64,000 bases of DNA from an uncultured Candidatus Saccharibacteria bacterium (GTDB lineage Bacteria; Patescibacteriota; Minisyncoccia; Phycocordibacterales; CSBR16-119). Numbering within the stretch: position 1 is the first letter of the stretch; every line of letters begins with the position of its first letter. Where the stretch lies: NCBI GenBank assembly GCA_964490365.1, contig CAZBAG010000001.1, positions 129,512-193,511 of the forward strand. Reading direction: 5' to 3'. Positions 1-64,000 of this stretch are shown here, piece after piece. Made by a program: the position numbers and the translations under genes. The notes under the pieces are model-generated. The model was not told where the DNA came from. It ran no database searches and worked only from the letters and a program-made list of their open reading frames with translations.

Positions 1-224
1 GTTGTGTCTAAATCTGACACAGCGTTACCCAACGTATTTGATTTATCATTAATAACCTTGAGCTCTGCTTGTAATTTTTGAAGCTCTGACTGCAGAGCTT
101 GCATGTCAGCATTACGCTCCTTTATTTGATCTTCTAGTTCAGATACAGACTGCGCAAAGACCTGTGGACTAGCTAGGAGCCCCATGGAAAGCAAGTAAAG
201 AGTTGTAATAAGTATTTTCAGCAT
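1..224 (-). CDS. Secreted coiled-coil protein, N-terminal part (start codon at 222-224; 3' end lies beyond the window edge)
   Basis: Minus-strand translation MLKILITTLYLLSMGLLASPQVFAQSVSELEDQIKERNADMQALQSELQKLQAEL... shows a signal peptide followed by a heptad-like region. This often forms the N-terminus of M23/LytM-type or other envelope proteins. Confidence 0.4.
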   Translation of the reverse strand, partial: MLKILITTLYLLSMGLLASPQVFAQSVSELEDQIKERNADMQALQSELQKLQAELKVINDKSNTLGNAVSDLDT

Positions 225-277
225 TATCCCTATAATACCCTATTTTATGGGCCTCATTGTGGATAAATACAAAGTAC

Positions 278-306
278 TTGACAAATATATTTATATATGC
301 TATTAT
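278..306 (+). promoter_or_regulatory. Sigma70-like promoter TTGACA-17nt-TATTAT upstream of the 327..530 gene
   Basis: ttgaca at 278-283 and tattat at 301-306 with a 17-nt spacer, followed by the leader atatacaaatcctgaacacc and then ATG. Confidence 0.6.
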
Positions 307-326
307 ATATACAAATCCTGAACACC

Positions 327-530
327 ATGAAAAAGTTCATCCTGCTGTCGTTCCTTCTCATCTTCTGCTTCTCTACCCCTGTCTCTGTGTCGGCCACTGA
401 TGTGGTTGCCACCAGCGAGCAGGCTGAGTCGGGTTTCGATCGACCCAAGAAGCACAAAAAAACTTACGGTGTACGTAAGCAACCGAAGTTCCGTTCCTGC
501 AAAAATGCCAGGAAGAAACTCCGTCGCTAA
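327..530 (+). CDS. Small secreted, highly basic protein (67 aa); member of the GC-rich cassette class
   Basis: MKKFILLSFLLIFCFSTPVSVSA signal peptide, then a K/R-rich tail. G+C is clearly above the flanking DNA. It has its own consensus promoter and hairpin terminator. Confidence 0.55.
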   Translation: MKKFILLSFLLIFCFSTPVSVSATDVVATSEQAESGFDRPKKHKKTYGVRKQPKFRSCKNARKKLRR

Positions 531-547
531 GCCCTAGGGCTTACGAA

Positions 548-581
548 AAAAGACCCCCGCAAACACGCGAGGGTCTTTTTC
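548..581. terminator. Rho-independent terminator hairpin (gacccccgc...gcgagggtc followed by a T-run), likely bidirectional
   Basis: A GC-rich inverted repeat followed by tttttcttttt. It lies between the end of the 327..530 gene and the convergent end of gltX. Confidence 0.6.
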
Positions 582-584
582 TTT

Positions 585-1931
585 TTACGAAACTATTTCT
601 TGTATCTTTTTATATGCCACATTCAATCTTTGGATTGTTTCTTCTTTTCCTAATATATACGCTAGCGTGAATGGGTCAGGAGATTTTTGAAGCCCCGAAA
701 GCGCAAACCGAATTGGCCACAACACATCACCTCTTCCCTTTTCCTCAGCGTAATCCCAGACTGAAGATTTAATTGATTCTACAGAAGAAAAGTCAGCATT
801 TCCCAAAAAAGAAATAACGTTTTCCAAATGTGTCTTAGTTTGATATTCGTCAGAATTTTTCCAAATGAGATCGCGTGTTTCGTAATGTGGAAGTGCATTA
901 TAGAATGAAAGGTTTTCATTCTTTAAATCACTAAACTTGTGAATTCTTTCAGTCAGTGTTGGTAGTGCTCGCTCCAACATTTCTTCTGGGATATGTGCAA
1001 AGTGTTTAACACCTAGAAGTACTTCATCTGGTGATTTTTGAACAAGGTACTGTTTATTAAACCAATCCAGTTTTTCAATATTAAACACCCCACCACCACG
1101 TTGCACTTTTTCAAGAGAAAATTCTTTAATCAATTCTGAGAGAGAAAATAATTCCTTTTCAGTTCCAGGGTTCCAACCAATAAATGCCAAAAAGTTAATC
1201 ACGGCCTCCGGGAAATATCCCATATCTTTAAAATCAAGTAAGGCTGTTGCTCCATGTCGTTTAGAAAGCTTTGTTTTATCTGGCGCTAGCACAAGCGGTA
1301 TGTGCGCGTAGATTGGACGAGTAAAACCGAGCGCCTCAAGAATGAGAATTTGCCGTGGCGTATTTGCAATATGTTCCTGAGCACGAATAATATGACTCAC
1401 TTCCATAAGTCCATCGTCAACAACAACAGTAAGGTGATACAGTGGTGTCTCAATATCTTTTGCAATCACGAAGTCGCCCAAGTCAGTGGTGTCTACTTCA
1501 ATGTCACCTAGAATAACATCATGAAATGTTATATTTGTATTTGGATTTTTAAAACGAATCACCGATGCTCTTCCTGGTCCAGTCCTAGTTAATTTGGTAA
1601 GTGCTTGCCCATTAAATTCTTGTGTTTCATCAGAAATATACGCATGTCCAGAATCAAGAAGCTTTTGGATGTGCTCTTTATAGATCTCTGTACGCTCTGA
1701 TTGTCGGTAAAAAGAATCATAGTTCAAGCCAAGCCATGAGAATGAATCAATAATATTTTCTTCGAACTCTGGTTTTGAGCGTTCTTTGTCAGTATCCTCG
1801 ATACGTAAAATAAATTCTCCTCCATGTTTTTTTGCAAAGAGATATGAAAAAAGCGCCGTACGAGCAGAACCAACGTGAAATTTTCCCGTTGGGCTCGGAG
1901 CCATTCTTGTTACAATTTTTCGTTCTGACAT
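585..1931 (-). CDS. gltX: Glutamyl-tRNA synthetase
   Basis: Class I aaRS with a HIGH-type motif (PSPTGKFHVGS) and a KMSKS-type motif (KLSKR); 448 aa. Confidence 0.9.
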   Translation of the reverse strand: MSERKIVTRMAPSPTGKFHVGSARTALFSYLFAKKHGGEFILRIEDTDKERSKPEFEENIIDSFSWLGLNYDSFYRQSERTEIYKEHIQKLLDSGHAYISDETQEFNGQALTKLTRTGPGRASVIRFKNPNTNITFHDVILGDIEVDTTDLGDFVIAKDIETPLYHLTVVVDDGLMEVSHIIRAQEHIANTPRQILILEALGFTRPIYAHIPLVLAPDKTKLSKRHGATALLDFKDMGYFPEAVINFLAFIGWNPGTEKELFSLSELIKEFSLEKVQRGGGVFNIEKLDWFNKQYLVQKSPDEVLLGVKHFAHIPEEMLERALPTLTERIHKFSDLKNENLSFYNALPHYETRDLIWKNSDEYQTKTHLENVISFLGNADFSSVESIKSSVWDYAEEKGRGDVLWPIRFALSGLQKSPDPFTLAYILGKEETIQRLNVAYKKIQEIVS

Positions 1932-1932
1932 A

Positions 1933-3060
1933 TTAGTTTTCGTGAGTCAAGCCTAGTTTAATAATCTCTTCTGCAATCTTATCTTCTGCATCAGGATGTA
2001 CGAATTCTTTTGTTCCCTCCTTCATCTTTGTTCGAATTTCTTCATTTTCCAAAATTCGAACAAGTTCAGATACGAACAAGTGTGGGGTCAAATTTTTTTC
2101 TTCGATAACCTGACATGCACCGGTTGCCGCATAGTTGTAAGCATTTTTCCTTTGATGATCACCATTTGATTTTGAAATCGGCACAATAATAGAAGGCACA
2201 CCCCACGACGCAATCTCGGCAATAAATCCTGCGCCAGCACGAGAGACAATAACATCGGCAACTCCCGCAGACATACGTAGAGCCAATTTGTTTAAATATG
2301 GATAACAGTTATAGCGCTTCTTGTGCATATTATCTTTTAATACCACATCTGCAAGACCTTGCATTTCTTCAAAATTCTTTGTACCAACTTGGTGAATAAT
2401 TTGATACTTTTCAACAAGTTCAGGTAGTGAATTAATGACAGCATCGTTAATTGCTTTTGCTCCTTGTGAACCACCCACAATCATAATGGTTTTAAGACCA
2501 GTGTTGAGTTTCAAATATTCATATGCACCAACAGGTAGTGGGTCGCGTACGTCTTTACGCACAATATTTCCGACAAACGCTGTTTTTTCTTTTGGTAAAT
2601 ATTCAACCGCTTCTTTATATGAAATAGCAATTTTCTTTGCCCATTTTGCAGCCATTTTGTTCGCTCGTCCTGGATACGAATCAGATTCGTGGATTACTAA
2701 TGGAATACCTAAAAATTTTGCTGCAATAACAACGGGCACTGCAGGATACCCTCCTTTACTAAACACCACGTCAGGAAAAATTCGATACAGCAACATAATT
2801 GCCTTAAGCGTTGCAAAAAATGTTTTGACTGCATCAAAAATATTTTCTATTGAAAAGTAGATTCTATTCTTCCCTGTTGGCAATTCGTAAAATCTAATGT
2901 TCGCATCGTCGAGAGCTCGCTGATCGTAGGGTGAGTCAGAGATATAAATAAGCTCGTGCTGTATAATTTTTTCTCGAAGCGCAACTTGATTAATCGCCTC
3001 AGCGACAGCAATCATTGGGTAGAAATGTCCTCCTCCACCTCCGGTTAGTACTATTTTCAT
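1933..3060 (-). CDS. murG: UDP-GlcNAc:undecaprenyl-PP-MurNAc-pentapeptide GlcNAc transferase
   Basis: The N-terminal G-rich loop LTGGGGGHFYP is typical of the GT28 family. It sits next to ftsW and mraY in a conserved cluster. Confidence 0.85.
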   Translation of the reverse strand: MKIVLTGGGGGHFYPMIAVAEAINQVALREKIIQHELIYISDSPYDQRALDDANIRFYELPTGKNRIYFSIENIFDAVKTFFATLKAIMLLYRIFPDVVFSKGGYPAVPVVIAAKFLGIPLVIHESDSYPGRANKMAAKWAKKIAISYKEAVEYLPKEKTAFVGNIVRKDVRDPLPVGAYEYLKLNTGLKTIMIVGGSQGAKAINDAVINSLPELVEKYQIIHQVGTKNFEEMQGLADVVLKDNMHKKRYNCYPYLNKLALRMSAGVADVIVSRAGAGFIAEIASWGVPSIIVPISKSNGDHQRKNAYNYAATGACQVIEEKNLTPHLFVSELVRILENEEIRTKMKEGTKEFVHPDAEDKIAEEIIKLGLTHEN

Positions 3061-4163
3061 ATATGTATTGTAGGTTTTTGACGCGAAATATTTAATATAA
3101 TACCCACCACCGCTAACGAAAACATGAGAGATGTTCCTCCATGACTTATAAAGACAAGGGGTACCCCGGTAAGTGGAAACGCTCCAACGCTCGAGGCAAT
3201 ATTCATAAATGACTGGGCAATAATCAGTATAACAAGACCAACCACCATAAGTCTAGAAAATGAATCTGGCGCATGAAATGCAATTCTCATGCCCCGTAAA
3301 GCAAAAGCTAGATACAGAACAATCAGAAGACAGGTGCCGAAAAATCCAAATTCTTCACCAATGACGGCAAAAATAGAATCTCCTTGGGGTTCTGGTAAAT
3401 ACGTAAATTTTTGGACACTTTTTCCAAGTCCTCGTCCAAAAATTTCTCCTGAACCAATAGCAATGAGCGACTGGTTAAGTTGATACGATGTATCCATGAC
3501 ATCGTGAGCAGGGTTAATAAACGTCATCACTCGATCGCGTAAATATGGTTTTGTGAGCACCATGCCAGCAAAGATGAGTATACTCACACCTGCAGTTCCT
3601 AAAATATATTTCCACGGAACACCCGATGCCACGAGCATTCCGCCAGATGCAAGCACGATCAAAATAATACTTTTATGATCGGGCTGTTTAACGAGAATTA
3701 CAGTAATAACAGCAAGAATAATGAAAAGCGGTAATACACCGTATTTAAGTTCTTTTGCTTTACTTTTTACCCATGAAAGCCAGCCCGCAAAATAGAAAAT
3801 GAAAGAAATCTTGAGAAATTCAACAGGTTGAAAACTGATACCGCCAATATCGATCCAACGTGTAGCGCCGCCGTGTTTTTGCCCAAGACCCGGGATAAAC
3901 ACCAGCAATGTACAAATAAGCGACGCAAAGAAAAAATAAAATGCATAGGTTCTCCAAAATTTATACGGGACACGAGAACATACATACATAAGCACAAGGC
4001 CGATCACGAGTCCAAATGTTTGACTAAACAAGACTCCAGCAAATTTTGCTTCATTTTTTGCTAAGATTCCAAATGATGCAGACACAAAAGAAAAAAGCCC
4101 AAACACCAGAAGTGCAATCACGATACCTAAAAATATAGTGTCGACTTTTCCTTTTCGTTCCAT
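3057..4163 (-). CDS. ftsW: SEDS-family peptidoglycan glycosyltransferase (FtsW/RodA)
   Basis: A 10-TM protein in the mraY-ftsW-murG cluster context; its stop overlaps the murG start. Confidence 0.75.
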   Translation of the reverse strand: MERKGKVDTIFLGIVIALLVFGLFSFVSASFGILAKNEAKFAGVLFSQTFGLVIGLVLMYVCSRVPYKFWRTYAFYFFFASLICTLLVFIPGLGQKHGGATRWIDIGGISFQPVEFLKISFIFYFAGWLSWVKSKAKELKYGVLPLFIILAVITVILVKQPDHKSIILIVLASGGMLVASGVPWKYILGTAGVSILIFAGMVLTKPYLRDRVMTFINPAHDVMDTSYQLNQSLIAIGSGEIFGRGLGKSVQKFTYLPEPQGDSIFAVIGEEFGFFGTCLLIVLYLAFALRGMRIAFHAPDSFSRLMVVGLVILIIAQSFMNIASSVGAFPLTGVPLVFISHGGTSLMFSLAVVGIILNISRQKPTIHI

Positions 4164-4169
4164 AGGTAA

Positions 4170-5273
4170 TTAAAGAAGTGCAATCACAATACCTGTTATT
4201 GCAAACACAACAGAAATAATCCAGTATCGCATAGTAATCTTTGCCCGTGACCACCCGATTGCTTCAAAGTGATGATGGACGGGAGCTACTCTAAAAATTC
4301 TACCGTTTGGCCCATAGAGTTTCTTTGAAATAATTTGCAAGAAAGAAGAAAGTGAAGTGAAAAACAATGGAAATCCAATCACTGGAAGTAAAAGTACTTG
4401 ATTGGTAAGAAACGCAATAACGGTAAGCGTAAGCGTAAGAGCTAACATACCTGTCTCCCCCATATAAAAACGAGCTGGTGGAATATTGAACCATAGGAAT
4501 GCAAGTATTGCCCCAGCAACAACAGCAGAAAAAGCTGCAATATCAATTTGGTTTTGGAAAAATGCAATCGTTGCATAGGCTGAAAATGTTGTAGCCATAA
4601 CGCCCCCCGCCAAACCGTCAATGCCGTCAATGACTCCACTTGAAAATACTGCGAGCATGACGAGTGCAAACACAGGAATAAACAACCAACCGAATTCAAG
4701 TACACTGTTAAATGTAAATGGAATATCGATAGCACTAATACCAAGCTTTGTGAAAAACCAATACCCAAAAGAAAGTCCTACGAGCGCCACAAAAGAAAAC
4801 ATCATTTTTCTTGGAAAACCATTTGCAAATTTTCCTTTCATGATAAACGAACACATGAGGTCATCTGCAAGCCCCCAGAGCGCACCTAATATGAGCGCAA
4901 TAAATGGCAAGAGTGTTTGGTTTTTACTCACGAAATTTATTTTCTGTGTCGCTACATTTGGAAAAAACTCTGCCAAGAGAAATAAGATTCCTGCACAAAG
5001 AGCAATACTGAGCCAAATCACAATACCACCCACCCGTGGAGTTTTCAGTTCTTCATGTGCGTTGTTAATTTTCTGAAATTCAGGAGAAATATCACCCGGC
5101 CTAACACCGAACTTGTTGAGCGGTGCCTCCTCGTCAATTTTATTTTCTTTACGCGCAACCTTTTTCCAAAGTTTATATCTATAAAAAATATTGGTAAGTC
5201 CTGGAGTAATAAGAATGCCCAACATGAAGGTGAGAACAACTGGCAAAAAAAGTTTTAGGAGACTTAAATCCAT
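4170..5273 (-). CDS. mraY: Phospho-N-acetylmuramoyl-pentapeptide transferase
   Basis: Polytopic membrane protein carrying the MraY-diagnostic motif (RVAPVHHHFEAIGW). Confidence 0.85.
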   Translation of the reverse strand: MDLSLLKLFLPVVLTFMLGILITPGLTNIFYRYKLWKKVARKENKIDEEAPLNKFGVRPGDISPEFQKINNAHEELKTPRVGGIVIWLSIALCAGILFLLAEFFPNVATQKINFVSKNQTLLPFIALILGALWGLADDLMCSFIMKGKFANGFPRKMMFSFVALVGLSFGYWFFTKLGISAIDIPFTFNSVLEFGWLFIPVFALVMLAVFSSGVIDGIDGLAGGVMATTFSAYATIAFFQNQIDIAAFSAVVAGAILAFLWFNIPPARFYMGETGMLALTLTLTVIAFLTNQVLLLPVIGFPLFFTSLSSFLQIISKKLYGPNGRIFRVAPVHHHFEAIGWSRAKITMRYWIISVVFAITGIVIALL

Positions 5274-5276
5274 ATT

Positions 5277-6269
5277 TTATAATTGTACTTCATTTATAAG
5301 CTTTAGCGTAGTACTTGATAACTTCTCGATATCGGTAAAACGATGCGCAAATGTTGAACCTAAGACGTTAGCAATAATCGTTTTTCCTTCTGGGGTTTTG
5401 AACGAAACAATTAGGTTTCCACCTGAAATATTCGTAAATCCAGTTTTTGATGCCGAAATACCAGCTACAAGTCCTGGGTTTGGATTTGTATTTATTGCAG
5501 TGTGTGAGGTGTTGCTTGCTGAAGTAAAGAGTTGTGAGTTAAACGATGTTGAAGAAAAGATATCTGGGTAAATCGAAACAGCGTAGTCAAAAAGATGCAC
5601 AATTTCTGAAGAAGTACTATAGCCACCATTTTTACCATCTTCTAAATCTAAACCTGATTCATTCAGAAAAACTGTATGGCTGAGTCCAAAACTTTGGGCT
5701 TTTGCATTCATAAGGTCAACAAAATACTGTACGGATGATTCTTCGGTGAGAAACCCTGCCTTGTGACCAACATGAAGCGACAATGCTCGTGTAGCGTCAT
5801 TTGAAGATGTAATTAACATAAAGCGAAGTAATTCATCTCTTCCCCATTTTTCATCGGCTAAAAGACCATTATCGCCCGTGAGACTGAGCGCTTCTTTTGG
5901 AATCGTAATGATTTCAGTTTGACTGATCTGCTCCATCGAAACAATTGCTGTCATGATTTTTGTCAGTGAAGCAAGAGGCATCACGGTTTCTGTGTCTTTG
6001 CCATAAATCACCTGCTTTGTTCCTGAATCAACGATCAAGACTGATGAGGCTTTTAAATCTAAAGATTCAAAAAAAACACTGAGTTTACTGTCAGTCATTT
6101 GAGAGATCAGTTCGTCTTGAGTTTCTTTGCTGATTTCTTCTGCAGAAATGTGCCTATGTGTTCCAAAAATATACGAAGACGCAAGCAACAGTGTCAACGC
6201 AAGAACGCCCAAACTTTGGCGCTCGCTTTTTGTAAGTTCATCGGTACGACTATACTGCAGAATTTTCAT
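5277..6269 (-). CDS. D-alanyl-D-alanine carboxypeptidase (PBP5/6-type serine peptidase S11)
   Basis: The SxxK (SLTK), SxN (SSND) and KTG (SKTG) motifs appear in order after an N-terminal anchor. Confidence 0.8.
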   Translation of the reverse strand: MKILQYSRTDELTKSERQSLGVLALTLLLASSYIFGTHRHISAEEISKETQDELISQMTDSKLSVFFESLDLKASSVLIVDSGTKQVIYGKDTETVMPLASLTKIMTAIVSMEQISQTEIITIPKEALSLTGDNGLLADEKWGRDELLRFMLITSSNDATRALSLHVGHKAGFLTEESSVQYFVDLMNAKAQSFGLSHTVFLNESGLDLEDGKNGGYSTSSEIVHLFDYAVSIYPDIFSSTSFNSQLFTSASNTSHTAINTNPNPGLVAGISASKTGFTNISGGNLIVSFKTPEGKTIIANVLGSTFAHRFTDIEKLSSTTLKLINEVQL

Positions 6270-6813
6270 GGGAAATTTGATCTACTTTTTGCTGTAAATT
6301 GTTAACAATAGTTTCGTAGTCTGGAAGTTCTGACACGTTTGAAACGCCAAGATATGAGAGCAGCTCTAAGGACGGACCATACACTGAAATTCTTGAGTCT
6401 TTTGCGTCTACTGTTTTATCGACAAGGCCACGCACTTGCAGGTTTCGTAAAATAAAACCAGAATTCACACCTCGAATATAATCTATGTCAGCTCTTGAAA
6501 CTTTTTCTTTATACAAAACAATAGACAGTGTTTCGAGTGAAGCACGAGAAAGTTCTTTATTAAGTTCTTCTTTACGAAGTTCTTCAAAAAAAGAAGAGAG
6601 CTCTTTTGCGGTACCGAGCATTACCTCTTGCTCATTTACAACAAGTGACAACCCTCTGTGTGAAAGCGCTTCTCCAAGCATGGACACAGCATTTCGAATT
6701 TCCGCATCTTCAACTTTAAATGCTTTTGCCAACTCTTTAAAAGAAACAGGCTCTCCTTTATAAAAAAGAAGTGCTTCAATTTTTGCATCTAAACTAAGAT
6801 CTGTGTGTTCCAT
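6250..6813 (-). CDS. scpB: Segregation and condensation protein B
   Basis: A winged-helix repeat protein of about 187 aa, immediately downstream of scpA. Confidence 0.8.
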   Translation of the reverse strand: MEHTDLSLDAKIEALLFYKGEPVSFKELAKAFKVEDAEIRNAVSMLGEALSHRGLSLVVNEQEVMLGTAKELSSFFEELRKEELNKELSRASLETLSIVLYKEKVSRADIDYIRGVNSGFILRNLQVRGLVDKTVDAKDSRISVYGPSLELLSYLGVSNVSELPDYETIVNNLQQKVDQISHENSAV

Positions 6814-6816
6814 AAA

Positions 6817-7608
6817 TTAATTATCGTTAGATTCATCCTCACCCTCACTATGTATCTCGGTGAGAGGTTGTTGTAACTCCTGTTTTTCAATATTAATATC
6901 ACCCGTTTCGTCCTGAAAGGCTTCCATAATACCCGATCTCACTAATTCTAGCACAGCCAAAAAACTTACGATAACTGTGACTCGCTCCTCTTTTTTACTG
7001 GCAAAATTTTGCCCTTTCCAAAGATCTTTAAAGTTTGTTTTCTCAAAACTTTTCATAACTCGGTCAGTCAGATCATCAATCATTTCTTTCAGACTTTTCA
7101 CTTTTACCACTTCGACTTCTTTGAGTTTTGGTGCTCGAGGCAACGGTATTTCTGCAATGGCAGAAAAGCTGAGTTCTTTCATCAGATCTTTCGTTATGTG
7201 TTTATCAGGACTAAACACTCGGAGCTCATTTTTTTTTATAAGCTTTGGGAAAATTATTTCTTTACCATATTTTTTCTGAATATCTTGTCCAACATCTTGG
7301 ATAATTTTATATAACCGAAGTCGTGCTTCCAGGTCATCTATTTGAGTTTCTTCTTCTGTCGTCAGAGTGAGGTTTGGGAGAAGCGAACGAGATTTAATTA
7401 GAATCAGTGTTGCCGCAACAGTGATAAAGTGCGCGTAGTGATCTATTTTTTTATTTTCTAGATTTTGAATATAACGAATATAATCATCAGTAATTTCAGC
7501 CAGAGAAATCTCATTAATAAAAAGCTTTCTTTTTTCAATTAGATTTAAAAGAACCTCAAGAGGCCCTTCAAATTGAGTAGATTTTACGCTATATGGAGTT
7601 TCCGTCAC
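6817..7608 (-). CDS. scpA: Segregation and condensation protein A (kleisin)
   Basis: The N-terminal sequence EGPLEVLLNLIEKRKLFINEISLAEITDDYIRYI is typical of ScpA. The gene uses a GTG start. Confidence 0.8.
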   Translation of the reverse strand: MTETPYSVKSTQFEGPLEVLLNLIEKRKLFINEISLAEITDDYIRYIQNLENKKIDHYAHFITVAATLILIKSRSLLPNLTLTTEEETQIDDLEARLRLYKIIQDVGQDIQKKYGKEIIFPKLIKKNELRVFSPDKHITKDLMKELSFSAIAEIPLPRAPKLKEVEVVKVKSLKEMIDDLTDRVMKSFEKTNFKDLWKGQNFASKKEERVTVIVSFLAVLELVRSGIMEAFQDETGDINIEKQELQQPLTEIHSEGEDESNDN

Positions 7609-7666
7609 GTATAGATTTTAACACGACACTTAATATATTACCCATTTTATCTGGGTAATATATACA

Positions 7667-7695
7667 TTGACAATAATAATTTAATATGTTATTAT
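7667..7695 (+). promoter_or_regulatory. Sigma70-like promoter TTGACA-17nt-TATTAT
   Basis: ttgaca at 7667-7672 and tattat at 7690-7695, followed by the C/A-rich leader caacgtaaaccaacacaacaacc and ATG at 7719. Confidence 0.6.
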
Positions 7696-7718
7696 CAACG
7701 TAAACCAACACAACAACC

Positions 7719-8063
7719 ATGGGAGAAACTCTCAACCTTACTAAGCGAATGATCTGGAACGGTCCAACGGAATTTGAACTTGTTCAATCACTCCTAAGGG
7801 GCTCTGAAGTGAATTTCTGGATCCTGTCCGAAGATAGTGATCCGGGCGAAATTCCACCAGACAACCGGCCTTGTGTCGTGGTTGGAATAGAACGATCTTT
7901 TGATGAACCAATGGAGTACCATCTTGCGGTGCAAATGATCGGACTCAAGACACCAGCACGACAATACTTCAAGTATCGGCCTCTCACCCACCAAGGTGAA
8001 TGGGTTGGATGCTTGGACATGGGTCACAAGGCATACGAGGGTCACAGCTTCCGTATGCCTTGA
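7719..8063 (+). CDS. Hypothetical protein (114 aa), GC-rich cassette gene
   Basis: G+C is elevated by eye. The product has no recognisable family. It is flanked by its own promoter and a hairpin terminator. Confidence 0.5.
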   Translation: MGETLNLTKRMIWNGPTEFELVQSLLRGSEVNFWILSEDSDPGEIPPDNRPCVVVGIERSFDEPMEYHLAVQMIGLKTPARQYFKYRPLTHQGEWVGCLDMGHKAYEGHSFRMP

Positions 8064-8080
8064 GCTTACAACACGCACAA

Positions 8081-8112
8081 AAAAGCCCTGCACATCGCGG
8101 GGCTTTTTTCTT
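8081..8112 (+). terminator. Hairpin terminator after the 7719..8063 gene
   Basis: aagccctgcacatcgcggggc followed by ttttttctttt. Confidence 0.5.
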
Positions 8113-9531
8113 TTACTTATCTTTCTTCGTAATCTTAATACTTAATTCATCCATTTGAGCTTGTGAGATTTCACTTGGTGAATCCATCATCGGATCCCTT
8201 CCCTCTCGTGTTTTTGGAAAAGCGATTACCTCTCTAATATTTGGTTCATTTTGAAGAATCATCATGAGTCGATCAAATCCCCAGGCTATTCCTCCGTGGG
8301 GGGGCGTTCCTGAACCAAGAGCCTTCAACATGTGTCCAAAATTACTTTGAATTTTTTCTTCAGAGTGACCGAGGATTCCTAGAATATTTTTAAGAATTTC
8401 TGGGTCATGTGCTCGAACAGAACCTCCACCAATTTCATAACCATTCAACACAATATCGTATTGCGCTGCAATCACATCACCAATATTTTTTCTCTCTTTG
8501 AGATTCTCGACATGTTCTGGTTTTGAAAGAGAAAACGGATTGTGGGTAAATGTCCATTCACCTTCCGCTTGTGGGTTGTCAGACGCACTGGTCTTTTCAA
8601 AAAACGGGAAATCTACGACCCAGCAAAACGCCAAAAGGTTTTGATCGTCTTTATTCTCTCGAATATCTGGTCGGTCGCTTCCATATTTTTCCATTGCCTC
8701 TTTATATGGGATTTTTGGAAATGGAATTTGTTGTATTTTTTTCTCTGGGTAGAGCTTCGTAACAAGTTCGATCAGAAGATTTTCTGTGACTGACATAACC
8801 TCTTCTTCAGATGCAAAGGAAAGTTCCATGTCGAGCTGTGTGAATTCTGGCTGTCGGTCACCACGCAAATCTTCGTCTCGCATACATCGTGCGAACTGAT
8901 AGTATCGTTCAATACCTCCAGCCATGAGAAGTTGTTTGTACTGCTGAGGAGATTGTGGAAGTGCGTAAAACTTTCCTGGATACACTCGTGAAGGCACGAC
9001 ATAGTCGCGCGCACCTTCTGGAGTTGATTTGGTGAAGATAGGAGTTTCGACTTCAACAAAGTTCTGTTCGTCGAGTTTTGACCGAACAAAATTTTGAACT
9101 TTGTGTCGAGTACGAAGATTCTTTTGAAGTCGTTCACTTCGTAAATCTAAATATCTGTTTTCGAGTCGTGTTTCTTCATTTACCTCTCGAGTGTCAGCGC
9201 CGATATTAAATACAGGTGTCTCTGCTTTATTCAAAACTTCCATCTCTAACACCTCAACTTCAATATCGCCATTCATCACCCCTTCTTTGATATTTCGTTC
9301 AGGGCGCTTGTTGATTTTCCCTTTTACAGAAACAACCCACTCTGTTCGAGTTTCTTTTGCAGTTTCCATGGCAAGAGATGCTGGTAACACCACGCCTTGC
9401 ACAGTTCCTGTTGCATCACGAAAATCAAAGAAAATCATTTTCCCTTGATCTCGCCTGACAGAAATCCAACCTTTTATTAAAACTTCTTGTGAGGCTGTTC
9501 CTCCTAGGTTTTTGATATACGTTCTTTGCAT
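8113..9531 (-). CDS. aspS: Aspartyl-tRNA synthetase (compact, without the GAD insertion)
   Basis: The class II motif RDEDLRGDRQPEFTQLDME matches AspRS. At 472 aa it is about 120 aa shorter than bacterial-type AspRS. Confidence 0.85.
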   Translation of the reverse strand: MQRTYIKNLGGTASQEVLIKGWISVRRDQGKMIFFDFRDATGTVQGVVLPASLAMETAKETRTEWVVSVKGKINKRPERNIKEGVMNGDIEVEVLEMEVLNKAETPVFNIGADTREVNEETRLENRYLDLRSERLQKNLRTRHKVQNFVRSKLDEQNFVEVETPIFTKSTPEGARDYVVPSRVYPGKFYALPQSPQQYKQLLMAGGIERYYQFARCMRDEDLRGDRQPEFTQLDMELSFASEEEVMSVTENLLIELVTKLYPEKKIQQIPFPKIPYKEAMEKYGSDRPDIRENKDDQNLLAFCWVVDFPFFEKTSASDNPQAEGEWTFTHNPFSLSKPEHVENLKERKNIGDVIAAQYDIVLNGYEIGGGSVRAHDPEILKNILGILGHSEEKIQSNFGHMLKALGSGTPPHGGIAWGFDRLMMILQNEPNIREVIAFPKTREGRDPMMDSPSEISQAQMDELSIKITKKDK

Positions 9532-9570
9532 ATGGCGCTATTCTAGCAGAAAATTTGAAAATATTAAATG

Positions 9571-9625
9571 AAAAAGACCCCAGAGCATAGCTCCGGGGCC
9601 CTTGCGTCCTCTCTTTGAGGACACA
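9571..9625 (-). terminator. Double hairpin terminator downstream of the 9641..10309 gene
   Basis: On the minus strand, gtcctcaaagagaggac and ccccggagctatgctctgggg are followed by tcttttt. Confidence 0.5.
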
Positions 9626-9640
9626 CTTCTTCTGCCTTTG

Positions 9641-10309
9641 TTAGGCGGGCACCTCTTCGGTGAAGAACTGTTGCGCCTTGAGCGTCTCGAGCGACTGCTC
9701 GTAGGTCGAGCGCGAGCTCTGCACCAAGTTCTGCGTCCAGCGTGCGATCGCCTTCATGGTCGTGTAGAAGTAGCGCTTTGCGAGGGCTTCGTACATCTCT
9801 TCGGTGATCTCACCGTTCTTCTCGATGTAGTCGTTCACCTCCTTGAGCTTCTTCGCACTCGTGTACACGATCTTGCCGGCGTTGGCTGCCGTGGTCGCCG
9901 CAGCGATGCTGTTGTAGTGGAGTGCGTTCTGAACCTCGCTGAAAGGTTCACCTTCGCTCACCACACCAGCGGTCTCGGCGATCTCAACCACCACGATGTT
10001 GAAGGGGATCTTCTGATCCTTTCCTTTTGTCACATCGAAGCTTGTGATACGTGCCATCATCCCCAACGGGAATCCGCTCTTGGGATACCCCTGGTGCATG
10101 ACCACCCCATCCTCGGTCTTCGTGAAATCCTGGTTCTTCACGCCAGCATTCGCGAGCAGGTTATACACCTTCGGTGATGCCTCGATCTTACCGCCGAGCT
10201 TGCTCAAGCGGTTGAGTTCGTGCACCATCTCAGGGCTCACTGCCGTACCCATGACCAGGGCTTGGATGCTTCCTTTGGTCGTCTTGCTCATGTGCTTTAC
10301 CGTCACCAT
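9641..10309 (-). CDS. Hypothetical protein (about 222 aa), strongly GC-rich cassette gene
   Basis: The highest G+C in the window by eye (roughly mid-50s %). The start is ambiguous between MVTVKH, MSKTTK and MQVHIK. The product is unrecognised and Ala/Val-rich. Confidence 0.5.
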   Translation of the reverse strand: MVTVKHMSKTTKGSIQALVMGTAVSPEMVHELNRLSKLGGKIEASPKVYNLLANAGVKNQDFTKTEDGVVMHQGYPKSGFPLGMMARITSFDVTKGKDQKIPFNIVVVEIAETAGVVSEGEPFSEVQNALHYNSIAAATTAANAGKIVYTSAKKLKEVNDYIEKNGEITEEMYEALAKRYFYTTMKAIARWTQNLVQSSRSTYEQSLETLKAQQFFTEEVPA

Positions 10310-10358
10310 CCTGTATATTGGGTTTTTGATGTGAACCTGCATTGGCTCACAAAGGAGT

Positions 10359-10386
10359 ATATTAACCAAATAGAAAATATTGTCAA
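10359..10386 (-). promoter_or_regulatory. Sigma70-like promoter (TTGACA, 16-19 nt spacer, TAATAT/TATACT) for the 9641..10309 gene
   Basis: The minus strand reads gcccTTGACAatattttctatttggttaaTATACT. It lies immediately downstream of a hairpin. Confidence 0.5.
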
Positions 10387-10405
10387 GGGCTCAAAAGGTG
10401 GATAA

Positions 10406-10431
10406 CAAAAACCCCTTTTTGAGGGGTTTTT
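10406..10431. terminator. Hairpin terminator (aaaaaccccttttttgaggggttttt)
   Basis: A perfect G/C stem flanked by A and T runs. It follows the stop of the 10438..11175 gene on the minus strand. Confidence 0.55.
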
Positions 10432-10437
10432 GAGTCT

Positions 10438-11175
10438 CTATTTTTTAAACATTACTGAGCCTGAATCGTATGGAAGCAAGAGTACAAGATTTCCAGAGGT
10501 GTCGAAGAAAACTTGATTTGATTGTGACACAAAATTACTAAATTCTGTCTCTTGTGACCCTTCACAGAACATGAGCGTACTCATAAACGGCCCAAACGTA
10601 ATCATGTTATCGCTATCCACTTTATAGGTTCCAGAAAAATCATTACAGTCAGTATCACCAGAAACATTTCCATCTTTTGTAAATGTCAGTGAATATGCTC
10701 CAGCTTTTTTAGGAGTTACAACAGTATCATCGTTCATAACTGTCTTATCCCAAATCCATTTAGTGCCAACAAGTTCACCTTTTTTACTTGATTCACCCTT
10801 CGGCGCTTCTTCTGTTCAGTTAATAGTTGAGTCTTGAAGTGTTCCGCTGAAAATAACTGTTCCGTTTTGAGAAAGTACAGCAATTTGTCCAACATCTACA
10901 AATGTGATAGATCCATCTTCATTTTTATATGTTACTCCAGATGCGGTTGGAACTCCTGTCAGAGTAAGATTTCCTAGTCCTGAAAATGAAATCTTTGCAG
11001 ATTCTATAGTTACCGTTGCCCGAAGTTCTTTTCCTGAACTATCCGTATACACTTTTGCAGATTCTACAAACTCTTGATCTCCTTCATTATTATTCATACC
11101 TCTATCTTTTTTTGCAAGGAATACAATTGCCACAACAACTAGAATTCCTAATATAACCCATACTACATTTTTCAT
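10438..11175 (-). CDS. Two-domain envelope protein (signal/TM + DUF4377-like domain + META/HslJ domain) interrupted by one in-frame TGA at 10816-10818
   Basis: The ORFs 10816..11175 and 10438..10737 share a frame and are separated only by TGA. The read-through peptide ...TIN*TEEAPKGESSKKGELVGTKWIWDKTVMNDD... supplies the expected first strand of the META domain, which carries the GDTDCNDFSGTY motif. Confidence 0.5.
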
Positions 11176-11209
11176 ACAATAACTTTTAACTATTATTAAT
11201 AATTACTTT

Positions 11210-11647
11210 TTAAATATTGTCTCCTGAGACCATCGGCTCTACTAGAAATGTTACCACATAATCTTTTGGTGCAATAATTTTTGTTGAAAGTGCTGGTGGA
11301 TTTGTGTTTACAATAGAAATCTTGTACTCAGCAAATTCAAGAGGAATTTCGTCCGATGGTTTGTTCAGTGTACGTTCTTCTTCCGGCGCAACAAGGGTAA
11401 TGTTCGCAACAACGGCGCCGGCTTGGATACACTGCACATCAATTGGACACCTGTAGTCGGCAATAAATTCATTAAAGGTGAGTGAAAGATTTGAAAACCT
11501 GGCCGTTTCGCCAACAGCAAGAGAAATTTCTCCTGGTGCCATCACGCGCGAATTTTCGATGGTATCTTGAGGAACATCTTTCTTTTTATCAACATATAAG
11601 AAAATACTGATCCCCAAGAGTGCAATAATTACAATAATTTTTTTCAT
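11210..11647 (-). CDS. Secreted hypothetical protein
   Basis: An MKKIIVIIALLGISIFLY signal, native low-GC composition and no recognised domain. Confidence 0.5.
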   Translation of the reverse strand: MKKIIVIIALLGISIFLYVDKKKDVPQDTIENSRVMAPGEISLAVGETARFSNLSLTFNEFIADYRCPIDVQCIQAGAVVANITLVAPEEERTLNKPSDEIPLEFAEYKISIVNTNPPALSTKIIAPKDYVVTFLVEPMVSGDNI

Positions 11648-11699
11648 ACCATCTATCATATAAAATCTAGCTGTTACATACAGACTGTTATGTGGAAAA

Positions 11700-12191
11700 T
11701 TATTTGTCTAAATATGTAGTGAAGTAAATAGCGTGACACGTATATCCTCCAGGATTTTTTTGTAAGTAGTTTTGATGATAGCTTTCTGCTGGCCAAAATG
11801 TTTTGAATTCTTCAAGTGTAGTCACCGCTGGATCTTTCCACTTACCAGAATTATTCACAGTCTTAATAAAATCTTCTGCTATCTTTTTTTCTTCTTCATT
11901 TTGAAAAAAGATAGCAGAACGATACGAGGTTCCCTTATCGTTTCCCTGCTGATTGAGCGTTGTTGGGTTATGAATACAGAAGAAGAAGTCTAGTATACGT
12001 TTATACGAAATTATATTTGGATCGTACACAACCTCAAGAGCTTCTGCGTGTCCTGGGTGGTTTTCGTAGGTTGGATGTTCGTTACTACCACCTGTATACC
12101 CTGTTTCGGTTGATAGAACGCCAGGCAAACCTCGGAAGAGTTCTTCCATACCCCAGAAACAACCTCCTGCAAGATATGCTTTGTGTGTCAT
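11700..12191 (-). CDS. msrA: Peptide methionine sulfoxide reductase A
   Basis: The GCFWG active-site motif lies near the N-terminus; 163 aa. Confidence 0.9.
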   Translation of the reverse strand: MTHKAYLAGGCFWGMEELFRGLPGVLSTETGYTGGSNEHPTYENHPGHAEALEVVYDPNIISYKRILDFFFCIHNPTTLNQQGNDKGTSYRSAIFFQNEEEKKIAEDFIKTVNNSGKWKDPAVTTLEEFKTFWPAESYHQNYLQKNPGGYTCHAIYFTTYLDK

Positions 12192-12192
12192 A

Positions 12193-12702
12193 TTATTTAC
12201 ACGTCGCTGATAGATAGATTATTTCAGTAGCTTCTTTCGTTTTGTCTGGAACGAGCATATCGTCTTTATCAACAAGCGGATAGCGCAATTTAATCAAGTT
12301 CCCATCTTTTTGCATGTATTCTTCTTGTTCTTTTTGACTAGAACCTTCTACGGTGTAACTAAACACAACAGTTATCTTACCTTCGTCGACGTTACCCGAA
12401 AAGGTTCCTTCATATCCATTTGTCATATCCGGACCAGCCTGAGTTCCCTGTTTTGTTCCAAATACTGTACTGTTTTCAATCTTTAGCTCGATATATTCTT
12501 CTACTGAATACGGCGCATCTTCTGTTACTGATTGGGTACGAGCAAAACACAGCGCATTAGAAGCGGGAACTTTCGGCGTTACAACAGATTCTTCTTCCGA
12601 AATTTCTCCAGGAACAACTATAGGTTTTGTATCTAAAATAAACCAAAATACTGCTGAATACGCAGCGAGAGCAAGTATAAGAATGATAATTATTTTTTTC
12701 AT
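12193..12702 (-). CDS. Secreted hypothetical protein
   Basis: An N-terminal signal/TM segment (MKKIIIILILALAAYSAVFWFI) and no recognised domain. Confidence 0.5.
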   Translation of the reverse strand: MKKIIIILILALAAYSAVFWFILDTKPIVVPGEISEEESVVTPKVPASNALCFARTQSVTEDAPYSVEEYIELKIENSTVFGTKQGTQAGPDMTNGYEGTFSGNVDEGKITVVFSYTVEGSSQKEQEEYMQKDGNLIKLRYPLVDKDDMLVPDKTKEATEIIYLSATCK

Positions 12703-12704
12703 AT

Positions 12705-12795
12705 TTCCTAGCGAGGAGTATCGACAAGCTTGCTTGTATGATCTCCGAACGACGGAAATATACGAGACGAGCGAAGCGAGTGCTCTTATATTAAT
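12705..12795. repeat. Intergenic repeat element, copy 1 (about 85% identical over about 56 nt to the copy at 34878..34965)
   Basis: Shared core ATGATsTCCGArygACGrAAATATAyGAGACGArCGmAGyGAGTGCTCTTAT, plus a shared left edge tatttyctagcgag. Confidence 0.5.
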
Positions 12796-12813
12796 ATAAA
12801 CCTGTTTATTATA

Positions 12814-13557
12814 TTAATCTATTTTTTGAATATTTGTTAGAGCGACATCATTTCCATTTCGTGTGTATGAAAAGCTTGCTTCGCCAGCAATATGTCCGTC
12901 TTCATACTTCATAGTTCCTGTTTTTGTAGCAGGGTCAATACGTATTGCAAAGGCATAAAAAGTTCCACCAAGCACGGGCTCTTCTGGCACCAGAGAAGTA
13001 ATGTTCGCTCGTATGTATTCTGGTACTAATTTTCTGTCGTCGATATCAGAACATACAACGTCGCTAAGTTGTTGCCAGTAAGTCATATTTTCTTTATCAG
13101 AATATACGTACACACCATCACCACGATCAACAAGTGTTCCGTAGCCGACCGAGGCTGTGCCTTCGCCAAACATAATGCGAAGTTCTTGTTTTGTTATCAT
13201 TCCTTCTGACATTGCATCCCACCAGACATCAGCTATTCTTACCATCATCTCCGGAATAACAGGAGTTACTGTGCCTTCAAACGTACCAACATTCCGATCT
13301 TTTTGTGCTGGTATATTATAAAATTCTCCGGTTACCACGCCGCCTTGCAAATTCATTCGAAGCCACGCTGCGTCAACATAGTTAGAGTCCATTGTTGGGG
13401 TTTCTGTGTAGAAACAAAGTTCAACTATTTTTGGCGTTGGAATTGGATTTACTTCAGTGAATTCTCGTTCAGGAGGAGCAGTTTTTTCTTGAACACCTGA
13501 AAAAACCAGAGTGGCAATTCCAGCAACAAGTATCATAAGTAAAATGTTTTTGAACAT
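12814..13557 (-). CDS. Secreted hypothetical protein
   Basis: An N-terminal signal peptide; 247 aa; no recognised domain. Confidence 0.5.
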   Translation of the reverse strand: MFKNILLMILVAGIATLVFSGVQEKTAPPEREFTEVNPIPTPKIVELCFYTETPTMDSNYVDAAWLRMNLQGGVVTGEFYNIPAQKDRNVGTFEGTVTPVIPEMMVRIADVWWDAMSEGMITKQELRIMFGEGTASVGYGTLVDRGDGVYVYSDKENMTYWQQLSDVVCSDIDDRKLVPEYIRANITSLVPEEPVLGGTFYAFAIRIDPATKTGTMKYEDGHIAGEASFSYTRNGNDVALTNIQKID

Positions 13558-13598
13558 AGGAATATTTTACCATACATAACTTTAGCAATACATAAAAT

Positions 13599-13627
13599 AA
13601 AAAGTCCGCCGGCAAAACCGGCGGACT
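13599..13627 (-). terminator. Hairpin terminator downstream of the 13635..14330 gene
   Basis: gtccgccgg caaaa ccggcggac, with a T-run on the minus strand. Confidence 0.55.
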
Positions 13628-13634
13628 GAAATTG

Positions 13635-14330
13635 TTATTCAAGACCCAAACTTTCCTTTTTTCTCACACCACGCTTGTAGGACTTGCGGATATCTCGCTC
13701 ACGGAGTTTGCGTCCTTTACGTACTCGTACTACTTTTTCATAGTACCATATGTACTTCACCCACTTTTCATGGAAATCACGAAGCTCTTTGGTTGGCAAC
13801 ATTAATCTATTTATGAACACTTGAAGATCTCCCTTGCGTTTACCCTTCCACATATATGGATGAAGAGGAACATCTCCTGCACAAGACTCAAGTTCTGTTA
13901 GTAAGGTTACATTGGATTTGTCATGCGGACGCTTTTCAAGAGCAATTGAAAGCATTTCCATCATCCAAAGTGCTCTTTGTAGGAACTTCCCTGTGCGAGT
14001 AGTTTTCCAAGGAATTATTACTTCCTCCTTACCCTTCTTACTGAGGGTTGTGATGAGTACCCACAACTTGCCGGCTTTGGTAAACTTGTGCTCTTTAGGA
14101 TCATAGCTCGTTATCACTCGTATTGTCAGGTTGTCTACCTGTTTTTGCACGATAACTTGTCCAGCAACCTCCCGAATGCGAGGACTATCAGGCGGGACGA
14201 TACCCTGCATTACCTGATTACGAGCTTCACGCTCTGGAGAGATGGGTGCAAAACCCAGTTTCCCAGCTTTTGCGAGAAATGACTCGAACTTTTGTCGAGC
14301 ATAACGAAGAGAAATAAACTTCTTTTTCAT
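13635..14330 (-). CDS. Hypothetical highly basic (K/R-rich) protein, 231 aa, cassette gene
   Basis: G+C is moderately elevated. The leader is C/A-rich (aacgaacgaaacaaacgtacaaagcaATG). It has its own TTGACA -35 box and its own terminator. No recognised family. Confidence 0.5.
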   Translation of the reverse strand: MKKKFISLRYARQKFESFLAKAGKLGFAPISPEREARNQVMQGIVPPDSPRIREVAGQVIVQKQVDNLTIRVITSYDPKEHKFTKAGKLWVLITTLSKKGKEEVIIPWKTTRTGKFLQRALWMMEMLSIALEKRPHDKSNVTLLTELESCAGDVPLHPYMWKGKRKGDLQVFINRLMLPTKELRDFHEKWVKYIWYYEKVVRVRKGRKLRERDIRKSYKRGVRKKESLGLE

Positions 14331-14355
14331 TGCTTTGTACGTTTGTTTCGTTCGT

Positions 14356-14384
14356 TATGTTGCCAGAGATTTTAGAAAATGTCA
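14356..14384 (-). promoter_or_regulatory. Promoter with a consensus TTGACA -35 box and a weak -10, for the 13635..14330 gene
   Basis: On the minus strand, TTGACA (forward tgtcaa at 14379-14384) lies directly after the hairpin at 14388..14420. Confidence 0.4.
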
Positions 14385-14387
14385 AAA

Positions 14388-14420
14388 GAAAAGACCTACC
14401 ACTCTTGAAGTGATAGGTCT
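14388..14420 (-). terminator. Hairpin terminator downstream of the PNP gene
   Basis: agacctacca...tgataggtct followed by ttttctttt on the minus strand. Confidence 0.55.
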
Positions 14421-14426
14421 TGAGAC

Positions 14427-15299
14427 TCAAAGCCTTTCAACAAGATCTGCGATCAATTTCGCAAAAGCTGGACCACCTTCTTTTGCTTTTAAAAGGTTAT
14501 CCTTGTGAGACAAACCATGGGCACCAGCAACATTCGAGACCTGAGACAAAACACAGATCTCTATCCCATTGCGATCCTTCTTTGCACCAGCATCTTTTCG
14601 CTCTTCTGCACCGGCCATGTGGTTTAGGGCGGTTACATCGGGAATAGTTGACATACCCACCGTGTTAGCGCCGAGCATTCGTAAAGCACGCACGTCCGCA
14701 CGGGTCTCAAACTCACGACCAGGACGCATTGCCAGTACAACCTCTTGAATACGAGGATCAATCTGTTTAACGAGATCAATCATTCTGCGAGAATAGGGTT
14801 GGCTCATATCTACATGAAGACTGCTGCCCACCCCACCAATCCTCTCGAGAATATCAGCATTCCCCATCAACGGATATGAGTCGGAGAAAAGAGAAAGATG
14901 ATCCTCTACAACAACAATTGAACCAACGGGAAACTTTTCATCAAGAGATCCCACAAGGTTAGTGCTAATAAACTGAGAGCACCCCCACCACGCAAGAGTT
15001 CGAGATGTTGTCACGGTTTTGTGAATATCACCATGCTCGTTGAGGTGAGTTCTGCCGGGAAACCAAATTGCTGATTTTCCAGCAAGCTCTCCGTAAATAA
15101 CATGGTGAAAGTGACCATCTACTGTTGGCAAAGGAAAATGATCTTCTAGTTCAACCTCTTTCACATGTGTAAACTGATCTCTTAGGTCATGAGGTCCCGA
15201 AGATCCGGTAATAATTGCAAGTTCTGGTGCCTTGCCGAACTTATTAGCAAGCCACTTTGCACCTCCAGTAATATTGTTAAAATGCTCCAGTGTAAGCAT
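14427..15299 (-). CDS. Purine nucleoside phosphorylase (trimeric PNP/MTAP family)
   Basis: Alignable by eye to mammalian-type PNP (..AIITGSSG.., ..GANTVGMSTIPDV.., ..VVVEDHLSLFS..). G+C is elevated. It has its own promoter and terminator. Confidence 0.8.
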   Translation of the reverse strand: MLTLEHFNNITGGAKWLANKFGKAPELAIITGSSGPHDLRDQFTHVKEVELEDHFPLPTVDGHFHHVIYGELAGKSAIWFPGRTHLNEHGDIHKTVTTSRTLAWWGCSQFISTNLVGSLDEKFPVGSIVVVEDHLSLFSDSYPLMGNADILERIGGVGSSLHVDMSQPYSRRMIDLVKQIDPRIQEVVLAMRPGREFETRADVRALRMLGANTVGMSTIPDVTALNHMAGAEERKDAGAKKDRNGIEICVLSQVSNVAGAHGLSHKDNLLKAKEGGPAFAKLIADLVERL

Positions 15300-15337
15300 G
15301 GGAACAGGTTTTAGTGTTTAAAGTACGCCGACTTCAA

Positions 15338-15366
15338 ATACTATAGTATTCTTTTAATTTTTACAA
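15338..15366 (-). promoter_or_regulatory. Sigma70-like promoter TTGTAA-17nt-TAGTAT for the PNP gene
   Basis: The minus strand reads TTGTAAaaattaaaagaatactaTAGTAT, directly downstream of the hairpin at 15374..15399. Confidence 0.45.
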
Positions 15367-15373
15367 TCAAAAC

Positions 15374-15399
15374 AAAATACTCGCGATGGCGAGTATTTT
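15374..15399. terminator. Hairpin (aaaatactcgcgatggcgagtatttt)
   Basis: A perfect inverted repeat with flanking A and T runs. Confidence 0.5.
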
Positions 15400-15406
15400 G
15401 TTTAAA

Positions 15407-15781
15407 CTATTTAAGTTTGATATAAAATCCTTCACTTCCATAGAGTGTGTATGTACCATCTCCAGAATCTTTTGCATACACCTCAACTTCTTTTCCAATA
15501 TGATTTTCTAAGTCACCAAAACCTTCTACTCCCTGCACACTTCCCACAGTTTCCTGACTCCATCCCATAATAGCGGTTACATGTTTGCCATCAACCACCA
15601 CGTAACATTCCCCGTCAGCAAAACATCCTGTGTTCACCTCTTCAAGTGGTCCAGAAAAATTAGCGACTTTTAATTTACCTTCAGATATTTGTGGCTCATT
15701 CACTGATGTATTTCCATGCATCTGCATATATACAACTACTCCAGCGACAATCAAAAGTATAACGATAATAAGTTTTTTCAT
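15407..15781 (-). CDS. Secreted hypothetical protein (124 aa)
   Basis: An MKKLIIVILLIVAGVVVYM signal and no recognised domain. Confidence 0.5.
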   Translation of the reverse strand: MKKLIIVILLIVAGVVVYMQMHGNTSVNEPQISEGKLKVANFSGPLEEVNTGCFADGECYVVVDGKHVTAIMGWSQETVGSVQGVEGFGDLENHIGKEVEVYAKDSGDGTYTLYGSEGFYIKLK

Positions 15782-15942
15782 GAATTTGGTTAATGTGAAA
15801 TTAGTAATGCAACTAGTATATCACTAAATAGCGCTTGCCACTTAAAATAAGGTAGTGTTTGAAATAATTACATTTTTATGTAAAATCCTTGAGAAATCAG
15901 GAAATAAGCCTGATAAGCTCTTTAGCACAAAACAAACCGAAG

Positions 15943-17262
15943 ATGGAGCTCATACCCCTCATCATCCCGACAATTTTTATCCTTGGGTACCTTTGTATAG
16001 CAATAGAGCATAGACTCTCTATCAACAAAGCTGCCCCGGCGGTACTGACTGGTTTTTTGATCTGGACATTTTTATCCACACAACAAGGAGACACGGCAGT
16101 TCATGAGTTTGGACACCATGTTGGCGAGATCGCTGAAATACTCTTCTTTTTGCTCGGTGCAATGATGGTCGTTGAGATGATTGATTCCCATCAAGGGTTT
16201 GAAATTATCACCAATACCATCAGGCTCACAAACAGAGTTTCTCTGTATTGGGTCATTGGGTGGCTGACGTTCTTTCTGTCAGCAGCCCTCGACAACATGA
16301 CAACAGCAATTGTCATGTCGGCTCTACTACGGAAACTGATCGAAGATAAACGAGAGACTTGGGTTTTTGCTGGTATTGTCATCATTGCCGCAAACGCCGG
16401 TGGTGCCTGGTCGCCCATTGGTGATATCACAACGATCATGCTTTGGATGGGAGGACAAGTAAGTAGTGGAAATATCATTGCCGGACTTTTCATTCCAAGT
16501 GTGGCATCGCTCATAATTCCTCTTATTTGGTTTAGCGTGCGGAATCGTGGACACCTTGTTTTGAAATCAGAAGCAACAAATCCTGCTCACAACGGTGAGA
16601 CAAGTGAAGGTGGCACACAAGCCAATCTACGAGAATGGGAAAAGCGACTTATCCTCATCGTAGGACTTCTGTCGCTACTTCTGGTGCCCGTGTTTAAGAA
16701 CTACACACACCTACCTCCATTCATGGGGATCATGGGTGGACTTGGTCTCATGTGGGTAATCACAGAGATCTTCCACCATCGCCACCCAGATCACGAAGAG
16801 CGAGAGAGGCGAAAACACATCACAGCTGCATCCATCTTGAAAAAGATAGATCATGCTAGTATTTTGTTCTTTCTTGGTATCCTCGTTGCTGTTGCAGGAT
16901 TACAAACAGGAGGATATCTCAAGGGTGCAGCGCATTTCCTCGACGAACGTGTTGGAAATGTGTACATCATCAATACCATGATCGGACTCTTGTCTGCGAT
17001 TGTGGACAATGTTCCACTCGTCGCCGCTGCCATGGGTATGTATCCACTAGATATGTATCCACAAGATCATATCTTTTGGGAACTCCTTGCTTTGTGCGCT
17101 GGTACCGGTGGAAGCATTTTGATCATTGGCTCTGCAGCAGGAGTTGCAGTGATGGGGATCTTGAACATCAATTTTTCCTGGTATCTCAAGAACATTGCCC
17201 TGCCTGCACTTCTTGGATACTTGGCATCGATCGGAACATTCTGGCTACAGCAAAACATGTAG
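15943..17262 (+). CDS. NhaD/ArsB-superfamily Na+/H+ antiporter-like permease
   Basis: A polytopic membrane protein, about 440 aa from MELIPLII. The ion-transporter-like segments ALDNMTTAIVM and AANAGGAWSPIGDITTIMLW are present. G+C is elevated, the leader is C/A-rich (acaaaacaaaccgaagATGG) and a strong terminator follows. Confidence 0.6.
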   Translation: MELIPLIIPTIFILGYLCIAIEHRLSINKAAPAVLTGFLIWTFLSTQQGDTAVHEFGHHVGEIAEILFFLLGAMMVVEMIDSHQGFEIITNTIRLTNRVSLYWVIGWLTFFLSAALDNMTTAIVMSALLRKLIEDKRETWVFAGIVIIAANAGGAWSPIGDITTIMLWMGGQVSSGNIIAGLFIPSVASLIIPLIWFSVRNRGHLVLKSEATNPAHNGETSEGGTQANLREWEKRLILIVGLLSLLLVPVFKNYTHLPPFMGIMGGLGLMWVITEIFHHRHPDHEERERRKHITAASILKKIDHASILFFLGILVAVAGLQTGGYLKGAAHFLDERVGNVYIINTMIGLLSAIVDNVPLVAAAMGMYPLDMYPQDHIFWELLALCAGTGGSILIIGSAAGVAVMGILNINFSWYLKNIALPALLGYLASIGTFWLQQNM

Positions 17263-17282
17263 CCTTAGAACAAACTCAAATA

Positions 17283-17317
17283 AAAAGCACCAACCTCAGG
17301 GTCGGTGCTTTTTTATT
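17283..17317 (+). terminator. Hairpin terminator after the antiporter gene
   Basis: aagcaccaacctcagggtcggtgc followed by ttttttatt. Confidence 0.55.
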
Positions 17318-17331
17318 GTCTTTTTTAATAT

Positions 17332-17733
17332 TTACTCACTTGTTACTCCATCAAAATCCTCTTCGTGTCTCATTGCATCTTCTTTTGTTTCTCTGACAAT
17401 ACCATCTTTATGATGCGGCACAGCGTAAATAGTATAGAACTGTAGATTTTTTGTATTACTCATGTTGAGCACATTATGTTCAGAACCAGCCGGAACAATA
17501 ATCACGTCTCCGTCTGTCACTTCATATGATGTTCCGTCGATAAACACTCTACCCTCCCCACCTTCGAAGCGGAAAAATTGATCATTATCAGGATGCACTT
17601 CCACGCCAATATCTTCTCCTGGTTTTAACGACATCAGCACTAATTGCATGTGTTTTGCTGTGTACAGCACTTTTCTAAAATTTTTATTTTCAAGTGTTGA
17701 TGCCTCAACTGCATTATAGAATCCTCGTTTCAT
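17332..17733 (-). CDS. Cupin-domain protein
   Basis: Cupin_2-like His/Glu motifs (HPDNDQFFRFEGGEG...VPAGSEH); 133 aa. Confidence 0.65.
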   Translation of the reverse strand: MKRGFYNAVEASTLENKNFRKVLYTAKHMQLVLMSLKPGEDIGVEVHPDNDQFFRFEGGEGRVFIDGTSYEVTDGDVIIVPAGSEHNVLNMSNTKNLQFYTIYAVPHHKDGIVRETKEDAMRHEEDFDGVTSE

Positions 17734-17735
17734 AA

Positions 17736-18122
17736 TTATTTTTCTTTTAAGCTAATAATACTCACAATACCTTCCATCGTATATTCTTGCCACCACAGTG
17801 AACTCAACGCCTCTTTTGGTGTGAATGTTCCGTGAATTATATATATCGTATTGGTATCCACTTTTGACCAGTCAGATGTCTCAAGAAATTGTGCATCGAT
17901 TGAATAGTAGTAGCCTGCATCACTCACAAAACCCTGTCTACACTCTTTCTCTGTCACCTTATTAACGAGCGGCAAGCACACAAACTTTCCAGTCAACACC
18001 GTAGCATTTGGCAAGCTTTCAAATTCAGGTGGAACTGAAATTTGTCTTATCGAAATAAAATACCAGCCAGCAAAACCGACGAGCACAAGCACAATAACTG
18101 ATTGCCATAATTTCATGCACAT
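17736..18122 (-). CDS. Membrane-anchored hypothetical protein
   Basis: An N-terminal TM helix and no recognised domain. Confidence 0.45.
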   Translation of the reverse strand: MCMKLWQSVIVLVLVGFAGWYFISIRQISVPPEFESLPNATVLTGKFVCLPLVNKVTEKECRQGFVSDAGYYYSIDAQFLETSDWSKVDTNTIYIIHGTFTPKEALSSLWWQEYTMEGIVSIISLKEK

Positions 18123-18148
18123 AGTGTATCATGAAAAAATTTCAATGA

Positions 18149-18178
18149 GAAAACCCACACGCTTGGTGTGGGTTTTCG
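18149..18178 (-). terminator. Hairpin terminator downstream of the 18198..18473 gene
   Basis: cccacac gcttg gtgtggg with a T-run on the minus strand. Confidence 0.5.
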
Positions 18179-18197
18179 AGTATGTTACCCCGGACAG

Positions 18198-18473
18198 TTA
18201 TCGGAGGGTCTTCTCTATGAAGGCTTCCACTGCTTTCAGGTGACCGTTTTTGATCGCTTGCTTTGGTGAGCACCCAAAGACAATATGGGGTGCATTAAGC
18301 CATTTCTCGAGCCACTTTTCAGGTTTTTTATCACCACAATACTTTTTTGAAAAAGCAGTGGTCAACTCCCCCGTTAAGAAGTCCTCTGTGCGATGTGGGT
18401 TTTCTTCTCTTCCGCGAATAGGAGTAACGGCTGTTTCAGCTCCGACGGTCATAAGATTCAAGTCGAGGTCCAT
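18198..18473 (-). CDS. Hypothetical protein (91 aa), GC-rich cassette gene
   Basis: The leader is ctaaaaccaaacccATGG. G+C is elevated. It has its own TTGACA promoter and terminator. The family is unrecognised. Confidence 0.5.
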   Translation of the reverse strand: MDLDLNLMTVGAETAVTPIRGREENPHRTEDFLTGELTTAFSKKYCGDKKPEKWLEKWLNAPHIVFGCSPKQAIKNGHLKAVEAFIEKTLR

Positions 18474-18509
18474 GGGTTTGGTTTTAGGTGAAGTACGTTC
18501 TTCAACTAT

Positions 18510-18538
18510 AAAATATCACAAAACTAAAGAAGTGTCAA
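18510..18538 (-). promoter_or_regulatory. Sigma70-like promoter TTGACA-17nt-TATTTT
   Basis: The minus strand reads TTGACActtctttagttttgtgaTATTTT. Confidence 0.45.
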
Positions 18539-18554
18539 CTAATCCTTTCCTTTG

Positions 18555-19951
18555 TTATCGTCGATACGAGGGTTTTCTTTTTGAGGAAAAATTTCTTCTT
18601 GGAGATGAGGTCTTAGTCTCTGGTGATTTGTGTATATCAGATTCATGCACAAACGTAAGCGCTGTTCCCTTGTTTGCTCCACGACCTGTTCGCCCAATGC
18701 GGTGCGTGTAGTCTTCGTTTGTTTGTGGAATCGTATAGTTGATAACGTGTGTTACACCTTTAATATCAAGTCCTCGAGCAGCAACATCAGTCGCAACAAG
18801 TATCGTTACGTGGTTCTTTTCAAACGAATCAATCGCTTTTCTTCGTTGATTTTGTCTCTTATCACCGTGAATAGACTCAACCAAAAAGCCGTCTCGTGAG
18901 AGTTCTTTTGAAAGTTTGTCTACTTGTCTTTTTGTTTCAGTAAACACAAGCACTTTGTCAAAACCATCTTCACTCAAGAGTCGCTTAAGCTCACTTAATT
19001 TGTGTGCTTCGTCAGTAACTTTGACAATGTCTTGATCGATATTACTTACACTACTTCGTGACGCCACTTCAACAGTCACCGGATTGTTAGTGAATTTTTC
19101 AATCAAACTTTTAATATTACTTGGCATGGTCGCTGAGAAGAACAGAGATTGTCGTTCTTGTTTCAGGTTGTTTAATACAAGAGTAATAGGTTCAATAAAG
19201 CCCATATCGAGCATGTGGTCAACTTCATCGAGCACAATATTCCCGATCGTAGCATATCGAATATTTCCTCGATCGCTTAAATCTTTAACGCGACCCGGAG
19301 TTCCGATAATAAAATTTGGTTTTCTATTGAGGTCGTTAATTTGTTTCCAAATTGGCATACCACCAACGCACAGAGCAGAATACATGCCCATACCCATAGA
19401 AAATGCTTTAAATTCTTTATCAATTTGTATTGCCAACTCGCGAGTAGGTGCAAGGATGAGAACGATGTTACTTTTATCAGCAACTACTTTTGTAATGAGT
19501 GGCAGAAGAAAGGCACCCGTCTTTCCTGTTCCCGTGTTTGCAAGCCCAACAACATCTCGTCCTTCTAAAATATACGGAATTGATTGGTCTTGAATATGAG
19601 TTGGTGTAATAAATCCTTTTGCTTTTAGATTTTCTTGTAGTTTATTTGAAAATTTAAAATCTGCGAAGACATGTTTAATCGCTGGAAGCGTAACTTCTGA
19701 GACTTCCGAAGAAGCTTTTCGTACAAATTTTGAAATATCTGCAGTACTTTTTCGTGGGCCTCTCTTATTGTTACCCTTACCACCAAAACGCTTTCGCGGA
19801 GAAAACTTTTTTGAAAAACCACCAGAAGAAGAAAATGTTTTTCGTTCACCTGATTGTCCGTTTCCAGATTTTTGTTTTGAGAAACTTCTTTTTGGACGAG
19901 AAGAGTTTTTGCCTGATGATCGGCTGTGCGTCATATTGTTCATACTATACA
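18555..19951 (-). CDS. DEAD-box ATP-dependent RNA helicase with a basic low-complexity N-terminal extension
   Basis: Motifs Q, I (ANTGTGKTGAF), II (DEVD), III (SAT) and VI (HRIGRTGR) are present. The N-terminal about 100 aa are S/G/K/R-rich. The likely start is MNNMTH or MYSMNN. Confidence 0.8.
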
Positions 19952-20100
19952 TACCGTGGCAGTGCCACTTTAAATTATTAAAATCTCGAATTGCCTCATA
20001 GAACATCGAAATTAATAACTTTTTCGGAAATCTACAGAACAATATTTGATTGTAAGACAATTATACCACGACTTTATTTAAAATGCAAGGCTCAATCTAC

Positions 20101-20388
20101 CTATATAAATATCAGTCTCACTGTAATGGTCTCCCCAGCAAAAATATCTTCTTTTTCACGAACTGCTTTTTTAAGCGCAACCAAGTACGTCTCTTCCCTT
20201 GTATATGGAAAAAGTGATGTTTGCCAAGAGGTTTTTCCAACTTTTGCCAGAACTCTTACAAAACCACCACCATATGTTTTTTGAGTTTTTCGTATTTTTA
20301 CTGCAATATCCTTTGGTAAATACACAAAATGCCAACCCAGATTTCCCGTCCAGATAACAACTTTTGCTGAAAAACTGACTCTTTTCAT
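20101..20388 (-). CDS. DUF1905-family protein
   Basis: The 95-aa beta-rich sequence is typical of DUF1905. Confidence 0.6.
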   Translation of the reverse strand: MKRVSFSAKVVIWTGNLGWHFVYLPKDIAVKIRKTQKTYGGGFVRVLAKVGKTSWQTSLFPYTREETYLVALKKAVREKEDIFAGETITVRLIFI

Positions 20389-20390
20389 TA

Positions 20391-20609
20391 CTAGAGCTTA
20401 CTAATTTCTTTGAGGTCTCCGTCCGGAAGGAAAAGGATAAGAAGTCCGAGTAGGATACCACCAATAGCGGTAAAAGTGTGACTTCCCCCAAACACTGCAA
20501 TGTCGATATAGTCGAGTATGTACCAAACGCCTCGCCACATCAGCACTAACCCGATAACAATTGAAAGATTTTGGGCAATATACCCGATACTTATATTACT
20601 TTTTTTCAT
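20391..20609 (-). CDS. Small membrane protein
   Basis: Two predicted TM helices; 72 aa. Confidence 0.4.
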   Translation of the reverse strand: MKKSNISIGYIAQNLSIVIGLVLMWRGVWYILDYIDIAVFGGSHTFTAIGGILLGLLILFLPDGDLKEISKL

Positions 20610-20687
20610 GTACGAATTATATCATTTTTATTTGTATGATAAAATAAAAAAACGCTTGCGCGTACTTATTAGCTAATATAAAAAAAC

Positions 20688-21353
20688 ATGAAAATAGTAT
20701 TACTACTTATTTTAATTGCTGGCGCCACTTTTCTGTATTTCAAATCAGATAAAAAAACAACAACTCCAGAAACAGCAAATGAATCTACTTCCCCACAAGG
20801 TGAAGAGGTTTCAAAAGATGTTGAAGGAACATTTGTTGTTGATGGTGACACGAGTAGTGCAAAATGGACTGGAAGTAAAAAAATTATTAAGAACTACTAT
20901 GACTCTGGAACTATCGTAATCAAAAGCGGGTCGGCTTCTTTTGATCAAGGAATTGTGACAAAAGGTGAAGTTGTTTTTGATATGAAATCAATTACAGCAA
21001 CGTCAACAGGTAAAGGTGACGGACAAGATAAACTGACTAGTCATTTACAATCAGACGACTTCTTTGCTGTTACAACACACCCTGAAGCAAAATATGTTGT
21101 AACCTCATCAGAAAAAACAAGTTCTGGTATTCTCTTAAAAGGAAACCTAACACTTAAGGGTAAAACTGCTCCGCTTGATATTCCAGCAGTAGTAACCATG
21201 GACAACGGAAATGTTGTAATCATTGGAACTGCAGAGGTGAACCGATCAACATGGGATGTAAAATACGGCTCAGAAACATTCTTCGATAACCTTGGAGACA
21301 ATGTGATTAACGACATGTTTACTCTAGAATTTAAAGTTGTAGCGAGACCATAA
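20688..21353 (+). CDS. YceI-family periplasmic protein
   Basis: A signal peptide followed by a YceI-like beta-barrel pattern (..KWTGSKK..TLKGKTAPLD..). Confidence 0.7.
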   Translation: MKIVLLLILIAGATFLYFKSDKKTTTPETANESTSPQGEEVSKDVEGTFVVDGDTSSAKWTGSKKIIKNYYDSGTIVIKSGSASFDQGIVTKGEVVFDMKSITATSTGKGDGQDKLTSHLQSDDFFAVTTHPEAKYVVTSSEKTSSGILLKGNLTLKGKTAPLDIPAVVTMDNGNVVIIGTAEVNRSTWDVKYGSETFFDNLGDNVINDMFTLEFKVVARP

Positions 21354-21360
21354 GACACAA

Positions 21361-21392
21361 TAAAACACCGTCCTTCCGGACGGTGTTTTATA
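21361..21392 (+). terminator. Hairpin terminator (caccgtccttccggacggtg followed by T-run)
   Basis: A perfect 8-bp stem with a ttcc loop, then ttttatattt. Confidence 0.5.
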
Positions 21393-21396
21393 TTTC

Positions 21397-21990
21397 TTAA
21401 AACTTAGTAGTAAGCCACCCTTTCATTTGCTTCACTTCTTTGTCTTGAGCTTCAAGAATAGCATTACTTATAGTGATAATTTCTTCTCTTTTTGAAAAAC
21501 CAAGTGCTTGCCCAGCCATCATGATCGCACCCATGTGGTGTACGATCATATCTTCCAAAAACACTTTATCTAATTCTTTTCCAGACAGTTTGGTTACATC
21601 TCTCATCATTGGTACATATGATGTATCTGCAACATATGGTGCGTCAAACCAAATCTCGTGCCAGCGTTTCATTTCTTGAATTTCAGTAGTTTGTGAAGAA
21701 ACAATATTTTCTGCAAGAGTCTTTATCTCAGGAAAGCTTCCACCCCGAGCCAAAACCTCCTGTGCGGTATCCACTGCTTCTTGATGATGAGGTATCATAC
21801 CTTGGATAAATTCCTGATCATTTTCTACTTTCATAGATGAGTGACCGCTACTATTCATAATCGTACCGTCTGACATAACGTGCATACCATTTTCCATCAT
21901 TGCTGGATGAGATGTGCTTTTCAGGATAAAAAATAAAGCAAGTCCAAGCAGAATTATTAATGCGACAATTTTTATATTTTTGTATTGCAT
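21397..21990 (-). CDS. DUF305-domain protein
   Basis: Two His-rich motifs (MIPHHQEAV and MIVHHMGAIMMA) typical of DUF305, plus a signal/TM N-terminus. Confidence 0.65.
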   Translation of the reverse strand: MQYKNIKIVALIILLGLALFFILKSTSHPAMMENGMHVMSDGTIMNSSGHSSMKVENDQEFIQGMIPHHQEAVDTAQEVLARGGSFPEIKTLAENIVSSQTTEIQEMKRWHEIWFDAPYVADTSYVPMMRDVTKLSGKELDKVFLEDMIVHHMGAIMMAGQALGFSKREEIITISNAILEAQDKEVKQMKGWLTTKF

Positions 21991-21993
21991 ATA

Positions 21994-22971
21994 TTATATA
22001 AAACCTACGAGTTTTTTTACTTCGAGCATTTTCTGTTGCGCTAAAATTTTAGCTTTTTTCTCCCCTTCTTCTAGAATAGCGTAAACTTTTTCTGGATTTT
22101 TCTGCAGTTCGTCATAACGTTCTTTCATCGGTGCAAAATATGCCAACACCTTTTCAAGCAACATCTTTTTGGCATCTCCATACCCCATACCACCCTCTGA
22201 TAAACCTCTTTCCATTGCTTTTTGCTCATCTTCTGTGGCAACAAGTTTATAGAGCTGATAGATAACAACCTCTTCTGGATTTTTCTTGTCTTCTGGATTT
22301 TTCGAATCGGTTACAATACCCATAACAGCTTTTTTAATCTCATCTTCAGAACCAAACAGCGGTATAACATTTTTATAACTCTTGCTCATTTTTTGTCCGT
22401 CTATTCCTGGTACCACAGCCACTTCTTCACGAATCATTTCTTTTGGCTCCTTAAAGACTTCTCCGAAAGCTTGATTAAATTTACGGGCAAGCTCTCGTGC
22501 CATCTCAACGTGTTGCGCTTGATCTTGTCCCACAGGAACAACATCTGCGTCATACATTAAGATATCTGCCGCCATAAGCACCGGATAATCAAATGTACCG
22601 ACATTTATTTCTTTATCCTTAGCTTCTGCGTCTTTAAAAGCATGAGCACGCATAAGCCATGGCATCGTTACAAGCGTATTGAGAATCCAAGTAAGCTCTG
22701 TATGTTCAGGTAAGGTTGATTGTCTATAGAGTGTCACTTTTTCAGGATCAAGCCCGACGGCAAGATATGCGCAGATTAAGTCAAAAGACAGTTTCTTCAT
22801 TTCTTCCCTGTTTGAGATAGAGTTTAGTGCGTGATAGTCAGCTAAAAACACATGCGAATCAAACTCACCAGAGTTTTGCATTTCTACGAATTGCTTTATC
22901 GCACCAAAATAATTTCCAAGATGGAGATTTCCTGTTGGCTTAATACCAGACACTAATATTTTTTTAGACAT
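21994..22971 (-). CDS. trpS: Tryptophanyl-tRNA synthetase
   Basis: The N-terminal sequence GIKPTGNLHLGNYFGA and the motif KMSKS; 325 aa. Confidence 0.9.
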   Translation of the reverse strand: MSKKILVSGIKPTGNLHLGNYFGAIKQFVEMQNSGEFDSHVFLADYHALNSISNREEMKKLSFDLICAYLAVGLDPEKVTLYRQSTLPEHTELTWILNTLVTMPWLMRAHAFKDAEAKDKEINVGTFDYPVLMAADILMYDADVVPVGQDQAQHVEMARELARKFNQAFGEVFKEPKEMIREEVAVVPGIDGQKMSKSYKNVIPLFGSEDEIKKAVMGIVTDSKNPEDKKNPEEVVIYQLYKLVATEDEQKAMERGLSEGGMGYGDAKKMLLEKVLAYFAPMKERYDELQKNPEKVYAILEEGEKKAKILAQQKMLEVKKLVGFI

Positions 22972-23003
22972 AGCGTTATTGTAACAAAATTCACTTTATA
23001 TAC

Positions 23004-23036
23004 AAAAAGAACCCCGCTCTGGTAAGGAGCGGGGTT
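23004..23036 (-). terminator. Hairpin terminator (aaccccgctc tggtaagg agcggggtt) ending a non-coding minus-strand unit
   Basis: On the minus strand the stem is followed by tctttttgta. It lies just upstream of the trpS start. Confidence 0.55.
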
Positions 23037-23371
23037 CCGGAGCGGGGATCACCTCTGTCACGCCTTCAACTTGGAACCAAGGTAAGGTTTTGGATACATT
23101 TGAATCAGGTTAAACAAAAGTTACCCCTACATTCTGCCCACAAAAAAGACGACCATTTTGCGGGGCAGCCAAAGAACGTCTGATCGTCGAAGAGAATTAT
23201 ACGCTTCTCTTATTAAAAATGAAAGAACCCATCGCCTTGGCGATGGGTTCTCAGTTGGGATTGCAAACCCCAGGAGAACTGCGATTCTCCAAACTGCAGA
23301 AAAATTTTTTGTGCGCGTGAGGTTGAATCTAACAACAGCTGCCGCCCCGTGGCGGGATTCAAAAGAACAGG
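23037..23371 (-). ncRNA. Candidate structured non-coding RNA (about 335 nt) transcribed from the promoter at 23378..23405
   Basis: No ORF of 60 aa or more on the minus strand. It is bracketed by a consensus promoter and a terminator. It contains long perfect hairpins (gaacccatcgcc/ggcgatgggttc, ccgcc ccgt ggcgg). G+C is elevated. Confidence 0.3.
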
Positions 23372-23377
23372 AATTTG

Positions 23378-23405
23378 ACTATATCATATTTAATATATTT
23401 GTCAA
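23378..23405 (-). promoter_or_regulatory. Sigma70-like promoter TTGACA-16nt-TATAGT inside the 23.0-23.7 kb gene-free gap
   Basis: The minus strand reads gacgcTTGACAaatatattaaatatgaTATAGTcaaattcc. Confidence 0.5.
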
Positions 23406-23410
23406 GCGTC

Positions 23411-23445
23411 TATAGAAACAACAAAGGAGCCTCTAAGGCTCCTAG
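23411..23445 (-). terminator. Hairpin (aggagcc ttag aggctcct) plus T-run on the minus strand
   Basis: The minus strand reads ctaggagccttagaggctcctttgttgtttc. It separates two ORF-less units. Confidence 0.4.
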
Positions 23446-23610
23446 GTTAGAAATTATTTCTCAATCTGGAGGGGCGCGAATCTCCGAATATGCCTTGCAA
23501 GAAATGATGGGTTCTCAGCCCTATTTCCTGTTTAGATTGTGAATATAACTCCTGTGAAAGAACTATTACGGCGGTCGTGACTGTGTCATCCGTTTTACTT
23601 TTTGTTTTGG
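23446..23610 (-). ncRNA. Second candidate ORF-less transcript (about 165-190 nt)
   Basis: It lies between a TTGACA box at 23640-23645 (minus strand, with a weak -10) and the hairpin at 23411..23445. No ORF is present. Confidence 0.2.
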
Positions 23611-23644
23611 ATTTACTTTTTAAACTATTTTAAAGAAAATGTCA

Positions 23645-23682
23645 AGAAAAAAGCCAAACTCACCTTGTGAGTTTGGCTTTTT
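23645..23682 (-). terminator. Hairpin terminator downstream of the 23698..24033 gene
   Basis: gccaaactcac cttg tgagtttggc with T and A runs on both sides. Confidence 0.55.
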
Positions 23683-23697
23683 AGTAGGCACGTTGAC

Positions 23698-24033
23698 CTA
23701 CTTCTTCTTCCCGGTCTTCGTCTTGTGAGTATAGACAGATGATCGACCGAGCGCAGTAGTAAGCTGTCCGAATGGAACAATTCGAAGTCTCTTTGTTCCG
23801 AGAAGATTGGTGATGTACCGACGATCACTGCCGTCGGGCTTTGGGGACTCATCCTGATAAGGACTTGCCATGGGACGAACCTTGGCGGTAGCACAGCCAG
23901 AGGTCGCATGGTCCACACGATCATCACACTCGTCTTCGAAAAACTTGAGGATCTCAGGAGATGCCACATCTTCATCGGCACCACCTTCTTGAACAACAAG
24001 AATCTTCTTGTCTACTACTTCTGTCCTAAGCAT
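23698..24033 (-). CDS. Hypothetical acidic protein (111 aa), GC-rich cassette gene
   Basis: The leader is aaaaaaaaccaaaccaaaccATG. G+C is elevated. The family is unrecognised. Confidence 0.5.
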   Translation of the reverse strand: MLRTEVVDKKILVVQEGGADEDVASPEILKFFEDECDDRVDHATSGCATAKVRPMASPYQDESPKPDGSDRRYITNLLGTKRLRIVPFGQLTTALGRSSVYTHKTKTGKKK

Positions 24034-24078
24034 GGTTTGGTTTGGTTTGGTTTTTTTTGGAAGATCAACTCAAGCAAT

Positions 24079-24106
24079 ATTATACTATATTAATTTTATA
24101 TGTCAA
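24079..24106 (-). promoter_or_regulatory. Sigma70 consensus promoter TTGACA-16nt-TATAAT
   Basis: The minus strand reads TTGACAtataaaattaatatagTATAATattgcttg. Confidence 0.6.
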
Positions 24107-24169
24107 ACTCTTTTTCCACTCTATCCACACAGAAACTTCTCACCACATCAATATGCTAAAATCAGACCA

Positions 24170-25573
24170 ATGAGTAATCCACACACCATGCGAATACCTC
24201 CCCACAGTCTTGAATCAGAACGGGCTGTTTTAGGTTCAATCATGCTTCGCCCAGATGCGCTGAACGAAATTATCGACACCATCTTCGCCGATTCTTTTTA
24301 TGCTGAAAAACATCGGATGATTTATAAATCGATGCTCGATTTGTTTAATAAAAATGAACCGATTGATCTTCTTTCAGCTACAACAAAACTTAAAGAAAAA
24401 AACCAACTTGAAGCAATTGGTGGACGTTCGTACATTGTTGAACTCACCACGTCGGTACCAGCCTCAACAAACGTTAAGCACTACGCGCAAATTGTGTTTA
24501 AAAAACACGTCCTAAGAAAACTTATCGAGGCTGGAGAATTTATGGCTGAAACAGCTTTTGCTGAAAGTACCGATGCCGTGGAAGATATTTTAGATAGCGT
24601 CGAGAAAAAAGTATTTGCTGTTACCAACGCTGGTGGTGGTGATAAAAAGTTTGTCAGCATCAAGCAATCACTTCACGAAACATGGGAAGAAATCGAAAAA
24701 CTCCAAGAGGCAAAGGGTGGCATGCGAGGTGTGCCAACAGGTTATCCAGCACTCGATAATATTTTGGCAGGGTTACAAAGGTCAGATCTTATTATTCTTG
24801 CTGCTCGTCCATCAGTCGGTAAAACCACGCTAGCGCTCGATATTGCTCGAAATGCAGCAACTAAACACGCGGCGTCTGTGGCTATTTTCTCACTTGAAAT
24901 GAGCGCTAACCAATTAACACAACGAATGCTTGCCGCTGAATCAAAAGTAAATGCTTGGAAACTTCGAACAGGTAAACTTTCTACCGAACAAGAGTTCTCT
25001 GCTCTTCGAGACTCGTTGAACGAACTTTCTAAAGCAAAGATTTTTATCGACGACCAAGCCGGAAACTCTATTATGAAAATGAAGTCCGTTGCACGCAAAA
25101 TGAAAAGTGAACATGGGCTCGATCTAATTGTTGTCGATTACTTGCAACTTATGATGACCAGTAAAAACCACGACTCAATGGTAAACCAAGTTACCGAAAT
25201 TTCACGATCACTTAAGGGGCTCGCTCGTGAACTTGATGTACCCGTGCTTGCGCTTTCTCAGCTTTCCCGAGCCGTGGAGTCTCGTGGTGGTAAACCTCGC
25301 CTTTCAGACCTTCGAGACTCTGGATCTATCGAGCAGGACGCCGACGTCGTTATGTTTATCCACCGAGAAGACCGGGCTGGTAATACAAGATCAGATACTG
25401 AAAGTACCGGTATGACCGAAGTACTTGTCGAAAAGCACAGAAATGGACCACTTGGAAAAGCCGATCTGTACTTCGACGAAAAGAATTCAACATTTCTTCC
25501 TATTGAAAAACACATGGAAGGATACACTGCGGCCACCGAGTCTGGAGCGACTTCAGCGTTTAACGACTTTTAA
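24170..25573 (+). CDS. dnaB: Replicative DNA helicase
   Basis: The DnaB N-terminal sequence (PHSLESERAVLGSIML) and a RecA-like domain with Walker A (ARPSVGKTT). The true start is taken at MSNPHTM (24170). The tracked ORF starts earlier because it reads in-frame through the upstream promoter region. Confidence 0.85.
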   Translation: MSNPHTMRIPPHSLESERAVLGSIMLRPDALNEIIDTIFADSFYAEKHRMIYKSMLDLFNKNEPIDLLSATTKLKEKNQLEAIGGRSYIVELTTSVPASTNVKHYAQIVFKKHVLRKLIEAGEFMAETAFAESTDAVEDILDSVEKKVFAVTNAGGGDKKFVSIKQSLHETWEEIEKLQEAKGGMRGVPTGYPALDNILAGLQRSDLIILAARPSVGKTTLALDIARNAATKHAASVAIFSLEMSANQLTQRMLAAESKVNAWKLRTGKLSTEQEFSALRDSLNELSKAKIFIDDQAGNSIMKMKSVARKMKSEHGLDLIVVDYLQLMMTSKNHDSMVNQVTEISRSLKGLARELDVPVLALSQLSRAVESRGGKPRLSDLRDSGSIEQDADVVMFIHREDRAGNTRSDTESTGMTEVLVEKHRNGPLGKADLYFDEKNSTFLPIEKHMEGYTAATESGATSAFNDF

Positions 25574-25576
25574 CAC

Positions 25577-26179
25577 ATGACAAATTCTATTGAAAAACTA
25601 GCAGAGCTTTTTGAAAAATTTCCTGGTGTTGGAAAACGACAAGCAAAACGATTTGTGTATTTTTTACTGCGTAAAAATTCTGGATACAGCAAAGATATTG
25701 CCGATGCAATCTTAAACCTTAAGAAAAATATCAGACTCTGTGAAGAAAGTTTCCAGTTTTTCTATTCAGAAACTGGACAGACGCTTTCACCTATCGCTCG
25801 CGACGAACACCGAGACAGTGCAAAACTCATGGTTGTAGAAAAAGATTCTGACCTTGAGAATATCGAACGCATGGGCGTTTACAATGGAAAATATTTTGTA
25901 CTTGGTGGTTCAATACCAGTACTTTCAAAAGAACCCGCACAATATATTCGCGAAGCAGAACTTCAGAAACTTCTTGAAAAGAAAAAAGATATCATTAAGG
26001 AAATCATTTTAGCACTGAGCTTAAACCCACAAGGAGAAAACACGTTGGAATATTTACAAAAACATTTAGAAAAATTTGGTATTAAAATTTCTATTCTCGG
26101 ACGAGGCCTCTCAACAGGTACCGAACTTGAATATTCAGACAAAGATACGTTTCTTTCGGCGTTTGATAACAGGAAATAG
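25577..26179 (+). CDS. recR: Recombination protein RecR (the C4 zinc-finger cysteines are absent)
   Basis: An HhH N-terminus (FPGVGKRQAKRF) and a Toprim domain (MVVEKDSDLENIERMG...YFVLGG). The usual CxxC...CxxC positions are LCEESF...IARDEH. Confidence 0.8.
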   Translation: MTNSIEKLAELFEKFPGVGKRQAKRFVYFLLRKNSGYSKDIADAILNLKKNIRLCEESFQFFYSETGQTLSPIARDEHRDSAKLMVVEKDSDLENIERMGVYNGKYFVLGGSIPVLSKEPAQYIREAELQKLLEKKKDIIKEIILALSLNPQGENTLEYLQKHLEKFGIKISILGRGLSTGTELEYSDKDTFLSAFDNRK

Positions 26180-26180
26180 A

Positions 26181-26210
26181 AAAGAGCTAGCAGTACTGCT
26201 AGCTCTTTTT
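26181..26210. terminator. Hairpin terminator (agagctagcagtactgctagctct followed by ttttt)
   Basis: A perfect 10-bp stem. It serves the end of recR and the convergent end of the 26227 gene. Confidence 0.55.
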
Positions 26211-26226
26211 GCTTGACCACGCGTGG

Positions 26227-26634
26227 TCACAGTTTCGGCATCACCGGCTGGATGTAGGTCCCACCGTACAAGTTCCTGATCTCCAACATGTAGGTGGGGA
26301 CACCGTTCGGAAGCAGGGTAAACTTCACACCCTGTACAGCTTCCCAACCAATAGCTGAATCTGCAGAAGTGATACGCTCAAGGGTATCACGACCCTGAAT
26401 GAAGTACATCGGGAATTGAAGTGTGTCTTCTTTGTTGTACTTCACTGTTACGGTGCAGGTGCCTTTTCCTGTTTCAGGATTACGGCACTCCTCTTCCATA
26501 CCAACGATCTCCACCGACCTGCCGGCCATGTTGTGGAAATTCAACCCGACAGAGTCATTCGTAGCCTGTTGAGCACTCAGCGTGCTTGTGAATCCGAAAA
26601 CCATCGCGAACATGAGAAGGAGCTGTTTCATCAT
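26227..26634 (-). CDS. Small secreted protein (signal ...FTSTLSAQQ), GC-rich cassette gene 1 of 3 in tandem
   Basis: The start is MMKQLLLMFAMVFGFTSTLSAQ. G+C is elevated. It has its own consensus promoter. The mature part is unrecognised. Confidence 0.5.
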   Translation of the reverse strand: MMKQLLLMFAMVFGFTSTLSAQQATNDSVGLNFHNMAGRSVEIVGMEEECRNPETGKGTCTVTVKYNKEDTLQFPMYFIQGRDTLERITSADSAIGWEAVQGVKFTLLPNGVPTYMLEIRNLYGGTYIQPVMPKL

Positions 26635-26674
26635 CTGTTTGTTTGTACCCTGGTAAGAGGGTGGTTCGTTATCT

Positions 26675-26702
26675 ATTATACACAAAATAGCCTTTTTGTC
26701 AA
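26675..26702 (-). promoter_or_regulatory. Sigma70 consensus promoter TTGACA-16nt-TATAAT
   Basis: The minus strand reads TTGACAaaaaggctattttgtgTATAAT. Confidence 0.6.
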
Positions 26703-26718
26703 GTATATAAATCCAAGA

Positions 26719-26747
26719 GGAAACCCCTGCTGTGTGCAGGGGTTTTC
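26719..26747. terminator. Hairpin (aacccctgc tgtgtg caggggtt) plus T-run
   Basis: It separates tandem cassette genes 1 and 2. Confidence 0.5.
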
Positions 26748-26763
26748 TTACGTTATGATGTCC

Positions 26764-27195
26764 TTATTCAGGAACCAAGCCGGATGATTGTTCTTCTGTC
26801 GGCCAGACTTCAAAGGCAGTAACTTGTTGCCCCCCGAAGCATAGCTTCTCATCTTGAACTGAGAACATAGCCGTAGTGGCAAATTCATAGCCACCAAAAA
26901 CCTTGATAAGAAAGATAGGGGTTGTGCGAAAGTTCTCTTCTCCAACAACTCGTGGATAAAGGTAGAACTGTCCAACGACAGACTTATCCACGGCATCACC
27001 AGGAAGGAATAGTCGTGGTTTCCCCTCTTGTGTTGTGGAAACTTCGACACGTGACACATCGAACGAGATACCGCTGTGTTGCTGGTGTACAGGATTCAAC
27101 ACGTAGCCGCCATCACCAGTAGCTTTGGCATACTGAGCATTGGACATTACCGCGCCGATCAAACAGCAAAAAAGAAAGGACAGGAAAAATTTCAT
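26764..27195 (-). CDS. Small secreted protein (signal ...GAVMSNAQ), GC-rich cassette gene 2 of 3
   Basis: The start is MKFFLSFLFCCLIGAVMSNAQ. G+C is elevated. It has its own promoter. Confidence 0.5.
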   Translation of the reverse strand: MKFFLSFLFCCLIGAVMSNAQYAKATGDGGYVLNPVHQQHSGISFDVSRVEVSTTQEGKPRLFLPGDAVDKSVVGQFYLYPRVVGEENFRTTPIFLIKVFGGYEFATTAMFSVQDEKLCFGGQQVTAFEVWPTEEQSSGLVPE

Positions 27196-27213
27196 CTGGT
27201 TTTATTTTTTGCT

Positions 27214-27242
27214 ATAGTATCTAAATTTTCTTATTATGTCAA
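27214..27242 (-). promoter_or_regulatory. Sigma70-like promoter TTGACA-17nt-TACTAT
   Basis: The minus strand reads cTTGACAtaataagaaaatttagaTACTAT. Confidence 0.6.
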
Positions 27243-27243
27243 G

Positions 27244-27269
27244 AAAAAGCCCCCTCTTTCGAAGGGGCT
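27244..27269. terminator. Hairpin (gcccc tctttcgaa ggggc)
   Basis: It separates tandem cassette genes 2 and 3. Confidence 0.5.
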
Positions 27270-27290
27270 GGGAGTGTGGGCGCCGTAAAT

Positions 27291-27680
27291 CTACGGATAC
27301 CCTTGAGCGGTGTCGTCTAGGGTCACGCGCATTGCGTTTACCGGTAACTTGTCCACGTAAAGACGCTGGCCATCGAAGCTAAGGCGACCCTGGGGGTCAG
27401 GAACGAAAATCGCTCGTTCACCTTGAAGACTTTTCTTTATACGAACAGTAAACGTATGTTCGCATGAGCCAACCCCAAAGTGCACTGAGGTCACTGCATT
27501 CATTGATCCCTCATACAAGAAGATGAGGCCTATCGCCCCGTCACGATCATCTTGGAAAAGATCGATTTTGGGAGAAAGGACTTTTTCCTCCGTCACTTCT
27601 TGCACTTCTTTTTGCGCTGATACTGGGGCTGTCCAAGATGGGAACAGCACCAGAAGGCTGAAAATCTTAAGGTACTTCAT
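27291..27680 (-). CDS. Small secreted protein (signal ...SWTAPVSAQ), GC-rich cassette gene 3 of 3
   Basis: The start is MKYLKIFSLLVLFPSWTAPVSAQ. G+C is elevated. It has its own promoter. Confidence 0.5.
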   Translation of the reverse strand: MKYLKIFSLLVLFPSWTAPVSAQKEVQEVTEEKVLSPKIDLFQDDRDGAIGLIFLYEGSMNAVTSVHFGVGSCEHTFTVRIKKSLQGERAIFVPDPQGRLSFDGQRLYVDKLPVNAMRVTLDDTAQGYP

Positions 27681-27700
27681 GGTATCTTGGGTTTGTATTA

Positions 27701-27729
27701 ATCGTAGCGAAAACAAGAAGGTGTGTCAA
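27701..27729 (-). promoter_or_regulatory. Sigma70-like promoter TTGACA-17nt-TACGAT
   Basis: The minus strand reads gTTGACAcaccttcttgttttcgcTACGAT, and the leader is taatacaaacccaagataccATG. Confidence 0.55.
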
Positions 27730-27732
27730 ACA

Positions 27733-27758
27733 AAAAATCCCCTCTTGGGGATTTTTTG
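27733..27758. terminator. Hairpin terminator (aaaaaatcccc tctt ggggatttttt) directly after the rplU stop
   Basis: A perfect stem flanked by A and T runs. Confidence 0.55.
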
Positions 27759-27759
27759 T

Positions 27760-28074
27760 TTAAGAGATTTTCGCAATCTTTACTTTGAAAAATGGTTGTC
27801 GGTGACCTCGTTTTTTAAAGTAGTTACTTTTTGCTTTGTATTTAATAACAGTAACTTTATCTTCTCGGTCAATTTTTTCTAGCTTACCTTCAACTTTATT
27901 TGATACCTTTGGAGTTCCCATAGTTGTTGAAGCTCCATCGTCAACTAAAAGCACATCGTCAAAAACGATTGTGTCGCCTTCTTTGTATTCTCCAGAAAGC
28001 TTTTCAATTTGGACAGATTGTCCTTCTGAGACCTTATATTGCTTTCCTCCTGTTCTAATTACTGCGAATTTCAT
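27760..28074 (-). CDS. rplU: 50S ribosomal protein L21
   Basis: MKFAVIRTGGKQYKV matches the L21 N-terminus. The expected rpmA (L27) gene does not follow it here. Confidence 0.8.
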   Translation of the reverse strand: MKFAVIRTGGKQYKVSEGQSVQIEKLSGEYKEGDTIVFDDVLLVDDGASTTMGTPKVSNKVEGKLEKIDREDKVTVIKYKAKSNYFKKRGHRQPFFKVKIAKIS

Positions 28075-28209
28075 AACAGGGACCATTCTAACCTATTTTA
28101 AGAAAAATGCAATACCCAGATATAAGAGCCCGCCAAAGGGGTGAGATATCCCCAAAAACCCATGGTTATAAGCCTTTATTTTATAAATATACGATATAAT
28201 TTGACTAAC

Positions 28210-29133
28210 ATGATTTCTAAATATAAGCATAAAAATATCACGTGGATTGATATTGAAAAACCGACGCGAAATGAGATTATTGAAATAACTCCAGACTATA
28301 AAATCCCTAAGGTTGCAAGCGAAGAACTCCTCACTGAAACACTCAAATCTAAGGTTGATTTTTACGAAAAAGAAGAGGTAATTTACTTGGTACTTCATTT
28401 CCCTTTCTTTGATAAAAAAGAAAAAATAGTTATAGAAAAAGAGATTGATTTTCTTATTGGAAAGAATTTTTTGATTACCACTCACTACCAAGAGATAGAT
28501 TCGTTCCACACATTTGGAAGAATTTTTGAAGATAGTAGTATTCTTGAAACAAACAAAATTGGAGAAAATCCTGGGTTTTTATTTGTCTACATTCTAAAAC
28601 AACTCTATAAAACACTCGACAATGAACTTGACGGCATCGGTGTGAACCTCGAGAAAATCGAAAGTGATATTTTTGACAGCAAAGAACGAGATGCCGTAAA
28701 CAGTATTTCATATGTAAACAGAAAAATTATTCGTTTTAAAAAGGCGCTCAGTTTCCATGGCGATATCATAAAATCAGTTGAACCAATTGGCGCCGAGATG
28801 TTTGGTAGTGGTTTTTCATTTAACATGAGCATGATTGTCAGTGAATACAACAAAGTAAACAGCACTGTTGCTTGGTATAAAGAAATCTTAAACGATATGC
28901 GTGACACCAACAACACACTTCTTACGACAAAAACAAATGAGACAATTAAAACACTTACGATCATCAACTTTATCATGTTGCCTATTGCTTTGATCACGCA
29001 AGTCTTTGGTATGAACGTAAATGATGAGATCGTTCTCATTCAAACATTGCCTGACTTTTTTGTAGTTATTGGCACGATGATCCTCACGGGCCTCATTATG
29101 TTTGTGTATTTCAAAGGTAAGAAATGGCTGTAG
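28210..29133 (+). CDS. corA: Magnesium/cobalt transporter CorA
   Basis: The C-terminal TM pair carries the GMN signature (QVFGMNV). Confidence 0.8.
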   Translation: MISKYKHKNITWIDIEKPTRNEIIEITPDYKIPKVASEELLTETLKSKVDFYEKEEVIYLVLHFPFFDKKEKIVIEKEIDFLIGKNFLITTHYQEIDSFHTFGRIFEDSSILETNKIGENPGFLFVYILKQLYKTLDNELDGIGVNLEKIESDIFDSKERDAVNSISYVNRKIIRFKKALSFHGDIIKSVEPIGAEMFGSGFSFNMSMIVSEYNKVNSTVAWYKEILNDMRDTNNTLLTTKTNETIKTLTIINFIMLPIALITQVFGMNVNDEIVLIQTLPDFFVVIGTMILTGLIMFVYFKGKKWL

Positions 29134-29148
29134 TGAACAAACCTATAT

Positions 29149-30498
29149 ATGTTGAAACTTTTTAATTCCCTCACGAAAAAAGAAGAGATTTTTAAACCAA
29201 TTAAGCAGGGTCATGTTGGGCTCTATTCTTGTGGACCAACAGTCTACAACTATCCACATATTGGAAACTATCGAGCGTTTATCTTTGCTGACATACTTAA
29301 ACGATATTTTGAATACTCTGGATACGACGTGATGCATATCATGAATATCACCGATGTGGATGACAAAACTATTCGTGACTCAAACGCTCGTGGAGAAAGC
29401 TTGCTCGACTTCACAGAACACTACACAAAAGAATTTAACAAAGAGCTTGGGAAATTAAATATCAAACCCGTAACAAAACAACCAAAAGCAACCGACCACA
29501 TTAAGGAAATGGTTGCTATGACAGAAGAACTTCTTAGGAAAGATATTGCGTACAAAGGAGACGACGGCTCTATTTATTTTGATATTGCAGAATATAAAGA
29601 CTACGGAAAACTTTCTGGACTTGATCTGAAAGCTATCCAACAACACTCACAAAGTCGAATCAAAAAAGACGAATACGACAAAGAACATGCTGAAGATTTC
29701 GCACTTTGGAAAGCATGGGACGAGAGTGATGGTGACGTGTATTGGGACACACCACTTGGTCGTGGACGACCTGGTTGGCATATTGAATGTTCAGCGATGT
29801 CAACAAAATATTTAGGAAATCATTTTGATGTACACACTGGCGGAGTTGACCTCACCTTCCCTCACCATGAAAACGAAATTGCTCAGTCTGAATGTGCCTC
29901 AGGCGAACATTTTGTAAACTACTGGCTTCACAACGAGCATCTTCTTATTAATGGTAAAAAAATGTCGAAGTCGTTAAAAAATGATTACCGATTAAGTGAC
30001 CTTGAAGAACGAGGCTTTTCGGGAATTGACTATCGATACTGGCTTCTTCAAGCAAACTACCGAACGATTGTGAACTTTACGTGGGAAGGACTCGAATCTG
30101 CAAAATCAGCACTCAAAAAGCTAAAAGTGTTTGTGCTTTCTCTGGATCATCAGGGTTCTATCGCCCATACATATAAAAAAGATTTTGAGGAAGCAATGAA
30201 TGACAATCTTAACACTAGTGAAGCATTGGGCGTGCTTTGGAAACTTGTAAAAGATGAAACTGTTTCAAACGCTGATAAAAAAGCAACGCTCCTTCATTTT
30301 GACGAAGTGTTTGGACTTGGTATGAAGCACTGGAAAAAAGATGAAATTCCTGCAGAAATAATCAAGCTCGTACAAGACCGCGAACATGCACGCAAAGCAA
30401 AAGACTGGAGCGCCGGAGACCACGCACGAAGTGTTATCCAAAACCTAGGATACGATATAAAAGATACACCAGAAGGAACAGAGATTTTTAAGTTATAA
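29149..30498 (+). CDS. cysS: Cysteinyl-tRNA synthetase
   Basis: LYSCGPTVYNYPHIGNYRAF contains the HIGH motif, and KMSKS is present. Confidence 0.9.
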   Translation: MLKLFNSLTKKEEIFKPIKQGHVGLYSCGPTVYNYPHIGNYRAFIFADILKRYFEYSGYDVMHIMNITDVDDKTIRDSNARGESLLDFTEHYTKEFNKELGKLNIKPVTKQPKATDHIKEMVAMTEELLRKDIAYKGDDGSIYFDIAEYKDYGKLSGLDLKAIQQHSQSRIKKDEYDKEHAEDFALWKAWDESDGDVYWDTPLGRGRPGWHIECSAMSTKYLGNHFDVHTGGVDLTFPHHENEIAQSECASGEHFVNYWLHNEHLLINGKKMSKSLKNDYRLSDLEERGFSGIDYRYWLLQANYRTIVNFTWEGLESAKSALKKLKVFVLSLDHQGSIAHTYKKDFEEAMNDNLNTSEALGVLWKLVKDETVSNADKKATLLHFDEVFGLGMKHWKKDEIPAEIIKLVQDREHARKAKDWSAGDHARSVIQNLGYDIKDTPEGTEIFKL

Positions 30499-30504
30499 AC
30501 GTAT

Positions 30505-31173
30505 ATGAAGCACAGAGATAAAATTATCTTAATCATCGAGGATATTTTAGCGCTCATAACGCTTATTTCTCTTATAGTAATAGCTTTTGAAACCATTCCA
30601 AGTGCAAAAGAATACTTACCACTCTTTCAAACTATCGAATACATTGTCGTTGCCATCTTTACCCTAGAATACATAACCAGAATCATGACGGCAAAAAACC
30701 CGTTTGCCTACATATTTAGTTTCTATGGAGTTGTCGATCTTATTTCTGTTTTACCAACACTCGTTGGTGCGGGCGGATTTGTATACCTCAAATCACTTCG
30801 TATTATCCGAATATCACGGTCACTCCGAATGCTTCGAGTATTTAAATTTGCAGAAGTAGCAGACGACATCAACGCACGAGAAAAAAAGGAACGAGAGATT
30901 GGATTTTTCTTCTACCTACAATCACTTGTTATTTTTACCGTCATTTTTGGAGTACTCATGTATATCGTTGAATTCAACCACTACGCTCTTATAACACTTC
31001 CCGACAGCTTGCTGTGGGCTCTAACACTTCTTGTGGGGATGACACCGGTTATAGAGCCGACCATGCTCGTAGGCGAAGCAATTAAAATTGGAGCCATGGT
31101 TGCCGGCTTTATGTTGTTTGGAGTTTTGGTGTATATTGTTAGAAACGTTATAGCAAACAAATTTACACGATAA
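30505..31173 (+). CDS. Minimal voltage-sensor-containing ion channel-like protein (about 6 TM, 222 aa)
   Basis: An S4-like helix LKSLRIIRISRSLRMLRVFK has Arg at every third position. A pore-helix-like segment and a final TM follow. The filter-like sequence TLLVGMT is not a canonical TxGYG. Confidence 0.55.
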   Translation: MKHRDKIILIIEDILALITLISLIVIAFETIPSAKEYLPLFQTIEYIVVAIFTLEYITRIMTAKNPFAYIFSFYGVVDLISVLPTLVGAGGFVYLKSLRIIRISRSLRMLRVFKFAEVADDINAREKKEREIGFFFYLQSLVIFTVIFGVLMYIVEFNHYALITLPDSLLWALTLLVGMTPVIEPTMLVGEAIKIGAMVAGFMLFGVLVYIVRNVIANKFTR

Positions 31174-31183
31174 CTTAACTACT

Positions 31184-31552
31184 ATGGAACAATCACCACA
31201 CATACCAAATGAACTTGAGCAAAAAATACTTTCTACAAAAGAACTACTTACCTTTGAGGAATTTTGTGGCAACAGGTCTGCCGATCTAACAGTAGTAAGT
31301 GGTTTTTATGGTTTGTTTATTAAAGAATCAATGATGTCTGACATTATTCGTGGGCAAGATTTCTTTGTACGATTTCAGAATGAAAATAAAGAACTTGAAG
31401 CATCCCTCACCAAAAGAATTTCAGAGTGGTCAGAAAATGAGAATAAGAGCACAAACGCTATACCAGAAGATATGCTCGAAGATCTCTACAAAGCATATAC
31501 AATTATGCTTGCCTACGATGAAGTAACAACAAACAGTGATCTACTGAAATAA
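31184..31552 (+). CDS. Hypothetical protein
   Basis: 122 aa; no recognised domain. Confidence 0.4.
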   Translation: MEQSPHIPNELEQKILSTKELLTFEEFCGNRSADLTVVSGFYGLFIKESMMSDIIRGQDFFVRFQNENKELEASLTKRISEWSENENKSTNAIPEDMLEDLYKAYTIMLAYDEVTTNSDLLK

Positions 31553-31579
31553 AAGCCTCGCATATGTGAGGCTTTTATT
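31552..31579. terminator. Hairpin terminator (aaaagcctcgcatatgtgaggctttt) shared by two convergent genes
   Basis: A perfect inverted repeat followed by a T-run. Confidence 0.5.
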
Positions 31580-32464
31580 TTATAGTCCACTTTCTTTTAG
31601 TTGTTCAATAAGTTTCTTTTGCTCTTTGTTTAATTTTTCTGGAATATCAAGATGCACAATAATGATAAGATCTCCTTTGTGAAATGCTCCACCCGGCACA
31701 CCTTTTCCGCGCACACGAAGCATTTGTCCATGATTAATTCCCTTTGGGATTTTTACACCGACTTTTCCATCAACAGTATCTACGTCATAGGTTGCACCTA
31801 AAATACTGTCTGTGAGCTTTATCGACAAATCAGTAATCAAATTCATGCCCTCTTTACGGAGCGTTTTGTGTTTTTCAACAGACACTCTGATAAGCAAATC
31901 CCCTGCTTGTCCATCTTCTACTGGTTCACCATAACCTTGGACTTTCAAACTTTGACCATGTTCAATACCGGGTGGAAAATTTATTTCAATTTCCTTCTTT
32001 TGCTTATACATTGCACTTTCTGTCGGCACGCTAAACTTTTCAGTGAATCCTAGAATAGATTCTTTGAATGTTATATTTGTAGTGAGAGTAATATTTCTCC
32101 CTTTTCGTATTCGCTGACCAAAAGGGTTGAACCCGCCACTACCAGTGAATGCTCCAAAAATGTCGTTGAGGTCAAATTCAAAATCTCCGCCTTGTCCACC
32201 AAAACCAGAGAAGTCGAAACCGCCAAAGCCTTGCCCTCCTTGGCCACCAAAGTTTGGTCCAGCACTTCCAAAACGATCGTATTGAGCACGCTTTGTGTCG
32301 TCAGAGAGCGTTTGGTAGGCTTCGTTTATTTCCTTGAACTTAGCTTCGTCTCCTGTCTTTTTATCTGGGTGATGTTCATGTGCAAGTTTACGAAAAGCCT
32401 TTTTAAGCTCGTCTTTTGACGCACCTTTTTCAACTCCTAGAATTTTGTAATAGTCTTTTGACAT
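31580..32464 (-). CDS. dnaJ: DnaJ-family co-chaperone, type II (J-domain + G/F region + C-terminal domains; no Cys-rich zinc finger)
   Basis: The J-domain contains HPDK. A Gly/Phe-rich linker follows. CxxCxGxG repeats are absent. Confidence 0.75.
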   Translation of the reverse strand: MSKDYYKILGVEKGASKDELKKAFRKLAHEHHPDKKTGDEAKFKEINEAYQTLSDDTKRAQYDRFGSAGPNFGGQGGQGFGGFDFSGFGGQGGDFEFDLNDIFGAFTGSGGFNPFGQRIRKGRNITLTTNITFKESILGFTEKFSVPTESAMYKQKKEIEINFPPGIEHGQSLKVQGYGEPVEDGQAGDLLIRVSVEKHKTLRKEGMNLITDLSIKLTDSILGATYDVDTVDGKVGVKIPKGINHGQMLRVRGKGVPGGAFHKGDLIIIVHLDIPEKLNKEQKKLIEQLKESGL

Positions 32465-32486
32465 TTTTTAATCTATAATTTTACCC

Positions 32487-32750
32487 ATGGAACACACACT
32501 AGGGACAATACTTTTAATTGCAAGTTTGGGTGTGGTTTTTATTGCTTTCCCTTCTCAAATTTATAAGAACTGGAAAACAAAAAGTTTTGGGATATCTCTT
32601 ACACTGGTTGGTTTTGGTATTTTAATTTACTTAACCAGAATTCCTTACACCTTTCTCAGATCAGATTATTATATCTTAATCCCAGACATTATTGGATTGA
32701 TACTGCATATAATTTTAATCTATCAATTTTTCTTATACCGAAACAAATAG
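32487..32750 (+). CDS. Small membrane protein
   Basis: Three predicted TM helices; 87 aa. Confidence 0.4.
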   Translation: MEHTLGTILLIASLGVVFIAFPSQIYKNWKTKSFGISLTLVGFGILIYLTRIPYTFLRSDYYILIPDIIGLILHIILIYQFFLYRNK

Positions 32751-32938
32751 TTTTCGACCCTACACGAGAACACCGTTTCAAAAATACTAGTATGTTGCTT
32801 TAGAAAATGATGCTGTTTGAGGAAAGTAATGACTTTCCAAGTTCATAATTTTCTCAGCTAAACATTTAGTATTTTTAGGTGTGGAGTGTGGGTCTAGAGT
32901 TTTTGTTACTTTTTTGTCATGAAAAAAGTAAATTAAAA

Positions 32939-34825
32939 CTATTTATTTTCTACCTCAGCATCAATAGTACCATCTTTATTCTCTTGCGCAGCAGATGCTG
33001 GATTAGCTTCGGCTGATTTTGCCATCGCTTCGTGAATCTTTTGCATTTCTGTTGCAAGTTCTTCTGATGCAGATTTAATCGCTGCTCCACCATCAGTGTG
33101 TTCTGGAAGCTCTTTTACAGACTTTAATTTAGCAACCTTTTCCTCTACAGATTTCTTCACATCTTCTGGAACTTTTCCTTCTGAATCTTTGATTGCTTTC
33201 TCAGCAGTAAACAGTGTCATCTCAGCATTGTTTTTAATATCAGCTAGATCTTTCTTTTGCTTGTCTGTTTCTGCATTTAACTCTGCGTCTTTTTGCATTT
33301 TCTTAATCTCTTCATCGGTAAGACCAGAAGACGCTTCAATACGAATTGATTGTTCTTTTCCGGACGTCTTATCTTTTGCTTTTACATTTAAGATTCCGTT
33401 TGCGTCGATATCAAACGTTACCTCAACTTGTGGCACACCTCGTGGTGCAGGTGGAATTCCTTCCAAGACAAATCGTCCGAGAGATTTGTTGTCTCCTGCC
33501 ATCGGCCTCTCACCTTGCACGATATGAATTTCCGTTGATGTTTGATTATCTGCTGCTGTTGAGAAGACTTGAGACTTACTCGCTGGAATAGTCGTATTCT
33601 TTTCGATAAGTTTTGTTGCTACACCACCGAGTGTTTCAATACCAAGAGACAATGGGATAACGTCGAGAAGAAGTACGTCTTTCACATCTCCTTGAAGTAC
33701 TCCTCCTTGAATCGCAGCACCAAGCGCCACCACTTCGTCTGGGTTCACTGAAAGGTTTGCTTTTTTGCCAAAGAATTTTTCTACCGCTTCTTGCATTGCT
33801 GGCATACGAGTTTGTCCCCCAACCAAAATCACTTCATTGATTTCGTTAATCTTAAATGGAGACGCTTCTACGGCTCGCTTGGTAATCATAAGAGCTCGGT
33901 CGATAAACTCACGAGTGATCTCTTCAAGTTCTGCTCGCTTCATAGTGCGAACAAGGTGCAGTGGTCCTGCTTCGCCAGACGTTACGAATGGAATATTGAT
34001 TTCTGATTGAATAGCTGTTGAAAGCTCAATTTTTGCTTTTTCTGCAGCGTCGTCGAGACGTTGTTTTGCCAGGGCATCTTTTCGTAGATCAATACCATTT
34101 TCTTGTTGGAAACCATCCGCCAACCAATCCATGATCTTTTGGTCGATATCTTTACCTCCCAAGTGAGCATCTCCGTCTGTTGATTTTACTTCAATAGTAT
34201 CTTCAGAAACTTCAAGAATAGAAACGTCAAAGGTTCCACCTCCGAAGTCGAAAACTGCAACTTTTTCATCTTTCTTTTTGTTAAATCCGTATGCAAGAGC
34301 TGCTGCTGTTGGTTCGTTAATGATTCGTTTTACATCAAGACCTGCTATTTTACCTGCGTCTTTTGTTGCTTGTCGTTGCGCGTCGTTGAAATACGCTGGC
34401 ACGGTGATGACCGCTTCGGTTACTTTCGCACCAATTTTCGCTTCTACGTCAGCTTTAATCTTTTGCAAGATCATTGCAGAGATTTCCTCTGGTCGCTTCC
34501 AGTCTTCACCGAGTTTTACTTCAATACCACCGTTAGCACCTTTTCGAGTTTCAAATGGCACTGCTTTGATATCTTTTTGCACTTCTGGTTCGTCGAAGTT
34601 GTGACCAATGAATCGTTTGATTTGATAAATGGTGTTTTTTGGATTGGTGATTGATTGTCGTTTTGCGGTAACACCCACCATAATGTCTCCATTCTTCGCA
34701 AGCGCAAGAATGGAAGGCGTTGTTCGCATACCTTCTGCGTTTTCAATAATCTTTGGTTGACCACCTTCGATGATGGCAACCGCTGAGTTTGTTGTTCCAA
34801 GATCAATACCTATAATTTTACTCAT
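32939..34825 (-). CDS. dnaK: Chaperone protein DnaK (Hsp70)
   Basis: [21 protein letters not shown] and the full Hsp70 architecture; 628 aa. Confidence 0.95.
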
Positions 34826-34877
34826 ATAAATTTAAATTGTTATTTAATAATGTTTTGAAATACTCCAATTATATTTT

Positions 34878-34965
34878 CTAGCGAGAACGCAGGAAAATTT
34901 ATTTTCATGATGTCCGAGTGACGAAAATATATGAGACGAACGCAGTGAGTGCTCTTATTTTAGAC
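34878..34965. repeat. Intergenic repeat element, copy 2 (upstream of dnaK); matches 12705..12795
   Basis: About 85% identity over the ATGATGTCCGAGTGACG...GAGTGCTCTTAT core, plus the shared tattttctagcgag edge. Confidence 0.5.
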
Positions 34966-35003
34966 ATATATTTTTTATTATTACTTTATAGTTTTTAAAT
35001 ATT

Positions 35004-35234
35004 TTATTTAATAAAAACTGACACAATTGTTGCAACTACTTGTGCCACCCCAACAAAGACCAAAGCACGGGTTAGCCTTCTCATCGCCAAAGAACCCTTA
35101 TCTGCAGAAGCAATCGCACCTCTTGTTATATTTGTGTAATCTTTTAATTGATAACCGAGTGTCTTCATTTCATCTGCAATTCTATTAAAACTTAAGTTGT
35201 GCATGATTGCCCGGTCGTCTTCTTTTGTAAACAT
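35004..35234 (-). CDS. Small hypothetical protein with a C-terminal TM helix, located between grpE and dnaK
   Basis: 76 aa, native composition, no recognised family. Confidence 0.35.
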   Translation of the reverse strand: MFTKEDDRAIMHNLSFNRIADEMKTLGYQLKDYTNITRGAIASADKGSLAMRRLTRALVFVGVAQVVATIVSVFIK

Positions 35235-35245
35235 ATATTTTATCT

Positions 35246-35818
35246 TTACTTAGTAATAAATATCTTTACTTTTGCTGGACGGATAACACTTTTCGCACCC
35301 TTGTATCCTTTTTGGATAACTTCAGAAACGCTGTGGTCTTTACTTGTATCGTCTGTTGCTATTTCTTCTACTGCCGTGTGAATATCTGGATTAAACTTTT
35401 CTCCCACTTTACCTATAACCTCTATTTGGTTATTCGCAAGAATACTTGTAAGTTGGATATAAATATATTCGATACCTTTCCGCCAGTTTTCATTTACCGA
35501 TTCCCACGTCTCTTTGTTCTTCATCGCCATATCAAACGAATCAAGCACCGGCAGCAATTCTTCTATGAAGCCTTCGAGAACATATCCTTTCAATTCTTTT
35601 ACTTGTTCTCCTGAATCTTTTTTTAGGTTTGCATAGTCAGCGAGAGCGCGTTGCCAACCGTCCATATGTTCAGCTGCTTTCTTTTGAGTTTGTTTAAGCT
35701 CTTCTTTAAGCTTCTTGAGTTTATCTTTTTCTGTGGCGCCAAATTCTTCAAACTCTACGTCAGCATCTTCATCGTGCTCTAGCAATACTTCGTCTTCATT
35801 GTTATCACTTTTTATCAT
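35246..35818 (-). CDS. grpE: Nucleotide exchange factor GrpE
   Basis: An acidic N-terminus, a coiled coil and a C-terminal beta domain; 190 aa; upstream of dnaK. Confidence 0.85.
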   Translation of the reverse strand: MIKSDNNEDEVLLEHDEDADVEFEEFGATEKDKLKKLKEELKQTQKKAAEHMDGWQRALADYANLKKDSGEQVKELKGYVLEGFIEELLPVLDSFDMAMKNKETWESVNENWRKGIEYIYIQLTSILANNQIEVIGKVGEKFNPDIHTAVEEIATDDTSKDHSVSEVIQKGYKGAKSVIRPAKVKIFITK

Positions 35819-35883
35819 AGATTTTCTTCGCTTTCGCGTGATTAATTAAATTTATAACTTGATTATATAAACTTATTTAAATT

Positions 35884-35919
35884 TTGACAAGTTTTTTATG
35901 CTCGTAAAATACTTGTCAA
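35884..35919. promoter_or_regulatory. Perfect 9-bp inverted repeat TTGACAAGT-N18-ACTTGTCAA in the divergent grpE / PaaX-like intergenic region (operator and/or overlapping -35 boxes)
   Basis: ttgacaagt at 35884-35892 and acttgtcaa at 35911-35919. A third half-site, attgtcaat, lies just before the 35944 start codon. Confidence 0.45.
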
Positions 35920-35943
35920 ATATTATAAGAATCTGCTAAAATA

Positions 35944-36474
35944 TTGTCAATGGCGAAAGTAAACAAAATCCAAGAAAAAATCCTTGAATTCCTAAACGGC
36001 AAAAAAGCCTCAGAAAAGAGTGTTTTATTTGAAGGCGTAGAAAGTACTGAGAACAGCAAGTACGCCCTTTCTAGGACGCTTAAAGGCCTTAAAGAGGGTG
36101 GTTTAGTGGAGGAAATAGAAACAGAACGATCGGCTTTCTACAAAATAACCCCTGAGGGACGAAACAAGCTCAGAAATATCCGCCTGTCTTCCCCAACAAG
36201 CTTGGTGTCTACAAACTGGGATGGTTTTTGGAGAATCGTGATCCTCGACCTTCCAGAAGATCGAAAAAGTGAAAGAAATTCCCTGCGCTATATTTTAAAA
36301 AAGGCGGGGTTTGTGTGTCTCAAAAATTCAGTTTGGTTTTCACCTTACCCGCTCGAACATTTGTTTATGAATATTAAAAAAGATATGGGACTCGGTGATG
36401 AATTGATTATTCTTGTCACACAATATATCGACCCAATTTCTGAAGAAAAGCTATTAGAGGTTTTTAAAGGGTAG
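35944..36474 (+). CDS. PaaX-like winged-helix transcriptional regulator
   Basis: An N-terminal wHTH plus a conserved WDGFW-containing C-terminal region, as in PaaX-family repressors. It is transcribed divergently from grpE. Confidence 0.5.
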   Translation: MSMAKVNKIQEKILEFLNGKKASEKSVLFEGVESTENSKYALSRTLKGLKEGGLVEEIETERSAFYKITPEGRNKLRNIRLSSPTSLVSTNWDGFWRIVILDLPEDRKSERNSLRYILKKAGFVCLKNSVWFSPYPLEHLFMNIKKDMGLGDELIILVTQYIDPISEEKLLEVFKG

Positions 36475-36916
36475 ATCTTTGAATAAGCTTAGATTGAATC
36501 CAATCTCTTAGATCACTTTTCACATTTTCAAAATCGGTGGCGTTAGACATCGCTACTTCAAGAGCTTTATTTGTAAGTTCATTTGCTGTTACATTCATTT
36601 CCATATCATTAATAATTAAAAAGAAAAGGAGAAAGGCAACAGATAATCTTTTATTTCCATTAGGGAATATATGACCTTTATTAATCTCATAAAATATAAA
36701 AGCTGCTTTATCTGATAATGTTGGATATAAATCTAAACCATCAAATTGAACTTTGGGCATTTCAATGACATTTTTTATTTTTGATTTATCAATTATTTTG
36801 TATGGTTCTATTGGCTCACCAATATCTAAAAACCTGTCGTAAAAGACATTGTAAATAACCCTAGCATTTTCCATGCTTATGTAATTAATTTGAGAGGATT
36901 TTTTCTCCTCGATCAT
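36464..36916 (-). CDS. doc: Doc/Fic-family toxin (death-on-curing)
   Basis: The Fic/Doc motif HxFx(D/N)GNKR is present as KGHIFPNGNKR; 150 aa. Confidence 0.75.
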   Translation of the reverse strand: MIEEKKSSQINYISMENARVIYNVFYDRFLDIGEPIEPYKIIDKSKIKNVIEMPKVQFDGLDLYPTLSDKAAFIFYEINKGHIFPNGNKRLSVAFLLFFLIINDMEMNVTANELTNKALEVAMSNATDFENVKSDLRDWIQSKLIQRSTL

Positions 36917-37049
36917 GACGAGCTAAATCACGAAAGGTTTTTTCGTACTTTGTAAAAATCCTATTTGACTCTTTTTCAACAGAAATGACAGATGGAGACT
37001 TATCCATCTTATTGTTATTTTTTTTAAAAATAAACCAAATATTTTTCAT
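36885..37049 (-). CDS. Putative antitoxin (54 aa) overlapping the doc start (Phd-like position)
   Basis: MKNIWFIFKKNNNKMDKSPSVISVEKESNRIFTKYEKTFRDLARHDRGEKILSN. Its stop overlaps the doc ATG by about 30 nt in the +1 frame. It falls below the ORF-track size cutoff. Confidence 0.45.
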   Translation of the reverse strand: MKNIWFIFKKNNNKMDKSPSVISVEKESNRIFTKYEKTFRDLARHDRGEKILSN

Positions 37050-37100
37050 TAGTTAAATTATACTACTTCTTAGCAACTATTTGTCAATACAGTGTTAATA

Positions 37101-37153
37101 AATATATTGACCCAATTTCTGAAGAAAAATTATTGGAAGTTTTTAAAGGATAA
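37101..37153 (+). repeat. Direct duplicate of the 3' end of the 35944..36474 gene (matches 36418..36474 at about 90%)
   Basis: ATATTGACCCAATTTCTGAAGAAAAATTATTGGAAGTTTTTAAAGGATAA matches ATATCGACCCAATTTCTGAAGAAAAGCTATTAGAGGTTTTTAAAGGGTAG and encodes the same YIDPISEEKLLEVFKG* peptide. The two copies flank the doc-antitoxin module. Confidence 0.6.
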
Positions 37154-37154
37154 G

Positions 37155-37184
37155 AAAAAGGGCGTTCCGTTTGGAACGCCCTTT
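37155..37184. terminator. Hairpin terminator (gggcgttcc gttt ggaacgccc)
   Basis: A perfect 9-bp stem with A and T runs on both sides. It lies downstream of the 37211..37834 gene on the minus strand. Confidence 0.55.
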
Positions 37185-37210
37185 GCTTCGCTTCTAGTGA
37201 GGAGTACCGA

Positions 37211-37834
37211 TCAGTAATCTCCTTCAAACATTCTGTCGAACCGCTCATCTGCGCGTCGCTGATTATCGTCATCTTCGCGTTGCTGGTCACTTACTTCTTG
37301 CATCTGATCAGCCACCTGGTCCAGAGACATGTCATCGAGCTCAGGATCTTCCTCTTCCCAAGCCCTACTTTGTTCATGACTCCACTCAAGTTGCATGATC
37401 TTGTTCGCACGACTCTCATTGGTGATCTCATGCCGAGTCCGCTTCAATACAAAGCGAGAAATCGTTGGGATATTATTTCCCTGATCATCCCACTTCGTTG
37501 AAGAGTTTACCCGGCGAACCACGATAGTGCGAGTTCCAAAGAAGTAGAACTCATCACCTTCTCTGAAGAAGGTTGCCCACGACTCGGTATTTGAGACATG
37601 GATCATGGGTCGCGGTTCACCTCGGCGGACCCTCAGAGTATCATTGAGCATCCAATGAGAGCTCACCATGGCGATCCACCAATCACTGACATCGAGATTG
37701 ATCGGAAGGCCGGCAACTTTCTTCGGGAGCACACTATCCTCGTGTTCTGTTTCAACGACCTCTCCCGCAAAGAAGTTCTTGAGACGTCCGATCAAAAGAC
37801 CCAGCACTTTATCAGAAAGAATGATCTTCTGCAT
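37211..37834 (-). CDS. Hypothetical protein with a highly acidic C-terminal tail (207 aa), GC-rich cassette gene
   Basis: G+C is elevated. It has its own TTGACA-17-TATATT promoter and its own terminator. The family is unrecognised. Confidence 0.5.
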   Translation of the reverse strand: MQKIILSDKVLGLLIGRLKNFFAGEVVETEHEDSVLPKKVAGLPINLDVSDWWIAMVSSHWMLNDTLRVRRGEPRPMIHVSNTESWATFFREGDEFYFFGTRTIVVRRVNSSTKWDDQGNNIPTISRFVLKRTRHEITNESRANKIMQLEWSHEQSRAWEEEDPELDDMSLDQVADQMQEVSDQQREDDDNQRRADERFDRMFEGDY

Positions 37835-37890
37835 CTTCGTAGGTTTTGAGCCAAGTTTCCTCGGCGGTTTGTACTTATTTTCTTAACTAT

Positions 37891-37919
37891 AATATAGCAT
37901 ATTTAATGCTATATGTCAA
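37891..37919 (-). promoter_or_regulatory. Sigma70-like promoter TTGACA-17nt-TATATT
   Basis: The minus strand reads aTTGACAtatagcattaaatatgcTATATT. Confidence 0.55.
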
Positions 37920-37922
37920 TAC

Positions 37923-39596
37923 TTACCTATTGAGGAACACTCTCGCTAATTGCACATCAAAATACGAAGTATTCCCCCCTACTTTACTTTTCACCGGTGA
38001 AAGATTCAGTTCGCCTGTTGCATCATAGAGTTTTTGAAACGTCACCAGAATATCTTTAAACTTCTTTCCCTTTGGCTTAAGATACGAGACTTCTTCTTTT
38101 TCAATCTTCCCTTCCATTACCAATTTTTCAATATGAGTTAAGACAGTTTCTTTCGTTAAGCCTCTTTCGACTGCAATATCATCAATACTTTTTTGTTCGA
38201 GCAGCAAAACTTTTGTTTTTTCAAACGTACTTGTTTTATCAAGTTCAGCTTCACGAGCTTGTACGTCAATCACTTGGATTGATCCTTCAGATCGAATGAT
38301 AAAATCTTCTTGGGATTTTTGTATTTCCTCTGGTGTTTTTTTGTGTAAATAGTCTTGTATGTGGGCCGACTTACTTCGAAACTTTTTATCAGCTTCAATA
38401 ATTTTTGGATGTACCATCAGCGCTTGAGCATTGAATCCCAAAAGCTTAAGCCCTTCTAACGTTCGTACACGAGAAAGCGCCACGTAGCCTTGTCCATATT
38501 CAAAAGCACGACCTAAATCGATCTCAGCGGCATCTAGGGACATTCCTTGGCTTTTGTGGACCGTAATAGCCCACGCCAGACGAAGTGGTACCTGGGCAAT
38601 AGAGGCGATGATTTTATCGCCATCTTCAATACTCCACGACACAGGTTCGATGAGTAATTCTTTACCTTGATTCGTGACAATAATCGGGTACCCAGTTTCC
38701 TTTTCAAAATCAATCACCTCACCGAGTGTGCCGTTTACATACCCCACTTCGAAATTGTTTTTCGTACACATCACCACCGCTCCGATTTTCAAACATAGAT
38801 TTTCTGGAGAAAGACAACTTTCTTTTAAACGTTGCACGTGGTTCCCCTTTCCCTTTGAAACCATCTCATAGTACTCTTCATCTTGATCAATTTTTGCGAG
38901 TTCTTCTTGGTTTATTTTATCGACATCTGCGTTGTGCGTATACAGTTTTGTGGACTTAATCACATCTTCAAAAGAAACATCGAGCCTGTCACGAAGTTCT
39001 TCAAATTCTTCTTCAACATCTCCACTACGGATACGGTCAAGAATCCCCAGCAAAGCATGATCTTCTTGACGGTGTTGTTCGGTGATATAGGCAACGAGCG
39101 GATTTACCTCTTTCCAAGCAGCTGACTCAAAAGCAAATTGGGTCGCTTCACCTTTTTTCGTGATTGGTGGAAGCTGAAAAAAGTCGCCCACGACGATAAC
39201 CTGCATGCCACCAAACGGTAGATTATTTCTCCTAAACGATTTACAGACTTTATTGACCGAATCAAAAAGATCTCCGGAGAGCATTGAAATTTCATCAATG
39301 ATGAGAACTTTTGTTTGCTCGTATCGCTTCCAAAGATATTTTTTACCTTCAAGTTCATCAACTTCGTAGTCAGTGATTTTCTGCCGAGCGCCAATGCCTG
39401 ACCATGAGTGAATGGTTACTCCGCCAATGTGTGTTGCGGCAATACCGGTTGAAGCAGTTATTGCCGCAGAAATATCATGTTCTTTCAGATACTTTGTGTA
39501 TTGATTTAAGACATATGTTTTACCCGCACCAGGAGCACCAGTGAGAAAAACATTGGCGCCAGTTTTTAGGATTGTGAGAGCGTCTGATTGAGTCAT
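37923..39596 (-). CDS. RecD/Pif1-like ATP-dependent DNA helicase (AAA_30 + UvrD_C-like) with a C-terminal HTH
   Basis: Walker A GAPGAGKT, Walker B IIDEISM and SF1 helicase motifs (...VHKSQG...); 557 aa. Confidence 0.7.
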   Translation of the reverse strand: MTQSDALTILKTGANVFLTGAPGAGKTYVLNQYTKYLKEHDISAAITASTGIAATHIGGVTIHSWSGIGARQKITDYEVDELEGKKYLWKRYEQTKVLIIDEISMLSGDLFDSVNKVCKSFRRNNLPFGGMQVIVVGDFFQLPPITKKGEATQFAFESAAWKEVNPLVAYITEQHRQEDHALLGILDRIRSGDVEEEFEELRDRLDVSFEDVIKSTKLYTHNADVDKINQEELAKIDQDEEYYEMVSKGKGNHVQRLKESCLSPENLCLKIGAVVMCTKNNFEVGYVNGTLGEVIDFEKETGYPIIVTNQGKELLIEPVSWSIEDGDKIIASIAQVPLRLAWAITVHKSQGMSLDAAEIDLGRAFEYGQGYVALSRVRTLEGLKLLGFNAQALMVHPKIIEADKKFRSKSAHIQDYLHKKTPEEIQKSQEDFIIRSEGSIQVIDVQAREAELDKTSTFEKTKVLLLEQKSIDDIAVERGLTKETVLTHIEKLVMEGKIEKEEVSYLKPKGKKFKDILVTFQKLYDATGELNLSPVKSKVGGNTSYFDVQLARVFLNR

Positions 39597-39618
39597 ACAG
39601 AAAGCATTTTACCATGAA

Positions 39619-39652
39619 ATAAAAAACGCCGACCCTTTAGGGGTCGGCGCTG
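39619..39652 (-). terminator. Hairpin terminator (gccgaccc ttta ggggtcggc) downstream of the 39671..40078 gene
   Basis: A perfect stem with a T-run on the minus strand. Confidence 0.55.
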
Positions 39653-39670
39653 CTTCTTTAGGTTTGTACT

Positions 39671-40078
39671 TTATCGTAGGGCCGCCAAGGCTTCTCCAAT
39701 TTTATTGTCGCCGTCACGATCAGGTGCAATGGCGATGATCTTATCCAGAAGCGCTTCCAGTGCTTGATTAGTGCTGTACCCACCAACTGGAGCCTGGCCA
39801 TCTAGCAAGTGCCCGCCTCCGTAGAACAATTTGAGTTTACATTTGGGCACGTGAGGCTGGGCATCACTGTCTAAAAAGAATATGACTTTGATGAGGCACA
39901 TCTTTCTGATGCTGTACTGGGAGTTCAAGTTTCGAGGCATAAAGCCAAACCCTGATGGTGCATGATGATCGATACAGTAATTAACCATCACGTTTGATCC
40001 TTTCCAATTCTTCTCAACAATCGTCTTCAGATCGTGGAGCTTCAATAAGGTCACATTGTATTCGAGCATGTCTTTCAT
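39671..40078 (-). CDS. Hypothetical protein (135 aa), GC-rich cassette gene
   Basis: The leader is gaaatagaaaccaaacccaaaccaacgtaccATG. G+C is elevated. The family is unrecognised. Confidence 0.5.
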   Translation of the reverse strand: MKDMLEYNVTLLKLHDLKTIVEKNWKGSNVMVNYCIDHHAPSGFGFMPRNLNSQYSIRKMCLIKVIFFLDSDAQPHVPKCKLKLFYGGGHLLDGQAPVGGYSTNQALEALLDKIIAIAPDRDGDNKIGEALAALR

Positions 40079-40109
40079 GGTACGTTGGTTTGGGTTTGGT
40101 TTCTATTTC

Positions 40110-40139
40110 ATACTATGTCATGTACAATAATTTTGTCAA
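40110..40139 (-). promoter_or_regulatory. Sigma70-like promoter TTGACA-18nt-TAGTAT
   Basis: The minus strand reads gTTGACAaaattattgtacatgacaTAGTAT, directly after the hairpin at 40146..40171. Confidence 0.5.
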
Positions 40140-40145
40140 CATAAG

Positions 40146-40171
40146 AAAGGCGCTCCGTAAGGAGCGCCTTT
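40146..40171. terminator. Hairpin (aggcgctcc gtaa ggagcgcct)
   Basis: A perfect 9-bp stem with a GNRA-type loop. It separates two tandem cassette genes. Confidence 0.55.
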
Positions 40172-40178
40172 GAAGAAG

Positions 40179-40703
40179 CTAGCGATGTACTCTGTTTGCC
40201 CTGTAGACACTAAACATGATCACTTGGTGGAGTGTCTTTGGATCAACGAACCGTGCCCTGATGTAAGTACGGCAATTTTTTGGATGAACACCTTGTAGCC
40301 CATTCAAAAACTTCAGTTTGAACATCCGCCTATTGATCAGGTACTGATCTTCACTACTACCCACGCCACTCGGTGCTGGAGTTGTGAAAACATACTCCAC
40401 GAGTCGCATATCGGAAGGTGGAACAAGAACCTCTTCTTCTCCATGCTCGGAAGAAGAGCCATTTTGACCTTCATACACAATTGGCACCGAAGCGTTGTTA
40501 TAGAAGGTTCTATAACGCCAGCGTTTAATGCAACCTGCCTTGCGCCACATTTTACGGTCAAAGTCTCGCCACTGCTTGAATGCTTCGATGAACTGCCTCT
40601 GATGTTCAGGAGATTCTCTTGTTCCAGATTTTATAATCTGAAAAGATTCCTCTAAGAGCTTGGTCCGCAACATAACGAGCTGACGTAGTTTGTCTGTAGC
40701 CAT
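40179..40703 (-). CDS. Hypothetical Trp/Arg-rich protein (174 aa), GC-rich cassette gene
   Basis: The start context is ccaccATGG. G+C is elevated. The family is unrecognised. Confidence 0.5.
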   Translation of the reverse strand: MATDKLRQLVMLRTKLLEESFQIIKSGTRESPEHQRQFIEAFKQWRDFDRKMWRKAGCIKRWRYRTFYNNASVPIVYEGQNGSSSEHGEEEVLVPPSDMRLVEYVFTTPAPSGVGSSEDQYLINRRMFKLKFLNGLQGVHPKNCRTYIRARFVDPKTLHQVIMFSVYRANRVHR

Positions 40704-40728
40704 GGTGGAACGTGGTTTGGTCTGGTTA

Positions 40729-40758
40729 TAAAATACAAGATTTAAGAGTCGTGGTCAA
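40729..40758 (-). promoter_or_regulatory. Sigma70-like promoter TTGACC-18nt-TATTTT
   Basis: The minus strand reads aTTGACCacgactcttaaatcttgTATTTT, directly after the hairpin that ends rpsI. Confidence 0.45.
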
Positions 40759-40766
40759 TAAAAACG

Positions 40767-40790
40767 AAAATCCCCCATAGGGGGGGATTT
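40767..40790. terminator. Hairpin terminator (atccccc atag gggggat) immediately after the rpsI stop
   Basis: A perfect stem followed by a T-run on the minus strand. Confidence 0.55.
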
Positions 40791-40791
40791 A

Positions 40792-41205
40792 TTATCGTTT
40801 GCTCCATTGCTTTCTCTTTCGAGCAGCTTGTGCGAGACCGGCCTTTCGTCGTTCTCGTGATCGTGGATCTCGTTTGAGGAAACCAAGTTTCTTCATTGAA
40901 GACCGAAGAGATTCATCAAATTTTACGAGAGCTCGAGTGATACCATGTCGGATAGCATCTGCTTGTCCGTTGATACCCCCTCCGGAAACCATAACTGAAA
41001 CAGTGAATGATTTTGGTGCTTCTTGTTTATCAAAAGGATCAGTAACAACTTTTCGTAGATTATCTACGGTAAAGTATTCGTTTAAATCTTTATCATTAAT
41101 AACAAAAGATGTTTTTGACGCAGGAGAAATGCGAACACGCGCTGTCGATGTTTTTCTTCGTCCTACTGCTTCTATGTATTTTTCTTTTGTTTTAGCTGTT
41201 ACCAT
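40792..41205 (-). CDS. rpsI: 30S ribosomal protein S9
   Basis: GRRKTSTARV and the C-terminal ...RKRKQWSKR. Confidence 0.9.
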   Translation of the reverse strand: MVTAKTKEKYIEAVGRRKTSTARVRISPASKTSFVINDKDLNEYFTVDNLRKVVTDPFDKQEAPKSFTVSVMVSGGGINGQADAIRHGITRALVKFDESLRSSMKKLGFLKRDPRSRERRKAGLAQAARKRKQWSKR

Positions 41206-41208
41206 GGA

Positions 41209-41553
41209 TTAGTCGTTAATAGTTAAGTTCTTCATGAGTTTGTCTCGTAGTTTATTTCCTGGAAGCATTCCGTATACTGCGTTTTTGATTACTTCACTGT
41301 ATCCCTTTTTCTCGATTAATTTCTTAAGACTGTCAGTTCGGAAGCCACCTGGATATCCTGAATATCGTTCATATTCTTTTTCTTCAAGCTTTTTAGGATC
41401 AATAGAGAGTTTTGATGCATTCAAAACCACAACACTGTTACCAGCGATTGTGTGCTTTTCGAAATCTGGAGTATTTTTACCCATAAGGATAGAAGCTATT
41501 TGATTAGCTACTCGTCCGATTTTCTTATTTTCTGCATCAATTTTATATTCCAT
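41209..41553 (-). CDS. rplM: 50S ribosomal protein L13
   Basis: L13-like sequence (…KIGRVANQIASILMGK…), located upstream of rpsI. Confidence 0.85.
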   Translation of the reverse strand: MEYKIDAENKKIGRVANQIASILMGKNTPDFEKHTIAGNSVVVLNASKLSIDPKKLEEKEYERYSGYPGGFRTDSLKKLIEKKGYSEVIKNAVYGMLPGNKLRDKLMKNLTIND

Positions 41554-41572
41554 AAAAGTCTATTTAGTATAC

Positions 41573-41929
41573 TTATTTAACAAATTCAATCAATGCCATC
41601 GGTGCCGCATCTCCTGCTCGTGGAGGAAGTTTCATAATTCGTGTATAGCCACCTGAAATGTCTTTAAACTTTGGCGCAATTTCTTCTACAAGCTTCTTTG
41701 TTTCTGGAGCACGATTCATAAGTCGTGACATGATAACCCTTTTTGTGTTTACGTCACCTTTAAGAGCTCGAGTGATGAGCTTTTCTACCATTGGACGAAT
41801 TTCTTTCGCTTTTGCATCAGTAGTTTTGATTCTACCGTGAATAATAAGAGACAACACTAAAGACTTCAGAAGTGCGCTTCTGACCTTTGTTTTTCTACCG
41901 AATTTTCTATTGTGATTACCGTGTCTCAT
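41573..41929 (-). CDS. rplQ: 50S ribosomal protein L17
   Basis: The N-terminal MRHGNHNRKFGRKT and its position downstream of rpoA. Confidence 0.85.
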   Translation of the reverse strand: MRHGNHNRKFGRKTKVRSALLKSLVLSLIIHGRIKTTDAKAKEIRPMVEKLITRALKGDVNTKRVIMSRLMNRAPETKKLVEEIAPKFKDISGGYTRIMKLPPRAGDAAPMALIEFVK

Positions 41930-41952
41930 ATGTTGTTATTTAAATTATTTGA

Positions 41953-42936
41953 CTACTTTAGCAGAATTCCAAAATTACTCAAGGCCCGCTTTATTTCTTG
42001 AATTCCCTTCTCTCCCATACCTTCTAGTTCCAGGAGATCTGCTTCACTCTTTCGAGCGATACCACCAACAGTTCGAATCTTACCGTTTGCAAGAGCATTA
42101 AGTGTTCGAGTTGAGAAATTAAGATCTTCAATTCGAGTTTTCATGATCTCTTGTTCTTCATCTTCACCAGATTCTTTTGATTCTTCTTGCACATCTTCTA
42201 CTTCTTTTTGAACAGCCTCGATAATAGCTTCTGGCTTTTCATCGAGACCTTTAAAATCGTGGATAGCCTGAAGTTGCACGATCATTGTTTCAATAGATTT
42301 TTCAACAGCTTCTCGTGGAGAATATGTTCCGTCTGTTTCAACTGAGATGATGAGACGGTTATAGTTTGTTGAGTCTCCAACTCGCATGTTTTCTACATCG
42401 TAGGCAACACGTCGGATTGGCGTAAAGATTGCATCGAGAGCAATGTGTCCGATTTCCATCTTTTCTTTTTGGATCTCATCTTTTGATACGTAGCCAAGAC
42501 CTTTTTGGATTGTCATTTCAATTTCAAGGTCAATCTTGCCTGTTACCTCACAGATGTATTGATCAGGAGTAAGCACCTCAACTTGTCCAACCCCTTTAAT
42601 ATCAGAAGCAAACACTTCTTTTGGCCCCTTTACTTTAAGGGTAAGTGTTTGAGACTCATCAGTAAGTAACTTAAATCGTATCTTCTTTAAGTTAAGAATG
42701 ATGTTGATAACATCTTCTTTTACTCCGTCCATCGTTGCAAATTCGTGATCTGCACCAGAAATCTTGATTGACGTTATTGATGCTCCTGGAAGTGATGAAA
42801 GAATAATTCTTCTAAGAGAATTACCGAGCGTATGACCGTAACCTGGATATAGATTGTCGATCTCATATATTCCTTTGTTTCCCTCTTCTTTTACTAGACG
42901 AGGCTTTGACGGCAAGATGATGTTTGTATCAATCAT
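41953..42936 (-). CDS. rpoA: DNA-directed RNA polymerase alpha subunit
   Basis: N-terminal assembly domain plus a C-terminal domain; in the rpsD-rpoA-rplQ context. Confidence 0.9.
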   Translation of the reverse strand: MIDTNIILPSKPRLVKEEGNKGIYEIDNLYPGYGHTLGNSLRRIILSSLPGASITSIKISGADHEFATMDGVKEDVINIILNLKKIRFKLLTDESQTLTLKVKGPKEVFASDIKGVGQVEVLTPDQYICEVTGKIDLEIEMTIQKGLGYVSKDEIQKEKMEIGHIALDAIFTPIRRVAYDVENMRVGDSTNYNRLIISVETDGTYSPREAVEKSIETMIVQLQAIHDFKGLDEKPEAIIEAVQKEVEDVQEESKESGEDEEQEIMKTRIEDLNFSTRTLNALANGKIRTVGGIARKSEADLLELEGMGEKGIQEIKRALSNFGILLK

Positions 42937-42976
42937 AAATTAAATTGACTACTAATAATAAGTTAACAACAATGAA

Positions 42977-43585
42977 TTAACGACTATAGAATTCAAGAAC
43001 GGTGTTGAAATCAAGAAATGCATCTTCTTTCTTTGGTTTTCCTTTTATCTCTGCTTCAAGTTTTGCAGTACTGAGCGAAAGCCATGCTGGTGTTTGGAAC
43101 TTTTCAAGCTTCTTGTCCATATCTTGGAAGAGTACTGAAGACTTACTTCCTTCTCGTACAGCGATTTTGTCTCCGATTTTAAGTCGATATGAAGGAACAT
43201 TTGTTTTACTACCGTTTACTGTAAAGTGTCCATGAGATGCCATTTGACGAGCAAGACGTCGTGTTGACGCTAGTCCGAGTCGGTAAATAGTGTTATCAAG
43301 TCTTGTTTCGAGGAGTTCGTAGAGTTTTTCAGAAGCAATAGAACCTTTTGAACTTGTAGCTTCTTCTACATAGTTTTCAAGTTGTCGTTCAGAAATACCG
43401 TAAGAAAAACGAATTTTTTGCTTTTCGTTTAGTTGTTGACCATATTCAGAAAGTTGTTTTTTTGGTCCTTTCTTAGCAAGTTTAGATTTCTTGCCTTCAG
43501 ACACCATAAATTTCTGCGTTTGACATTGATCAAACACTCCACTTCCTAAACGTCTACAAATTTTATATTTTGGTCCTATTATCAT
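42977..43585 (-). CDS. rpsD: 30S ribosomal protein S4
   Basis: N-terminal domain plus S4 RNA-binding domain; 202 aa. Confidence 0.9.
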   Translation of the reverse strand: MIIGPKYKICRRLGSGVFDQCQTQKFMVSEGKKSKLAKKGPKKQLSEYGQQLNEKQKIRFSYGISERQLENYVEEATSSKGSIASEKLYELLETRLDNTIYRLGLASTRRLARQMASHGHFTVNGSKTNVPSYRLKIGDKIAVREGSKSSVLFQDMDKKLEKFQTPAWLSLSTAKLEAEIKGKPKKEDAFLDFNTVLEFYSR

Positions 43586-43606
43586 AACGGGGTCGTATTA
43601 CTTATA

Positions 43607-44041
43607 TTAAACTCTTCGTGGCTTCTTAGCCTTTGGTCCATTAAACGGAATTGGTGTTGTATCTTTGATTGAATTGAGTTCAATACCACGTGACATGAAT
43701 GCTCGAATAGCAGATTCTCGGCCAGTACCAACACCCTTTACAACAACATCAGCTTCTTTTACACCAATAGCTTCTGCTTTTTCACCAATAAGGTCTCCCA
43801 CTTTTGCCGCAGCAAATGGAGTTCCTTTCTTAGCACCACGGAAACCAAGGGCACCTGAAGATGACCAGAAAATAACGTTACCCTTTTTATCAGAGAAAGA
43901 AACTTTTGTGTTATTAAATGTAGCTTCAACAAAAAGCACGCCGTCTGCCAACTTTCGTTTCGAAGTTTTAGCCAAAGCTCGACTTTTGAGCTCTTTGTTA
44001 ACACCTCCTGCTTTTGTTTTTATAATTCTTTTCTTTCCCAT
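43607..44041 (-). CDS. rpsK: 30S ribosomal protein S11
   Basis: S11 family sequence; 144 aa. Confidence 0.9.
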   Translation of the reverse strand: MGKKRIIKTKAGGVNKELKSRALAKTSKRKLADGVLFVEATFNNTKVSFSDKKGNVIFWSSSGALGFRGAKKGTPFAAAKVGDLIGEKAEAIGVKEADVVVKGVGTGRESAIRAFMSRGIELNSIKDTTPIPFNGPKAKKPRRV

Positions 44042-44044
44042 ATG

Positions 44045-44428
44045 TTATGTCTTACTTGCGATAACTCTACCTGAACCCATTGTCTTTCGAACGTTTCCTC
44101 GAACTGTTCGAGAATTTGTTTTTGTTCGTTGACCACGCACTGGGAGACCTCGTGAGTGTCGTGAACCTTTATACGAGCCAATATCTTTAAGACGCTTAAT
44201 GTTCGCAGAGACTGTTCGTTTAAGGTTTCCTTCTATCGTAAAGTTGTCTTCAATGATCTTTCTAATAGTGTTTTCTTCGTCAGTAGTGAGGTCTTTTGGA
44301 AGTTTACCGTATTCAACTTTTGCTTCATCAAGAATTTTGTGAGCTCTTGAACGACCAATACCATAGATGACGGTAAGCGCCATCTCAATTCTTTTATTAT
44401 CTGGAATTGTTATACCTGAAATTCGCAT
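44045..44428 (-). CDS. rpsM: 30S ribosomal protein S13
   Basis: MRISGITIPDNKRIEMALTVIYGIGRSRAHKIL matches the S13 N-terminus. Confidence 0.9.
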   Translation of the reverse strand: MRISGITIPDNKRIEMALTVIYGIGRSRAHKILDEAKVEYGKLPKDLTTDEENTIRKIIEDNFTIEGNLKRTVSANIKRLKDIGSYKGSRHSRGLPVRGQRTKTNSRTVRGNVRKTMGSGRVIASKT

Positions 44429-44448
44429 AATCTCGTTATAAAATAAAA

Positions 44449-44571
44449 CTAACCTTGTCGAGCTTTTCGGCGAGGATTCTTTTTGTTAATTCTGTATATT
44501 CGTCCGTTTCGTTTGACGATTTGATCTCCTTGAGCGAGATCTTTTTTCTTGATAGAAGTCTTAATTTTCAT
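44449..44571 (-). CDS. rpmJ: 50S ribosomal protein L36 (Cys-less, zinc-independent type); absent from the supplied ORF track
   Basis: The minus-strand [43 protein letters not shown] (40 aa) has the L36 spacing and occupies the canonical slot between infA and rpsM. Confidence 0.6.
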
Positions 44572-44680
44572 GAAAATTGTAACCTTTTTGTGAACTCAAA
44601 CTAAGGTTTTTGAACCGTTAGTAACAATTCGGTATATTAACTTATAACCTAAAAAAAAGCAAGTAATGCACTGGAACACC

Positions 44681-44896
44681 CTACATTCTTCGAGATATTC
44701 TGCCTTTTCCGCCATATGGATCTATGACGACTTCAACTTTATCTCCAATAAGAACCTTGATTTTAAACCTTCTCATCTTCCCCGACAAATAGGCTATCAT
44801 GGGGTCTTCTTGACCATCGAGTATGACTCGAAACATAGCGTTTGGTAAAGATTCCACAATAGTACCGATTGATTTTTGTTCTTGTTTTTGATTCAT
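44681..44896 (-). CDS. infA: Translation initiation factor IF-1
   Basis: S1-like OB fold (..GTIVESLPNAMFRVILDGQ..KMRRFKIKVLIGDKVEV..). Confidence 0.85.
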   Translation of the reverse strand: MNQKQEQKSIGTIVESLPNAMFRVILDGQEDPMIAYLSGKMRRFKIKVLIGDKVEVVIDPYGGKGRISRRM

Positions 44897-44941
44897 TGTA
44901 AGAGTTGTATAATCCTAACAGAAAAATATGAGTTGGTCAAA

Positions 44942-46261
44942 CTATTCCGTTTCAACAGTGTTTACCACATCAATTCGCTCAAGGTCAGTTGGGACTGTTG
45001 TTTTCCAGATTGGTTTAATGATCAGTTCTGCCTTTTCAATACTCTTGAACTCAGAGACAACTGATTGGAATTTTCGCTCTTTAATACCAACAAGCACGTC
45101 TTTAATTGCTTCTTCATCTATTTGCCAAATTATTTCAGTATTACCTTTAGCTGAGATACTGATTGAGTCAACATCGGCTGGGTCAATTTCACTTGCTGAC
45201 ATCAGCGATATCGATAGATTTTCTATATCTTTAATGACAACTTTATTTTTATCAAAATCAGCAACAGCTTCTTTTACGAGTTCTCGAGTTAGATTTTCTT
45301 CTTTAAAGATAAAAGCATGTATTTTACCTTTTTGTACAAGTTTTGTTCCCTCACCAGACGACACAGCTTCTGGGGCATCTTTTTCAAGAATTACTGCTTC
45401 ATCGTAAATGATAAATCCTTCTGGGAGTTCAGTACGTGCTTCAGTAAGAAGGTTTTCTTTAAGTTTTGTCTCTAGTAATAGTTGTTGTTCCTTTTCTTCC
45501 GCTTCAGAGAGCGCAAAAGTCTCACCTTTAAAACCTCCTGTGATTTCACCAATAGACTTAGCGTAAATTGTTTCGTATTTTGGATTTCCTTTAAAACCAA
45601 AAATTTTAAAGTCTGTTTCTTTTCTGTTGTATTCAGTACTAGCAACATCGGCATAAATGTCAACATCGATTGACCCTGCGACTTTTTTACCATCATCAGT
45701 TTTTTGCCCTGGCACGGTTACCGGTTTTGTTGTTTTGTAGATTTTACCATCATCAGCAACAAGTCGTGTATCGATCAACAATTTCTGAGGTTCAGCACTA
45801 TGGTTGTTGAAAAAACGAACTTTACCTGTCGCCTTTCGTTCGATATATTTCTTTTCAGTATTTTCAACACTTACCGATTCTTCGCCGGAAAGTGTCACTA
45901 CGTCGAATGCCAAAGCTTTACTATCGAGTGGGTCTTTGTTCGCAACAATGAGTTTATTTACCTCAATAGTTCCTTGGCGTGGAGTTACCAAGACCTTTGC
46001 GCTTGAGAAAAAGAATGAAAGAGCGAACACGAGTGCGAGAATGCAGAAAACAGCAACGTACCAAATTGCTTTTCCGCCACCTGATTTTTTCTCGTACATA
46101 TACGGATTGTCGTATACTTCACGCTCTCGTCGTCTTCGTGGAGGAGCTACCTCTTCTTCTTGTTCTTCAAAATCATCCTGTTCGAGTCGGCGAGACGCAT
46201 AACCAGGGCTTTTTCGAAGCTTGGTTGAAGGTTTAATATCATGTATTGAATTTCTTGGCAT
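44942..46261 (-). CDS. Hypothetical membrane-anchored protein (Arg-rich N-terminus, one TM, large extracytoplasmic domain)
   Basis: 439 aa, native composition, no recognised domain. It sits directly upstream of infA. Confidence 0.4.
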   Translation of the reverse strand: MPRNSIHDIKPSTKLRKSPGYASRRLEQDDFEEQEEEVAPPRRRREREVYDNPYMYEKKSGGGKAIWYVAVFCILALVFALSFFFSSAKVLVTPRQGTIEVNKLIVANKDPLDSKALAFDVVTLSGEESVSVENTEKKYIERKATGKVRFFNNHSAEPQKLLIDTRLVADDGKIYKTTKPVTVPGQKTDDGKKVAGSIDVDIYADVASTEYNRKETDFKIFGFKGNPKYETIYAKSIGEITGGFKGETFALSEAEEKEQQLLLETKLKENLLTEARTELPEGFIIYDEAVILEKDAPEAVSSGEGTKLVQKGKIHAFIFKEENLTRELVKEAVADFDKNKVVIKDIENLSISLMSASEIDPADVDSISISAKGNTEIIWQIDEEAIKDVLVGIKERKFQSVVSEFKSIEKAELIIKPIWKTTVPTDLERIDVVNTVETE

Positions 46262-46267
46262 AGGTAC

Positions 46268-47425
46268 TTATGTTTTGCTTATATTATTAATAAAAATTGA
46301 TTGTATAGTAAGACGAGCGTCGTATTGTATATTCATGGCCGTCGCATAAAAATCGTGTAAGTTTTTACTATTAGCTAGTATAACATTAAACGAATTTTCG
46401 GTAGTTGTGAATTCCGAGAAATTATCTTTTTGTAGTAAATGTAAGAACCAGGTCTCAGACGATGGGTCGGTGATTAAGAAAATATCATGCGGTATCAATA
46501 AATCAACGAAGAGACTTCGGAAGACTTTTTTAATGGCACCTGTCCACAAAGAGCCTTCTGTACGAACAATCTGTTCAATTTGCTTTGCATACGATTCGTC
46601 CAAGTGACCATCTCTATACATTGCTAAAAGTGAAGCAGTGTGGGCTGCATCTTTACCAAGACTCTTTGCAATATGGTGAACAAGCGTGCTCTTGCCGTAT
46701 GGAAATGATGAAGTTCCGACAAGAAAATCATTTCTCATCACTGAAACTTCTGTGGACTCTTCGTGAATATCAACAATAACAAAGTCGTTAAGCCCGTCAA
46801 ACACATCTCGCACAACAAGAAAATCAGAGAAGAGCGACGAAGTACACTTAACCCGTCTGTCGTAGGTTTGTGTAATAACCTCTTCAACACGTTCAACGAG
46901 TTCCTCTGATGAAAGACTGAGGAAAATTTGCAACTCTAATTCTTTTACGCGTTTGCCGTGAGGCTTTTGCACTTCGTAACCATTCAAAAGAACATTCACC
47001 ACACGTCGATCAATAATTTCATCGAACTCAGTGTGTTGTTTTTTGAATTTTGAAATTTCTTCTTTGATTAACTCTTTGGCATAGCTCTCAGTAAACACAA
47101 ATCCTTCCTTTCGGTGTCGTTGTATTCTTCTGAGTTCACCTGTTGACCATGGCGAGGCGATAACCGCAAATACCTTATCGGGAACAGCATGAATATCTTT
47201 TTGGAGAAGCTGCGCGACTTCTTGTAGCGTCTGCAACAGCGGACGATGAGTACCGTTTGGAATAAAACGACAACGGAATGAAGAAATAATGGTTGGTTTT
47301 TTGTGCGATTCCATAAGCACTATCGCACCCCCAACAGAGCCAGATGCAATATCGAACACGGCAATAGTTTCTTCTTTATTTTTTTGAGAAAAGAAAAACA
47401 TATACGCAATTAGTATATCACGCAA
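46268..47425 (-). CDS. Actin-like (ASKHA-fold) ATPase-domain hypothetical protein
   Basis: The N-terminal IAVFDIASGSVGGAIV resembles a phosphate-1 loop of sugar-kinase/actin/Hsp70-superfamily proteins (Ppx/GppA, PilM or FtsA-like). Confidence 0.35.
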   Translation of the reverse strand: MRDILIAYMFFFSQKNKEETIAVFDIASGSVGGAIVLMESHKKPTIISSFRCRFIPNGTHRPLLQTLQEVAQLLQKDIHAVPDKVFAVIASPWSTGELRRIQRHRKEGFVFTESYAKELIKEEISKFKKQHTEFDEIIDRRVVNVLLNGYEVQKPHGKRVKELELQIFLSLSSEELVERVEEVITQTYDRRVKCTSSLFSDFLVVRDVFDGLNDFVIVDIHEESTEVSVMRNDFLVGTSSFPYGKSTLVHHIAKSLGKDAAHTASLLAMYRDGHLDESYAKQIEQIVRTEGSLWTGAIKKVFRSLFVDLLIPHDIFLITDPSSETWFLHLLQKDNFSEFTTTENSFNVILANSKNLHDFYATAMNIQYDARLTIQSIFINNISKT

Positions 47426-47428
47426 CTT

Positions 47429-49150
47429 TTATACAAGCACTGCTTTAATACGTCGAACCCCGGCAGATGACGCTTCTTCTTTTTGGATCTTAAATGTTCC
47501 GAGAATATTTGTATGCTCTACGTGTGGACCACCACAAAATTCTTTTGAAATTGCATCACCTTTTTCATCTTCTATAAAATACACAGAAACAACATCTTCA
47601 TACTTCGCACCGAATTCCATTTCTGCGCCAATCTGCTCTGCTTCTTGTTTTGGCATTTCTCTTTTTATAACCTTGAAATCTTTTCGTATACCCTCATTCA
47701 CTATTTTTTCAACTTCTGCTTTTTCTTCATCTGTCATCTTTCGATCAAATGAAAAATCAATTCGAAGTCGTTCTTCGGTAATGTTTGAACCTCTTTGTTT
47801 TACTTCTTTTCCAAGCACTTTTTGAAGTGCAGCTAACAGTAAATGGTGGGCAGTATGCAGCTTCACAATAGCTTCACTCGTTCCAGCAAGACCGCCTTTA
47901 AATTTTTGTTCGCCACCAGCACGTGACTTGTCTTGATGTTCTTTCATTTTTTTATCAAAGAGATCTAGATCAATAGATTCTCCTTTTTCTTTGGCGAGCT
48001 CTGTGGTCATCTCAATCGGAAAACCATATGAAGTGAAGAGCAGGAACGCGTCACGCTCGCCTTTTTCAAATTCTTTTAACCCCTTCTCTAATGTATTAAG
48101 AAATTTTTTTTCTTCTCCATCAACTACAGATTTTATATGCATAGCATCTAGGTTGTACGAGTTCTTATAGTTCTCACAAATAGCATCAATGAGCGAAACG
48201 ACTGAATCAAGTCCGAGTTTTTTTGCGTGTCGTATTGCACCACGTAAAAGCCTTCTTAGAATATAGGCTCTGTCTGAGTTCCCTGGAATTACACCGTCTT
48301 CAATAAGAAAACAACTTGCACGCATGTGGTCGGCGACAATTCTTCTTGATCGCTCGTCGCCACTTGGCAACACATTAAAAATATATTCAAAAGCATCAGT
48401 GTCATAGACACTTTCTCTTCCGTTCACCACAGCCGTGATTCTCTCAAGACCCATACCTGTGTCTACATTTTTCTGAGAAAGCTTTCCGATAACTTTGCCC
48501 TCTTTTGATTCGTATTCCATGAATACGTTGTTCCAAATCTCGATTACTTTTTCTTCTTTTTGAGCTTGTAAAAAGGCTTCAGGTGAAAGCTCACCGCACA
48601 TACCAGTGACGTCGTAGAAAATTTCTGTATCTGGCCCACATGGTCCGTTTTCTCCTGGGCCCCACCAGTTATCTTCTTTACCTAGAAAATAAATACGAGA
48701 TTCTGGGATTCCGTTTTTCATCCAAATAGTTTTTGATTCTTCGTCGCGTGGAGCACTGTTATCACCTTCAAAACAAGTAACATAGAGCCTTGTTGCATCA
48801 AGACCAAGACCTTTTTCTTTTGATGTTAAAAATTCAAAACTCCAAGCAATAGATTCTTCTTTGAAGTAGTCACCGAGTGACCAATTTCCAAGCATTTCAA
48901 AAAATGTTAAGTGACGATTGTCACCAATATCATCAATGTCTCCTGTGCGAAGACATTTTTGTGCGCTTGCGAGTCTTGTACCCTTTGGATGTTCTTTTCC
49001 CAGCAAGTAAGGAACGAGAGGTTGCATACCGGCTGTTGTAAAGAGGACTGAGTTGTCATTTTCAGGAATAAGTGATGCTGAAGGTAGAATCGTGTGACCT
49101 TTTTCTTCAAAGAATGCTAGGAATTTTTCGCGAATTTGGTTACTTGTCAT
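47429..49150 (-). CDS. alaS: Alanyl-tRNA synthetase, short form (catalytic + tRNA-binding + editing domains; no C-Ala domain)
   Basis: The AlaRS N-terminus (FLAFFEEKGHTILPSASL...FTTAGMQ) and the editing-domain motif HTAHHLL. About 573 aa versus about 870 in typical bacteria. Confidence 0.8.
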   Translation of the reverse strand: MTSNQIREKFLAFFEEKGHTILPSASLIPENDNSVLFTTAGMQPLVPYLLGKEHPKGTRLASAQKCLRTGDIDDIGDNRHLTFFEMLGNWSLGDYFKEESIAWSFEFLTSKEKGLGLDATRLYVTCFEGDNSAPRDEESKTIWMKNGIPESRIYFLGKEDNWWGPGENGPCGPDTEIFYDVTGMCGELSPEAFLQAQKEEKVIEIWNNVFMEYESKEGKVIGKLSQKNVDTGMGLERITAVVNGRESVYDTDAFEYIFNVLPSGDERSRRIVADHMRASCFLIEDGVIPGNSDRAYILRRLLRGAIRHAKKLGLDSVVSLIDAICENYKNSYNLDAMHIKSVVDGEEKKFLNTLEKGLKEFEKGERDAFLLFTSYGFPIEMTTELAKEKGESIDLDLFDKKMKEHQDKSRAGGEQKFKGGLAGTSEAIVKLHTAHHLLLAALQKVLGKEVKQRGSNITEERLRIDFSFDRKMTDEEKAEVEKIVNEGIRKDFKVIKREMPKQEAEQIGAEMEFGAKYEDVVSVYFIEDEKGDAISKEFCGGPHVEHTNILGTFKIQKEEASSAGVRRIKAVLV

Positions 49151-49186
49151 ATACAGCAAAGTATAGTTGAAAGAGGGTAAAATAGA

Positions 49187-49216
49187 AAGTCCCGTCAGCT
49201 TTGCTGACGGGACTTC
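49187..49216 (-). terminator. Hairpin terminator (agtcccgtcagc tttg ctgacgggact)
   Basis: A perfect 12-bp stem with a T-run on the minus strand, between the tiny 49238 gene and the alaS start. Confidence 0.5.
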
Positions 49217-49237
49217 TGCCACCACTTCACACACTGA

Positions 49238-49399
49238 TCAACTGATCACCTCCGCTTTCGGGTATCGCTTCTTCCAGAACTCAAGCGCCTTGGAATTGGC
49301 GACAGTGATAACCGTTCGGTGATCAAGTTGAACCTTGATAGCCTTGAGACCCTCTTTCACTGGTTGTGTGAGAACCACCGCCTTCTTCTTTCGTGGCAT
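49238..49399 (-). CDS. Tiny basic protein (53 aa), GC-rich cassette gene; below the ORF-track cutoff
   Basis: MPRKKKAVVLTQPVKEGLKAIKVQLDHRTVITVANSKALEFWKKRYPKAEVIS. It has a perfect TTGACA-16-TATAAT promoter and its own terminator. Confidence 0.4.
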   Translation of the reverse strand: MPRKKKAVVLTQPVKEGLKAIKVQLDHRTVITVANSKALEFWKKRYPKAEVIS

Positions 49400-49437
49400 G
49401 ATAATTTGGTTGATTTGGTGAACTAACTCATTTTTAT

Positions 49438-49465
49438 ATTATAACATATTTAAGATTATTGTCAA
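49438..49465 (-). promoter_or_regulatory. Sigma70 consensus promoter TTGACA-16nt-TATAAT
   Basis: The minus strand reads gcgtaaTTGACAataatcttaaatatgtTATAATataaaaatg. It abuts the mnmA stop. Confidence 0.6.
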
Positions 49466-50509
49466 TTACGCAATAATACCACCGCCAATACACTCTTCAC
49501 CTTTATATACAACAACTGACTGCCCTGAACTAACCATTGCTTGGTCCTCTTCGAAGACCACACGGCCATTTTCAATAACACAATTTTGTAGGGCTTGTTG
49601 ATATCGTATTCGCGCGCCATATACCTTTCCCTCTTGCGGTGCAGTAATCCAGTTTACATGCTCTAGTTGTATATTTTTCTTCTCTTGCCCTGTTTGATGA
49701 ACGTCTTCTGAAACCGTAATTATGTTTTTCTCTATGTCTCGATCGACAACATACAACCTTTTATCTTCTGTCCCCTTTTCGGTAATAGTAAAACCATGTC
49801 GTTCTCCCAACGTATGGAACAATGCGCCGTCGTGTTCTCCGACCACTCTACCTTCACGATCAATCACATTTCCTTTTTTCACATCAATAAAGTGTTTCAG
49901 AAAATCCTTCATATCAATTGGACCTAAAAAACACACGCCTTGAGAATCTTTTTTTTCAGCAGTCAGCAATCTGTATCGTTCTGCAATCTGACGAACTTCT
50001 GTTTTTTGTAAGTAGCCAATTGGAAATAGTACTTTATGTAATTGACTTTCTGTTAGTGTCCACAGAAAGTAGCTCTGATCTTTGGCATTATCAACACCTT
50101 TAAAAAGTTTACCGTCCTTTGTTTGTGCATAGTGTCCTGTGGCGACATAGTCAGCACCGAGCTCTAAAGCTTTTTTTAGAAACACTCCAAACTTTACTTC
50201 CTTATTACACATCACATCTGGGTTTGGCGTTCGACCAGCACGGTACTCGTTGATCATGTACATACCAACAGCGTTCTTATATTCTTCTTCTGCGTCAATG
50301 GTAAGAAATGGCACATTAAGTGAAGCACAAATGCGCATTGCATCGCGTCGCTCTTCTTTCCAAGTGCATTCTATAAAATCTGGTTGCCATGTTTTAATAA
50401 AACAACCAACAACATTGAAACCTTGCTCTTTCAGAATTGCCAAAGAAACGGAGCTATCAACTCCGCCAGAAACACCCACAAAAACTGTTTCTCTTTTCTT
50501 CATGAGCAA
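49466..50509 (-). CDS. mnmA: tRNA-specific 2-thiouridylase MnmA
   Basis: The PP-loop VGVSGGVDSSVS and the full MnmA architecture. Confidence 0.85.
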   Translation of the reverse strand: MLMKKRETVFVGVSGGVDSSVSLAILKEQGFNVVGCFIKTWQPDFIECTWKEERRDAMRICASLNVPFLTIDAEEEYKNAVGMYMINEYRAGRTPNPDVMCNKEVKFGVFLKKALELGADYVATGHYAQTKDGKLFKGVDNAKDQSYFLWTLTESQLHKVLFPIGYLQKTEVRQIAERYRLLTAEKKDSQGVCFLGPIDMKDFLKHFIDVKKGNVIDREGRVVGEHDGALFHTLGERHGFTITEKGTEDKRLYVVDRDIEKNIITVSEDVHQTGQEKKNIQLEHVNWITAPQEGKVYGARIRYQQALQNCVIENGRVVFEEDQAMVSSGQSVVVYKGEECIGGGIIA

Positions 50510-50533
50510 GAATCTAGCACGACTCAGAGAGTA

Positions 50534-51079
50534 TTACAAATTCATCAATTTTTCGTAGACCAAAAATGTTGCTTTTGCATCCGCAAGTGCTGTGTGAGCA
50601 CGTTCGTTGGTAATAGCAAAATATTCGCAGAGCTTTTGAAGTCGAAACTTATCTACTTGAGGATTGTCGTGCAATTTTGCATAGGCAACTGAAATCGTAT
50701 CAAGTTTTGGGTAAAACATTTTATTTTCAACGCCAGTTTTTTTAAATGCATGCTCGATAAATGAATAATCGAAGGTAAGGTTGTGAGCAGTAAATATCGC
50801 GTTGTCTGTTTTTGCAGCAAAAATAGTCATTGCCTCAGTAAGTGTATTTGCAAAAATCCATTGGCTTGGATCATAGCCATTTACTTTAAGAGCCTGAGGA
50901 TCTGCATCTTCAATACGTTCTGGCTTAATCTTTAATTCGATTTCTTCAAGTACTTCGAATTGTTTACCCGCATCCCCCAATTGCTTCACCAGAACAACAC
51001 CGAGCTCAATGATTTCGTGCTTATCCGGATCAAACCCAGTTGTTTCAATATCAACAAATGCTAGTGTATGTCGTTTCAT
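50534..51079 (-). CDS. DnaQ-like 3'-5' exonuclease (DEDDh family)
   Basis: The Exo I motif FVDIETTGFD and a C-terminal H-x4-D. Confidence 0.7.
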   Translation of the reverse strand: MKRHTLAFVDIETTGFDPDKHEIIELGVVLVKQLGDAGKQFEVLEEIELKIKPERIEDADPQALKVNGYDPSQWIFANTLTEAMTIFAAKTDNAIFTAHNLTFDYSFIEHAFKKTGVENKMFYPKLDTISVAYAKLHDNPQVDKFRLQKLCEYFAITNERAHTALADAKATFLVYEKLMNL

Positions 51080-51082
51080 ATA

Positions 51083-52072
51083 TTAACGTAAGAAATTATT
51101 TTTATTCTGAACATGTCCTGCATGGTCAATTGCATAATACACCTGACCGGAGTTACTGTGAAGATAGAAGTAGTATGGCGATGAAATTGGATAGAGCGCT
51201 GCTCTCATCGCCTTAATACTTGGAGAACCAATCGGTCCTGGAGGTAATCCGTAATTCTTATAAGTATTGTAGTCATGTTCCATTGCCAAATCATCGAGTG
51301 TTAATTTTGAAGATGGCTTGCCGGTGATATATTTCAAGGTTGCATCAACTTGGAGTCTCATATTTTTGTCGATACGTTTCCACAAAATACCAGAAATAGT
51401 TTGTTGTTCACTGTAAATATTGTAGGCTTCTTTTTGAATAATAGATGCCATAGTAACAACATCTACCATAGTTTTACCCGACTTATCAATGTCGGCAAGT
51501 AACGGCGCAACCTTTGTATCAAAATTTGATAACATTTTATCAACAACATCTGAAGTTTCTGTAGTAACAAAGAAAATATAGGTATCTGGGAACAAATACC
51601 CTTCAAGACCTTTGGTCAGGAAAAGAAAATCATCTTGTGAAAAATTCAAGAGCTTCGCATCAAAGAGCTCCGCTATTTCTTCCCGAGTTGATCCTTCTGG
51701 AATCGTCACGCGGACAGAATCAATACCGTGGATACCATTAATAATTCTGTGAGCAACTTCAAGGACTGTAAGCGGTCTCTCGAACGAATAGTCTCCGGCC
51801 ACAATACTTTTATCACCACCAAAAATAATTACAAAAGCATCGAGCATTCTTGGAAATTTCACCACACCTTCTGCATGTAACATTTCAGATGCTTCCATTA
51901 GACTGCTTCCCTTTTCGATTTCAATAATTGTATCTTTTGGGAAGTTGGCGGGCGCAGTAAAGAGAACTCCGAAAGCAAACACTACAACAACAAAAAGAAG
52001 TCCGAGCACAAGGAATATTTTTTGATGAACAGATATACTGCTTTTTGGTTTTTGATAATTTATATGTTGCAT
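51083..52072 (-). CDS. mltG: Endolytic murein transglycosylase MltG (YceG family)
   Basis: An N-terminal TM segment plus a YceG-like domain; 329 aa. Confidence 0.7.
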   Translation of the reverse strand: MQHINYQKPKSSISVHQKIFLVLGLLFVVVVFAFGVLFTAPANFPKDTIIEIEKGSSLMEASEMLHAEGVVKFPRMLDAFVIIFGGDKSIVAGDYSFERPLTVLEVAHRIINGIHGIDSVRVTIPEGSTREEIAELFDAKLLNFSQDDFLFLTKGLEGYLFPDTYIFFVTTETSDVVDKMLSNFDTKVAPLLADIDKSGKTMVDVVTMASIIQKEAYNIYSEQQTISGILWKRIDKNMRLQVDATLKYITGKPSSKLTLDDLAMEHDYNTYKNYGLPPGPIGSPSIKAMRAALYPISSPYYFYLHSNSGQVYYAIDHAGHVQNKNNFLR

Positions 52073-52077
52073 AGGTG

Positions 52078-53307
52078 TTAGATAGGCAGATTAGTAGGTG
52101 GCTCTGATTTATTAGACTCAATACGACTTAGGCTTGGTGTCTCAGATACCCGACCAGGAAAGTGAAATATAGTTGCAAGTTCTTCAGACGTAAGTACAAA
52201 GTGTGGTCTGACATACGGAGGATAGAACCAAGACCTTTGTGCATAGGCGTCTAACATCTCTCTCTTAAGGGCAATAGTCTTATTTCCTGATGGATCCTGC
52301 CATGGATAGTCAAAACCAGTTGTGTTGTTTGGCGCAAAACCGTTAAGGGTAAAGGAGTTGTACTGCTTCATAATACCAGTTAACCCGGTAATATTCATAC
52401 CGTCAAAATATTCTTTTGGTGAAAGATAGATTGCGCGTATCCCACAATCAAAACCTTGTTTGTTGAGGGTTCGAGAAATAGCGGAAATGACTTGCTTATC
52501 TTCTTCAGTCATTGCCAAGCGCTTAAACTGATCATCACCCGTTGGTTCAAACTTTGCACGCTCTTCTTTAAGTAAGGCTTTTGTTCTCTCTTTATAGTCT
52601 TCATATCCACCCATGAGCCCACTCTTTCTATATGTCCATTTTGAAACACGAACAATAATTTGAAACCAGACTTGTTCGTTTGGACCAATACCTCCCATCC
52701 ATTCAATCATAGGGGTAATTGGGTCGATTCTTTGGTTTTCTTCTGTTGAACCAATTGCTTTATCGAGTCCGTAGTCAGTGTAGGTTTTGATTGGGTACGC
52801 ATCTTGTTTCGTAAGTTTAAACTCAGTACCAAAAAGTGCCCACTCACGTTTATGCATATCAGCAATTGCTTCTTCAACATAGTCTGCAGCTTCAAATATT
52901 TCTGCTTGAGGATACTGAGCATATATCTGTGTTTCAATAACTCGGCGAAAAAGAATTGGTGTGCGAACAAGGAAATGAATTTCTCCACCAAGAGAAACGA
53001 TTTCAAGAGAAAACCAGTTAATCACTCGTCCTTGCCAGTACAGTTGATAGTTATTTCCCACACCACCACCTTGAGAGAGTGCGTTTGAAAGCGCGAGCTC
53101 CATAGCTGCTGGAGATTTAAAAACTTCTTTTGGTACTTTAATTTCAAGTAACACCCACTTTACGGTCGAGAGCCATTCTTCACGAATATAGCCGACCCAC
53201 AGTTTCCAACCCAAAAAGACAAGTACGAGTGGTAACCAAAAACGAACTGTTTTAAAAATGATACCTGGGATATTTTGAAATGTTGTAAGAAAAATATCAG
53301 CTTCCAT
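52078..53307 (-). CDS. Hypothetical membrane protein
   Basis: N-terminal TM helices plus a large soluble domain; no recognised family. Confidence 0.4.
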   Translation of the reverse strand: MEADIFLTTFQNIPGIIFKTVRFWLPLVLVFLGWKLWVGYIREEWLSTVKWVLLEIKVPKEVFKSPAAMELALSNALSQGGGVGNNYQLYWQGRVINWFSLEIVSLGGEIHFLVRTPILFRRVIETQIYAQYPQAEIFEAADYVEEAIADMHKREWALFGTEFKLTKQDAYPIKTYTDYGLDKAIGSTEENQRIDPITPMIEWMGGIGPNEQVWFQIIVRVSKWTYRKSGLMGGYEDYKERTKALLKEERAKFEPTGDDQFKRLAMTEEDKQVISAISRTLNKQGFDCGIRAIYLSPKEYFDGMNITGLTGIMKQYNSFTLNGFAPNNTTGFDYPWQDPSGNKTIALKREMLDAYAQRSWFYPPYVRPHFVLTSEELATIFHFPGRVSETPSLSRIESNKSEPPTNLPI

Positions 53308-53328
53308 GTTCTTTATTGTACACCAACA

Positions 53329-53901
53329 CTATGAATTAGCTTTGTCGACTGGCACATCGCTACTAATGGTAATCGGAATAGTCATTGTTTTTTCTGAATT
53401 CTGCAAACTTTCAAAGACAATCTCAAACGCACCCTCTGTAGCCGGAAGATCTTGAACTACAAAATGAAACTGAGTTGAAACAGGAGAAGTATCTGTTTGG
53501 TTACGAGGCACAAGAAAAGGTCTACCAATTATGTTCTTTTCAGCGTCATAGATTTTCATCGTGGCCACATAGTTAAGGAATGGTTCCCAACCACATCCGC
53601 TCACATATCCTGATATTTCAAGCGGTAACGACACCACTGAGCCGATTTGAGGCTGCGTGACCGAAATACCACAATACAATTCACTTGTATCAACACTTGC
53701 AACTGGCACAATTGGATCTTCTTCTATTTTTGAATTTGTAAAAATAAAGAGCAAAAAACCAAACAAAACGACAATAAGGAGTATAAGAAAGAGCTCAATA
53801 GTAAGAAGTGTTTTTTTCACTCTTCTATTATACACAAAAATTCCCCACAAACTGTGGGGAATTTTTGTATTACTTGAGAGCTGTGTATTTACCGTCTCCA
53901 A
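53329..53901 (-). CDS. Hypothetical membrane-anchored protein with a pilin-like N-terminal helix
   Basis: KKTLLTIELFLILLIVVLFGFLLFIF resembles a class III signal / pseudopilin N-terminus (conserved Glu), but the canonical G-F/TLIE motif is absent. Confidence 0.35.
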   Translation of the reverse strand: METVNTQLSSNTKIPHSLWGIFVYNRRVKKTLLTIELFLILLIVVLFGFLLFIFTNSKIEEDPIVPVASVDTSELYCGISVTQPQIGSVVSLPLEISGYVSGCGWEPFLNYVATMKIYDAEKNIIGRPFLVPRNQTDTSPVSTQFHFVVQDLPATEGAFEIVFESLQNSEKTMTIPITISSDVPVDKANS

Positions 53902-54901
53902 GCTTCTTGAAATGCTTTGAATTTTGAAGATTTACAAGAATAGTATTTCGCTTGAGGAAGCGTTCTTTAAGCACCGCATCAACAACTTCATCTTTTGTCA
54001 TTGGTCCATGTGTTACCAAGATGTCTTTGATAACATCTCGTACAATACCTGGTTTATAGCCCCATTCTCGAAGAGCATATTTACCTCGGCCAACAAGCAC
54101 AAATCGTGGATCTTTAATGAGCTCATTGTGTGTTGTTGCGGCAAGTGTTTTCTTGCCAAATGTTTTTGTGATCGCCTCTGCAACTTCTTTAAAGTGCATT
54201 GGTTCTCCGTGTTTTCGAAGCACTAAAAATGTATAGTCTTTTACTCCTCGTGTTTTTACATTTTTTGATTCTGCTCGCCCCCACTCATTGAGAGGATTTT
54301 TAGCAATTTTTTTCGAAAGTCTGAGCCATCGTCGTAGAATTTCTTCATCTCGATATTCGTCAGAAACATCTTTTACGTTTTTAAGGAAACGATTGATCAT
54401 TTCACTTTCAGCTACGAGCTCATCTGCACTGAGAGATTTGTACAGATTTTTAAGAGCATCATGAATAGTATTGGCAGTTTCATCTTCGACAACCCATCGT
54501 GTTTTAAACTGATCATCTTCTTTGTGTTGCGTGAAAGCATCACCAAGCACGAGGTAAAAGTTAATATGGTTTTGTGTAGATTCATCTCCAGAAATGTGTT
54601 CGAGAAGTTCATCTTCGTGAACAACTGAACCAAGAGATTCTACTAATTGTTTAAGTTCTGCAAACACTGCATCCTCTGACTTCATGACTTCTGATTTTCG
54701 GATAGATGAAAGAGCAGCATTTTCTATTTGCCGTACTCGTTCTCGAGTGATCCCGTATTTTTGTCCAATTGCTTCAAGAGTTTTTCTCTTTGTGTCTTCT
54801 CCAAGACCGTATCGATTTGAAATAATATCAAGCGATCGATCCTTAAGAACAGACAGAAGCTTTTTGCTTACATGCTTTGGTCTAAATGAAATAATTGCCA
54901 T
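53870..54901 (-). CDS. DNA-binding protein with a sigma-70 region-4-like HTH (N-terminal) and a HARE-HTH (C-terminal)
   Basis: YGITRERVRQIENAALSSIRK is sigma r4-like. The C-terminal ...VGRGKYALREWGY is typical of a HARE-HTH. Confidence 0.5.
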   Translation of the reverse strand: MAIISFRPKHVSKKLLSVLKDRSLDIISNRYGLGEDTKRKTLEAIGQKYGITRERVRQIENAALSSIRKSEVMKSEDAVFAELKQLVESLGSVVHEDELLEHISGDESTQNHINFYLVLGDAFTQHKEDDQFKTRWVVEDETANTIHDALKNLYKSLSADELVAESEMINRFLKNVKDVSDEYRDEEILRRWLRLSKKIAKNPLNEWGRAESKNVKTRGVKDYTFLVLRKHGEPMHFKEVAEAITKTFGKKTLAATTHNELIKDPRFVLVGRGKYALREWGYKPGIVRDVIKDILVTHGPMTKDEVVDAVLKERFLKRNTILVNLQNSKHFKKLGDGKYTALK

Positions 54902-54975
54902 ACGTATTAACTGTTACTATAAGGTGAAATTATTCTAGCATTAATACAATTTTATGTCAAATCTTTGTCAAGAGC

Positions 54976-56067
54976 CTAGAAAAGCTTGGCAATGTCGCGG
55001 AAGGTAATAAACACCATGAGTGTAATGAGGATTAAGAACCCAATTGAGTTCAGCGCATTGGCAACTTTTGGCGAAATTGGGCCACCTTTTACCTTCTCAA
55101 CGAGTAAAAAGAGGATTCTTCCTCCATCGAGCGCAGGAAATGGAATAAGGTTAATCACTCCAAGATTGACCGAAATCAGAGCGACGAACATGAGAAGATA
55201 CACGAGACCTAGGTTGCTTGCGTCACCAACCAAAGAAACAATGCCAACAGGGCCAGTAAGTTGGGACACGTCTGCCTGTCCTTTAAATGCGTCGATAATC
55301 AGTATTACCAGACCAACAGCAATTTGCATAATCATTTCACCTGCGACTTTAAAACTTTCAAGAAAAGCTTTGAGAAAAGGTGGCTTATAGATGCCGACTG
55401 TTTGTAATCCAACACCAATTGCTGGTTTTTCATCGATAGTAAAGTCACCGATCGTAATAACTCGTTCAACAATATTTCCATCTCGGACAAATGTTACGTC
55501 AACGAAATTATTTTTTGTAGTGTTCATGCCTGAAAAATCAACATCAGTCAGTGATGTGTATGTTTTATTTTCAAAAGAAACACCTTTCACCACATCACCA
55601 ACCATGACCCCTGCACGATCCGCGGGAGAATCTTCGATCACTTCGGTAACCACCGTTTGTATATTTTTAATATGTGCTTCATTTCGTGAATCAACCGCTG
55701 AAGGAAGACCGATGAAAAGGATAGCGAGCACGATAACCCATGCAAACAAGAAATTAAACAGCGGACCCGCAAACATCACCGTTGCCTGAGCAAATCTTGA
55801 TTTACTCGTTAACGCCATCTGCTTTCCTTCCCCGTGAAGCGATTCGTCACTTTGGTCTTCTCCAAAAATTTTTACAAAACCGCCAAACGGAATCCAGTTT
55901 AAGGTAAAGAGTGTTCCCTTTCTTTTAAAGAGCACTTTTGCGCGAGGTGGATACCCTAGTCCAAACTCATCAACTCGAATACCCCATTTTTTTGCAACGA
56001 TAAAATGACCGTATTCGTGGACGATGATAAGTACTGCAAGTATAAGTATGAAGATAAGGATAGACAT
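54976..56067 (-). CDS. rseP: Site-2 zinc metalloprotease RseP
   Basis: HEYGHF (HExxH) in TM1, a PDZ domain and a C-terminal TM bundle. Confidence 0.8.
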   Translation of the reverse strand: MSILIFILILAVLIIVHEYGHFIVAKKWGIRVDEFGLGYPPRAKVLFKRKGTLFTLNWIPFGGFVKIFGEDQSDESLHGEGKQMALTSKSRFAQATVMFAGPLFNFLFAWVIVLAILFIGLPSAVDSRNEAHIKNIQTVVTEVIEDSPADRAGVMVGDVVKGVSFENKTYTSLTDVDFSGMNTTKNNFVDVTFVRDGNIVERVITIGDFTIDEKPAIGVGLQTVGIYKPPFLKAFLESFKVAGEMIMQIAVGLVILIIDAFKGQADVSQLTGPVGIVSLVGDASNLGLVYLLMFVALISVNLGVINLIPFPALDGGRILFLLVEKVKGGPISPKVANALNSIGFLILITLMVFITFRDIAKLF

Positions 56068-56621
56068 TATTGAGCGAGCACTACCGATTCTTTTTGCGAA
56101 AAGATTTCTTCGAGTGTTTTATTAACTTCGTCGACAGCTTTTTGAACTTCGTTCTTTGCAAATTTTACATCGTCTTCAGACATACTCGCATCTGCTTTTC
56201 GAGCCTCAACATCTTTCATGGCAGTTTCTCGCTCTTTACGAACAGAAATACGAGCATCTTCAAGTTTGCCCTTCAAAACCTTCACAAGCTTTTCTCTTGT
56301 CTCGCCCGTAAGCGCTGGGAAAATAACTCGAAGACCAGAATCATCGGTTGCCACAGAAAGTCCAATATCCGAAGTAATAATCGAGTTTTCAATTTCTTTC
56401 ATTTGGCTTTTGTCCCATGGAACAACGCGAAGTGTTTTTGGATCTTCAATAGAAATCGAAGCCACGTTTTTTACTGGTTGACGTGTACCATATGAATTAA
56501 CGGTAATTCCATCAAGCACCGAAGGATTTGCCTGACCCGTATGAAGTGAAGAATACTCTTTTCGAAGCCATTCACTGATTTTAGCCAAATCAGCCTTTAG
56601 CGATGTTGTATTGTATGTCAT
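56067..56621 (-). CDS. frr: Ribosome recycling factor
   Basis: RRF family sequence; the start is taken at MTYNTTSLKADL. Confidence 0.8.
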   Translation of the reverse strand: MTYNTTSLKADLAKISEWLRKEYSSLHTGQANPSVLDGITVNSYGTRQPVKNVASISIEDPKTLRVVPWDKSQMKEIENSIITSDIGLSVATDDSGLRVIFPALTGETREKLVKVLKGKLEDARISVRKERETAMKDVEARKADASMSEDDVKFAKNEVQKAVDEVNKTLEEIFSQKESVVLAQ

Positions 56622-56687
56622 ATACCACCATAGTAGCAAAAAGTAAGAAATTACAGAAGGGGTCAAGAGCCCCGAAGAAAACAGTGC

Positions 56688-57362
56688 CTAGAGAGTCAAC
56701 GCCAAGAGCTCTAATAGATTTTTTACTGAAGCTCCTTGGTCATGCAGATAATCTTTTACTTTCCACAGTAACGAAATATCAAAAAGGTGTTTATCATCTC
56801 TTTTTGAAAGACTCTGTTCTAATTCATTAATAAAAGAAACTGCGTAGACCTTAAGCGAAATACTTGTTTCTTCCTTTTCAAATTTTTTAATAATCTGACC
56901 AATGATTAAAAGTCTGTCTTCTTTTTCACTTGCTATAAATTCTTCTACTTGTTTTTGGATTTCTTTACTCGAAGATTCTTCTTTTTGGATTTCAAGATCG
57001 ATGAGTCGTGAACGGAGTGTCGGAAGGAGTATTGCAATGACCGGAGTAATGAGAAAAAAGTGAACACCCGTTGCAGGCTCTTCAAAAACTTTCAAAAGCG
57101 CATGCTGAGATTGGTGTGAAAGATACTCTGCCACAATCACAATTATTTTTCTGTCACCCATCACAGGCTTTTCTGATTGAAAAACTTTAATTTCGCGAGC
57201 ATCGTCAATCGTAAATGTTTCTACGTGCTTAGTGATAACGTCTGGATTGTTTTGAACAACAAACCCAATATCTACCAAACCATCCAAGAAACGCTCTAAA
57301 ATACTCGTCTCTCGTGCAACAAGATACGCATGGTGAAGATTTTCTTTTTGTAACGTAAACAT
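56688..57362 (-). CDS. holB: DNA polymerase III delta-prime-like clamp-loader subunit
   Basis: The sensor motif ...LLKVFEEPATGVHFFLIT...LPTLRSR is typical of delta-prime/AAA+ clamp loaders. The start is taken at MFTLQKENLHHAYLV. Confidence 0.5.
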   Translation of the reverse strand: MFTLQKENLHHAYLVARETSILERFLDGLVDIGFVVQNNPDVITKHVETFTIDDAREIKVFQSEKPVMGDRKIIVIVAEYLSHQSQHALLKVFEEPATGVHFFLITPVIAILLPTLRSRLIDLEIQKEESSSKEIQKQVEEFIASEKEDRLLIIGQIIKKFEKEETSISLKVYAVSFINELEQSLSKRDDKHLFDISLLWKVKDYLHDQGASVKNLLELLALTL

Positions 57363-57363
57363 A

Positions 57364-58377
57364 TTAACGTTTAGCAATAATTGAACGTTTATAGGTATCG
57401 AGGTGTTCAAGAGCAATACCTGTTCCCTTCACCACACAAAAGAGTGGATCGTCGGCCAATCTTGCTTTTACTCCTGTTCGTCGATAAACGAGTTCCGGCA
57501 GATTACGAAGCATCGATGAACCACCTGTCATTATTATACCCTGATCAATAATATCACTCGCTAACTCTGGCGGAGTTTCTTGCAATACATCTTTAATAGC
57601 TTTGATAATAAGTTTTAGTTCTTTATCGATAGCCTGCACAATTTCATTGGTCGTAATCCGAGCAGTTCGTGGCAAACCTTGCACAAAATCTCGTCCTTTA
57701 ATGGTTGCAACGAGAGGCTCTTCTAGTGTAATCGCTGAGCCAATTTTAATTTTTACTTGCTCTGCAGTTCTATCACCAATAGCAAGATTAAATGTTTTTT
57801 TAATATAGTCGGCAATAGCATGATCAATTTTATTTCCAGCACACTTTACTGAGTTTGCTGCAACAATACCTCCAAGAGAGATCACTGCCACGTCAGTGGT
57901 ACCGCCACCAATATCAACCACCATGTGCCCTTTTGATTCATGAATAGGAATACCGGCGCCAATAGCTGCCAAGATTGGCTCTTTCACCACGTACGCATTT
58001 TTTGCTCCAGCCTTAATAGCTGCTTCAACAACAGCACGCCTCTCTGTTGAAGTAACTCCTGCTGGTACTGAGATCATCACTTCTGGTTTAATGAGGCTAA
58101 ACGACCCCAGAGCTTTGTTCATAAAATAGCGGAGCATTGCTTCAGTTACACGATAGTCAGCAATAACACCATCTTTCATGGGACGATACGCAATAATATT
58201 TTCTGGGGTACGGCCTATCATTTGTTTTGCTTCAAGACCAATAGCTAAGATTTTATTATCTTGTTCTGACACAGCGACGACTGCTGGTTCATTTAAGACG
58301 ATTCCTTTGCCCGGCACAAAAACAAGCGTATTCGCTGTTCCAAGGTCTATTCCCAATTTTTTAGAGAAAAATCCCAT
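57364..58377 (-). CDS. mreB: Rod shape-determining protein MreB
   Basis: An actin-fold protein of the MreB family (…LGIDLGTANTLV…). Confidence 0.9.
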   Translation of the reverse strand: MGFFSKKLGIDLGTANTLVFVPGKGIVLNEPAVVAVSEQDNKILAIGLEAKQMIGRTPENIIAYRPMKDGVIADYRVTEAMLRYFMNKALGSFSLIKPEVMISVPAGVTSTERRAVVEAAIKAGAKNAYVVKEPILAAIGAGIPIHESKGHMVVDIGGGTTDVAVISLGGIVAANSVKCAGNKIDHAIADYIKKTFNLAIGDRTAEQVKIKIGSAITLEEPLVATIKGRDFVQGLPRTARITTNEIVQAIDKELKLIIKAIKDVLQETPPELASDIIDQGIIMTGGSSMLRNLPELVYRRTGVKARLADDPLFCVVKGTGIALEHLDTYKRSIIAKR

Positions 58378-58437
58378 AAGGTAGAGGGATTATAGCATAC
58401 TTAAAATAACTATGAAAAATAAGATTTTTATGGTATT

Positions 58438-58779
58438 TTGAAGACAAACCACAGCACAATGCCGACCCCAAATGAAGCACTCTCCAATCAAGCATTTATT
58501 GAACACTTTTCAGAAGGCTTACTCATTGACTTTAAGCGTTTCGATTTTAAAAATGCTGACAAACTAGAACCCCTGCTTACGCATATAGGTGGGAAGGCGG
58601 TTATGTTGGAGTTCAGAAAACACCGCAGCATAACCAAAGAGGATTTGTGTTGGTCATTCGTTGATCTTGAAGTGGCAAGGACACTTATAAAGATGCATCT
58701 TTTCCACATACAAGAGAATATAGTGATTCGTTTCGAATCAACAGACATCATTAGGGTTTGTCTCTACGTACGCTCGTAA
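58438..58779 (+). CDS. Hypothetical protein (113 aa)
   Basis: A C/A-rich leader (gaagacaaaccacagcacaATG) and a hairpin terminator, but no clear consensus promoter. Possibly another cassette-class gene. Confidence 0.4.
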   Translation: MKTNHSTMPTPNEALSNQAFIEHFSEGLLIDFKRFDFKNADKLEPLLTHIGGKAVMLEFRKHRSITKEDLCWSFVDLEVARTLIKMHLFHIQENIVIRFESTDIIRVCLYVRS

Positions 58780-58797
58780 ACCGAGCGTACTTTTTTA
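58769..58797. terminator. Hairpin terminator (gtacgctcg taaac cgagcgtac followed by ttttttatt)
   Basis: A perfect 9-bp stem. Confidence 0.5.
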
Positions 58798-59538
58798 TTC
58801 AGAAAACTTTTCTAGTTTATGTTTTTTCATTGCCTCTTTGTGCCCCACAAGAAAATCTTTAAATTCTTCTTTGTCTTGAATATCAGCACTCATATTTTTC
58901 TGTGTCGGAATATCAAATATTTTTGCAGGATCAATTACAACAATATTCCCCTTGTCGTCACGAAATTCTATTTGAAGATGCAGATGCACGTGAACCCCTT
59001 CTGAGTTCCCCGAACTACCCATGCCACCAAGAGTAGTGTCTTCTTTAATCTCGATAGTTGGATAGTGATTGAAGCTTACTTGTCGTAACATTTTTTGATA
59101 TGAAGAAAACTTTACCTGTACATTTTTTAAGTGCATATAAATTGAATAGAGTTTAAAACCATCTTCAGTCAGAACTTCTGGATGTGAAAGAAAAACATAG
59201 TTTCCGTTCACCAGACCAAAACCAGAATATTCTAAGACACCTTTCAGAATCGGAGTTATGGGTGTCTTTGCTTTCCCGCTAATGTCTATACCGAGATGAA
59301 AATATTTTGGTTCATGTTTTGTAGGATGAAAACGAAAACCAAAATAACCAAAGTAAGGATTAATATGTTCTTCACTTCGAACTACGGGAAATGAAAAAAG
59401 AAAACGCGTTCGTAGTAACGTGTAGAATGCTTCCCAAAACTCATCATATTCGTCGTTCGGAACCAAGTGTTTGTCTTTACCTGCATCTCTGCCAGGACGA
59501 ACATGGGTCATGTCTAAAATAGATGGCAAATGCTCCAT
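58795..59538 (-). CDS. M23-family (LytM-domain) metallopeptidase
   Basis: HLGIDISG and ...GVHVHLHLQ match the HxxxD and HxH motifs. Confidence 0.75.
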   Translation of the reverse strand: MEHLPSILDMTHVRPGRDAGKDKHLVPNDEYDEFWEAFYTLLRTRFLFSFPVVRSEEHINPYFGYFGFRFHPTKHEPKYFHLGIDISGKAKTPITPILKGVLEYSGFGLVNGNYVFLSHPEVLTEDGFKLYSIYMHLKNVQVKFSSYQKMLRQVSFNHYPTIEIKEDTTLGGMGSSGNSEGVHVHLHLQIEFRDDKGNIVVIDPAKIFDIPTQKNMSADIQDKEEFKDFLVGHKEAMKKHKLEKFSE

Positions 59539-59602
59539 AAACTCAATTCTACCATGTGTGTCAACCTATTTAAAACGATGGTGTTAGTGCTAAAATGCCA
59601 GT

Positions 59603-61510
59603 ATGAAGCTTGTTACGATTATCCCATTTTTAAAAACACTCACCACAGAAACACTGACATATTTCTCTGGCAAAGAAGTGTCTATTGGAGATATTGTGGT
59701 GGCTCCACTCCGAAACAAACATATTGAAGGAATGATAACGAACGTTGAAGAAGTAAGTACACAAAAAGGAGACGTAAAAGATGCAGAATTTCATTTAAAA
59801 AAAATAAAAGAGGTGCGCGGCACATCTGTTTTTTTACCTTCATTTATTACCTCATGCGAACTTATTAAAGATTATTTTGTTGCAAATACTGGACAATTAC
59901 TCAACACCCTCATACCAAATGTACTCCTTGCCTATTATGAAGATCTAAAAAAAGAAAAAGTAAACGACCATATTCGCGGGCCATTAGCTAGAGAAAAGTA
60001 TGCTTTCCAAGCACCAACAGAAGACAGGCTCGTTATCTACAAAACCTACATACGTGAATCATTCGCAAAAAAAGAGTCTGTGTATTTGTGCTTCCCTACA
60101 GTGAGCGAAGCAAAATATTTTTATGACATTCTTCATAAAGGAATTGAAGATTATTCTTTTTTTCTTCACGGAAGCGTACCTAAAAAAGATTTTGTAATGA
60201 GTTACAACAGCATCGTTAGTAGTGAACACCCTATTGTGCTTTTTAGTACGCCAAGTTTTTTCTGCATACCACGAAATGATTTTGGCACCATTATTCTTGA
60301 ACGTGAAAGTTCAAGCTCGTATGTATCACTACAAAAACCATATCTCGATGCACGTATTTTTGCTGAAGCACTTTCATACGAACAAAACACAAAAATTATT
60401 TTTGCCGACTCAATCCTTCGGAGCGAAACAATCTGGAGAACAAAAGTAGGAGAACTTGCTGAATTCAGGCCTCTGAACTTTCGTCTTCCAGAAAAAGAAG
60501 AGGAAGAGATTATTAACATGAAAGAAAACACTGACAAAGATTTTCAGATTATTTCACGGAAAGTGTTTCAAAAAATAAAAGAAAATATTCAAACTGGCAA
60601 ACAGATGATTTTATTTACCCTGAGGAAAGGCTATGCCACAACAACCATTTGCAATGATTGTGGGACGGTTGTAACAGAAAATGGCGAACCTCTTATTTTA
60701 TTCGAAGATCGAGAACGTGGGATTCGATACTTCAAAGCAACAAAAAGTAAGAAGGTGCTCAGTGCGGAAAGACTGTGTGATCACTGCGGAAGCTGGAATC
60801 TTATTGCCCTTGGTATTGGAACACAAAAAGTGTACGAGGAAGTATCGCACATTGTAAGTAAAGAAAAAATCTTCCTCCTTGATAAAGAAGAGGCTGGAAC
60901 AGAAAAACGTGCTGAGAAAATTGTTCGCGACTTTGAAGGAACCCCTGGGTCGATTCTTGTCACCACCGAGATGGCACTCTTTTACTTAAAAAAAGATGTT
61001 GATACTGTAGCAGTTGTTTCATTCGATAGTCTGTTTAATATTCCGCATTACAATATTTATGAAAAAATAATTGATCTTGTGGTCTCACTCAATTCGTACA
61101 CTAAGAAAAGTATGCTGGTACAGACAAGAAATTCTGATGAGAAAATTTTACATCACATACAGAATCGCAACCTGCTTCAGTTTTATAAAGATGATATTGA
61201 TCATAGAAAGCAGTATAAATATCCGCCCTTTTATACGCTTATCAAAGTAAGTTATGAAAGCAATCTACAAGAAAAGACTGAGGTAGTGGCATATCTTGAA
61301 GCAACCTATGGCTCCTACAGACCAGTTATTCATGAGCGAAGAGTAGGTAAGAACCAAGTAACTATTACTATGATCATACGTATTGAGAGACAAGGATGGC
61401 TAAACCGCTGCATCGCTGTTGAAGGGGTTCAGGACAAAGAACTTCTTGAAAAGCTGAGAACCCTTCCCTCATATTGGTCAATCCAGATAAATCCAAGCCA
61501 GTTGTTTTAG
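59603..61510 (+). CDS. priA: Primosomal protein N' (PriA)-like helicase with a degenerate Walker A motif
   Basis: PriA architecture including the Cys4 zinc cluster (CNDCG...CDHCG). The GxGKT position reads LCFPTVSEAKY. Confidence 0.6.
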   Translation: MKLVTIIPFLKTLTTETLTYFSGKEVSIGDIVVAPLRNKHIEGMITNVEEVSTQKGDVKDAEFHLKKIKEVRGTSVFLPSFITSCELIKDYFVANTGQLLNTLIPNVLLAYYEDLKKEKVNDHIRGPLAREKYAFQAPTEDRLVIYKTYIRESFAKKESVYLCFPTVSEAKYFYDILHKGIEDYSFFLHGSVPKKDFVMSYNSIVSSEHPIVLFSTPSFFCIPRNDFGTIILERESSSSYVSLQKPYLDARIFAEALSYEQNTKIIFADSILRSETIWRTKVGELAEFRPLNFRLPEKEEEEIINMKENTDKDFQIISRKVFQKIKENIQTGKQMILFTLRKGYATTTICNDCGTVVTENGEPLILFEDRERGIRYFKATKSKKVLSAERLCDHCGSWNLIALGIGTQKVYEEVSHIVSKEKIFLLDKEEAGTEKRAEKIVRDFEGTPGSILVTTEMALFYLKKDVDTVAVVSFDSLFNIPHYNIYEKIIDLVVSLNSYTKKSMLVQTRNSDEKILHHIQNRNLLQFYKDDIDHRKQYKYPPFYTLIKVSYESNLQEKTEVVAYLEATYGSYRPVIHERRVGKNQVTITMIIRIERQGWLNRCIAVEGVQDKELLEKLRTLPSYWSIQINPSQLF

Positions 61511-61585
61511 TATAACTAGAGAGGGTTAGAAAAGGTAGGAAAAGCCTTGCATTCCCTAAAATACTATGTTAATCTATCGAGACAT

Positions 61586-61813
61586 ATGGCAAAAGCGTTA
61601 ATACAAGTAGCAAAAAAACAAGGTGAAAACAGTGCAAGTCTTATGCGCCGTTTTTCTCGTAAGGCAAAAGATTCTGGTCTTGTAAAAAAGGTTAGATCAC
61701 TTCGCTATGCAGAACGAAAACTCTCTGCATTCGTTCTTAAGAAAAATGCTCTCAAAAGAATTAGCCGACAAGCAGAACGAGAACACCTACAAAAAATGGG
61801 TAAAATCAAATAA
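61586..61813 (+). CDS. rpsU: 30S ribosomal protein S21-like
   Basis: A short basic protein (...LMRRFSRKAKDSGLVKKVRSLRYAERK...) with S21-like spacing. Confidence 0.45.
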   Translation: MAKALIQVAKKQGENSASLMRRFSRKAKDSGLVKKVRSLRYAERKLSAFVLKKNALKRISRQAEREHLQKMGKIK

Positions 61814-62208
61814 TGAACATTATTGAGGCGCACAATCTCACTGTACAACGAATGACAAAAGGCAAGCTTCCCGGCTTGCCTTTTGTTCGTATGAAAGAGC
61901 AGATACTCGGAAAAAACTACGTAGTAAGTATTACATTTGTTCACAAACACACCATAGAAACCTTAAGTAAGAAATTTAAAGGCAACAAAGATCACAAAAA
62001 CATCTTGAGTTTCCCTCTTGATACACACTCTGGGGAAATTATTCTTAACCTAGAGACAATACGACGCGAAGCAAAGAATTTTGAAAAAACATACTTCAAT
62101 TATTTAGGGTTTTTAGTTATCCACGGAATGCTCCATTTGAAGGGAATGACACATGGTAGTAAAATGGAATCTGAAGAAAAAAAATTCGTAAAGATGTTTC
62201 ATCTTTAG
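61813..62208 (+). CDS. ybeY: rRNA maturation endoribonuclease YbeY
   Basis: The motif HGMLHLKGMTH matches the YbeY HxxxHxxGxxH site. Confidence 0.8.
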   Translation: MNIIEAHNLTVQRMTKGKLPGLPFVRMKEQILGKNYVVSITFVHKHTIETLSKKFKGNKDHKNILSFPLDTHSGEIILNLETIRREAKNFEKTYFNYLGFLVIHGMLHLKGMTHGSKMESEEKKFVKMFHL

Positions 62209-62230
62209 TTTTTCTTTGTGAAAAATTCCA

Positions 62231-63394
62231 ATGTCAAAAAATATCACAGTAGGAATAGATCTCGGTAGTCACTTGATCAAAGTGATGATTGTTGAGCATT
62301 TAAAAGAACGTGATAAAAAAACGTCTCGTATTATTGGTACCGGAAAATCAGAAGCTCGCGGTATCAAAAATGGATACATTAACGAACCTGAGGAAGTTGT
62401 GAGAAGTATTATGAAATCGGTTCGGGAAGCTGAACACCGCTCAGGTATTAAAATTCGCCAAGCAACGCTTGCGGTTGGCGGCATTAGTCTTGAATCAAAG
62501 CTTGCAAAAGGCACCGCGATTATTTCACGTGCTGATAATGAAGTCTCTGCTCTCGATGTTCAAAATGCCGTACGAGAAAGCGAACAAGGACTGAAACTTT
62601 TAAACCGACACGTTATTGATTCTATCCCCTACATGTATCGCCTCGATGGAAAAGATTTATACGGCAGACCTGAAGGTCTTCGAGGAGTAAAACTTGAAGT
62701 CACTAGTTTGTTTGTGACCTGTATTAACCAACATCTTGAAGCACTGGTGAATTCAGTAAACAACGCCGGTGTGGATGTTGTAGACGTTATTGCTGCCCCA
62801 CTTGCATCAAGTGTTGCCGTACTTTCAAATCAACAAAAAACTGCTGGTTGTATTCTGGTAGACATTGGCGCTGAAACGGTGTCTCTCTCAGTATTTGAAG
62901 ATGGAGATATTATTTCTATTAAAGTATTACCGCTCGGTGGTATGGATATTACAAAAGACTTAGCGCTTGGTCTGAAAATTAATCTTGATGAAGCAGAAAA
63001 AATTAAAAAAGGTGAAATTACTGGCAACTTTACCCAAAAAGATGTTGAAGAAATTGCCGAGGCTCGTATCACTGAATTTTTTGAAATTATTCAAAAGTAT
63101 TTAAAAAAGATTAACAAAGATGGACGACTTGCTGGTGGTGCAATTATTGTTGGGGGCGCAACAAATAACGAAATGACCGAACGTATTGCTAAAAATATTT
63201 TAAATTTACCAATCACTATGGCAGGATCAGTAGGATCTGGCGTTCTCAAAGACCCCGCATGGTATGTTGTGTATGGCCTCTGTATGTCTGGTAAATACAA
63301 CCAAGGACACAACAGCTATTCAAACCCTTTTGTTAAAATCATAAAATCTCTAGGCGACTTTTTCAAAAACCTTGGAAAACAATTAATGCCCTAA
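62231..63394 (+). CDS. ftsA: Cell division protein FtsA
   Basis: An actin-like fold with the FtsA 1C-subdomain; directly upstream of ftsZ. Confidence 0.8.
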   Translation: MSKNITVGIDLGSHLIKVMIVEHLKERDKKTSRIIGTGKSEARGIKNGYINEPEEVVRSIMKSVREAEHRSGIKIRQATLAVGGISLESKLAKGTAIISRADNEVSALDVQNAVRESEQGLKLLNRHVIDSIPYMYRLDGKDLYGRPEGLRGVKLEVTSLFVTCINQHLEALVNSVNNAGVDVVDVIAAPLASSVAVLSNQQKTAGCILVDIGAETVSLSVFEDGDIISIKVLPLGGMDITKDLALGLKINLDEAEKIKKGEITGNFTQKDVEEIAEARITEFFEIIQKYLKKINKDGRLAGGAIIVGGATNNEMTERIAKNILNLPITMAGSVGSGVLKDPAWYVVYGLCMSGKYNQGHNSYSNPFVKIIKSLGDFFKNLGKQLMP

Positions 63395-63398
63395 ATGA

Positions 63399-63428
63399 AA
63401 AAGCACTCCGCTGGCGGGGTGCTTTTTG
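63399..63428. terminator. Hairpin terminator after ftsA
   Basis: aagcactccgctggcggggtgc followed by tttttgtt. Confidence 0.5.
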
Positions 63429-63445
63429 TTGGTTCAGATCCTTAT

Positions 63446-63652
63446 TTAAATAATCTTCTTCTCAGTAACACTCAAACCAGCAAGGGCGAGAGCAATAAGT
63501 GAGAAAAGTACCAAGGGCCCAAAACCAAGCTTAGGAAACTGTATCCACGCAAACAGGACTGCAATCAATGCTACCAGGCATGGAATTCTATATTGTAAGC
63601 TCATGACTCTTAATTTTAGATTCGTTAGCTTCTTTTCGCGTAAATATATCAT
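63446..63652 (-). CDS. Small membrane protein
   Basis: Two TM helices; 68 aa. Confidence 0.35.
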   Translation of the reverse strand: MIYLREKKLTNLKLRVMSLQYRIPCLVALIAVLFAWIQFPKLGFGPLVLFSLIALALAGLSVTEKKII

Positions 63653-63763
63653 ACAAAAATATTTTTGTCAATCCTTTTCCCTGTTTTCGCTTTTCTGGTA
63701 TTATGTGTGAACACGATTATTACTAGAAATTCGAATTCACCCCGCCCTGGCGGAATTAACATA

Positions 63764-64000
63764 TGGCAAAAATTACAACTGACGTCGAAACATTTGCGAG
63801 AATCAAAGTTGTTGGAGTTGGTGGTTCAGGATGCAATGCGGTAAACCACATGATCGCTTCTAAAGTAAAAGAAGTTGGTTTTATTGTGATGAATACTGAC
63901 ACACAAGACCTTCACAAATCTCTTGCAGATCGAAAAATTCACCTTGGAAAAAACCTGACAAAAGGTTTGGGTGCTGGTATGAACCCAGAAATTGGAAAGA
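63764..64000 (+). CDS. ftsZ: Cell division protein FtsZ (N-terminal part; continues beyond the window)
   Basis: [27 protein letters not shown] matches the FtsZ N-terminus and the start of the GTP-binding loop. Confidence 0.85.

Follow-up and report, generated by a model that had tools for sequence, protein, structure and literature searches.

The stretch of DNA analyzed here (the window, 64,000 nt) contains 15 loci, and one further candidate, that probably belong to the native flexible genome of a Patescibacteria (CPR) lineage; as read from the sequence, each is an autonomous monocistronic transcription unit. The window is part of the chromosome of a small-genome Patescibacteria bacterium: Pfam identified aminoacyl-tRNA synthetases (aaRS), DnaB, RecR, DnaK/GrpE, ribosomal proteins, RpoA, and SecY, and the closest genomes are Patescibacteria MAGs. 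An earlier, sequence-only reading had described at least 15 loci with one stereotyped layout; all 15 ORFs were present, and their leaders and terminators were verified. Its proposal of one coherent class is supported by the units' own promoters and terminators, their leaders, their distinct composition, and their mostly lineage-restricted proteins. The units, together with related promoter regions of the window, are as follows.

Cassette 1, 278..586 (+): TTGACA-N17-TATTAT, 20-nt leader, 67-aa signal-peptide protein (327-530), terminator 547-586.
Cassette 2, 7667..8115 (+): TTGACA-N17-TATTAT, 23-nt CA leader (AAACC), 114-aa orphan (7719-8063), terminator 8079-8115.
Cassette 3, 9567..10386 (-): TTGACA-N16-TAATAT, 49-nt leader, 222-aa protein with an IMP-cyclohydrolase/ForH-like fold (9641-10309, GC3 0.79), terminator 9603-9567.
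Cassette 4, 13597..14385 (-): TTGACA-N17-CAACAT, 26-nt leader, 231-aa basic protein with no assigned fold (13635-14330), terminator 13627-13597.
Cassette 5, 14385..15370 (-): weaker promoter TTGATT-N16-TACTAT, 43-nt leader, trimeric-type purine nucleoside phosphorylase (PNP, 14427-15299), terminator 14421-14385.
Cassette 6, 15859..17319 (+): TTGAAA-N16-TAAAAT, 56-nt leader with 3' end CAAACC, NhaD Na+/H+ antiporter (15943-17262), bidirectional terminator 17282-17319.
Cassette 7, 18143..18538 (-): TTGACA-N17-TATTTT, 36-nt leader (AAACCAAACC), 91-aa orphan (18198-18473), terminator.
Cassette 8, 23642..24106 (-): 12/12 promoter, 45-nt leader with four AAACC copies, (AAACC)x4, 111-aa orphan (23698-24033), terminator.
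Cassette 9, 26174..26702 (-): 12/12 promoter, 40-nt leader (conserved hairpin, CTTACC loop), 135-aa secreted protein (26227-26634), terminator.
Cassette 10, 26709..27242 (-): TTGACA-N17-TACTAT, 18-nt leader, 143-aa secreted protein (26764-27195), terminator.
Cassette 11, 27242..27729 (-), immediately after the terminator of the L21 gene: TTGACA-N17-TACGAT, 20-nt leader, 129-aa secreted protein (27291-27680), terminator.
Cassette 12, 37151..37919 (-): TTGACA-N17-TATATT, 56-nt leader (conserved hairpin), 207-aa acidic-tailed orphan (37211-37834), terminator.
Cassette 13, 39619..40139 (-): TTGACA-N16-CATAGT, 33-nt leader (AAACCAAACCCAAACC), 135-aa orphan (39671-40078), terminator.
Cassette 14, 40140..40758 (-): TTGACC-N17-TATTTT, 26-nt leader (CCAAACC), 174-aa basic orphan (40179-40703), terminator.
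Cassette 15, 49180..49465 (-): 12/12 promoter, 38-nt leader, 53-aa basic ORF (49238-49399) whose coding status is the least certain, strongest terminator (-24.9 kcal/mol).
Candidate 16th unit, absent from the first list, 58412..58796 (+): -10 box TGGTATTTT without a good -35, 19-nt CA leader (CAAACC), 106-aa ORF (58459-58779, GC3 0.43), terminator 58768-58790.
Three ORF-less promoter-to-terminator units, 23008..23650 (-): TTGACA at 23645 and 23405, terminators 23443-23425, 23252-23223, and 23038-23008.
grpE heat-shock promoter region, 35862..35950 (-): one 12/12 and one 11/12 site, serving a housekeeping unit (grpE GC3 0.33).

The cassette products are accessory: secreted proteins, the NhaD antiporter, the PNP, the IMP-cyclohydrolase-like fold, and orphans. 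Four of them carry signal peptides, one more than first counted. The edges of the class are blurred, since PNP, NhaD, and the 13635 gene have a GC3 of just 0.37-0.47, three promoters lack TTGACA, and a -35 box is missing from the candidate 16th unit.

Near-consensus sigma70 promoters had been claimed for the cassettes, and the computed values agree: an exact TTGACA was present in 12 of the 15, the spacer was 16-18 nt in all, and the promoter scores were 8-12 of 12. The weaker promoters belong to PNP (TTGATT, 8/12), NhaD (TTGAAA), and the 40179 gene (TTGACC). Across the window, 13 sites scored at least 11/12 versus 2.0 ± 1.5 expected from 100 dinucleotide shuffles. TTGACA was under-represented in the window (32 copies vs. 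61 expected), and 21 of the 32 were intergenic. A strong hairpin followed by a T-run lies downstream of every cassette ORF (-16.4 to -24.9 kcal/mol; background -7.4 ± 3.4), as had been noted. The claim that a strong GC hairpin also abuts the -35 box held for only nine cassettes, and in eight of these it is the terminator of the preceding unit; at 7719, the hairpin is formed by an AT-rich inverted repeat that separates two divergent genes.

Between the -10 box and the ATG, the leaders measure 18-56 nt. They are C/A-rich, as proposed, and none of the 15 has a Shine-Dalgarno (SD) 4-mer. Their last 20 nt consist of 48% A, 32% C, 8% G, and 11% T, with A at -3 and C at -2/-1. AAACC was found in 11/15 leaders (12/16 with the candidate) versus 3.1 ± 1.5 in composition-preserving shuffles, at distances of -1 to -16 from the ATG, and is thus less fixed than a true SD. 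The predicted folding energy of cassettes was -1.19 kcal/mol in the start window versus -7.16 in the coding body; the corresponding values for host genes were -3.08 and -4.35 kcal/mol. Low structure near the start is a general signature of non-SD genes (PMC5397173), and CA-rich/ACA elements are experimentally known translation enhancers, with ACAA repeats able to substitute for an SD (PMC3879156).

The absence of an SD does not set the cassettes apart. Neither the window nor ten related loci showed an SD; its absence is genome-wide and lineage-wide, and just 3 of the 62 host genes in the window had even the 4-mer. Nor are host promoters weak and non-consensus: they are extended -10 boxes (TGnTAnAAT) 6-11 nt 5' of the ATG. 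About a dozen host unit-first genes have a TAnnnT box whose end falls 6-11 nt 5' of the start codon, and in nine the box carries the TG extension; no cassette has this arrangement. In silico, leaderless genes are recognized by a -10-like box only a few nucleotides 5' of the start (PMC3160421). Core operons follow this pattern. Promoters just as close to the consensus serve grpE, a sigma-like gene, the Fic region, and sRNA-like units among the host units, and host operons end in the same type of terminator. The promoter/terminator grammar is therefore not private to the cassettes, and because the three ORF-less units use the same style, it is not specific to GC-rich ORFs either. The leader alone also fails to explain the GC-rich coding sequence, since the leader-bearing host genes (grpE and the sigma-like gene) are AT-rich. 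On the sequence evidence, the real contrast is one between two expression styles, leaderless-looking core operons and cassettes with AAACC leaders.

As read from the sequence, each unit consists of a housekeeping-sigma-type -35/-10 promoter, a G-poor, A/C-rich 5'UTR, one ORF, and an intrinsic terminator. In the model that we propose, core operons would be transcribed as leaderless mRNAs, and their internal genes would be translated by coupling. Cassette mRNAs may load ribosomes independently of an SD on the unstructured C/A-rich pad, which is probably an S1-type or CA-type enhancer.

The GC of the cassettes was 0.43-0.56 versus 0.29-0.43 in host genes, and the GC3 was 0.52 versus 0.30 (Mann-Whitney p=3.7e-9), which confirms by computation what had been judged by eye. 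Selection for very high expression would enrich C/G-ending codons and consensus signals in the most strongly expressed genes. Consensus promoters, leaders free of structure, and strong terminators tend to mark such genes, and the shifts to C-ending (Phe, Ile, Tyr, Ser) and G-ending (Lys, Glu, Gln) codons recur in relatives. We nevertheless regard this explanation as unlikely: the ribosomal-protein genes, rpoA, secY, dnaK, and grpE have a GC3 of just 0.22-0.33, GC1 and GC2 are raised in the cassettes as well, third-position usage is near-uniform (about 50:50) without a strong skew, and the proteins evolve fast, whereas the products of highly expressed genes typically evolve slowly.

In at least seven related genomes, orthologous units hold the same positions, and syntenic orthologues are known for 8 of the 15 cassettes. 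For the remaining seven (327, 7719, 37211, 39671, 40179, 49238, and PNP), no orthologue was detected in the relatives fetched, and these may be recent gains; the PNP slot has no orthologue in relatives L006, L103, and L104. The mean amino-acid identity was 43% for syntenic cassette orthologues versus 78% for host genes, and 4-fold sites were close to saturation in both. Even so, cassettes retained roughly 50% GC3 in every lineage examined; in the loci of relatives it was 0.40-0.74, versus 0.14-0.43 (mostly 0.2-0.38) in host genes. The orthologues of cassette 4 are 54-63% identical (GC3 0.50-0.53) and those of NhaD, also syntenic, 46-58% (GC3 0.40-0.57). Of the five other lineages with known flanks, four have the IMP-cyclohydrolase-like gene upstream of AspRS (directly in L021, L101, and L104; with one gene between in L102), and in five other lineages its GC3 is 0.70-0.88 at only 26-51% identity.

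Promoters and leaders are better conserved than ORFs, and leader hairpins covary across species. In the leader of cassette 3, the hairpin covaries and AAAAACC(C)AA is invariant. The three-way alignment of cassette 12, L028, and L025 gave 72% mean column identity over the promoter and leader, yet the cassette 12 ORF has no similarity to that of L028. The AspRS|ScpA slot of cassette 2 is filled by unrelated genes in L021, L101, and L102. The units occupy slots between operons. They are passed on in synteny, yet diverge much faster than the neighboring genes and are gained, lost, or replaced one slot at a time. The tree of the 26227 family conflicts with the host tree (L004 and L007 are 66% identical though distant by host genes), which hints at exchange or hidden paralogy; this incongruence and the slot turnover suggest that some horizontal exchange or replacement took place among relatives.

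These comparisons bear on recent horizontal acquisition, in which foreign, GC-richer DNA has yet to drift toward the AT-rich composition of the host. It would account for the atypical GC at all three codon positions, the near-uniform third positions, the lack of homologues for most products, and the lack of orthologues of PNP, 7719, 37211, 39671, and 40179, and Saccharibacteria are naturally competent (PMC10187176). However, because the syntenic orthologues are strongly diverged and still GC3-rich, the cassettes do not appear to be recent un-ameliorated imports. No donor clade is visible, since an exhaustive HMM search of 1.84 billion proteins with the cassette 3 protein gave only 14 cluster representatives. 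No integrase, tRNA, or recurring boundary repeat was found adjoining the cassettes in the window, and their promoters and leaders obey the host's own grammar. Horizontal acquisition had been one suggestion of the sequence-only reading; in its recent form it is largely refuted for the conserved cassettes, and overall we give it little credence.

GC-biased gene conversion at recombination hot spots, with slots that recombine often among strains, for instance via natural transformation, would raise GC3, divergence, and turnover together. It is compatible with the fast evolution, the slot turnover, the one tree incongruence, the raised GC at all codon positions, and the documented competence of Saccharibacteria (PMC10187176). 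However, the AT-rich promoters and leaders of the same slots show no GC enrichment (though they are under constraint), and AT-rich genes also occupy variable slots (L021, L028), which makes it a rather unlikely explanation. For the persistence of high GC3, the candidates are mRNA-structure selection, a GC bias tied to recombination, and exchange among related genomes that share one pool.

An engineered or chimeric sequence had also been suspected. An engineered construct, an assembly chimera, or binning contamination would fit the idealized look of the promoters and terminators and the Kozak-like ACC ATG in which a few leaders end. Two cassettes were checked in independent Logan assemblies: cassette 1, including both junctions, was 100% identical in two, and the second had the same gene context in four. 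Orthologous units were present in MAGs of unrelated projects (NCBI, ENA, JGI, and Logan). No part is reused, each promoter spacer, leader, and terminator hairpin being unique in sequence, and promoters and covarying leader hairpins are conserved between species. As the units recur in independent assemblies, they should be neither chimeric nor engineered; the cross-assembly and cross-species evidence refutes this reading, to which we assign a negligible probability. Because related species carry them too, the cassettes are best regarded as native and fast-evolving, neither engineered nor freshly imported.

Several known systems resemble parts of this organization. The -10-like boxes near the starts of host unit-first genes recall the leaderless-mRNA organization of Actinobacteria, Deinococcus, and archaea, a likeness that concerns the host genes and not the cassettes. 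In the accessible literature on Patescibacteria, we did not find leaderless core genes described together with a separate GC-rich, SD-less leadered class; the one paper checked mentions leaderless translation just in passing. The cassette leaders share with CA-rich/ACA enhancers (GcvB-target enhancers, ACAA repeats, and S1 ligands) a C/A-rich, G-poor composition and a flexible position just 5' of the start. CA-rich/ACA sequences can drive initiation without an SD (PMC3879156). The enteric elements, however, assist an SD, which the cassettes lack, and the putative cassette motif is (C)AAACC, not ACA.

Integron gene cassettes are likewise compact single-ORF units of mostly unassigned function, each followed by a hairpin-forming sequence, and their content differs among relatives. 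They are promoterless, end in attC recombination sites, and lie beside an intI gene. The units of the window, in contrast, have their own promoters, are dispersed rather than arrayed, and have no boundary repeat family that we could find; each hairpin is an unrelated GC stem with a T-run behind it and therefore a terminator.

In layout, the cassettes resemble phage morons, single genes with their own sigma-70-type promoter and factor-independent terminator and a composition unlike that of their neighbors, inserted between genes that are adjacent in relatives, in hot-spot slots with varying genes (PMC2920897). The cassettes could accordingly be morons or prophage remnants dispersed through the chromosome, and one IMG/VR contig (L090) has at least eight TTGACA-TATAAT-CAAACCAA-ATG modules before small ORFs. 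We consider this very improbable: none of 10 orphan cassette proteins matched PHROG convincingly (two matches were marginal and of low complexity), PADLOC gave one marginal match only (E=0.005), and a scan of one cassette protein revealed no viral relative. Unlike morons, the cassettes lie in a cellular chromosome, flanked by core genes for aaRS, DnaB, ribosomal proteins, and the cell wall, and many are vertically conserved over deep divergence.

The 15 open reading frames (ORFs) that the sequence-only reading had listed as single-gene cassettes were all found at the described places (15/15). At the sequence level, each cassette was flanked by its own promoter and its own factor-independent terminator. 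The consensus promoters attributed to them were confirmed: TTGACA was exact in 12 of the 15, the spacer measured 16-18 nt in every one, and scores ranged from 8 to 12 of 12 matches to TTGACA/TATAAT. Across the window, 13 sites reached a score of 11/12 or more, compared with 2.0 ± 1.5 after shuffling, which places the promoter consensus beyond chance. TTGACA was depleted window-wide (32 copies vs. 61 expected), and 21 of the 32 were intergenic.

Strong terminators were likewise present in 15 of 15 cassettes, as hairpins of -16 to -25 kcal/mol followed by a T-run (background -7.4 ± 3.4). These hairpins were near-perfect (13 perfect, two with an internal mismatch) and unrelated to each other in sequence. 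A hairpin abutting the -35 box, which had been described as a universal trait, was found in nine of the 15. Eight of these hairpins are the terminator of the preceding unit, and the one at 7719 (cassette 2), which lies between two divergently oriented genes, is an inverted repeat rich in AT.

The leaders were 18-56 nt long, and no Shine-Dalgarno (SD) 4-mer was present in any of the 15, as had been noted. Over their final 20 nt, A made up 48%, C 32%, and G only 8%; position -3 was A, and positions -2 and -1 were C. AAACC occurred in 11 of the 15 leaders (12/16 with an extra candidate unit at 58459-58779), against 3.1 ± 1.5 in composition-preserving shuffles, and six of the seven copies of ACCAAACC in the window lie inside leaders of cassettes, candidate included. 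The predicted folding energy of the -25 to +15 window was -1.2 kcal/mol in cassettes vs. a mean of -7.2 for 40-nt windows of the coding body; the corresponding values for host genes, the remaining core-type genes, were -3.1 and -4.4 kcal/mol. By composition, AAACC enrichment, and predicted folding, the cassette leaders carry a C/A-rich, unstructured element near the start codon.

Pfam and NCBIfam identified core cellular genes in the window, namely GluRS, AspRS/LysRS-type, short AlaRS, DnaB, RecR, L21, DnaK, GrpE, and a Pif1-type helicase; ORF sizes and order point to an rpoA/secY/ribosomal-protein cluster. A DnaB scan of a genome collection returned Patescibacteria/CPR metagenome-assembled genomes (labelled Ca. 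Saccharibacteria or Paceibacteria) at 59-95% identity, and the sole non-CPR match was one distant Bacteroidales. The core genes and these relatives of DnaB indicate that the window, with a GC content of ~39%, is a chromosome segment of a small-genome CPR bacterium.

The suggestion that the cassettes might be engineered or chimeric did not hold. Cassette 1 was 100% identical, both junctions included, in two independent Logan assemblies, and cassette 3 kept its gene context in four assemblies. No spacer, leader, or terminator shared its sequence with another, contrary to a construct with reused parts. Independent environmental assemblies contain cassette units, and so do related species. We conclude that the cassettes are natural in origin and native to the genome.

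The promoter and terminator types are the organism's own rather than private to the cassettes, as had been supposed. Promoters just as close to the consensus also precede grpE (one 12/12 and one 11/12 site), the gene of a sigma-region-4 protein, the Fic region, and three units without an ORF, and several host operons end in terminators of the cassette type. Nor is the lack of SD sequences peculiar to cassettes: only 3 of 62 host genes had even a 4-mer, and in ten related loci from other genomes or metagenomes (L004-L014) a 4-mer was found in 0-10% of the genes per locus.

Elements of the window outside the cassettes:
21360-21391, 40768-40790, and 10406-10432: host-operon terminators of the cassette-like type
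6817, 8113, 12814, 21994, 35950, 37923, 57364, 58795, and 59603: host genes with an extended -10 box near the ATG
23008-23650, reverse strand: three consecutive promoter-to-terminator units without an ORF and without an Rfam match

The two gene classes differ in where the -10 box lies. Host genes that are first in their unit have an extended -10 box (TGnTAnAAT) ending 6-11 nt upstream of the ATG; TAnnnT occupies this position in about a dozen of them, nine with the TG extension. An extended -10 box just before the ATG was found in none of the 15 cassettes. In loci L004-L014 and the window, such a box 4-12 nt before the ATG occurred in 4-40% of the genes (12-25% in most loci). A -10 element lying just ahead of the start codon is described as a signature of leaderless mRNA (PMC3160421). 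The core operons thus look leaderless, and the cassette mRNAs, as predicted from their promoters, are leadered, unlike host unit-first mRNAs. In the literature searched, the words leaderless and Patescibacteria occur together in only two papers; the one consulted touches on leaderless translation only in passing.

The claim that the cassettes are richer in G+C was upheld, with a GC3 of 0.52 vs. 0.30 in host genes (p = 3.7e-9). GC1 and GC2 were also slightly raised, and third positions were nearly equimolar. In the window and its relatives, the codons of Phe, Ile, Tyr, Lys, Glu, and Gln were shifted and those of Asp and His were not. Two observations contradict translational selection for high expression as a source of this bias: the genes of ribosomal proteins and chaperones are AT-rich, and cassette codon usage is near 50:50.

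We compared the window with syntenic loci of relatives (L004, L006, L007, L008, L021, L103, and L104), whose host proteins are typically 75-93% identical to those of the window. Eight of the 15 cassettes had orthologues in matching positions that shared their promoter type and also had C/A-rich leaders and terminators; no orthologue of the other seven was detected in the relatives compared. Mean amino acid identity was 0.43 for cassette orthologues vs. 0.78 for host genes, and identity at fourfold sites was near saturation in both (0.32 for cassettes, expected 0.26; 0.42 for host genes, expected 0.32). The GC3 of syntenic cassette orthologues was 0.40-0.74 vs. 0.14-0.43 (mostly 0.2-0.38) for host genes of the same loci, and the cassette 3 family kept 0.70-0.88 in five other lineages sharing just 26-51% identity. 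Since the richness persists in deeply diverged orthologues, the composition is maintained and is not the fading trace of a recent import. Recent horizontal transfer is therefore contradicted for the conserved cassettes; it may apply to the seven without a detected orthologue.

A genomic island would be absent from close relatives and show signs of mobility. The seven cassettes without a detected orthologue agree with such absence, and the eight with syntenic orthologues do not. ARAGORN found no tRNA gene in the window, no recombinase was present among the ~30 of roughly 77 ORFs covered by the Pfam scan, and a search for direct repeats at cassette boundaries, as signatures of recombination or target sites, found neither a repeat nor a repeat family; a 52-nt repeat occurs only at a separate Fic module.

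Conserved structure is present in the leaders of cassettes 3 and 9. Cassette 3 is an IMP-cyclohydrolase-like gene. In its leader (10310-10362, reverse strand), compared with those of L019, L021, L100, L101, and L102, a hairpin shows compensatory changes at 5/5 predicted pairs. After it comes AAAAACC(C)AA, which is invariant and lies 3-8 nt upstream of the ATG; together, hairpin and motif are a candidate cis-regulatory or ribosome-loading element. This family lies directly upstream of AspRS in L021, L101, and L104 and one gene away from it in L102, with a TTGACA promoter wherever upstream DNA was available. The leader of cassette 9, which encodes a 135-aa secreted protein, forms a hairpin at 26640-26665 (reverse strand); across five species (window, L004, L006, L007, and L008), its CTTACC loop is invariant and its stem carries compensatory changes. 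The same CTTACC loop caps the terminator 23038-23008. In the cassette 9 family (26227), the L004 and L007 proteins are mutually closest (66%) though these loci are distant by host genes.

The cassette slots are dynamic. The slot that holds a purine nucleoside phosphorylase (PNP) in the window has no PNP orthologue in L006, L103, and L104. The slot between AspRS and ScpA holds a 114-aa orphan in the window; in relatives it is occupied by a membrane protein of 75 aa (L021), a helicase of 669 aa (L101), or a protein of 146 aa (L102). Downstream of Pif1, different genes occur in L027, L028, and L029, and a metagenome scan with the Pif1 helicase found relatives without orthologues of cassettes 12, 13, and 14 (37211, 39671, and 40179). 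The promoter and leader of cassette 12 (37835-37925) share 72% mean column identity with L028:1745-1872 and L025:2565-2691; the leader is structured, with conserved GCCGAnG...TTGGC and TTAAAAC. The ORFs behind it encode 207 aa in the window, 218 aa in L028, and 147 aa in L025, where the module is on the opposite side of the pif1 gene. In the one pair compared, the window and L028 ORFs had no similarity (E = 17).

Among the cassette proteins, only PNP and NhaD matched curated families. PNP is of the trimeric type (best PDB match human PNP, E = 2e-27) and falls below NCBIfam cut-offs; NhaD matches TIGR00775/NF038006. Signal-peptide proteins were present as reported, but they number four and not three. 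The families are extremely narrow: a word-indexed search of 5.8 billion sequences returned three proteins each for two cassettes and nine for a third, and an exhaustive HMM search of 1.84 billion proteins with cassette 3 gave 14 cluster representatives. All-against-all BLAST of 36 cassette-type proteins recovered syntenic orthologue groups only, and no superfamily uniting them. Gene callers take an upstream ATG for cassette 3, giving a 233-aa product instead of 222 aa, and leave some small cassette ORFs uncalled in public assemblies.

Other elements of the window and its relatives were recorded. Rfam gave no match for the whole window at the gathering threshold or for 22950-23700 at the E-value threshold. 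The units without an ORF at 23008-23650 are candidates for new small RNAs. For the middle one (about 23218-23372), the folding z was -3.6, and conservation in L004 extends over its 3' half. Pairing of this GU-rich RNA with CAAACC leaders was rejected, as L004 retains neither its GGUUUG nor its GUUUGG motif. The sigma-region-4 protein (53870-54901, reverse strand, 343 aa, behind a TTGACA-N17-TAGAAT promoter) contains only sigma-70 region-4 (residues 13-73) and RNAP-delta/HARE-HTH-like (222-281) segments, and could be a -35-binding or RNAP-associated factor.

The 52-nt direct repeat (36422-36473 and 37101-37152, 88% identical) duplicates the 3' end of a PaaX-like regulator gene and brackets a Fic/DOC gene and a 54-aa ORF, which have their own TTGACA promoter. 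The bracketed pair is absent from L028 and L029 and looks like an inserted toxin-antitoxin-like module. Between the divergent grpE and PaaX-like genes (35884-35950), three TTGACA boxes form an inverted repeat (TTGACAAG...CTTGTCAA). This intergenic region is also conserved in both L028 and L029 and is probably the operator of the adjacent regulator. A 56-nt element (12738-12793 and 34907-34962, 84% identical), upstream of dnaK and of the gene 12193-12702, may be a shared heat-shock operator. At 49138-49234, the longest ORF of the short AlaRS (about 570-600 aa) begins at GTG 49234; because it would cross the terminator hairpin of cassette 15 (49216-49186), the true start lies downstream. In L004:11400-11800, a four-helix-bundle gene of the 23S rRNA intervening-sequence type lies between dnaB and recR, which are 3 nt apart in the window.

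Most likely, each cassette is an autonomous unit that the housekeeping sigma factor would transcribe. In a cell that lacks SD-based initiation, ribosome recruitment would take place at the C/A pad, which is poor in G and unstructured. Enhancement by CA/ACA elements is proven, repeats of ACAA can stand in for an SD (PMC3879156), and low structure at the start is a general mark of non-SD genes (PMC5397173). The terminators would insulate the cassettes from leaderless, translationally coupled core operons. The set, in which genes of purine salvage and an ion antiporter stand beside secreted proteins and products of unknown function, most likely represents the flexible genome of the lineage; it evolves fast and turns over slot by slot.

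A stronger version proposes two separate expression regimes, a leaderless core and flexible genes on modular platforms. Each platform would combine a consensus promoter with a structured 5'UTR that is specific to its gene and has a (C)AAACC pad at its end. This pad would truly replace the SD, selection for a structured, GC-rich coding body would keep ribosomes from loading elsewhere, and ORFs would be swappable behind a conserved platform. Swapping is suggested because the cassette 12-type promoter and leader precede ORFs without detectable similarity; we consider this version as a whole rather improbable. GC3 could be maintained by GC-biased conversion where slots recombine, or by selection for a structured coding body; the latter, as a general rule, is at odds with the host genes that have leaders and yet are AT-rich.

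To our knowledge, almost nothing is known experimentally about how transcription and translation start in CPR/Patescibacteria. The window offers a clean picture, with no SD usage, leaderless-looking core operons, and a leadered class with an AAACC-containing C/A-rich pad. If true, this would improve gene calling and start-codon prediction in CPR genomes, supply the new genetic systems of Saccharibacteria with strong promoters, leaders, and terminators of native origin, and mark the fast-evolving genes of these epibionts, probably those of host interaction and salvage. GC3 richness that persists in deeply diverged orthologues, although their genomes are AT-rich, is an evolutionary signal still to be explained. 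The chief interest lies in CPR gene expression and in this persistence of GC3.

The cassettes are a coherent and real feature, and their known elements, in combination, appear to be undescribed for CPR bacteria. They are not integron cassettes, which are promoterless and served by a common Pc; the units here are dispersed and each has its own -35/-10. Where attC, a family of related imperfect hairpins at the 3' end, would be expected, they have unrelated near-perfect hairpins with T-runs, and no repeat family was found. The phage moron (PMC2920897) is closest in form: it too is a single gene between its own promoter and terminator, differs in base composition from the surrounding genes, and lies between genes that are adjacent in relatives, in hot-spot slots with different inserts. 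A moron origin thus fits the form but not the context, since morons are defined by residence in a phage or prophage and the cassettes are flanked by core cellular genes. PHROGs and PADLOC gave no convincing phage or defence-family match for ten orphan cassette proteins, and a viral-contig scan with the 231-aa protein of cassette 4 found no relative.

The leader resembles CA-rich translational enhancers, but here it would act without any SD. An IMG/VR DNA-pattern scan for the promoter and leader grammar gave 70 hits, mostly redundant phage families without a following ATG, and one viral contig family (L036, L072, L085, and L090) with truly similar modules. L090 (IMGVR_UViG_3300030060_002616) has at least eight near-identical TTGACA-N17-TATTATAAT...CAAACCAAnnAAACCA-ATG modules before small ORFs, and other small ORFs among them use AGGAGG SD sites. 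These modules show that some phage genes, too, have C/A-rich leaders with no SD.

Follow-up and report, generated by a model that had tools for sequence, protein, structure and literature searches.

Purine nucleoside phosphorylase and an unannotated basic protein are neighbours without conserved linkage in a CPR bacterium

In this CPR (Patescibacteria) bacterium the gene for a purine nucleoside phosphorylase (PNP) lies next to the gene for a very basic protein, and the linkage between them is not conserved in related lineages. We propose that the two would be independent, separately transcribed chromosomal genes, whose adjacency would merely reflect the arrival of one of them in a variable slot. 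The overall account, to which we assign a probability of about 0.65, is that of two separate genes: an accessory PNP for inosine- or guanosine-type nucleosides, and a CPR family member that probably binds nucleic acid. With neither a PNP/basic-protein module nor a eukaryote-like transfer at this locus, a false lead is removed. Throughout, the window is the whole 64,000-nucleotide stretch of DNA that was analysed.

Layout of the locus

The features of the locus, in the order of transcription, are as follows.

15407..15781: upstream gene p124
15370..15403, minus strand: hairpin, terminator of the upstream gene p124, ahead of the PNP promoter (15-bp perfect inverted repeat; -20.2 kcal/mol, z -7.6)
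15338..15366, minus strand: candidate PNP promoter TTGTAA-17-TAGTAT (8/12 to consensus; below the promoter scanner's listing)
14427..15299, minus strand: PNP gene, divergent trimeric-family purine nucleoside phosphorylase, 290 aa, ATG start (PF01048, E 1.3e-19)
14391..14421, minus strand: PNP terminator hairpin, 14 bp, its T-run extending into the -35 box of the next gene (-19.1 kcal/mol, z -4.7)
14357..14385, minus strand: candidate promoter for the basic protein, TTGACA, 17 nt with TGG at the end (TGn motif), CAACAT; it abuts the T-run of the PNP terminator
13635..14330, minus strand: basic-protein gene, 231 aa, ATG start, unannotated CPR family
13815..13934, minus strand: degenerate zinc ribbon, residues 133-172, ligands lost (RPHD...W161); predicted beta-ribbon strands, with aligned ligands in homologues
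13638..13727, minus strand: K/R-rich C-terminal tail, residues 202-231 (net charge +7 over residues 206-231; last ~15 residues of low model confidence)
13603..13627, minus strand: terminator hairpin of the basic-protein gene (11-bp GC-rich stem, then T-run; -21.5 kcal/mol, z -7.8)

Both open reading frames, the three hairpins and the promoter boxes had been described in the original prediction, and all were confirmed at their positions. The assignment of a separate promoter and terminator to each gene also stood; the hairpins fold strongly and the promoters are conserved in relatives. The hairpins at 15370..15403 and 14391..14421 are both kept in lineage L018. The -35 box, -10 box and spacer length of the PNP promoter are common to L018 and L019 (the spacer sequence varies), and the TTGACA-N14-TGGCAATAT architecture is also present 5' of the basic-protein orthologues in L004, L005, L007, L012, and L018. 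The promoters are credible because of this conservation in relatives and not because of the number of hexamers, which is at chance level (8 promoter-like hexamers found vs. 7.5 expected). Judged from the sequence, the two genes would not be co-transcribed, with a 14-bp hairpin and T-run and then the conserved TTGACA-17-CAACAT lying between them. Single genes that end in a hairpin terminator are the norm in this genome; 20 kb contained 26 terminator-like sites vs. 14.9 ± 4.7 expected, and the earlier view that such insulated units are unusual here did not hold.

Conservation of the neighbourhood

The block of cupin, CitMHS(-), [p124], basic protein, p247, p169, and MsrA was found by tblastn to be kept without PNP in six related CPR lineages (L004-L009 and L012). 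PNP is missing from the syntenic slot in L004, L005/L006, L007, L008, L009, and L012; absence here covers the syntenic slot and close homologues in the database, a narrower scope than the whole genomes of these relatives. Between p124 and the basic-protein gene the slot holds PNP in the window, L018, and L019, a 144-aa ORF in L004 and L007, and 627 bp in L012, and it is empty in L005/L006. PNP would thus be an accessory gene, present in three related lineages and lacking at the same position in six. The basic-protein gene is syntenic and vertically inherited in seven lineages, with divergence rates like those of its neighbours.

Adjacency of PNP and the basic protein is therefore not conserved across the relatives, and the description of the two genes as a tandem cassette pair failed on this point. 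We conclude that they are not a functional pair, because six lineages keep the rest of the block without PNP and because the genes have a strong terminator and a conserved promoter between them.

The basic-protein family

The 231-aa protein contains 31 K and 21 R vs. 25 D/E (net charge +27, pI 10.3) and has no N-terminal hydrophobic segment. An aromatic-rich helix (WVKYIWYYE) precedes the K/R tail, in agreement with the original description of a K/R-rich protein with an aromatic-rich C-terminal part. That it is very basic and of no known family was likewise upheld: searches of Pfam, NCBIfam, PHROGs, and PADLOC gave no match, and neither the protein nor its profile matched a PDB sequence at E < 0.1. 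The protein has 9 close homologues, and an exhaustive search of 1.84 billion representatives showed a family of at least 62 clusters (62 full-length representative clusters, about 205-266 aa); 64 members were aligned. The family has pI values of 8.8-10.5, its records are CPR metagenome-assembled genomes ('Ca. Saccharibacteria', 'Ca. Paceibacterota'), and a name is absent in every source. When the 64 members were searched against Pfam, PHROGs, and PADLOC, the only matches were to zinc ribbons and below threshold, those to PHROGs and PADLOC being isolated and at chance level. An HMM search of all six-frame ORFs found no paralogue in the window, which carries one such gene only. No relative was found by tblastn of phage records or by a profile scan of IMG/VR, and a profile scan with a 12-sequence alignment yielded only one metagenome locus. 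We found nothing specific in the literature on this family or on CPR ribosomal extras.

The AlphaFold2 model of the protein has a pLDDT of 92 and a pTM of 0.89, the two C-terminal 10-residue blocks being lower, at 63 and 44. It predicts an N-terminal alpha/beta domain, a long helix, a degenerate zinc ribbon, the aromatic helix, and the K/R tail. Foldseek searches of the PDB with both models gave no fold neighbour (best E 0.07 and 0.31, TM < 0.2). In BFVD the first model came closest to a protein of Bacillus phage SP-15 (E 3e-3, TM 0.33/0.52); as that protein is uncharacterised, the match was judged uninformative.

The ribbon region of the window protein contains one Cys and two His, none of them at ligand positions, and its beta-ribbon strands are predicted at residues 140-144, 146-149, 159-162, and 169-171 (block-mean pLDDT about 81-97). 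CxxC...C..H/C is present at the aligned positions (residues ~126-174) in 5 of 64 homologues (P0046, P0047, P0051, P0070, P0072), and the L018 protein also carries a full ligand set; the metal ligands are missing in the window protein and in 59/64 aligned members. The Pfam matches to Zn_ribbon_IS1595, Zn_ribbon_SprT, and Zn_ribbon_recom (E 7e-4 to 0.05) are all below the gathering score. A few family members share CxxC...C..H/C with these modules, and the beta-ribbon shape is predicted to persist in the window protein, whereas the modules have no counterpart to the family's N-terminal alpha/beta domain, aromatic helix, and K/R tail.

In L018, a close relative, the place of the basic-protein gene is taken by a distant zinc-bearing family member under the same promoter, with the breakpoint at the start codon. 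This protein matches the family profile in hhalign (probability 98.7, E 2e-16), has no BLAST-detectable similarity to the window protein, and is 23% identical to it in the hhalign alignment. The presence of a distant zinc-bearing member at that place indicates that the gene was replaced in place in L018; in the window lineage the ribbon has decayed. The CPR family defined by the basic protein is unannotated, and it offers a confident model with no PDB neighbour, a clear case of zinc-ribbon decay, and in-place replacement under the same promoter. The family resembles other lineage-specific hypothetical families of CPR/Patescibacteria in being CPR-restricted and without a name, and differs from them in its defined membership, confident model, domain interpretation, and example of in-place replacement.

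Possible functions of the basic protein

The protein would be a cytoplasmic member, of about 220 aa, of a CPR-restricted family without a name, and would bind nucleic acid (DNA or RNA) and not act as an enzyme, because about a dozen basic positions are conserved and there are no plausible catalytic acidic residues. The conserved basic positions are R37, R51, K63, R112, R119, R134, R202, R204, R212, R215, and K216, and only two positions in the family alignment reach 60% D/E. Non-enzymatic nucleic-acid binding is most likely, with the basic composition and the ribbon remnant both no more than suggestive of it. R51, R112, W161, and Y197 are near-invariant, and they prompted us to consider a tyrosine-recombinase- or topoisomerase-IB-like site; the spacing and the predicted fold are unfit and Foldseek gave no such match. 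A PD-(D/E)xK or GIY-YIG nuclease was rejected in the absence of conserved acidic or motif residues.

More specifically, and tentatively, at well below even odds, the protein may represent an undescribed CPR-specific fold and family, a dedicated nucleic-acid-binding factor (e.g. nucleoid, repair, or ribosome-associated) that replaces a function lost in genome reduction and whose gene is open to in-place exchange among distant members. A nucleic-acid-binding factor truly specific to CPR would join the few lineage-specific informational proteins known from these reduced genomes.

A CPR-specific ribosomal or ribosome-associated (RNA-binding) protein would also have a pI of about 10, a K/R tail, and a mass of about 25 kDa. 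Zinc-ribbon remnants, common among ribosomal proteins, occur in this family, the member P0080 sits among bL25, bL31, RF, CysRS, and bL21, and the synteny includes a DEAD-box helicase about 4 kb off. We nevertheless consider this identity unlikely, since no Pfam or NCBIfam ribosomal-protein model fits any of the 64 members, a ribosomal component universal in CPR would have far more than 62 clusters in 1.84 billion representatives, the location of the gene varies across the family, and the swap for a distant homologue in L018 would be unusual for a core ribosomal part. The lack of a model match, the sparseness of the family, and its varying genomic context equally tell against the organellar or ordinary ribosomal protein first suggested.

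Somewhat less probable is an accessory role in DNA repair or recombination, e.g. as a minimal RecO-like mediator or a damage-sensing partner. Zinc-bearing members lie directly upstream of genes for an HhH-GPD glycosylase and Smr (L010, L015) or beside those for Tag glycosylase, UvrC, and UvrA (L016, L017), and RecR and DnaB are encoded within 4 kb of P0080; these repair contexts are only two independent ones, with genes partly on the opposite strand, and the block of the window lineage has no DNA-repair gene. RecO is basic, about 240 aa long, and has a zinc finger that was lost in some lineages. The family is like RecO in its length, its basic charge, the order of a beta-rich N-terminal domain and then helices, and the loss of a zinc finger in some lineages, as well as in the DNA-repair genes that adjoin some members. 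It differs in having a single helix between the beta domain and the ribbon and in lacking a sequence or fold match: RecO_N and RecO_C of Pfam are unmatched in all members, and in Foldseek RecO ranked 25 (probability 0.03) with the weaker model and fell outside the top 50 with the good model. We rejected a RecO-like mediator on these grounds.

A place in a conflict or mobile system, whether in defence, in anti-defence, or as a DNA binder encoded by an element, would account for the in-place replacement and the variable flanks. It would fit the distant family member in the L018 slot with its breakpoint at the start codon, the occurrence of an identical P0070 gene in two upstream contexts, one of them with an R-M/GmrSD island, and the transposase, SprT, and recombinase types of the weak zinc-ribbon matches. 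The absence of any PADLOC or PHROG family match and of any relative in IMG/VR or phage records, the stable synteny and vertical inheritance in seven lineages, and the absence of flanking repeats, an integrase, and a partner gene make such a role improbable.

The two genes as a module

It is about as improbable that PNP and the basic protein form a two-gene module, e.g. one in which the basic protein regulates or tethers PNP. In the window the two genes lie side by side in the same orientation, and in L018 PNP again precedes a member of the same broad family, so that adjacency is seen in two of the three PNP-bearing lineages (in the third the contig ends first). Slot conservation explains the adjacency in L018 but would be compatible with an interaction as well. 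The module is contradicted by the six syntenic lineages that have the basic protein without PNP, by the strong terminator and independent conserved promoter between the genes, and by the other family members, which adjoin unrelated genes (HhH-GPD/Smr, Tag/UvrC, bL31/RF/CysRS). An Rfam scan for a riboswitch or common leader returned only hairpin noise with scores below the gathering cut-offs. A conserved downstream partner of the basic-protein gene was considered as well and rejected: the downstream proteins, of 247, 153, and 143 aa, match no Pfam family and appear to differ between contexts. Of the two outcomes that the original prediction named as jointly counting against it, half came about: PNP does group only with CPR PNPs, those of the same syntenic slot, and the basic protein, an accessory protein conserved in CPR, was not already known.

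Family, substrate and origin of the phosphorylase

The window PNP belongs to the trimeric PNP/PunA/XapA family, evolves fast, and has intact catalytic residues. Its earlier placement as a PNP/MTAP-superfamily phosphorylase was borne out by the match to PF01048 (PNP_UDP_1 superfamily; 71 bits vs. a Pfam gathering threshold of 25.1, E = 1.3e-19) and by its best PDB sequence matches, which are trimeric PNPs. The NCBIfam models PRK08202 (150.6 bits, cut-off 218) and TIGR01697 (PNPH-PUNA-XAPA; 128.6 bits, cut-off 197.1) align over the full length and score below these equivalog and subfamily cut-offs because the sequence is too divergent.

A MAFFT alignment with human PNP showed that S33, H64, R84, H86, E89, N115, F200, E201, M219, S220, N243, and H257 (human numbering) are kept. 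Among these are S33, H64, R84, H86, and S220, the phosphate-binding residues; A116, a backbone contact, is replaced by Leu. E201 and N243, the recognition pair for the 6-oxopurine base, are both present (P0013-P0015 carry D at position 243). In the ribose pocket (Y88, F159 of the neighbouring subunit, F200, M219, and H257), F200, M219, and H257 are kept and Y88N and F159H are clade-specific. The clade-specific changes comprise Y88N, A116L, A117V, F159H, Y192L, T242S, and K244V, of which Y88N, A116L, F159H, and Y192L fall at ribose and neighbour-subunit contacts. A 16-residue insertion precedes the N243 strand, and 10 of those residues are missing in L019. Compared with the trimeric PNPs (human/bovine PNP, bacterial PunA/DeoD-II, XapA; PF01048, TIGR01697), the window PNP is thus alike in its full-length alignment, phosphate-site residues, E201/N243, F200, M219, and H257, and differs by its 28-34% identity, sub-cut-off NCBIfam scores, clade-specific changes, and insertion.

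The enzyme most likely uses phosphate to cleave nucleosides of the inosine or guanosine type, which yields the free base and (deoxy)ribose-1-phosphate; both this phosphorolysis and the homotrimer are putative. Because it scores below the NCBIfam cut-offs and has altered ribose and neighbour-subunit contacts, its substrate may differ from inosine/guanosine. The products would supply the salvage of bases and the use of pentose in a host unable to make nucleotides de novo. CPR bacteria are without nucleotide biosynthesis, and they can route nucleosides to central metabolism (PMC5113843, PMC12455944). Our literature search found nothing specific on CPR PNPs; the present one, a divergent trimeric enzyme with an altered ribose pocket, is an example of salvage-gene gain and loss in scavenging CPR bacteria.

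That PNP is a eukaryote- or mammal-like enzyme recently acquired by horizontal transfer is scarcely credible: for it speak human PNP as the top PDB match (E 2e-27, 99 bits), a gene G+C above the window mean (0.456, z +1.35, rank 11/72 genes), and the patchy presence among relatives, and against it the nearly equal scores of bacterial PNP and XapA structures (96, 91, and 89.5 bits), an identity to human PNP (31%) no higher than that to prokaryotic trimeric PNPs (28-34%; other members are mutually 33-53% identical), a separate long branch shared with two CPR homologues in a small taxon sampling, and a native GC3 (z +0.26) and synonymous-codon fit (z -0.69). 'Mammalian-type' as an affinity to mammals, or to eukaryotes over prokaryotes, was accordingly dropped, and of the elevated G+C a modest excess stood and a foreign origin did not. 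PNP orthologues with 87% and 70% identity occupy the same slot after p124, which implies that PNP was resident there before those lineages split.

Layout and expression signals

The original prediction had described genes for a purine nucleoside phosphorylase (PNP) and an adjoining lysine- and arginine-rich basic protein, together with three hairpins and two promoters. The open reading frames, the hairpins and both sets of promoter boxes were confirmed in position:

14427..15299, minus strand: PNP open reading frame, ATG start, 290 aa
13635..14330, minus strand: basic-protein open reading frame, ATG start, 231 aa
15370-15403: hairpin 3' of the upstream 124-aa gene p124 (-20.2 kcal/mol, z -7.6 vs. 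shuffles)
14391-14421: hairpin 3' of PNP (-19.1 kcal/mol, z -4.7 vs. shuffles)
13603-13627: hairpin 3' of the basic-protein gene (-21.5 kcal/mol, z -7.8 vs. shuffles)
15366..15338: PNP promoter, TTGTAA-17-TAGTAT, boxes present in the sequence
14385..14357: basic-protein promoter, TTGACA-17-CAACAT, with TGG directly 5' of the -10 box

Promoter hexamer matches in this region were at chance level (8 observed vs. 7.5 expected); both promoters are credible because they are conserved among relatives, not because of such counts. The boxes and spacer length of the PNP promoter are kept in the related loci L018 and L019, and the spacer sequence drifts. A layout of hairpin, T-run, TTGACA, N14, and TGGCAATAT is also found 5' of basic-protein orthologues in L004, L005, L007, L012, and L018. 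An Rfam scan of 12500..16200 yielded no match above gathering scores. The two genes had been considered unusual as insulated units. However, strong hairpins closing single genes are common in the window, and its first 20 kb contain 26 terminator-like sites (14.9 +/- 4.7 expected), at unrelated genes too. Insulation is therefore the normal style of this genome and not peculiar to this pair.

PNP in a variable slot

Synteny was tested by tblastn with nine window proteins as queries against the fetched loci of relatives. The order cupin, CitMHS (minus strand), p124 (in some loci), basic protein, p247, p169, and MsrA, where p-numbers denote neighbouring proteins by length in aa, was found in L004, L005/L006, L007, L008, and L009, and partly in L012. 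PNP was not found by tblastn at any of these loci. With the block kept in the absence of PNP, the proposed tandem cassette pair is not supported: PNP is accessory and occupies the interval between the p124 and basic-protein genes, a variable slot whose contents differ among related lineages.

Contents of the variable slot in the window and related loci
Window (14331..15406): PNP
L018: PNP, 87% identical (p124 96%)
L019: PNP, 70% identical
L004 (L004:7372-8000) and L007: 144-aa open reading frame without Pfam family
L012 (L012:1226-1851): 627-bp gap, no PNP match
L005/L006 (L005:7909-8000): empty
L008/L009: p124 itself absent

Across PNP and its terminator, and on over the TTGACA promoter and the leader as far as ACGTACAAAG, L018 and window DNA share ~90% identity; at the start codon of the basic-protein gene this similarity is abruptly lost (L018:1229-1729 vs. 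window 13635..14330). The L018 gene product bears a zinc ribbon (…RPRCKECGDYM…FWRCKKH…) and has 44% identity to P0070, a homologue of the basic protein. BLAST detected no similarity between the L018 and window proteins, and hhalign of the former against the basic-protein family profile gave a probability of 98.7 (E = 2e-16). One slot and one promoter thus carry two very distant family members. The breakpoint lies in a short Logan contig and may be an assembly chimera; the presence of distant members between near-identical flanks points to homologous-flank replacement.

An unannotated family of basic proteins

The basic protein has 31 K and 21 R vs. 25 D/E (net charge +27, pI 10.3), and no signal or anchor sequence was seen. 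An aromatic helix (WVKYIWYYE; residues ~186-200) is followed by a tail rich in K and R. No model in Pfam, NCBIfam, PHROG, or PADLOC matched the protein or its family, and PDB sequence searches with the protein and the family profile as queries gave no match, in agreement with its original description as a protein of unknown family. A word-indexed search returned nine homologues (44-63% identity, all unnamed). When 1.84 billion representatives were searched exhaustively with the profile, 62 clusters were returned at E <= 1e-3, including 34 at E <= 1e-10. Family members are 205-266 aa long, nearly all matched over their full length, with pI 8.8-10.5. The metagenome-assembled genomes that yielded relatives carry the labels 'Candidatus Saccharibacteria' and 'Candidatus Paceibacterota', so the window is part of a chromosome of the CPR (candidate phyla radiation, Patescibacteria). 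IMG/VR and phage records gave no relatives. The basic protein is one of a CPR family that lacks annotation.

An AlphaFold2 model from a 64-sequence alignment was confident (pLDDT 92, pTM 0.89), with low confidence over the last ~15 residues of the basic tail. The predicted N-terminal part consists of helix 11-24, strand 28-30, helices 32-41 and 50-55, and a four-strand meander (60-111); the C-terminal part consists of helix 116-132, a four-strand ribbon (140-171), helix 181-205, and the tail. Foldseek against the experimental structures of the PDB found no neighbour (best E 0.31, TM < 0.2). The motif RPxCxxC...WxCxxH/C occurs in 5/64 members (P0046, P0047, P0051, P0070, and P0072), aligned to residues 133-172 of the window protein, where these members have weak matches to Zn_ribbon_IS1595, Zn_ribbon_SprT, and Zn_ribbon_recom at exactly the ribbon positions. 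In most members the ligands are gone; the window protein (RPHD...W) is one of these, and is still predicted to keep the ribbon shape.

Almost invariant in the family are P47, R51, R112, P135, W161, and Y197. Conservation also covers about a dozen basic positions, and D/E reaches 60% at two positions only, which argues for a binder rather than an enzyme. Non-enzymatic binding of nucleic acid is the most probable role, slightly favoured (probability about 0.55) for nucleic acid of any kind, DNA or RNA.

Genomic contexts of the basic-protein family
Context 1: MsrA block, window lineage
Context 2: directly 5' of HhH-GPD glycosylase and Smr (L010, L015)
Context 3: adjoining Tag glycosylase, UvrC, and UvrA (L016, L017; upstream parts differ)
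Context 4: among bL25, bL31, RF, CysRS, bL21, RecR, and DnaB (L020-L023)

Each locus has one family copy, and no paralogue was found within the window. Genomic context reveals no function for the family; the repair-gene neighbours, in two independent contexts only, are a functional lead. The lasting value of this locus lies in the orphan family, a confident model lacking a PDB neighbour, zinc-ribbon decay, and replacement in place. An identical P0070 gene has two upstream contexts (L016:1-6000 vs. L017:1-6000), an island of HTH, EcoRI-type methylase, and GmrSD/HNH genes in one and a 1438-aa surface protein in the other, with 0.5-0.9 kb of non-coding DNA directly 5' of the gene in both loci.

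A divergent trimeric PNP

PNP matches Pfam PF01048 and aligns end to end with PRK08202 (150.6 bits, below the 218 cut-off) and TIGR01697 (128.6 bits, below the 197.1 cut-off). Its PDB matches are exclusively trimeric PNP or XapA, with human (99 bits) and bacterial entries (96, 91, and 89.5) nearly level in score. Among 5.8 billion database proteins, its only two close relatives are those of L018 and L019, followed by matches at <=33% identity. Identity between this three-member clade and the other trimeric PNPs compared is 28-34% in every case, against 33-53% among those PNPs themselves. The label 'mammalian-type' therefore stands for membership of the trimeric family and not for a special human affinity (31%). 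The window PNP adds a new, divergent member to an established enzyme family. Its G+C is modestly elevated (0.456, z +1.35, rank 11/72), and neither this nor GC3 (z +0.26) nor synonymous-codon fit (z -0.69) marks it as foreign.

Active-site residues were mapped by alignment with a human PNP sequence that agrees with the PDB-match alignment. S33, H64, R84, H86, E89, N115, F200, E201, M219, S220, N243, and H257 are the same as in human PNP, and Y88N, A116L, A117V, F159H, Y192L, T242S, K244V, and V260N are specific to the clade. Compared with human and other PNPs, a charged insertion of 16 residues (AGAEERKDAGAKKDRNG) lies directly before the N243-bearing strand (window 14550..14615, PNP residues ~229-250); 10 of the 16 are missing in the L019 orthologue. 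PNP most likely phosphorolyses 6-oxopurine (deoxy)nucleosides, and its sugar recognition is possibly altered. Such activity would fit an organism in which nucleotide biosynthesis is absent and nucleoside ribose may serve as a carbon source (PMC5113843, PMC12455944).

Surrounding genes

The closest neighbours of the two genes encode a cupin, a CitMHS transporter, and MsrA, along with a META-domain protein, an MliC-like protein, and several small proteins without Pfam family that have a hydrophobic N-terminal anchor. Small proteins with an N-terminal anchor or signal (p124, p247, p169, p128, a 149-aa protein, and a 119-aa protein with a weak MliC lysozyme-inhibitor match), mostly without Pfam family, form a run over 10438..13557, 15407..15781, and 17736..18122, which also includes the META-domain protein. 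The run around MsrA appears to be a conserved block encoding secreted or envelope proteins.

In composition, no open reading frame of the window deviates more than one of 242 aa (9641..10369, minus strand; promoter 10386..10359, terminator 9573..9603), with GC 0.547 (z +3.5), GC3 0.77 (z +4.3), and the second-poorest codon fit among 72 open reading frames (z -2.9). Its sole family match is a weak one to DUF7303 (E 0.003). As a candidate for recent horizontal acquisition it ranks above PNP.

The rest of the window carries housekeeping genes (GluRS, MurG, FtsW, MraY, AspRS-type aaRS, DnaB, CorA, CysRS, DnaK, AlaRS, PriA, FtsA, and a Pif1-type helicase). Despite several aminoacyl-tRNA synthetase genes, ARAGORN detected neither tRNA nor tmRNA genes anywhere in the 64 kb. 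The 635-aa PriA-like protein (59603..61510, plus strand) has a Pfam score for the 3'-DNA-binding domain only, and the Pif1-family helicase (37923..39596, minus strand) carries an HTH_40 domain at its C-terminus.

Follow-up and report, generated by a model that had tools for sequence, protein, structure and literature searches.

Tiny Patescibacteria (CPR) genomes have little spare DNA, so that 700 bp of conserved non-coding sequence in one of them are likely to matter, and we found no small regulatory RNAs described for this group in the literature. Such a stretch separates trpS (21994-22971, minus strand; Pfam tRNA-synt_1b) from a 111-aa ORF (23698-24033, minus strand) in the window, by which we mean the whole 64,000-nt stretch analysed here. 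What does it encode? The gap (22972-23697) measures 726 bp, and its minus strand lacks any ORF of at least 60 aa; a reading made from the sequence alone had described it as gene-free, at about 700 bp. That sequence-only reading proposed two promoter-to-terminator units, as candidate non-coding RNAs in a cassette format. The signals it listed exist, but a further terminator and a TATAAT box split the longer unit, and the gap holds three candidate small-RNA cassettes on the minus strand, A, B1 and B2.

Promoters, terminators and boundaries of the three units

The RNA region is bounded upstream by the intrinsic terminator of the 111-aa gene (23651-23679, minus strand), a hairpin GCCAAACTCAC-AAGG-GTGAGTTTGGC followed by a T-run; L001 has a terminator at the homologous position (L-numbers denote related Patescibacteria assemblies, and W the window). 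Unit A (~23611-23412, minus strand) follows, with a predicted transcript of ~200 nt from likely start to terminator instead of the ~170 nt first estimated. Its promoter (23617-23645, minus strand) combines the TTGACA already noticed (23645-23640) with a 17-nt spacer and a weak -10 box, TAAAAA (23622-23617). It is weaker than the B1 promoter by consensus and includes a 16-nt block, AAATAGTTTAAAAAGT, invariant in four genomes (W, L001 and L061 aligned; L212 by its sequence). An A/C-rich leader, a mini-ORF, a GUUCUUU motif and a branched rod domain (23553-23449) precede the terminator (23414-23443, minus strand), whose hairpin AGGAGCC-UUAG-AGGCUCC (23443-23425), with its T-rich tail UUUGUUGUUU, matches the one placed earlier at 23411-23445.

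Unit B1 (~23371-23213, minus strand), an RNA of about 158 nt, lies behind TTGACA-16-TATAGT (23378-23405, minus strand), which had been identified correctly and agrees with 11/12 consensus positions in addition to carrying the TG of an extended -10. This 26-nt promoter is found twice in L061 and belongs to the clade's general strong-promoter type, also used by protein genes. Scanning metagenomes with its pattern returned 120 unrelated loci and no unit homologues, as befits a generic strong promoter. On the minus strand, GUUCUUU (23368-23362) is followed by a 5′ hairpin (23360-23325), the hairpins GGAGAAU..GUUCUCC (23290-23273) and GGGGUU-UGC-AAUCCC (23271-23257), and the perfect hairpin gaacccatcgcc/ggcgatgggttc (23252-23223). 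The last had been noted as one of the long perfect hairpins of a 335-nt unit; since TTTCATTTTT comes directly after it, it is an intrinsic terminator inside that supposed unit. No AUG occurs in B1 ahead of it.

Unit B2 (~23189-23004, minus strand; about 185 nt) begins downstream of the -10 box TATAAT (23201-23196, minus strand). In L201, L204 and L208 this box forms an extended -10, TGTATAAT; the copy in the window has a weak -35 and no TG, so that some B2 may also come from B1 read-through. Along the minus strand, the unit comprises a 5′ strand GACGAUCA (23188-23181), an invariant CGUUCUUU (23178-23171), a long hairpin (23168-23134) with an apical loop, UGGUCGUC (23155-23148), that complements the 5′ strand, a rod domain (23127-23044) and a terminator (23038-23008). 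This is the strong terminator previously located at 23004-23036; it has 12 pairs, a conserved 7-nt loop CUUACCA (23026-23020) and a T-run.

All three units thus have their own promoter and intrinsic terminator and no conserved ORF, with a strong promoter for B1 and weaker ones for A and B2. We count three, not two, because the B1 and B2 halves have different homologues in other genomes. Judged by consensus signals, a sigma-70-type promoter and an intrinsic terminator enclose each of them, and each would be transcribed separately.

Between 22000 and 25000 we counted 8 terminator-like sites where 2.8 are expected, and 10 promoter-like sites where 5.3 are. The segment is G+C-richer than its flanks, as claimed, if modestly (0.45-0.475 vs 0.34-0.41), and the 369-nt stretch of B1 and B2 folds with z = -4.95 (0/100 shuffles equally good). 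Protein genes elsewhere in the window are framed by the same promoter-gene-terminator format, and in a scan of the window for strict promoter-terminator cassettes the RNA region was the only one lacking an ORF.

Conservation and turnover among relatives

One alternative is that the region encodes protein, either in a plus-strand 85-aa ORF (23158-23415) or in a minus-strand 49-aa ORF (23362-23213). Both frames are open in the window, but they cross the hairpins of terminators and begin at TTG codons, and the plus strand shows no promoter. The 85-aa ORF, which the sequence-only reading had singled out as a possible real protein, has no Pfam match, and its region is missing in L001. In the homologous stretches of L201, L204, L208 and L061 every antisense frame contains stops; in L212 a frame is open for ~59 codons, but the resemblance is at the nucleotide level only and the alignment has indels that are not multiples of three. 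Neither the 85-aa nor the 49-aa ORF is conserved, and no conserved long ORF was found on either strand of the units in the homologues compared. A B2 frame beginning MVVFFV was likewise rejected as a small protein, being present only in W and L201. We give the coding interpretation almost no credence.

Conservation was gauged against four-fold sites of trpS, which at 35-43% identity represent saturated neutral sites. Unit A is 86% and 70% identical in the same comparisons and B2 58-69%; measured against these sites, both are conserved above neutral expectation. Compensatory changes accompany this conservation and give the strongest structural support to B2, with weaker support for A and B1.

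In the 3′ domain of B2 (rod and terminator), 87.9% of cells are paired vs 79.7% in shuffles (0/500 as high), nine pairs have changed on both sides (1/500 shuffles), and slid controls reach 39-56% paired; these covariation statistics are weak in that each unit is represented by only 3-4 independent sequences. The same B2 helices also appear in independent minimum-energy folds of four homologues. Towards the 5′ end, L204 compensates the pairing of the 5′ strand with the apical loop (CGGCU/AGCCG vs CGACC/GGUCG), the one compensating lineage behind a putative 5′ pseudoknot. The rod helices of unit A persist, with changes that are mostly one-sided and in a few cases double, and its terminator is conserved in five genomes with stem changes that preserve pairing. 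On its own, the unit A fold is no better than shuffles (z = -1.3), and support for this unit comes from conservation, not from fold significance. The B1 hairpins are conserved in three genomes.

These observations support the proposal of candidate non-coding RNAs in cassette format: conserved ORFs are lacking, conservation exceeds that of neutral sites, helices show compensatory change, and protein genes are likewise framed. With covariation present and the 85-aa ORF not conserved, the lack of an Rfam match does not refute that proposal. Purifying selection would then be what keeps the cassettes and their folds.

Across the related assemblies, the cassettes come and go independently of one another. 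Unit A has homologues in L001/L202 (86% identity), L212 (70%), L061 (58%) and, in part, L206. The 3′ half of B1 is homologous to L212 2359-2479 (nhmmer E = 2e-8), and B1 shares its architecture with L061 3700-3794 and is absent from L001. B2 homologues lie directly upstream of trpS in L201, L204/L205 and L208/L209. The resulting combinations are A with only the last 60 nt of B2, a truncated remnant, in L001/L202; A, a B1-like unit and an unrelated cassette C in L061; A and a B1-like unit in L212; cassette D and B2 in L201 and L204; and B2 alone in L208. L215 has yet another unit, and L002, L211 and L214 have none directly upstream of trpS.

Cassettes C, D and E, unrelated to the window's units, occupy the same dnaB-trpS spacer in relatives. 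DnaA-box-like sites were seen upstream of dnaB; a replication origin adjoining the region was rejected, there being no GC-skew switch. Covariance and sequence models of B2 and A found no matches in 77 more distant trpS loci, and both units were seen only within a narrow clade, B2 in genomes with at least 81% TrpRS identity.

Such turnover could also mean that the units are decaying or selfish DNA without a function of their own, remnants left in a permissive spacer by duplications and by recombination at modules of terminators and promoters. Their variable presence among close relatives and the truncated L001/L202 copy would fit, as would the mosaic sharing of blocks: a 13-mer, CTGAGAACCCATC, is common to A and the B1 terminator, and 5′ and 3′ modules are common to E, B1 and D′. 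GUUCUUU, moreover, is identical to the 3′ strand of the clade's terminators (GGGGUUCUUU) and could be a recombination relic at terminators, not a functional contact. Against decay stand strong conservation relative to saturated four-fold sites, compensatory changes that preserve helices and the retention of near-consensus promoters; the genomes, moreover, are very compact, and this region is the only ORF-less strict cassette in the scan of the window. Further copies of any unit are absent from the window, which makes the units unlike a multicopy mobile element. A phage or mobile origin was rejected on the same observation, together with a phage collection that gave no meaningful match and two viral-contig pattern scans that came back empty. 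We regard decay as unlikely, and favour mosaic sRNA cassettes that would fill the dnaB-trpS spacer of a narrow Patescibacteria clade in varying combinations.

Comparison with known RNA families and trpS leaders

We then asked whether the units belong to a known RNA family. Rfam at gathering thresholds gave no match anywhere in the window, and a relaxed scan of the region (E up to 10) gave none to tmRNA, RNase P, T-box, SRP or 6S RNA. A weak resemblance to a PyrR site (E = 4) was set aside, the matching stretch not being conserved, by eye, in B2 homologues. ARAGORN reported 0 tRNA or tmRNA genes in the window and 8 related loci, and ribozymes were rejected on negative Rfam and motif scans.

The size of the supposed 335-nt unit had suggested tmRNA or RNase P RNA. 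That length is the sum of two genes, however, and the approximate size of B1 and B2 combined is the only likeness to either RNA. As to tmRNA, the region has no tRNA-like domain, a T-loop motif is absent even when two mismatches are allowed, B1 and B2 contain no conserved frame, and ARAGORN reports no tag. For RNase P RNA, the P4/CR-I (GAGGAAAGUCC) and CR-V (ACAGAAnCCGGCUUA) motifs are absent from both strands with up to two mismatches, so that the earlier failure to find hallmark motifs by eye holds under scanning. The SRP RNA domain IV motif (GGAAGCAGCC-like) is absent too, with no Rfam match. The predicted folds of A and B2 consist of 5′ domains and branched or irregular rods, without the large central bubble of 6S RNA.

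A highly divergent housekeeping RNA among the units might still be imagined, since divergent 6S RNAs often escape covariance models and the strong promoters would suggest high expression. Each unit, however, is absent in some close relatives, a loss unexpected for an essential RNA unless a second copy exists elsewhere, and the narrow distribution of A and B2 argues against it as well. We judge that any unit is such an RNA to be very improbable.

The position of the region, directly upstream of trpS and on its strand, raises another alternative: the RNAs could be cis-acting leaders or attenuators, T-box-like or peptide-mediated, in which regulated terminator read-through would feed RNA polymerase into trpS. 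B2 always adjoins trpS (4/4, plus the L001/L202 remnant), its terminator ends 37 nt ahead of the ATG, and trpS is a classic T-box target in Firmicutes. Unit A adds an ORF resembling a leader peptide and, after it, a terminator whose U-tract is interrupted. As in the T-box leader of trpS (Rfam RF00230), structured RNA ending in a terminator precedes the gene on the same strand.

The trpS gene, however, has a promoter of its own downstream of the last terminator (22971-23005, minus strand), consisting of TTGTAT (23005-23000), a 16-nt spacer and TGT-TACAAT (-10 at 22983-22978). The ATG at 22971 stands only 7 nt past the -10, from which a leaderless trpS mRNA is predicted. Relatives conserve the arrangement TTGTAT-N16-TGATAAAAT, with ATG 6-9 nt further on, and so do L002, L211 and L214, where an RNA unit upstream is lacking. 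Because trpS has this conserved, predicted leaderless promoter, we conclude from the sequence that the RNAs are probably not classical trpS leaders.

Other features of the region agree with this conclusion. Three strong terminators and two internal promoters lie between A and trpS in the window. A search allowing up to two mismatches does not find the T-box 14-mer AGGGUGGNACCGCG, the 30 weak Rfam matches at E up to 10 do not include RF00230, and by eye no UGG specifier keeps a fixed internal-loop position across the four B2 homologues. The unit A mini-ORF contains no Trp codon. Nor was an alternative antiterminator found; in unit A in particular, we found no mutually exclusive structure, and the predicted fold already leaves unpaired what follows the stop codon. 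Unrelated units (C, D′ and that of L215) occupy the same position in relatives. A cis-acting role on trpS is therefore doubtful. An antisense role of B2 on trpS was also rejected, for a 9-nt match inside the gene (ACGUUCUUU/AAAGAACGU) is not conserved in the other B2-carrying genomes, and no conserved complementary site was found in trpS.

The GUUCUUU motif, the mini-ORF and related systems

Taken together, the evidence makes it somewhat probable that the locus consists of three adjacent, independently transcribed minus-strand sRNA genes, a lineage-specific mosaic set whose members would probably act in trans. As riboregulators the units would most likely act by base-pairing or by protein binding, and the likely contact would be an exposed, pyrimidine-rich (C)GUUCUUU near the 5′ end of the three window units, of C and D and of most other copies.

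Every window unit carries the motif, as do most of the related cassette types. Five copies fall within 550 nt here, against ~31 in the remaining 127 kb of both strands. In unit A (23557-23563, minus strand) it starts 3 nt past the end of the mini-ORF stop codon, or 6 nt from its first base, and is mostly unpaired in prediction (P = 0.81 vs a unit mean of 0.46). It is 5′-proximal and mostly predicted unpaired in B1, B2, C and D as well. It is missing from the L212 B1-like, L206 and L210 units and predicted paired in two units. Near start codons in the window, its complement AAAGAAC is not enriched, and a role for the motif as a seed against start regions was rejected on that account. GUUCUUU is a candidate contact; no target of the units was found near start codons in the window or in trpS.

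Unit A has a second conserved element, the mini-ORF (23566-23589, minus strand), AUG ACA CAG UCA CGA CCG CCG UAA, encoding MTQSRPP-stop. Its start is the first AUG of the predicted transcript, and the leader ahead of it is like those of this genome's mRNAs, which are A/C-rich and lack a Shine-Dalgarno sequence. The other versions read MTQPRPP-stop (L001/L202), MKQIRPP-stop (L212) and MQIRPP-stop (L061, where the AUG has moved and is still in frame). Across these four distinct versions, a small sample, all changes in the last four codons (R-P-P-stop) are synonymous (CGA/AGA, CCG/CCA, UAA/UGA), so that a short ORF is conserved at the amino-acid level. In 2.7 Mb its pattern was met 7 times, and unit A copies account for 6 of these. 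Looking for Pro-Pro-stop mini-ORFs upstream of trpS yielded the unit A copies and one chance match in an unrelated GC-rich region, and such ORFs were rejected as a general feature of that position. A small hairpin (ACGG/CCGU) can form in the mini-ORF region as well, and constraint at the RNA level could account for part of its conservation.

We propose that this mini-ORF of 6-7 codons, ending in Arg-Pro-Pro-stop, may be translated. A ribosome pausing at its poor Pro-Pro-stop termination context would cover GUUCUUU, and unit A activity would then depend on translation status. More broadly, the dnaB-trpS spacer could be a hypervariable island of recombining sRNA cassettes with a common 5′ GUUCUUU contact, and unit A a new, translation-gated type of sRNA whose Arg-Pro-Pro-stop peptide pauses the ribosome over the motif. 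We offer this extension tentatively, as a minority possibility; if it is true, unit A activity would give an ultra-small symbiotic cell a read-out of how translation termination, EF-P or proline supply stands.

The three-unit finding overturns no known principle. Together with C, D and E of the relatives, the units would amount to several new RNA families whose boundaries are defined and whose structures can be tested, and they show fast turnover of the RNA content of one locus between close relatives. The Arg-Pro-Pro-stop mini-ORF, for its part, is a concrete candidate for a minimal arrest peptide that is directly testable in vitro.

Among arrest peptides, arrest on proline-containing C-terminal motifs is documented for TnaC, which ends in RP-stop (PMC8450073), and for RAPP motifs of the ApdA/ApdP type (PMC10951233, PMC12992588), as is the blocking of termination by a short peptide, PepNL (PMC11890864). 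Unit A is similar in that its non-coding transcript has a very short ORF at the 5′ end, a conserved C-terminal Arg-Pro-Pro precedes the stop, and regulatory-looking structure with a terminator lies downstream. It differs in that its motif is RPP-stop, not RAPP or RP-stop, and that its peptide of 6-7 residues, unlike TnaC, is too short to fill the exit tunnel. What follows unit A, moreover, is another promoter and no regulated protein gene, and stalling here is putative.

Combining a small, putatively translated frame with a structured non-coding body also recalls the dual-function sRNAs SgrS/SgrT, RNAIII/hld and SR1/SR1P, which encode functional peptides of 26-43 aa. With 6-7 codons, the frame of unit A would more likely be a sensor than a product.

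As a group, the units invite comparison with the sibling sRNA clusters, namely Listeria LhrC1-5, Vibrio Qrr1-5, the streptococcal csRNAs and Pseudomonas PrrF1/2. The units described here, in contrast, share short modules only and are not full-length paralogues, and their host is an uncultivated CPR bacterium whose mRNAs have no Shine-Dalgarno leaders, so that the usual anti-SD logic does not apply. Like those clusters, they are tandem short RNA genes, each with its own promoter and intrinsic terminator, that have in common a short, exposed pyrimidine-rich motif and vary in copy number between relatives.

Three predicted RNA cassettes between trpS and a 111-aa ORF

In this Patescibacteria (CPR) genome, whose nearest relatives by TrpRS come from assemblies of Saccharibacteria, Patescibacteria and Paceibacterota, 726 bp (22972-23697) separate trpS (21994-22971, minus strand; Pfam tRNA-synt_1b) from a 111-aa ORF without family match (23698-24033, minus), beyond which lie dnaB and recR on the plus strand. 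Judged from sequence, this gap contains three real, selected, structured predicted small-RNA genes that represent new, narrowly distributed families and belong to a fast-turnover RNA cassette island adjoining trpS.

The gap contains no minus-strand ORF of at least 60 aa, and all promoter, terminator and hairpin signals listed in the sequence-only reading were found: TTGACA-16-TATAGT with TG (23405-23378; 11/12 consensus positions), another TTGACA (23645-23640), terminators at 23038-23008 and 23443-23425, both also detected by terminator scan, and the perfect hairpin gaacccatcgcc/ggcgatgggttc (23252-23223), all on the minus strand. The same reading had proposed two units. We instead divided the gap into three, since the gaacccatcgcc hairpin is followed by TTTCATTTTT and scores as a terminator, a TATAAT box lies downstream of it (23201-23196; TGTATAAT in relatives, an extended -10), and the upstream and downstream halves of the supposed 335-nt unit have different homologues in other genomes. 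These minus-strand units are A (about 23611-23412), B1 (about 23371-23213) and B2 (about 23189-23004). The 369 nt downstream of the strong promoter fold far better than shuffles (z = -4.95); A folded alone did no better than shuffles (z = -1.3).

The proposal that these units share a cassette format with protein genes held. A strict promoter-to-terminator scan recovered the same layout around several protein genes of the window, with B1 as the sole ORF-less cassette; as far as predicted signals go, this confirms an arrangement of one gene per cassette. The protein genes have near-consensus TTGACA/TAnAAT promoters (e.g., 24106-24079, 7667-7695, 40139-40110, 18538-18510), a short A/C-rich leader lacking a Shine-Dalgarno sequence (AAACCAAACC-ATG) and their own terminator.

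A competing possibility was that the plus-strand 85-aa ORF is a real conserved protein. It matched no family, its region is missing in L001 (L numbers denote trpS loci of related assemblies), and in B2 homologues and L061 stops break every antisense frame; one L212 antisense frame is open for ~59 codons, with resemblance at the nucleotide level only. B1 has no AUG ahead of its terminator, and a short B2 frame is not conserved among homologues.

The size had been said to fit tmRNA or RNase P RNA, and both identities were rejected. Rfam returned no family at gathering thresholds across the whole 64 kb, only chance-level, terminator-driven matches at E up to 10 in 22900-23800, and no relevant match in eight related loci. 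ARAGORN detected no tRNA or tmRNA in the window or related loci, the whole 64-kb window being free of tRNA genes, and a motif scan allowing ≤2 mismatches turned up neither CR-I nor CR-V of RNase P RNA, nor a T-box 14-mer, T-loop or SRP motif.

Conservation and turnover among relatives

Four-fold degenerate sites of trpS are 35-43% identical between genomes, indicating saturated neutral divergence. Since A shares 86% identity with L001 and 70% with L212, and B2 shares 69%, 65% and 58% with its three homologues, well above these sites, the non-coding sequence of both is under purifying selection. A 16-nt block, AAATAGTTTAAAAAGT (23616-23631, minus), spans the spacer and -10 of the A promoter and is unchanged in four genomes with saturated neutral sites; because such conservation exceeds what a promoter alone requires, the block may be an operator.

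We compared the trpS neighbourhood in 80 genome assemblies, together with 12 contig look-ups of TrpRS homologues (75-88% identity). The content of the upstream spacer proved strikingly variable: A followed by the final ~60 nt of B2 alone (L001/L202); A together with a B1-like unit and a further unit, C (L061); C (L003); A and a B1-like unit (L212); the 3′ end of A and a ~400-nt unit (L206); a ~430-nt unit, D, with B2 (L201, L204); B2 alone (L208); other units (L210, L213, L215); or no unit immediately upstream of trpS (L002, L211, L214). Each unit is thus a module independent of the others. When 77 more distant trpS loci were searched with models of B2 and A, no copies turned up, and both families are narrow in distribution within the sequences searched.

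D, absent from the window, occupies the same spacer in relatives (L204:945-1375, L201:41-417, L214:194-558, L207:2074-2361). This conserved, RNA-like unit is about 430 nt long, has a strong promoter and a terminator, carries GUUCUUU close to its 5′ end and matches nothing in Rfam or ARAGORN. A further module, E (GCUGGUCACCCC-hairpin-CCUUAAUGGACAAG...GACCAGUG together with a GGGCUUGCAACCC hairpin), is shared by L204:164-390, L206:112-260, L212:2289-2360 and L210:271-338. The 3′ parts to which it is joined vary from genome to genome, a sign that the cassettes evolve as mosaics. Likewise, the 13-mer CTGAGAACCCATC occurs in both A (23506-23518) and the B1 terminator (23243-23255, minus), suggesting sequence exchange between them.

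The 111-aa protein and its homologues (L001, L204, L208, L212, L214) are acidic and fast-evolving, match no family and share a single conserved block of the type P..G..DESP.P...LG. Between the promoter of its gene and dnaB lie DnaA-box-like sequences, TTTTCCACT and CTATCCACA (24110-24137, plus), with similar GTGGA-rich repeats at the equivalent place in L207, L211, L002 and L061; since no GC-skew switch occurs there, a regulatory role for these sites is more probable than an origin.

Predicted structures and relation to trpS

Independent minimum-energy folds of four B2 homologues gave one shared plan. A short ACGACC-type 5′ strand is followed by an invariant CGUUCUUU, a long hairpin whose GGUCGU-type apical loop is complementary to the 5′ strand (both partners are altered in L204, CGGCU/AGCCG), a rod of roughly 85 nt closed by covarying helices (GGGG/CCCC, GGAAA/UUUCC and GGAGA/UCUCC, CUUUUGU/ACAAAAG and variants), and a terminator whose 7-nt loop, CUUACCA, is conserved. 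In the 3′ domain alignment 87.9% of cells were paired versus 79.7% in shuffles (0/500 as high), nine pairs had changed on both sides (1/500 shuffles), and pairing fell to 39-56% when partners were slid. The 3′ half of B1, two hairpins and a terminator, is kept in L212 and L061 with a few compensations, and the branched rod of A (23553-23449) is maintained mainly through one-sided changes. With 3-4 sequences per unit, these fold and covariation statistics are supportive rather than conclusive.

Could the RNAs be a classical trpS leader? This is unlikely, because trpS has its own promoter filling the stretch between the B2 terminator and its ATG (minus strand; TTGTAT at 23005-23000, 16-nt spacer, TGT-TACAAT extended -10 with the -10 at 22983-22978). 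The arrangement TTGTAT-N16-TGATAAAAT-(6-9 nt)-ATG is kept in relatives, including where a protein gene and terminator directly precede trpS. Furthermore, the locus has no T-box feature, a mini-ORF in A has no Trp codon, and what occupies the position differs among relatives. As the ATG is only 7 nt past the -10, the trpS mRNA is predicted to be leaderless. Two relatives lacking B2 have a trpS leader of ~115 nt after the same promoter (L207:2380-2503, L213:2385-2503), in which a long hairpin, CCCGUUAGU...ACUAACGGGAUG, without Rfam match, pairs with the start-codon region and is a candidate translational regulator.

A shared motif and a candidate arrest peptide

These 550 nt contain GUUCUUU five times, versus about 31 times in the remaining 127 kb (both strands). 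Two copies are terminator 3′ strands; the others are 5′-proximal in B1 (+4) and B2 (+17) and, in A, lie 3 nt past the mini-ORF stop codon. The motif is unchanged in 4/4 B2 copies, recurs near the 5′ ends of C and D, and is mostly unpaired by prediction. It could be a functional contact (seed or protein site), or else a relic of recombination at terminators; searches yielded no target for the motif or the units. Most likely, A, B1 and B2 would work in trans as riboregulators via this exposed region.

The first AUG of A opens a 7-codon frame, MTQSRPP-stop (23589-23566, minus), preceded by an A/C-rich, unstructured leader resembling this genome's Shine-Dalgarno-less mRNA leaders. Other versions read MTQPRPP*, MKQIRPP* and MQIRPP*; in L061 the AUG is shifted and the frame kept. 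The last four codons vary only synonymously (CGA/AGA, CCG/CCA, UAA/UGA), and six of the seven occurrences of the pattern in 2.7 Mb fall in A. Ribosome pausing at Arg-Pro-Pro-stop may additionally gate this unit. In a poorly studied phylum, the island brings RNA families that are new and, in the mini-ORF, a candidate for a minimal arrest peptide that can be tested; it does not demonstrate a new principle. In E. coli, SsrA tagging is triggered by C-terminal Pro-Pro, and the uORF2 of cytomegalovirus has Pro-Pro-stop at its end. Reports on TnaC (PMC8450073), RAPP peptides (PMC10951233, PMC12992588) and PepNL (PMC11890864) describe proline-rich C-terminal contexts that slow termination or peptide-bond formation.
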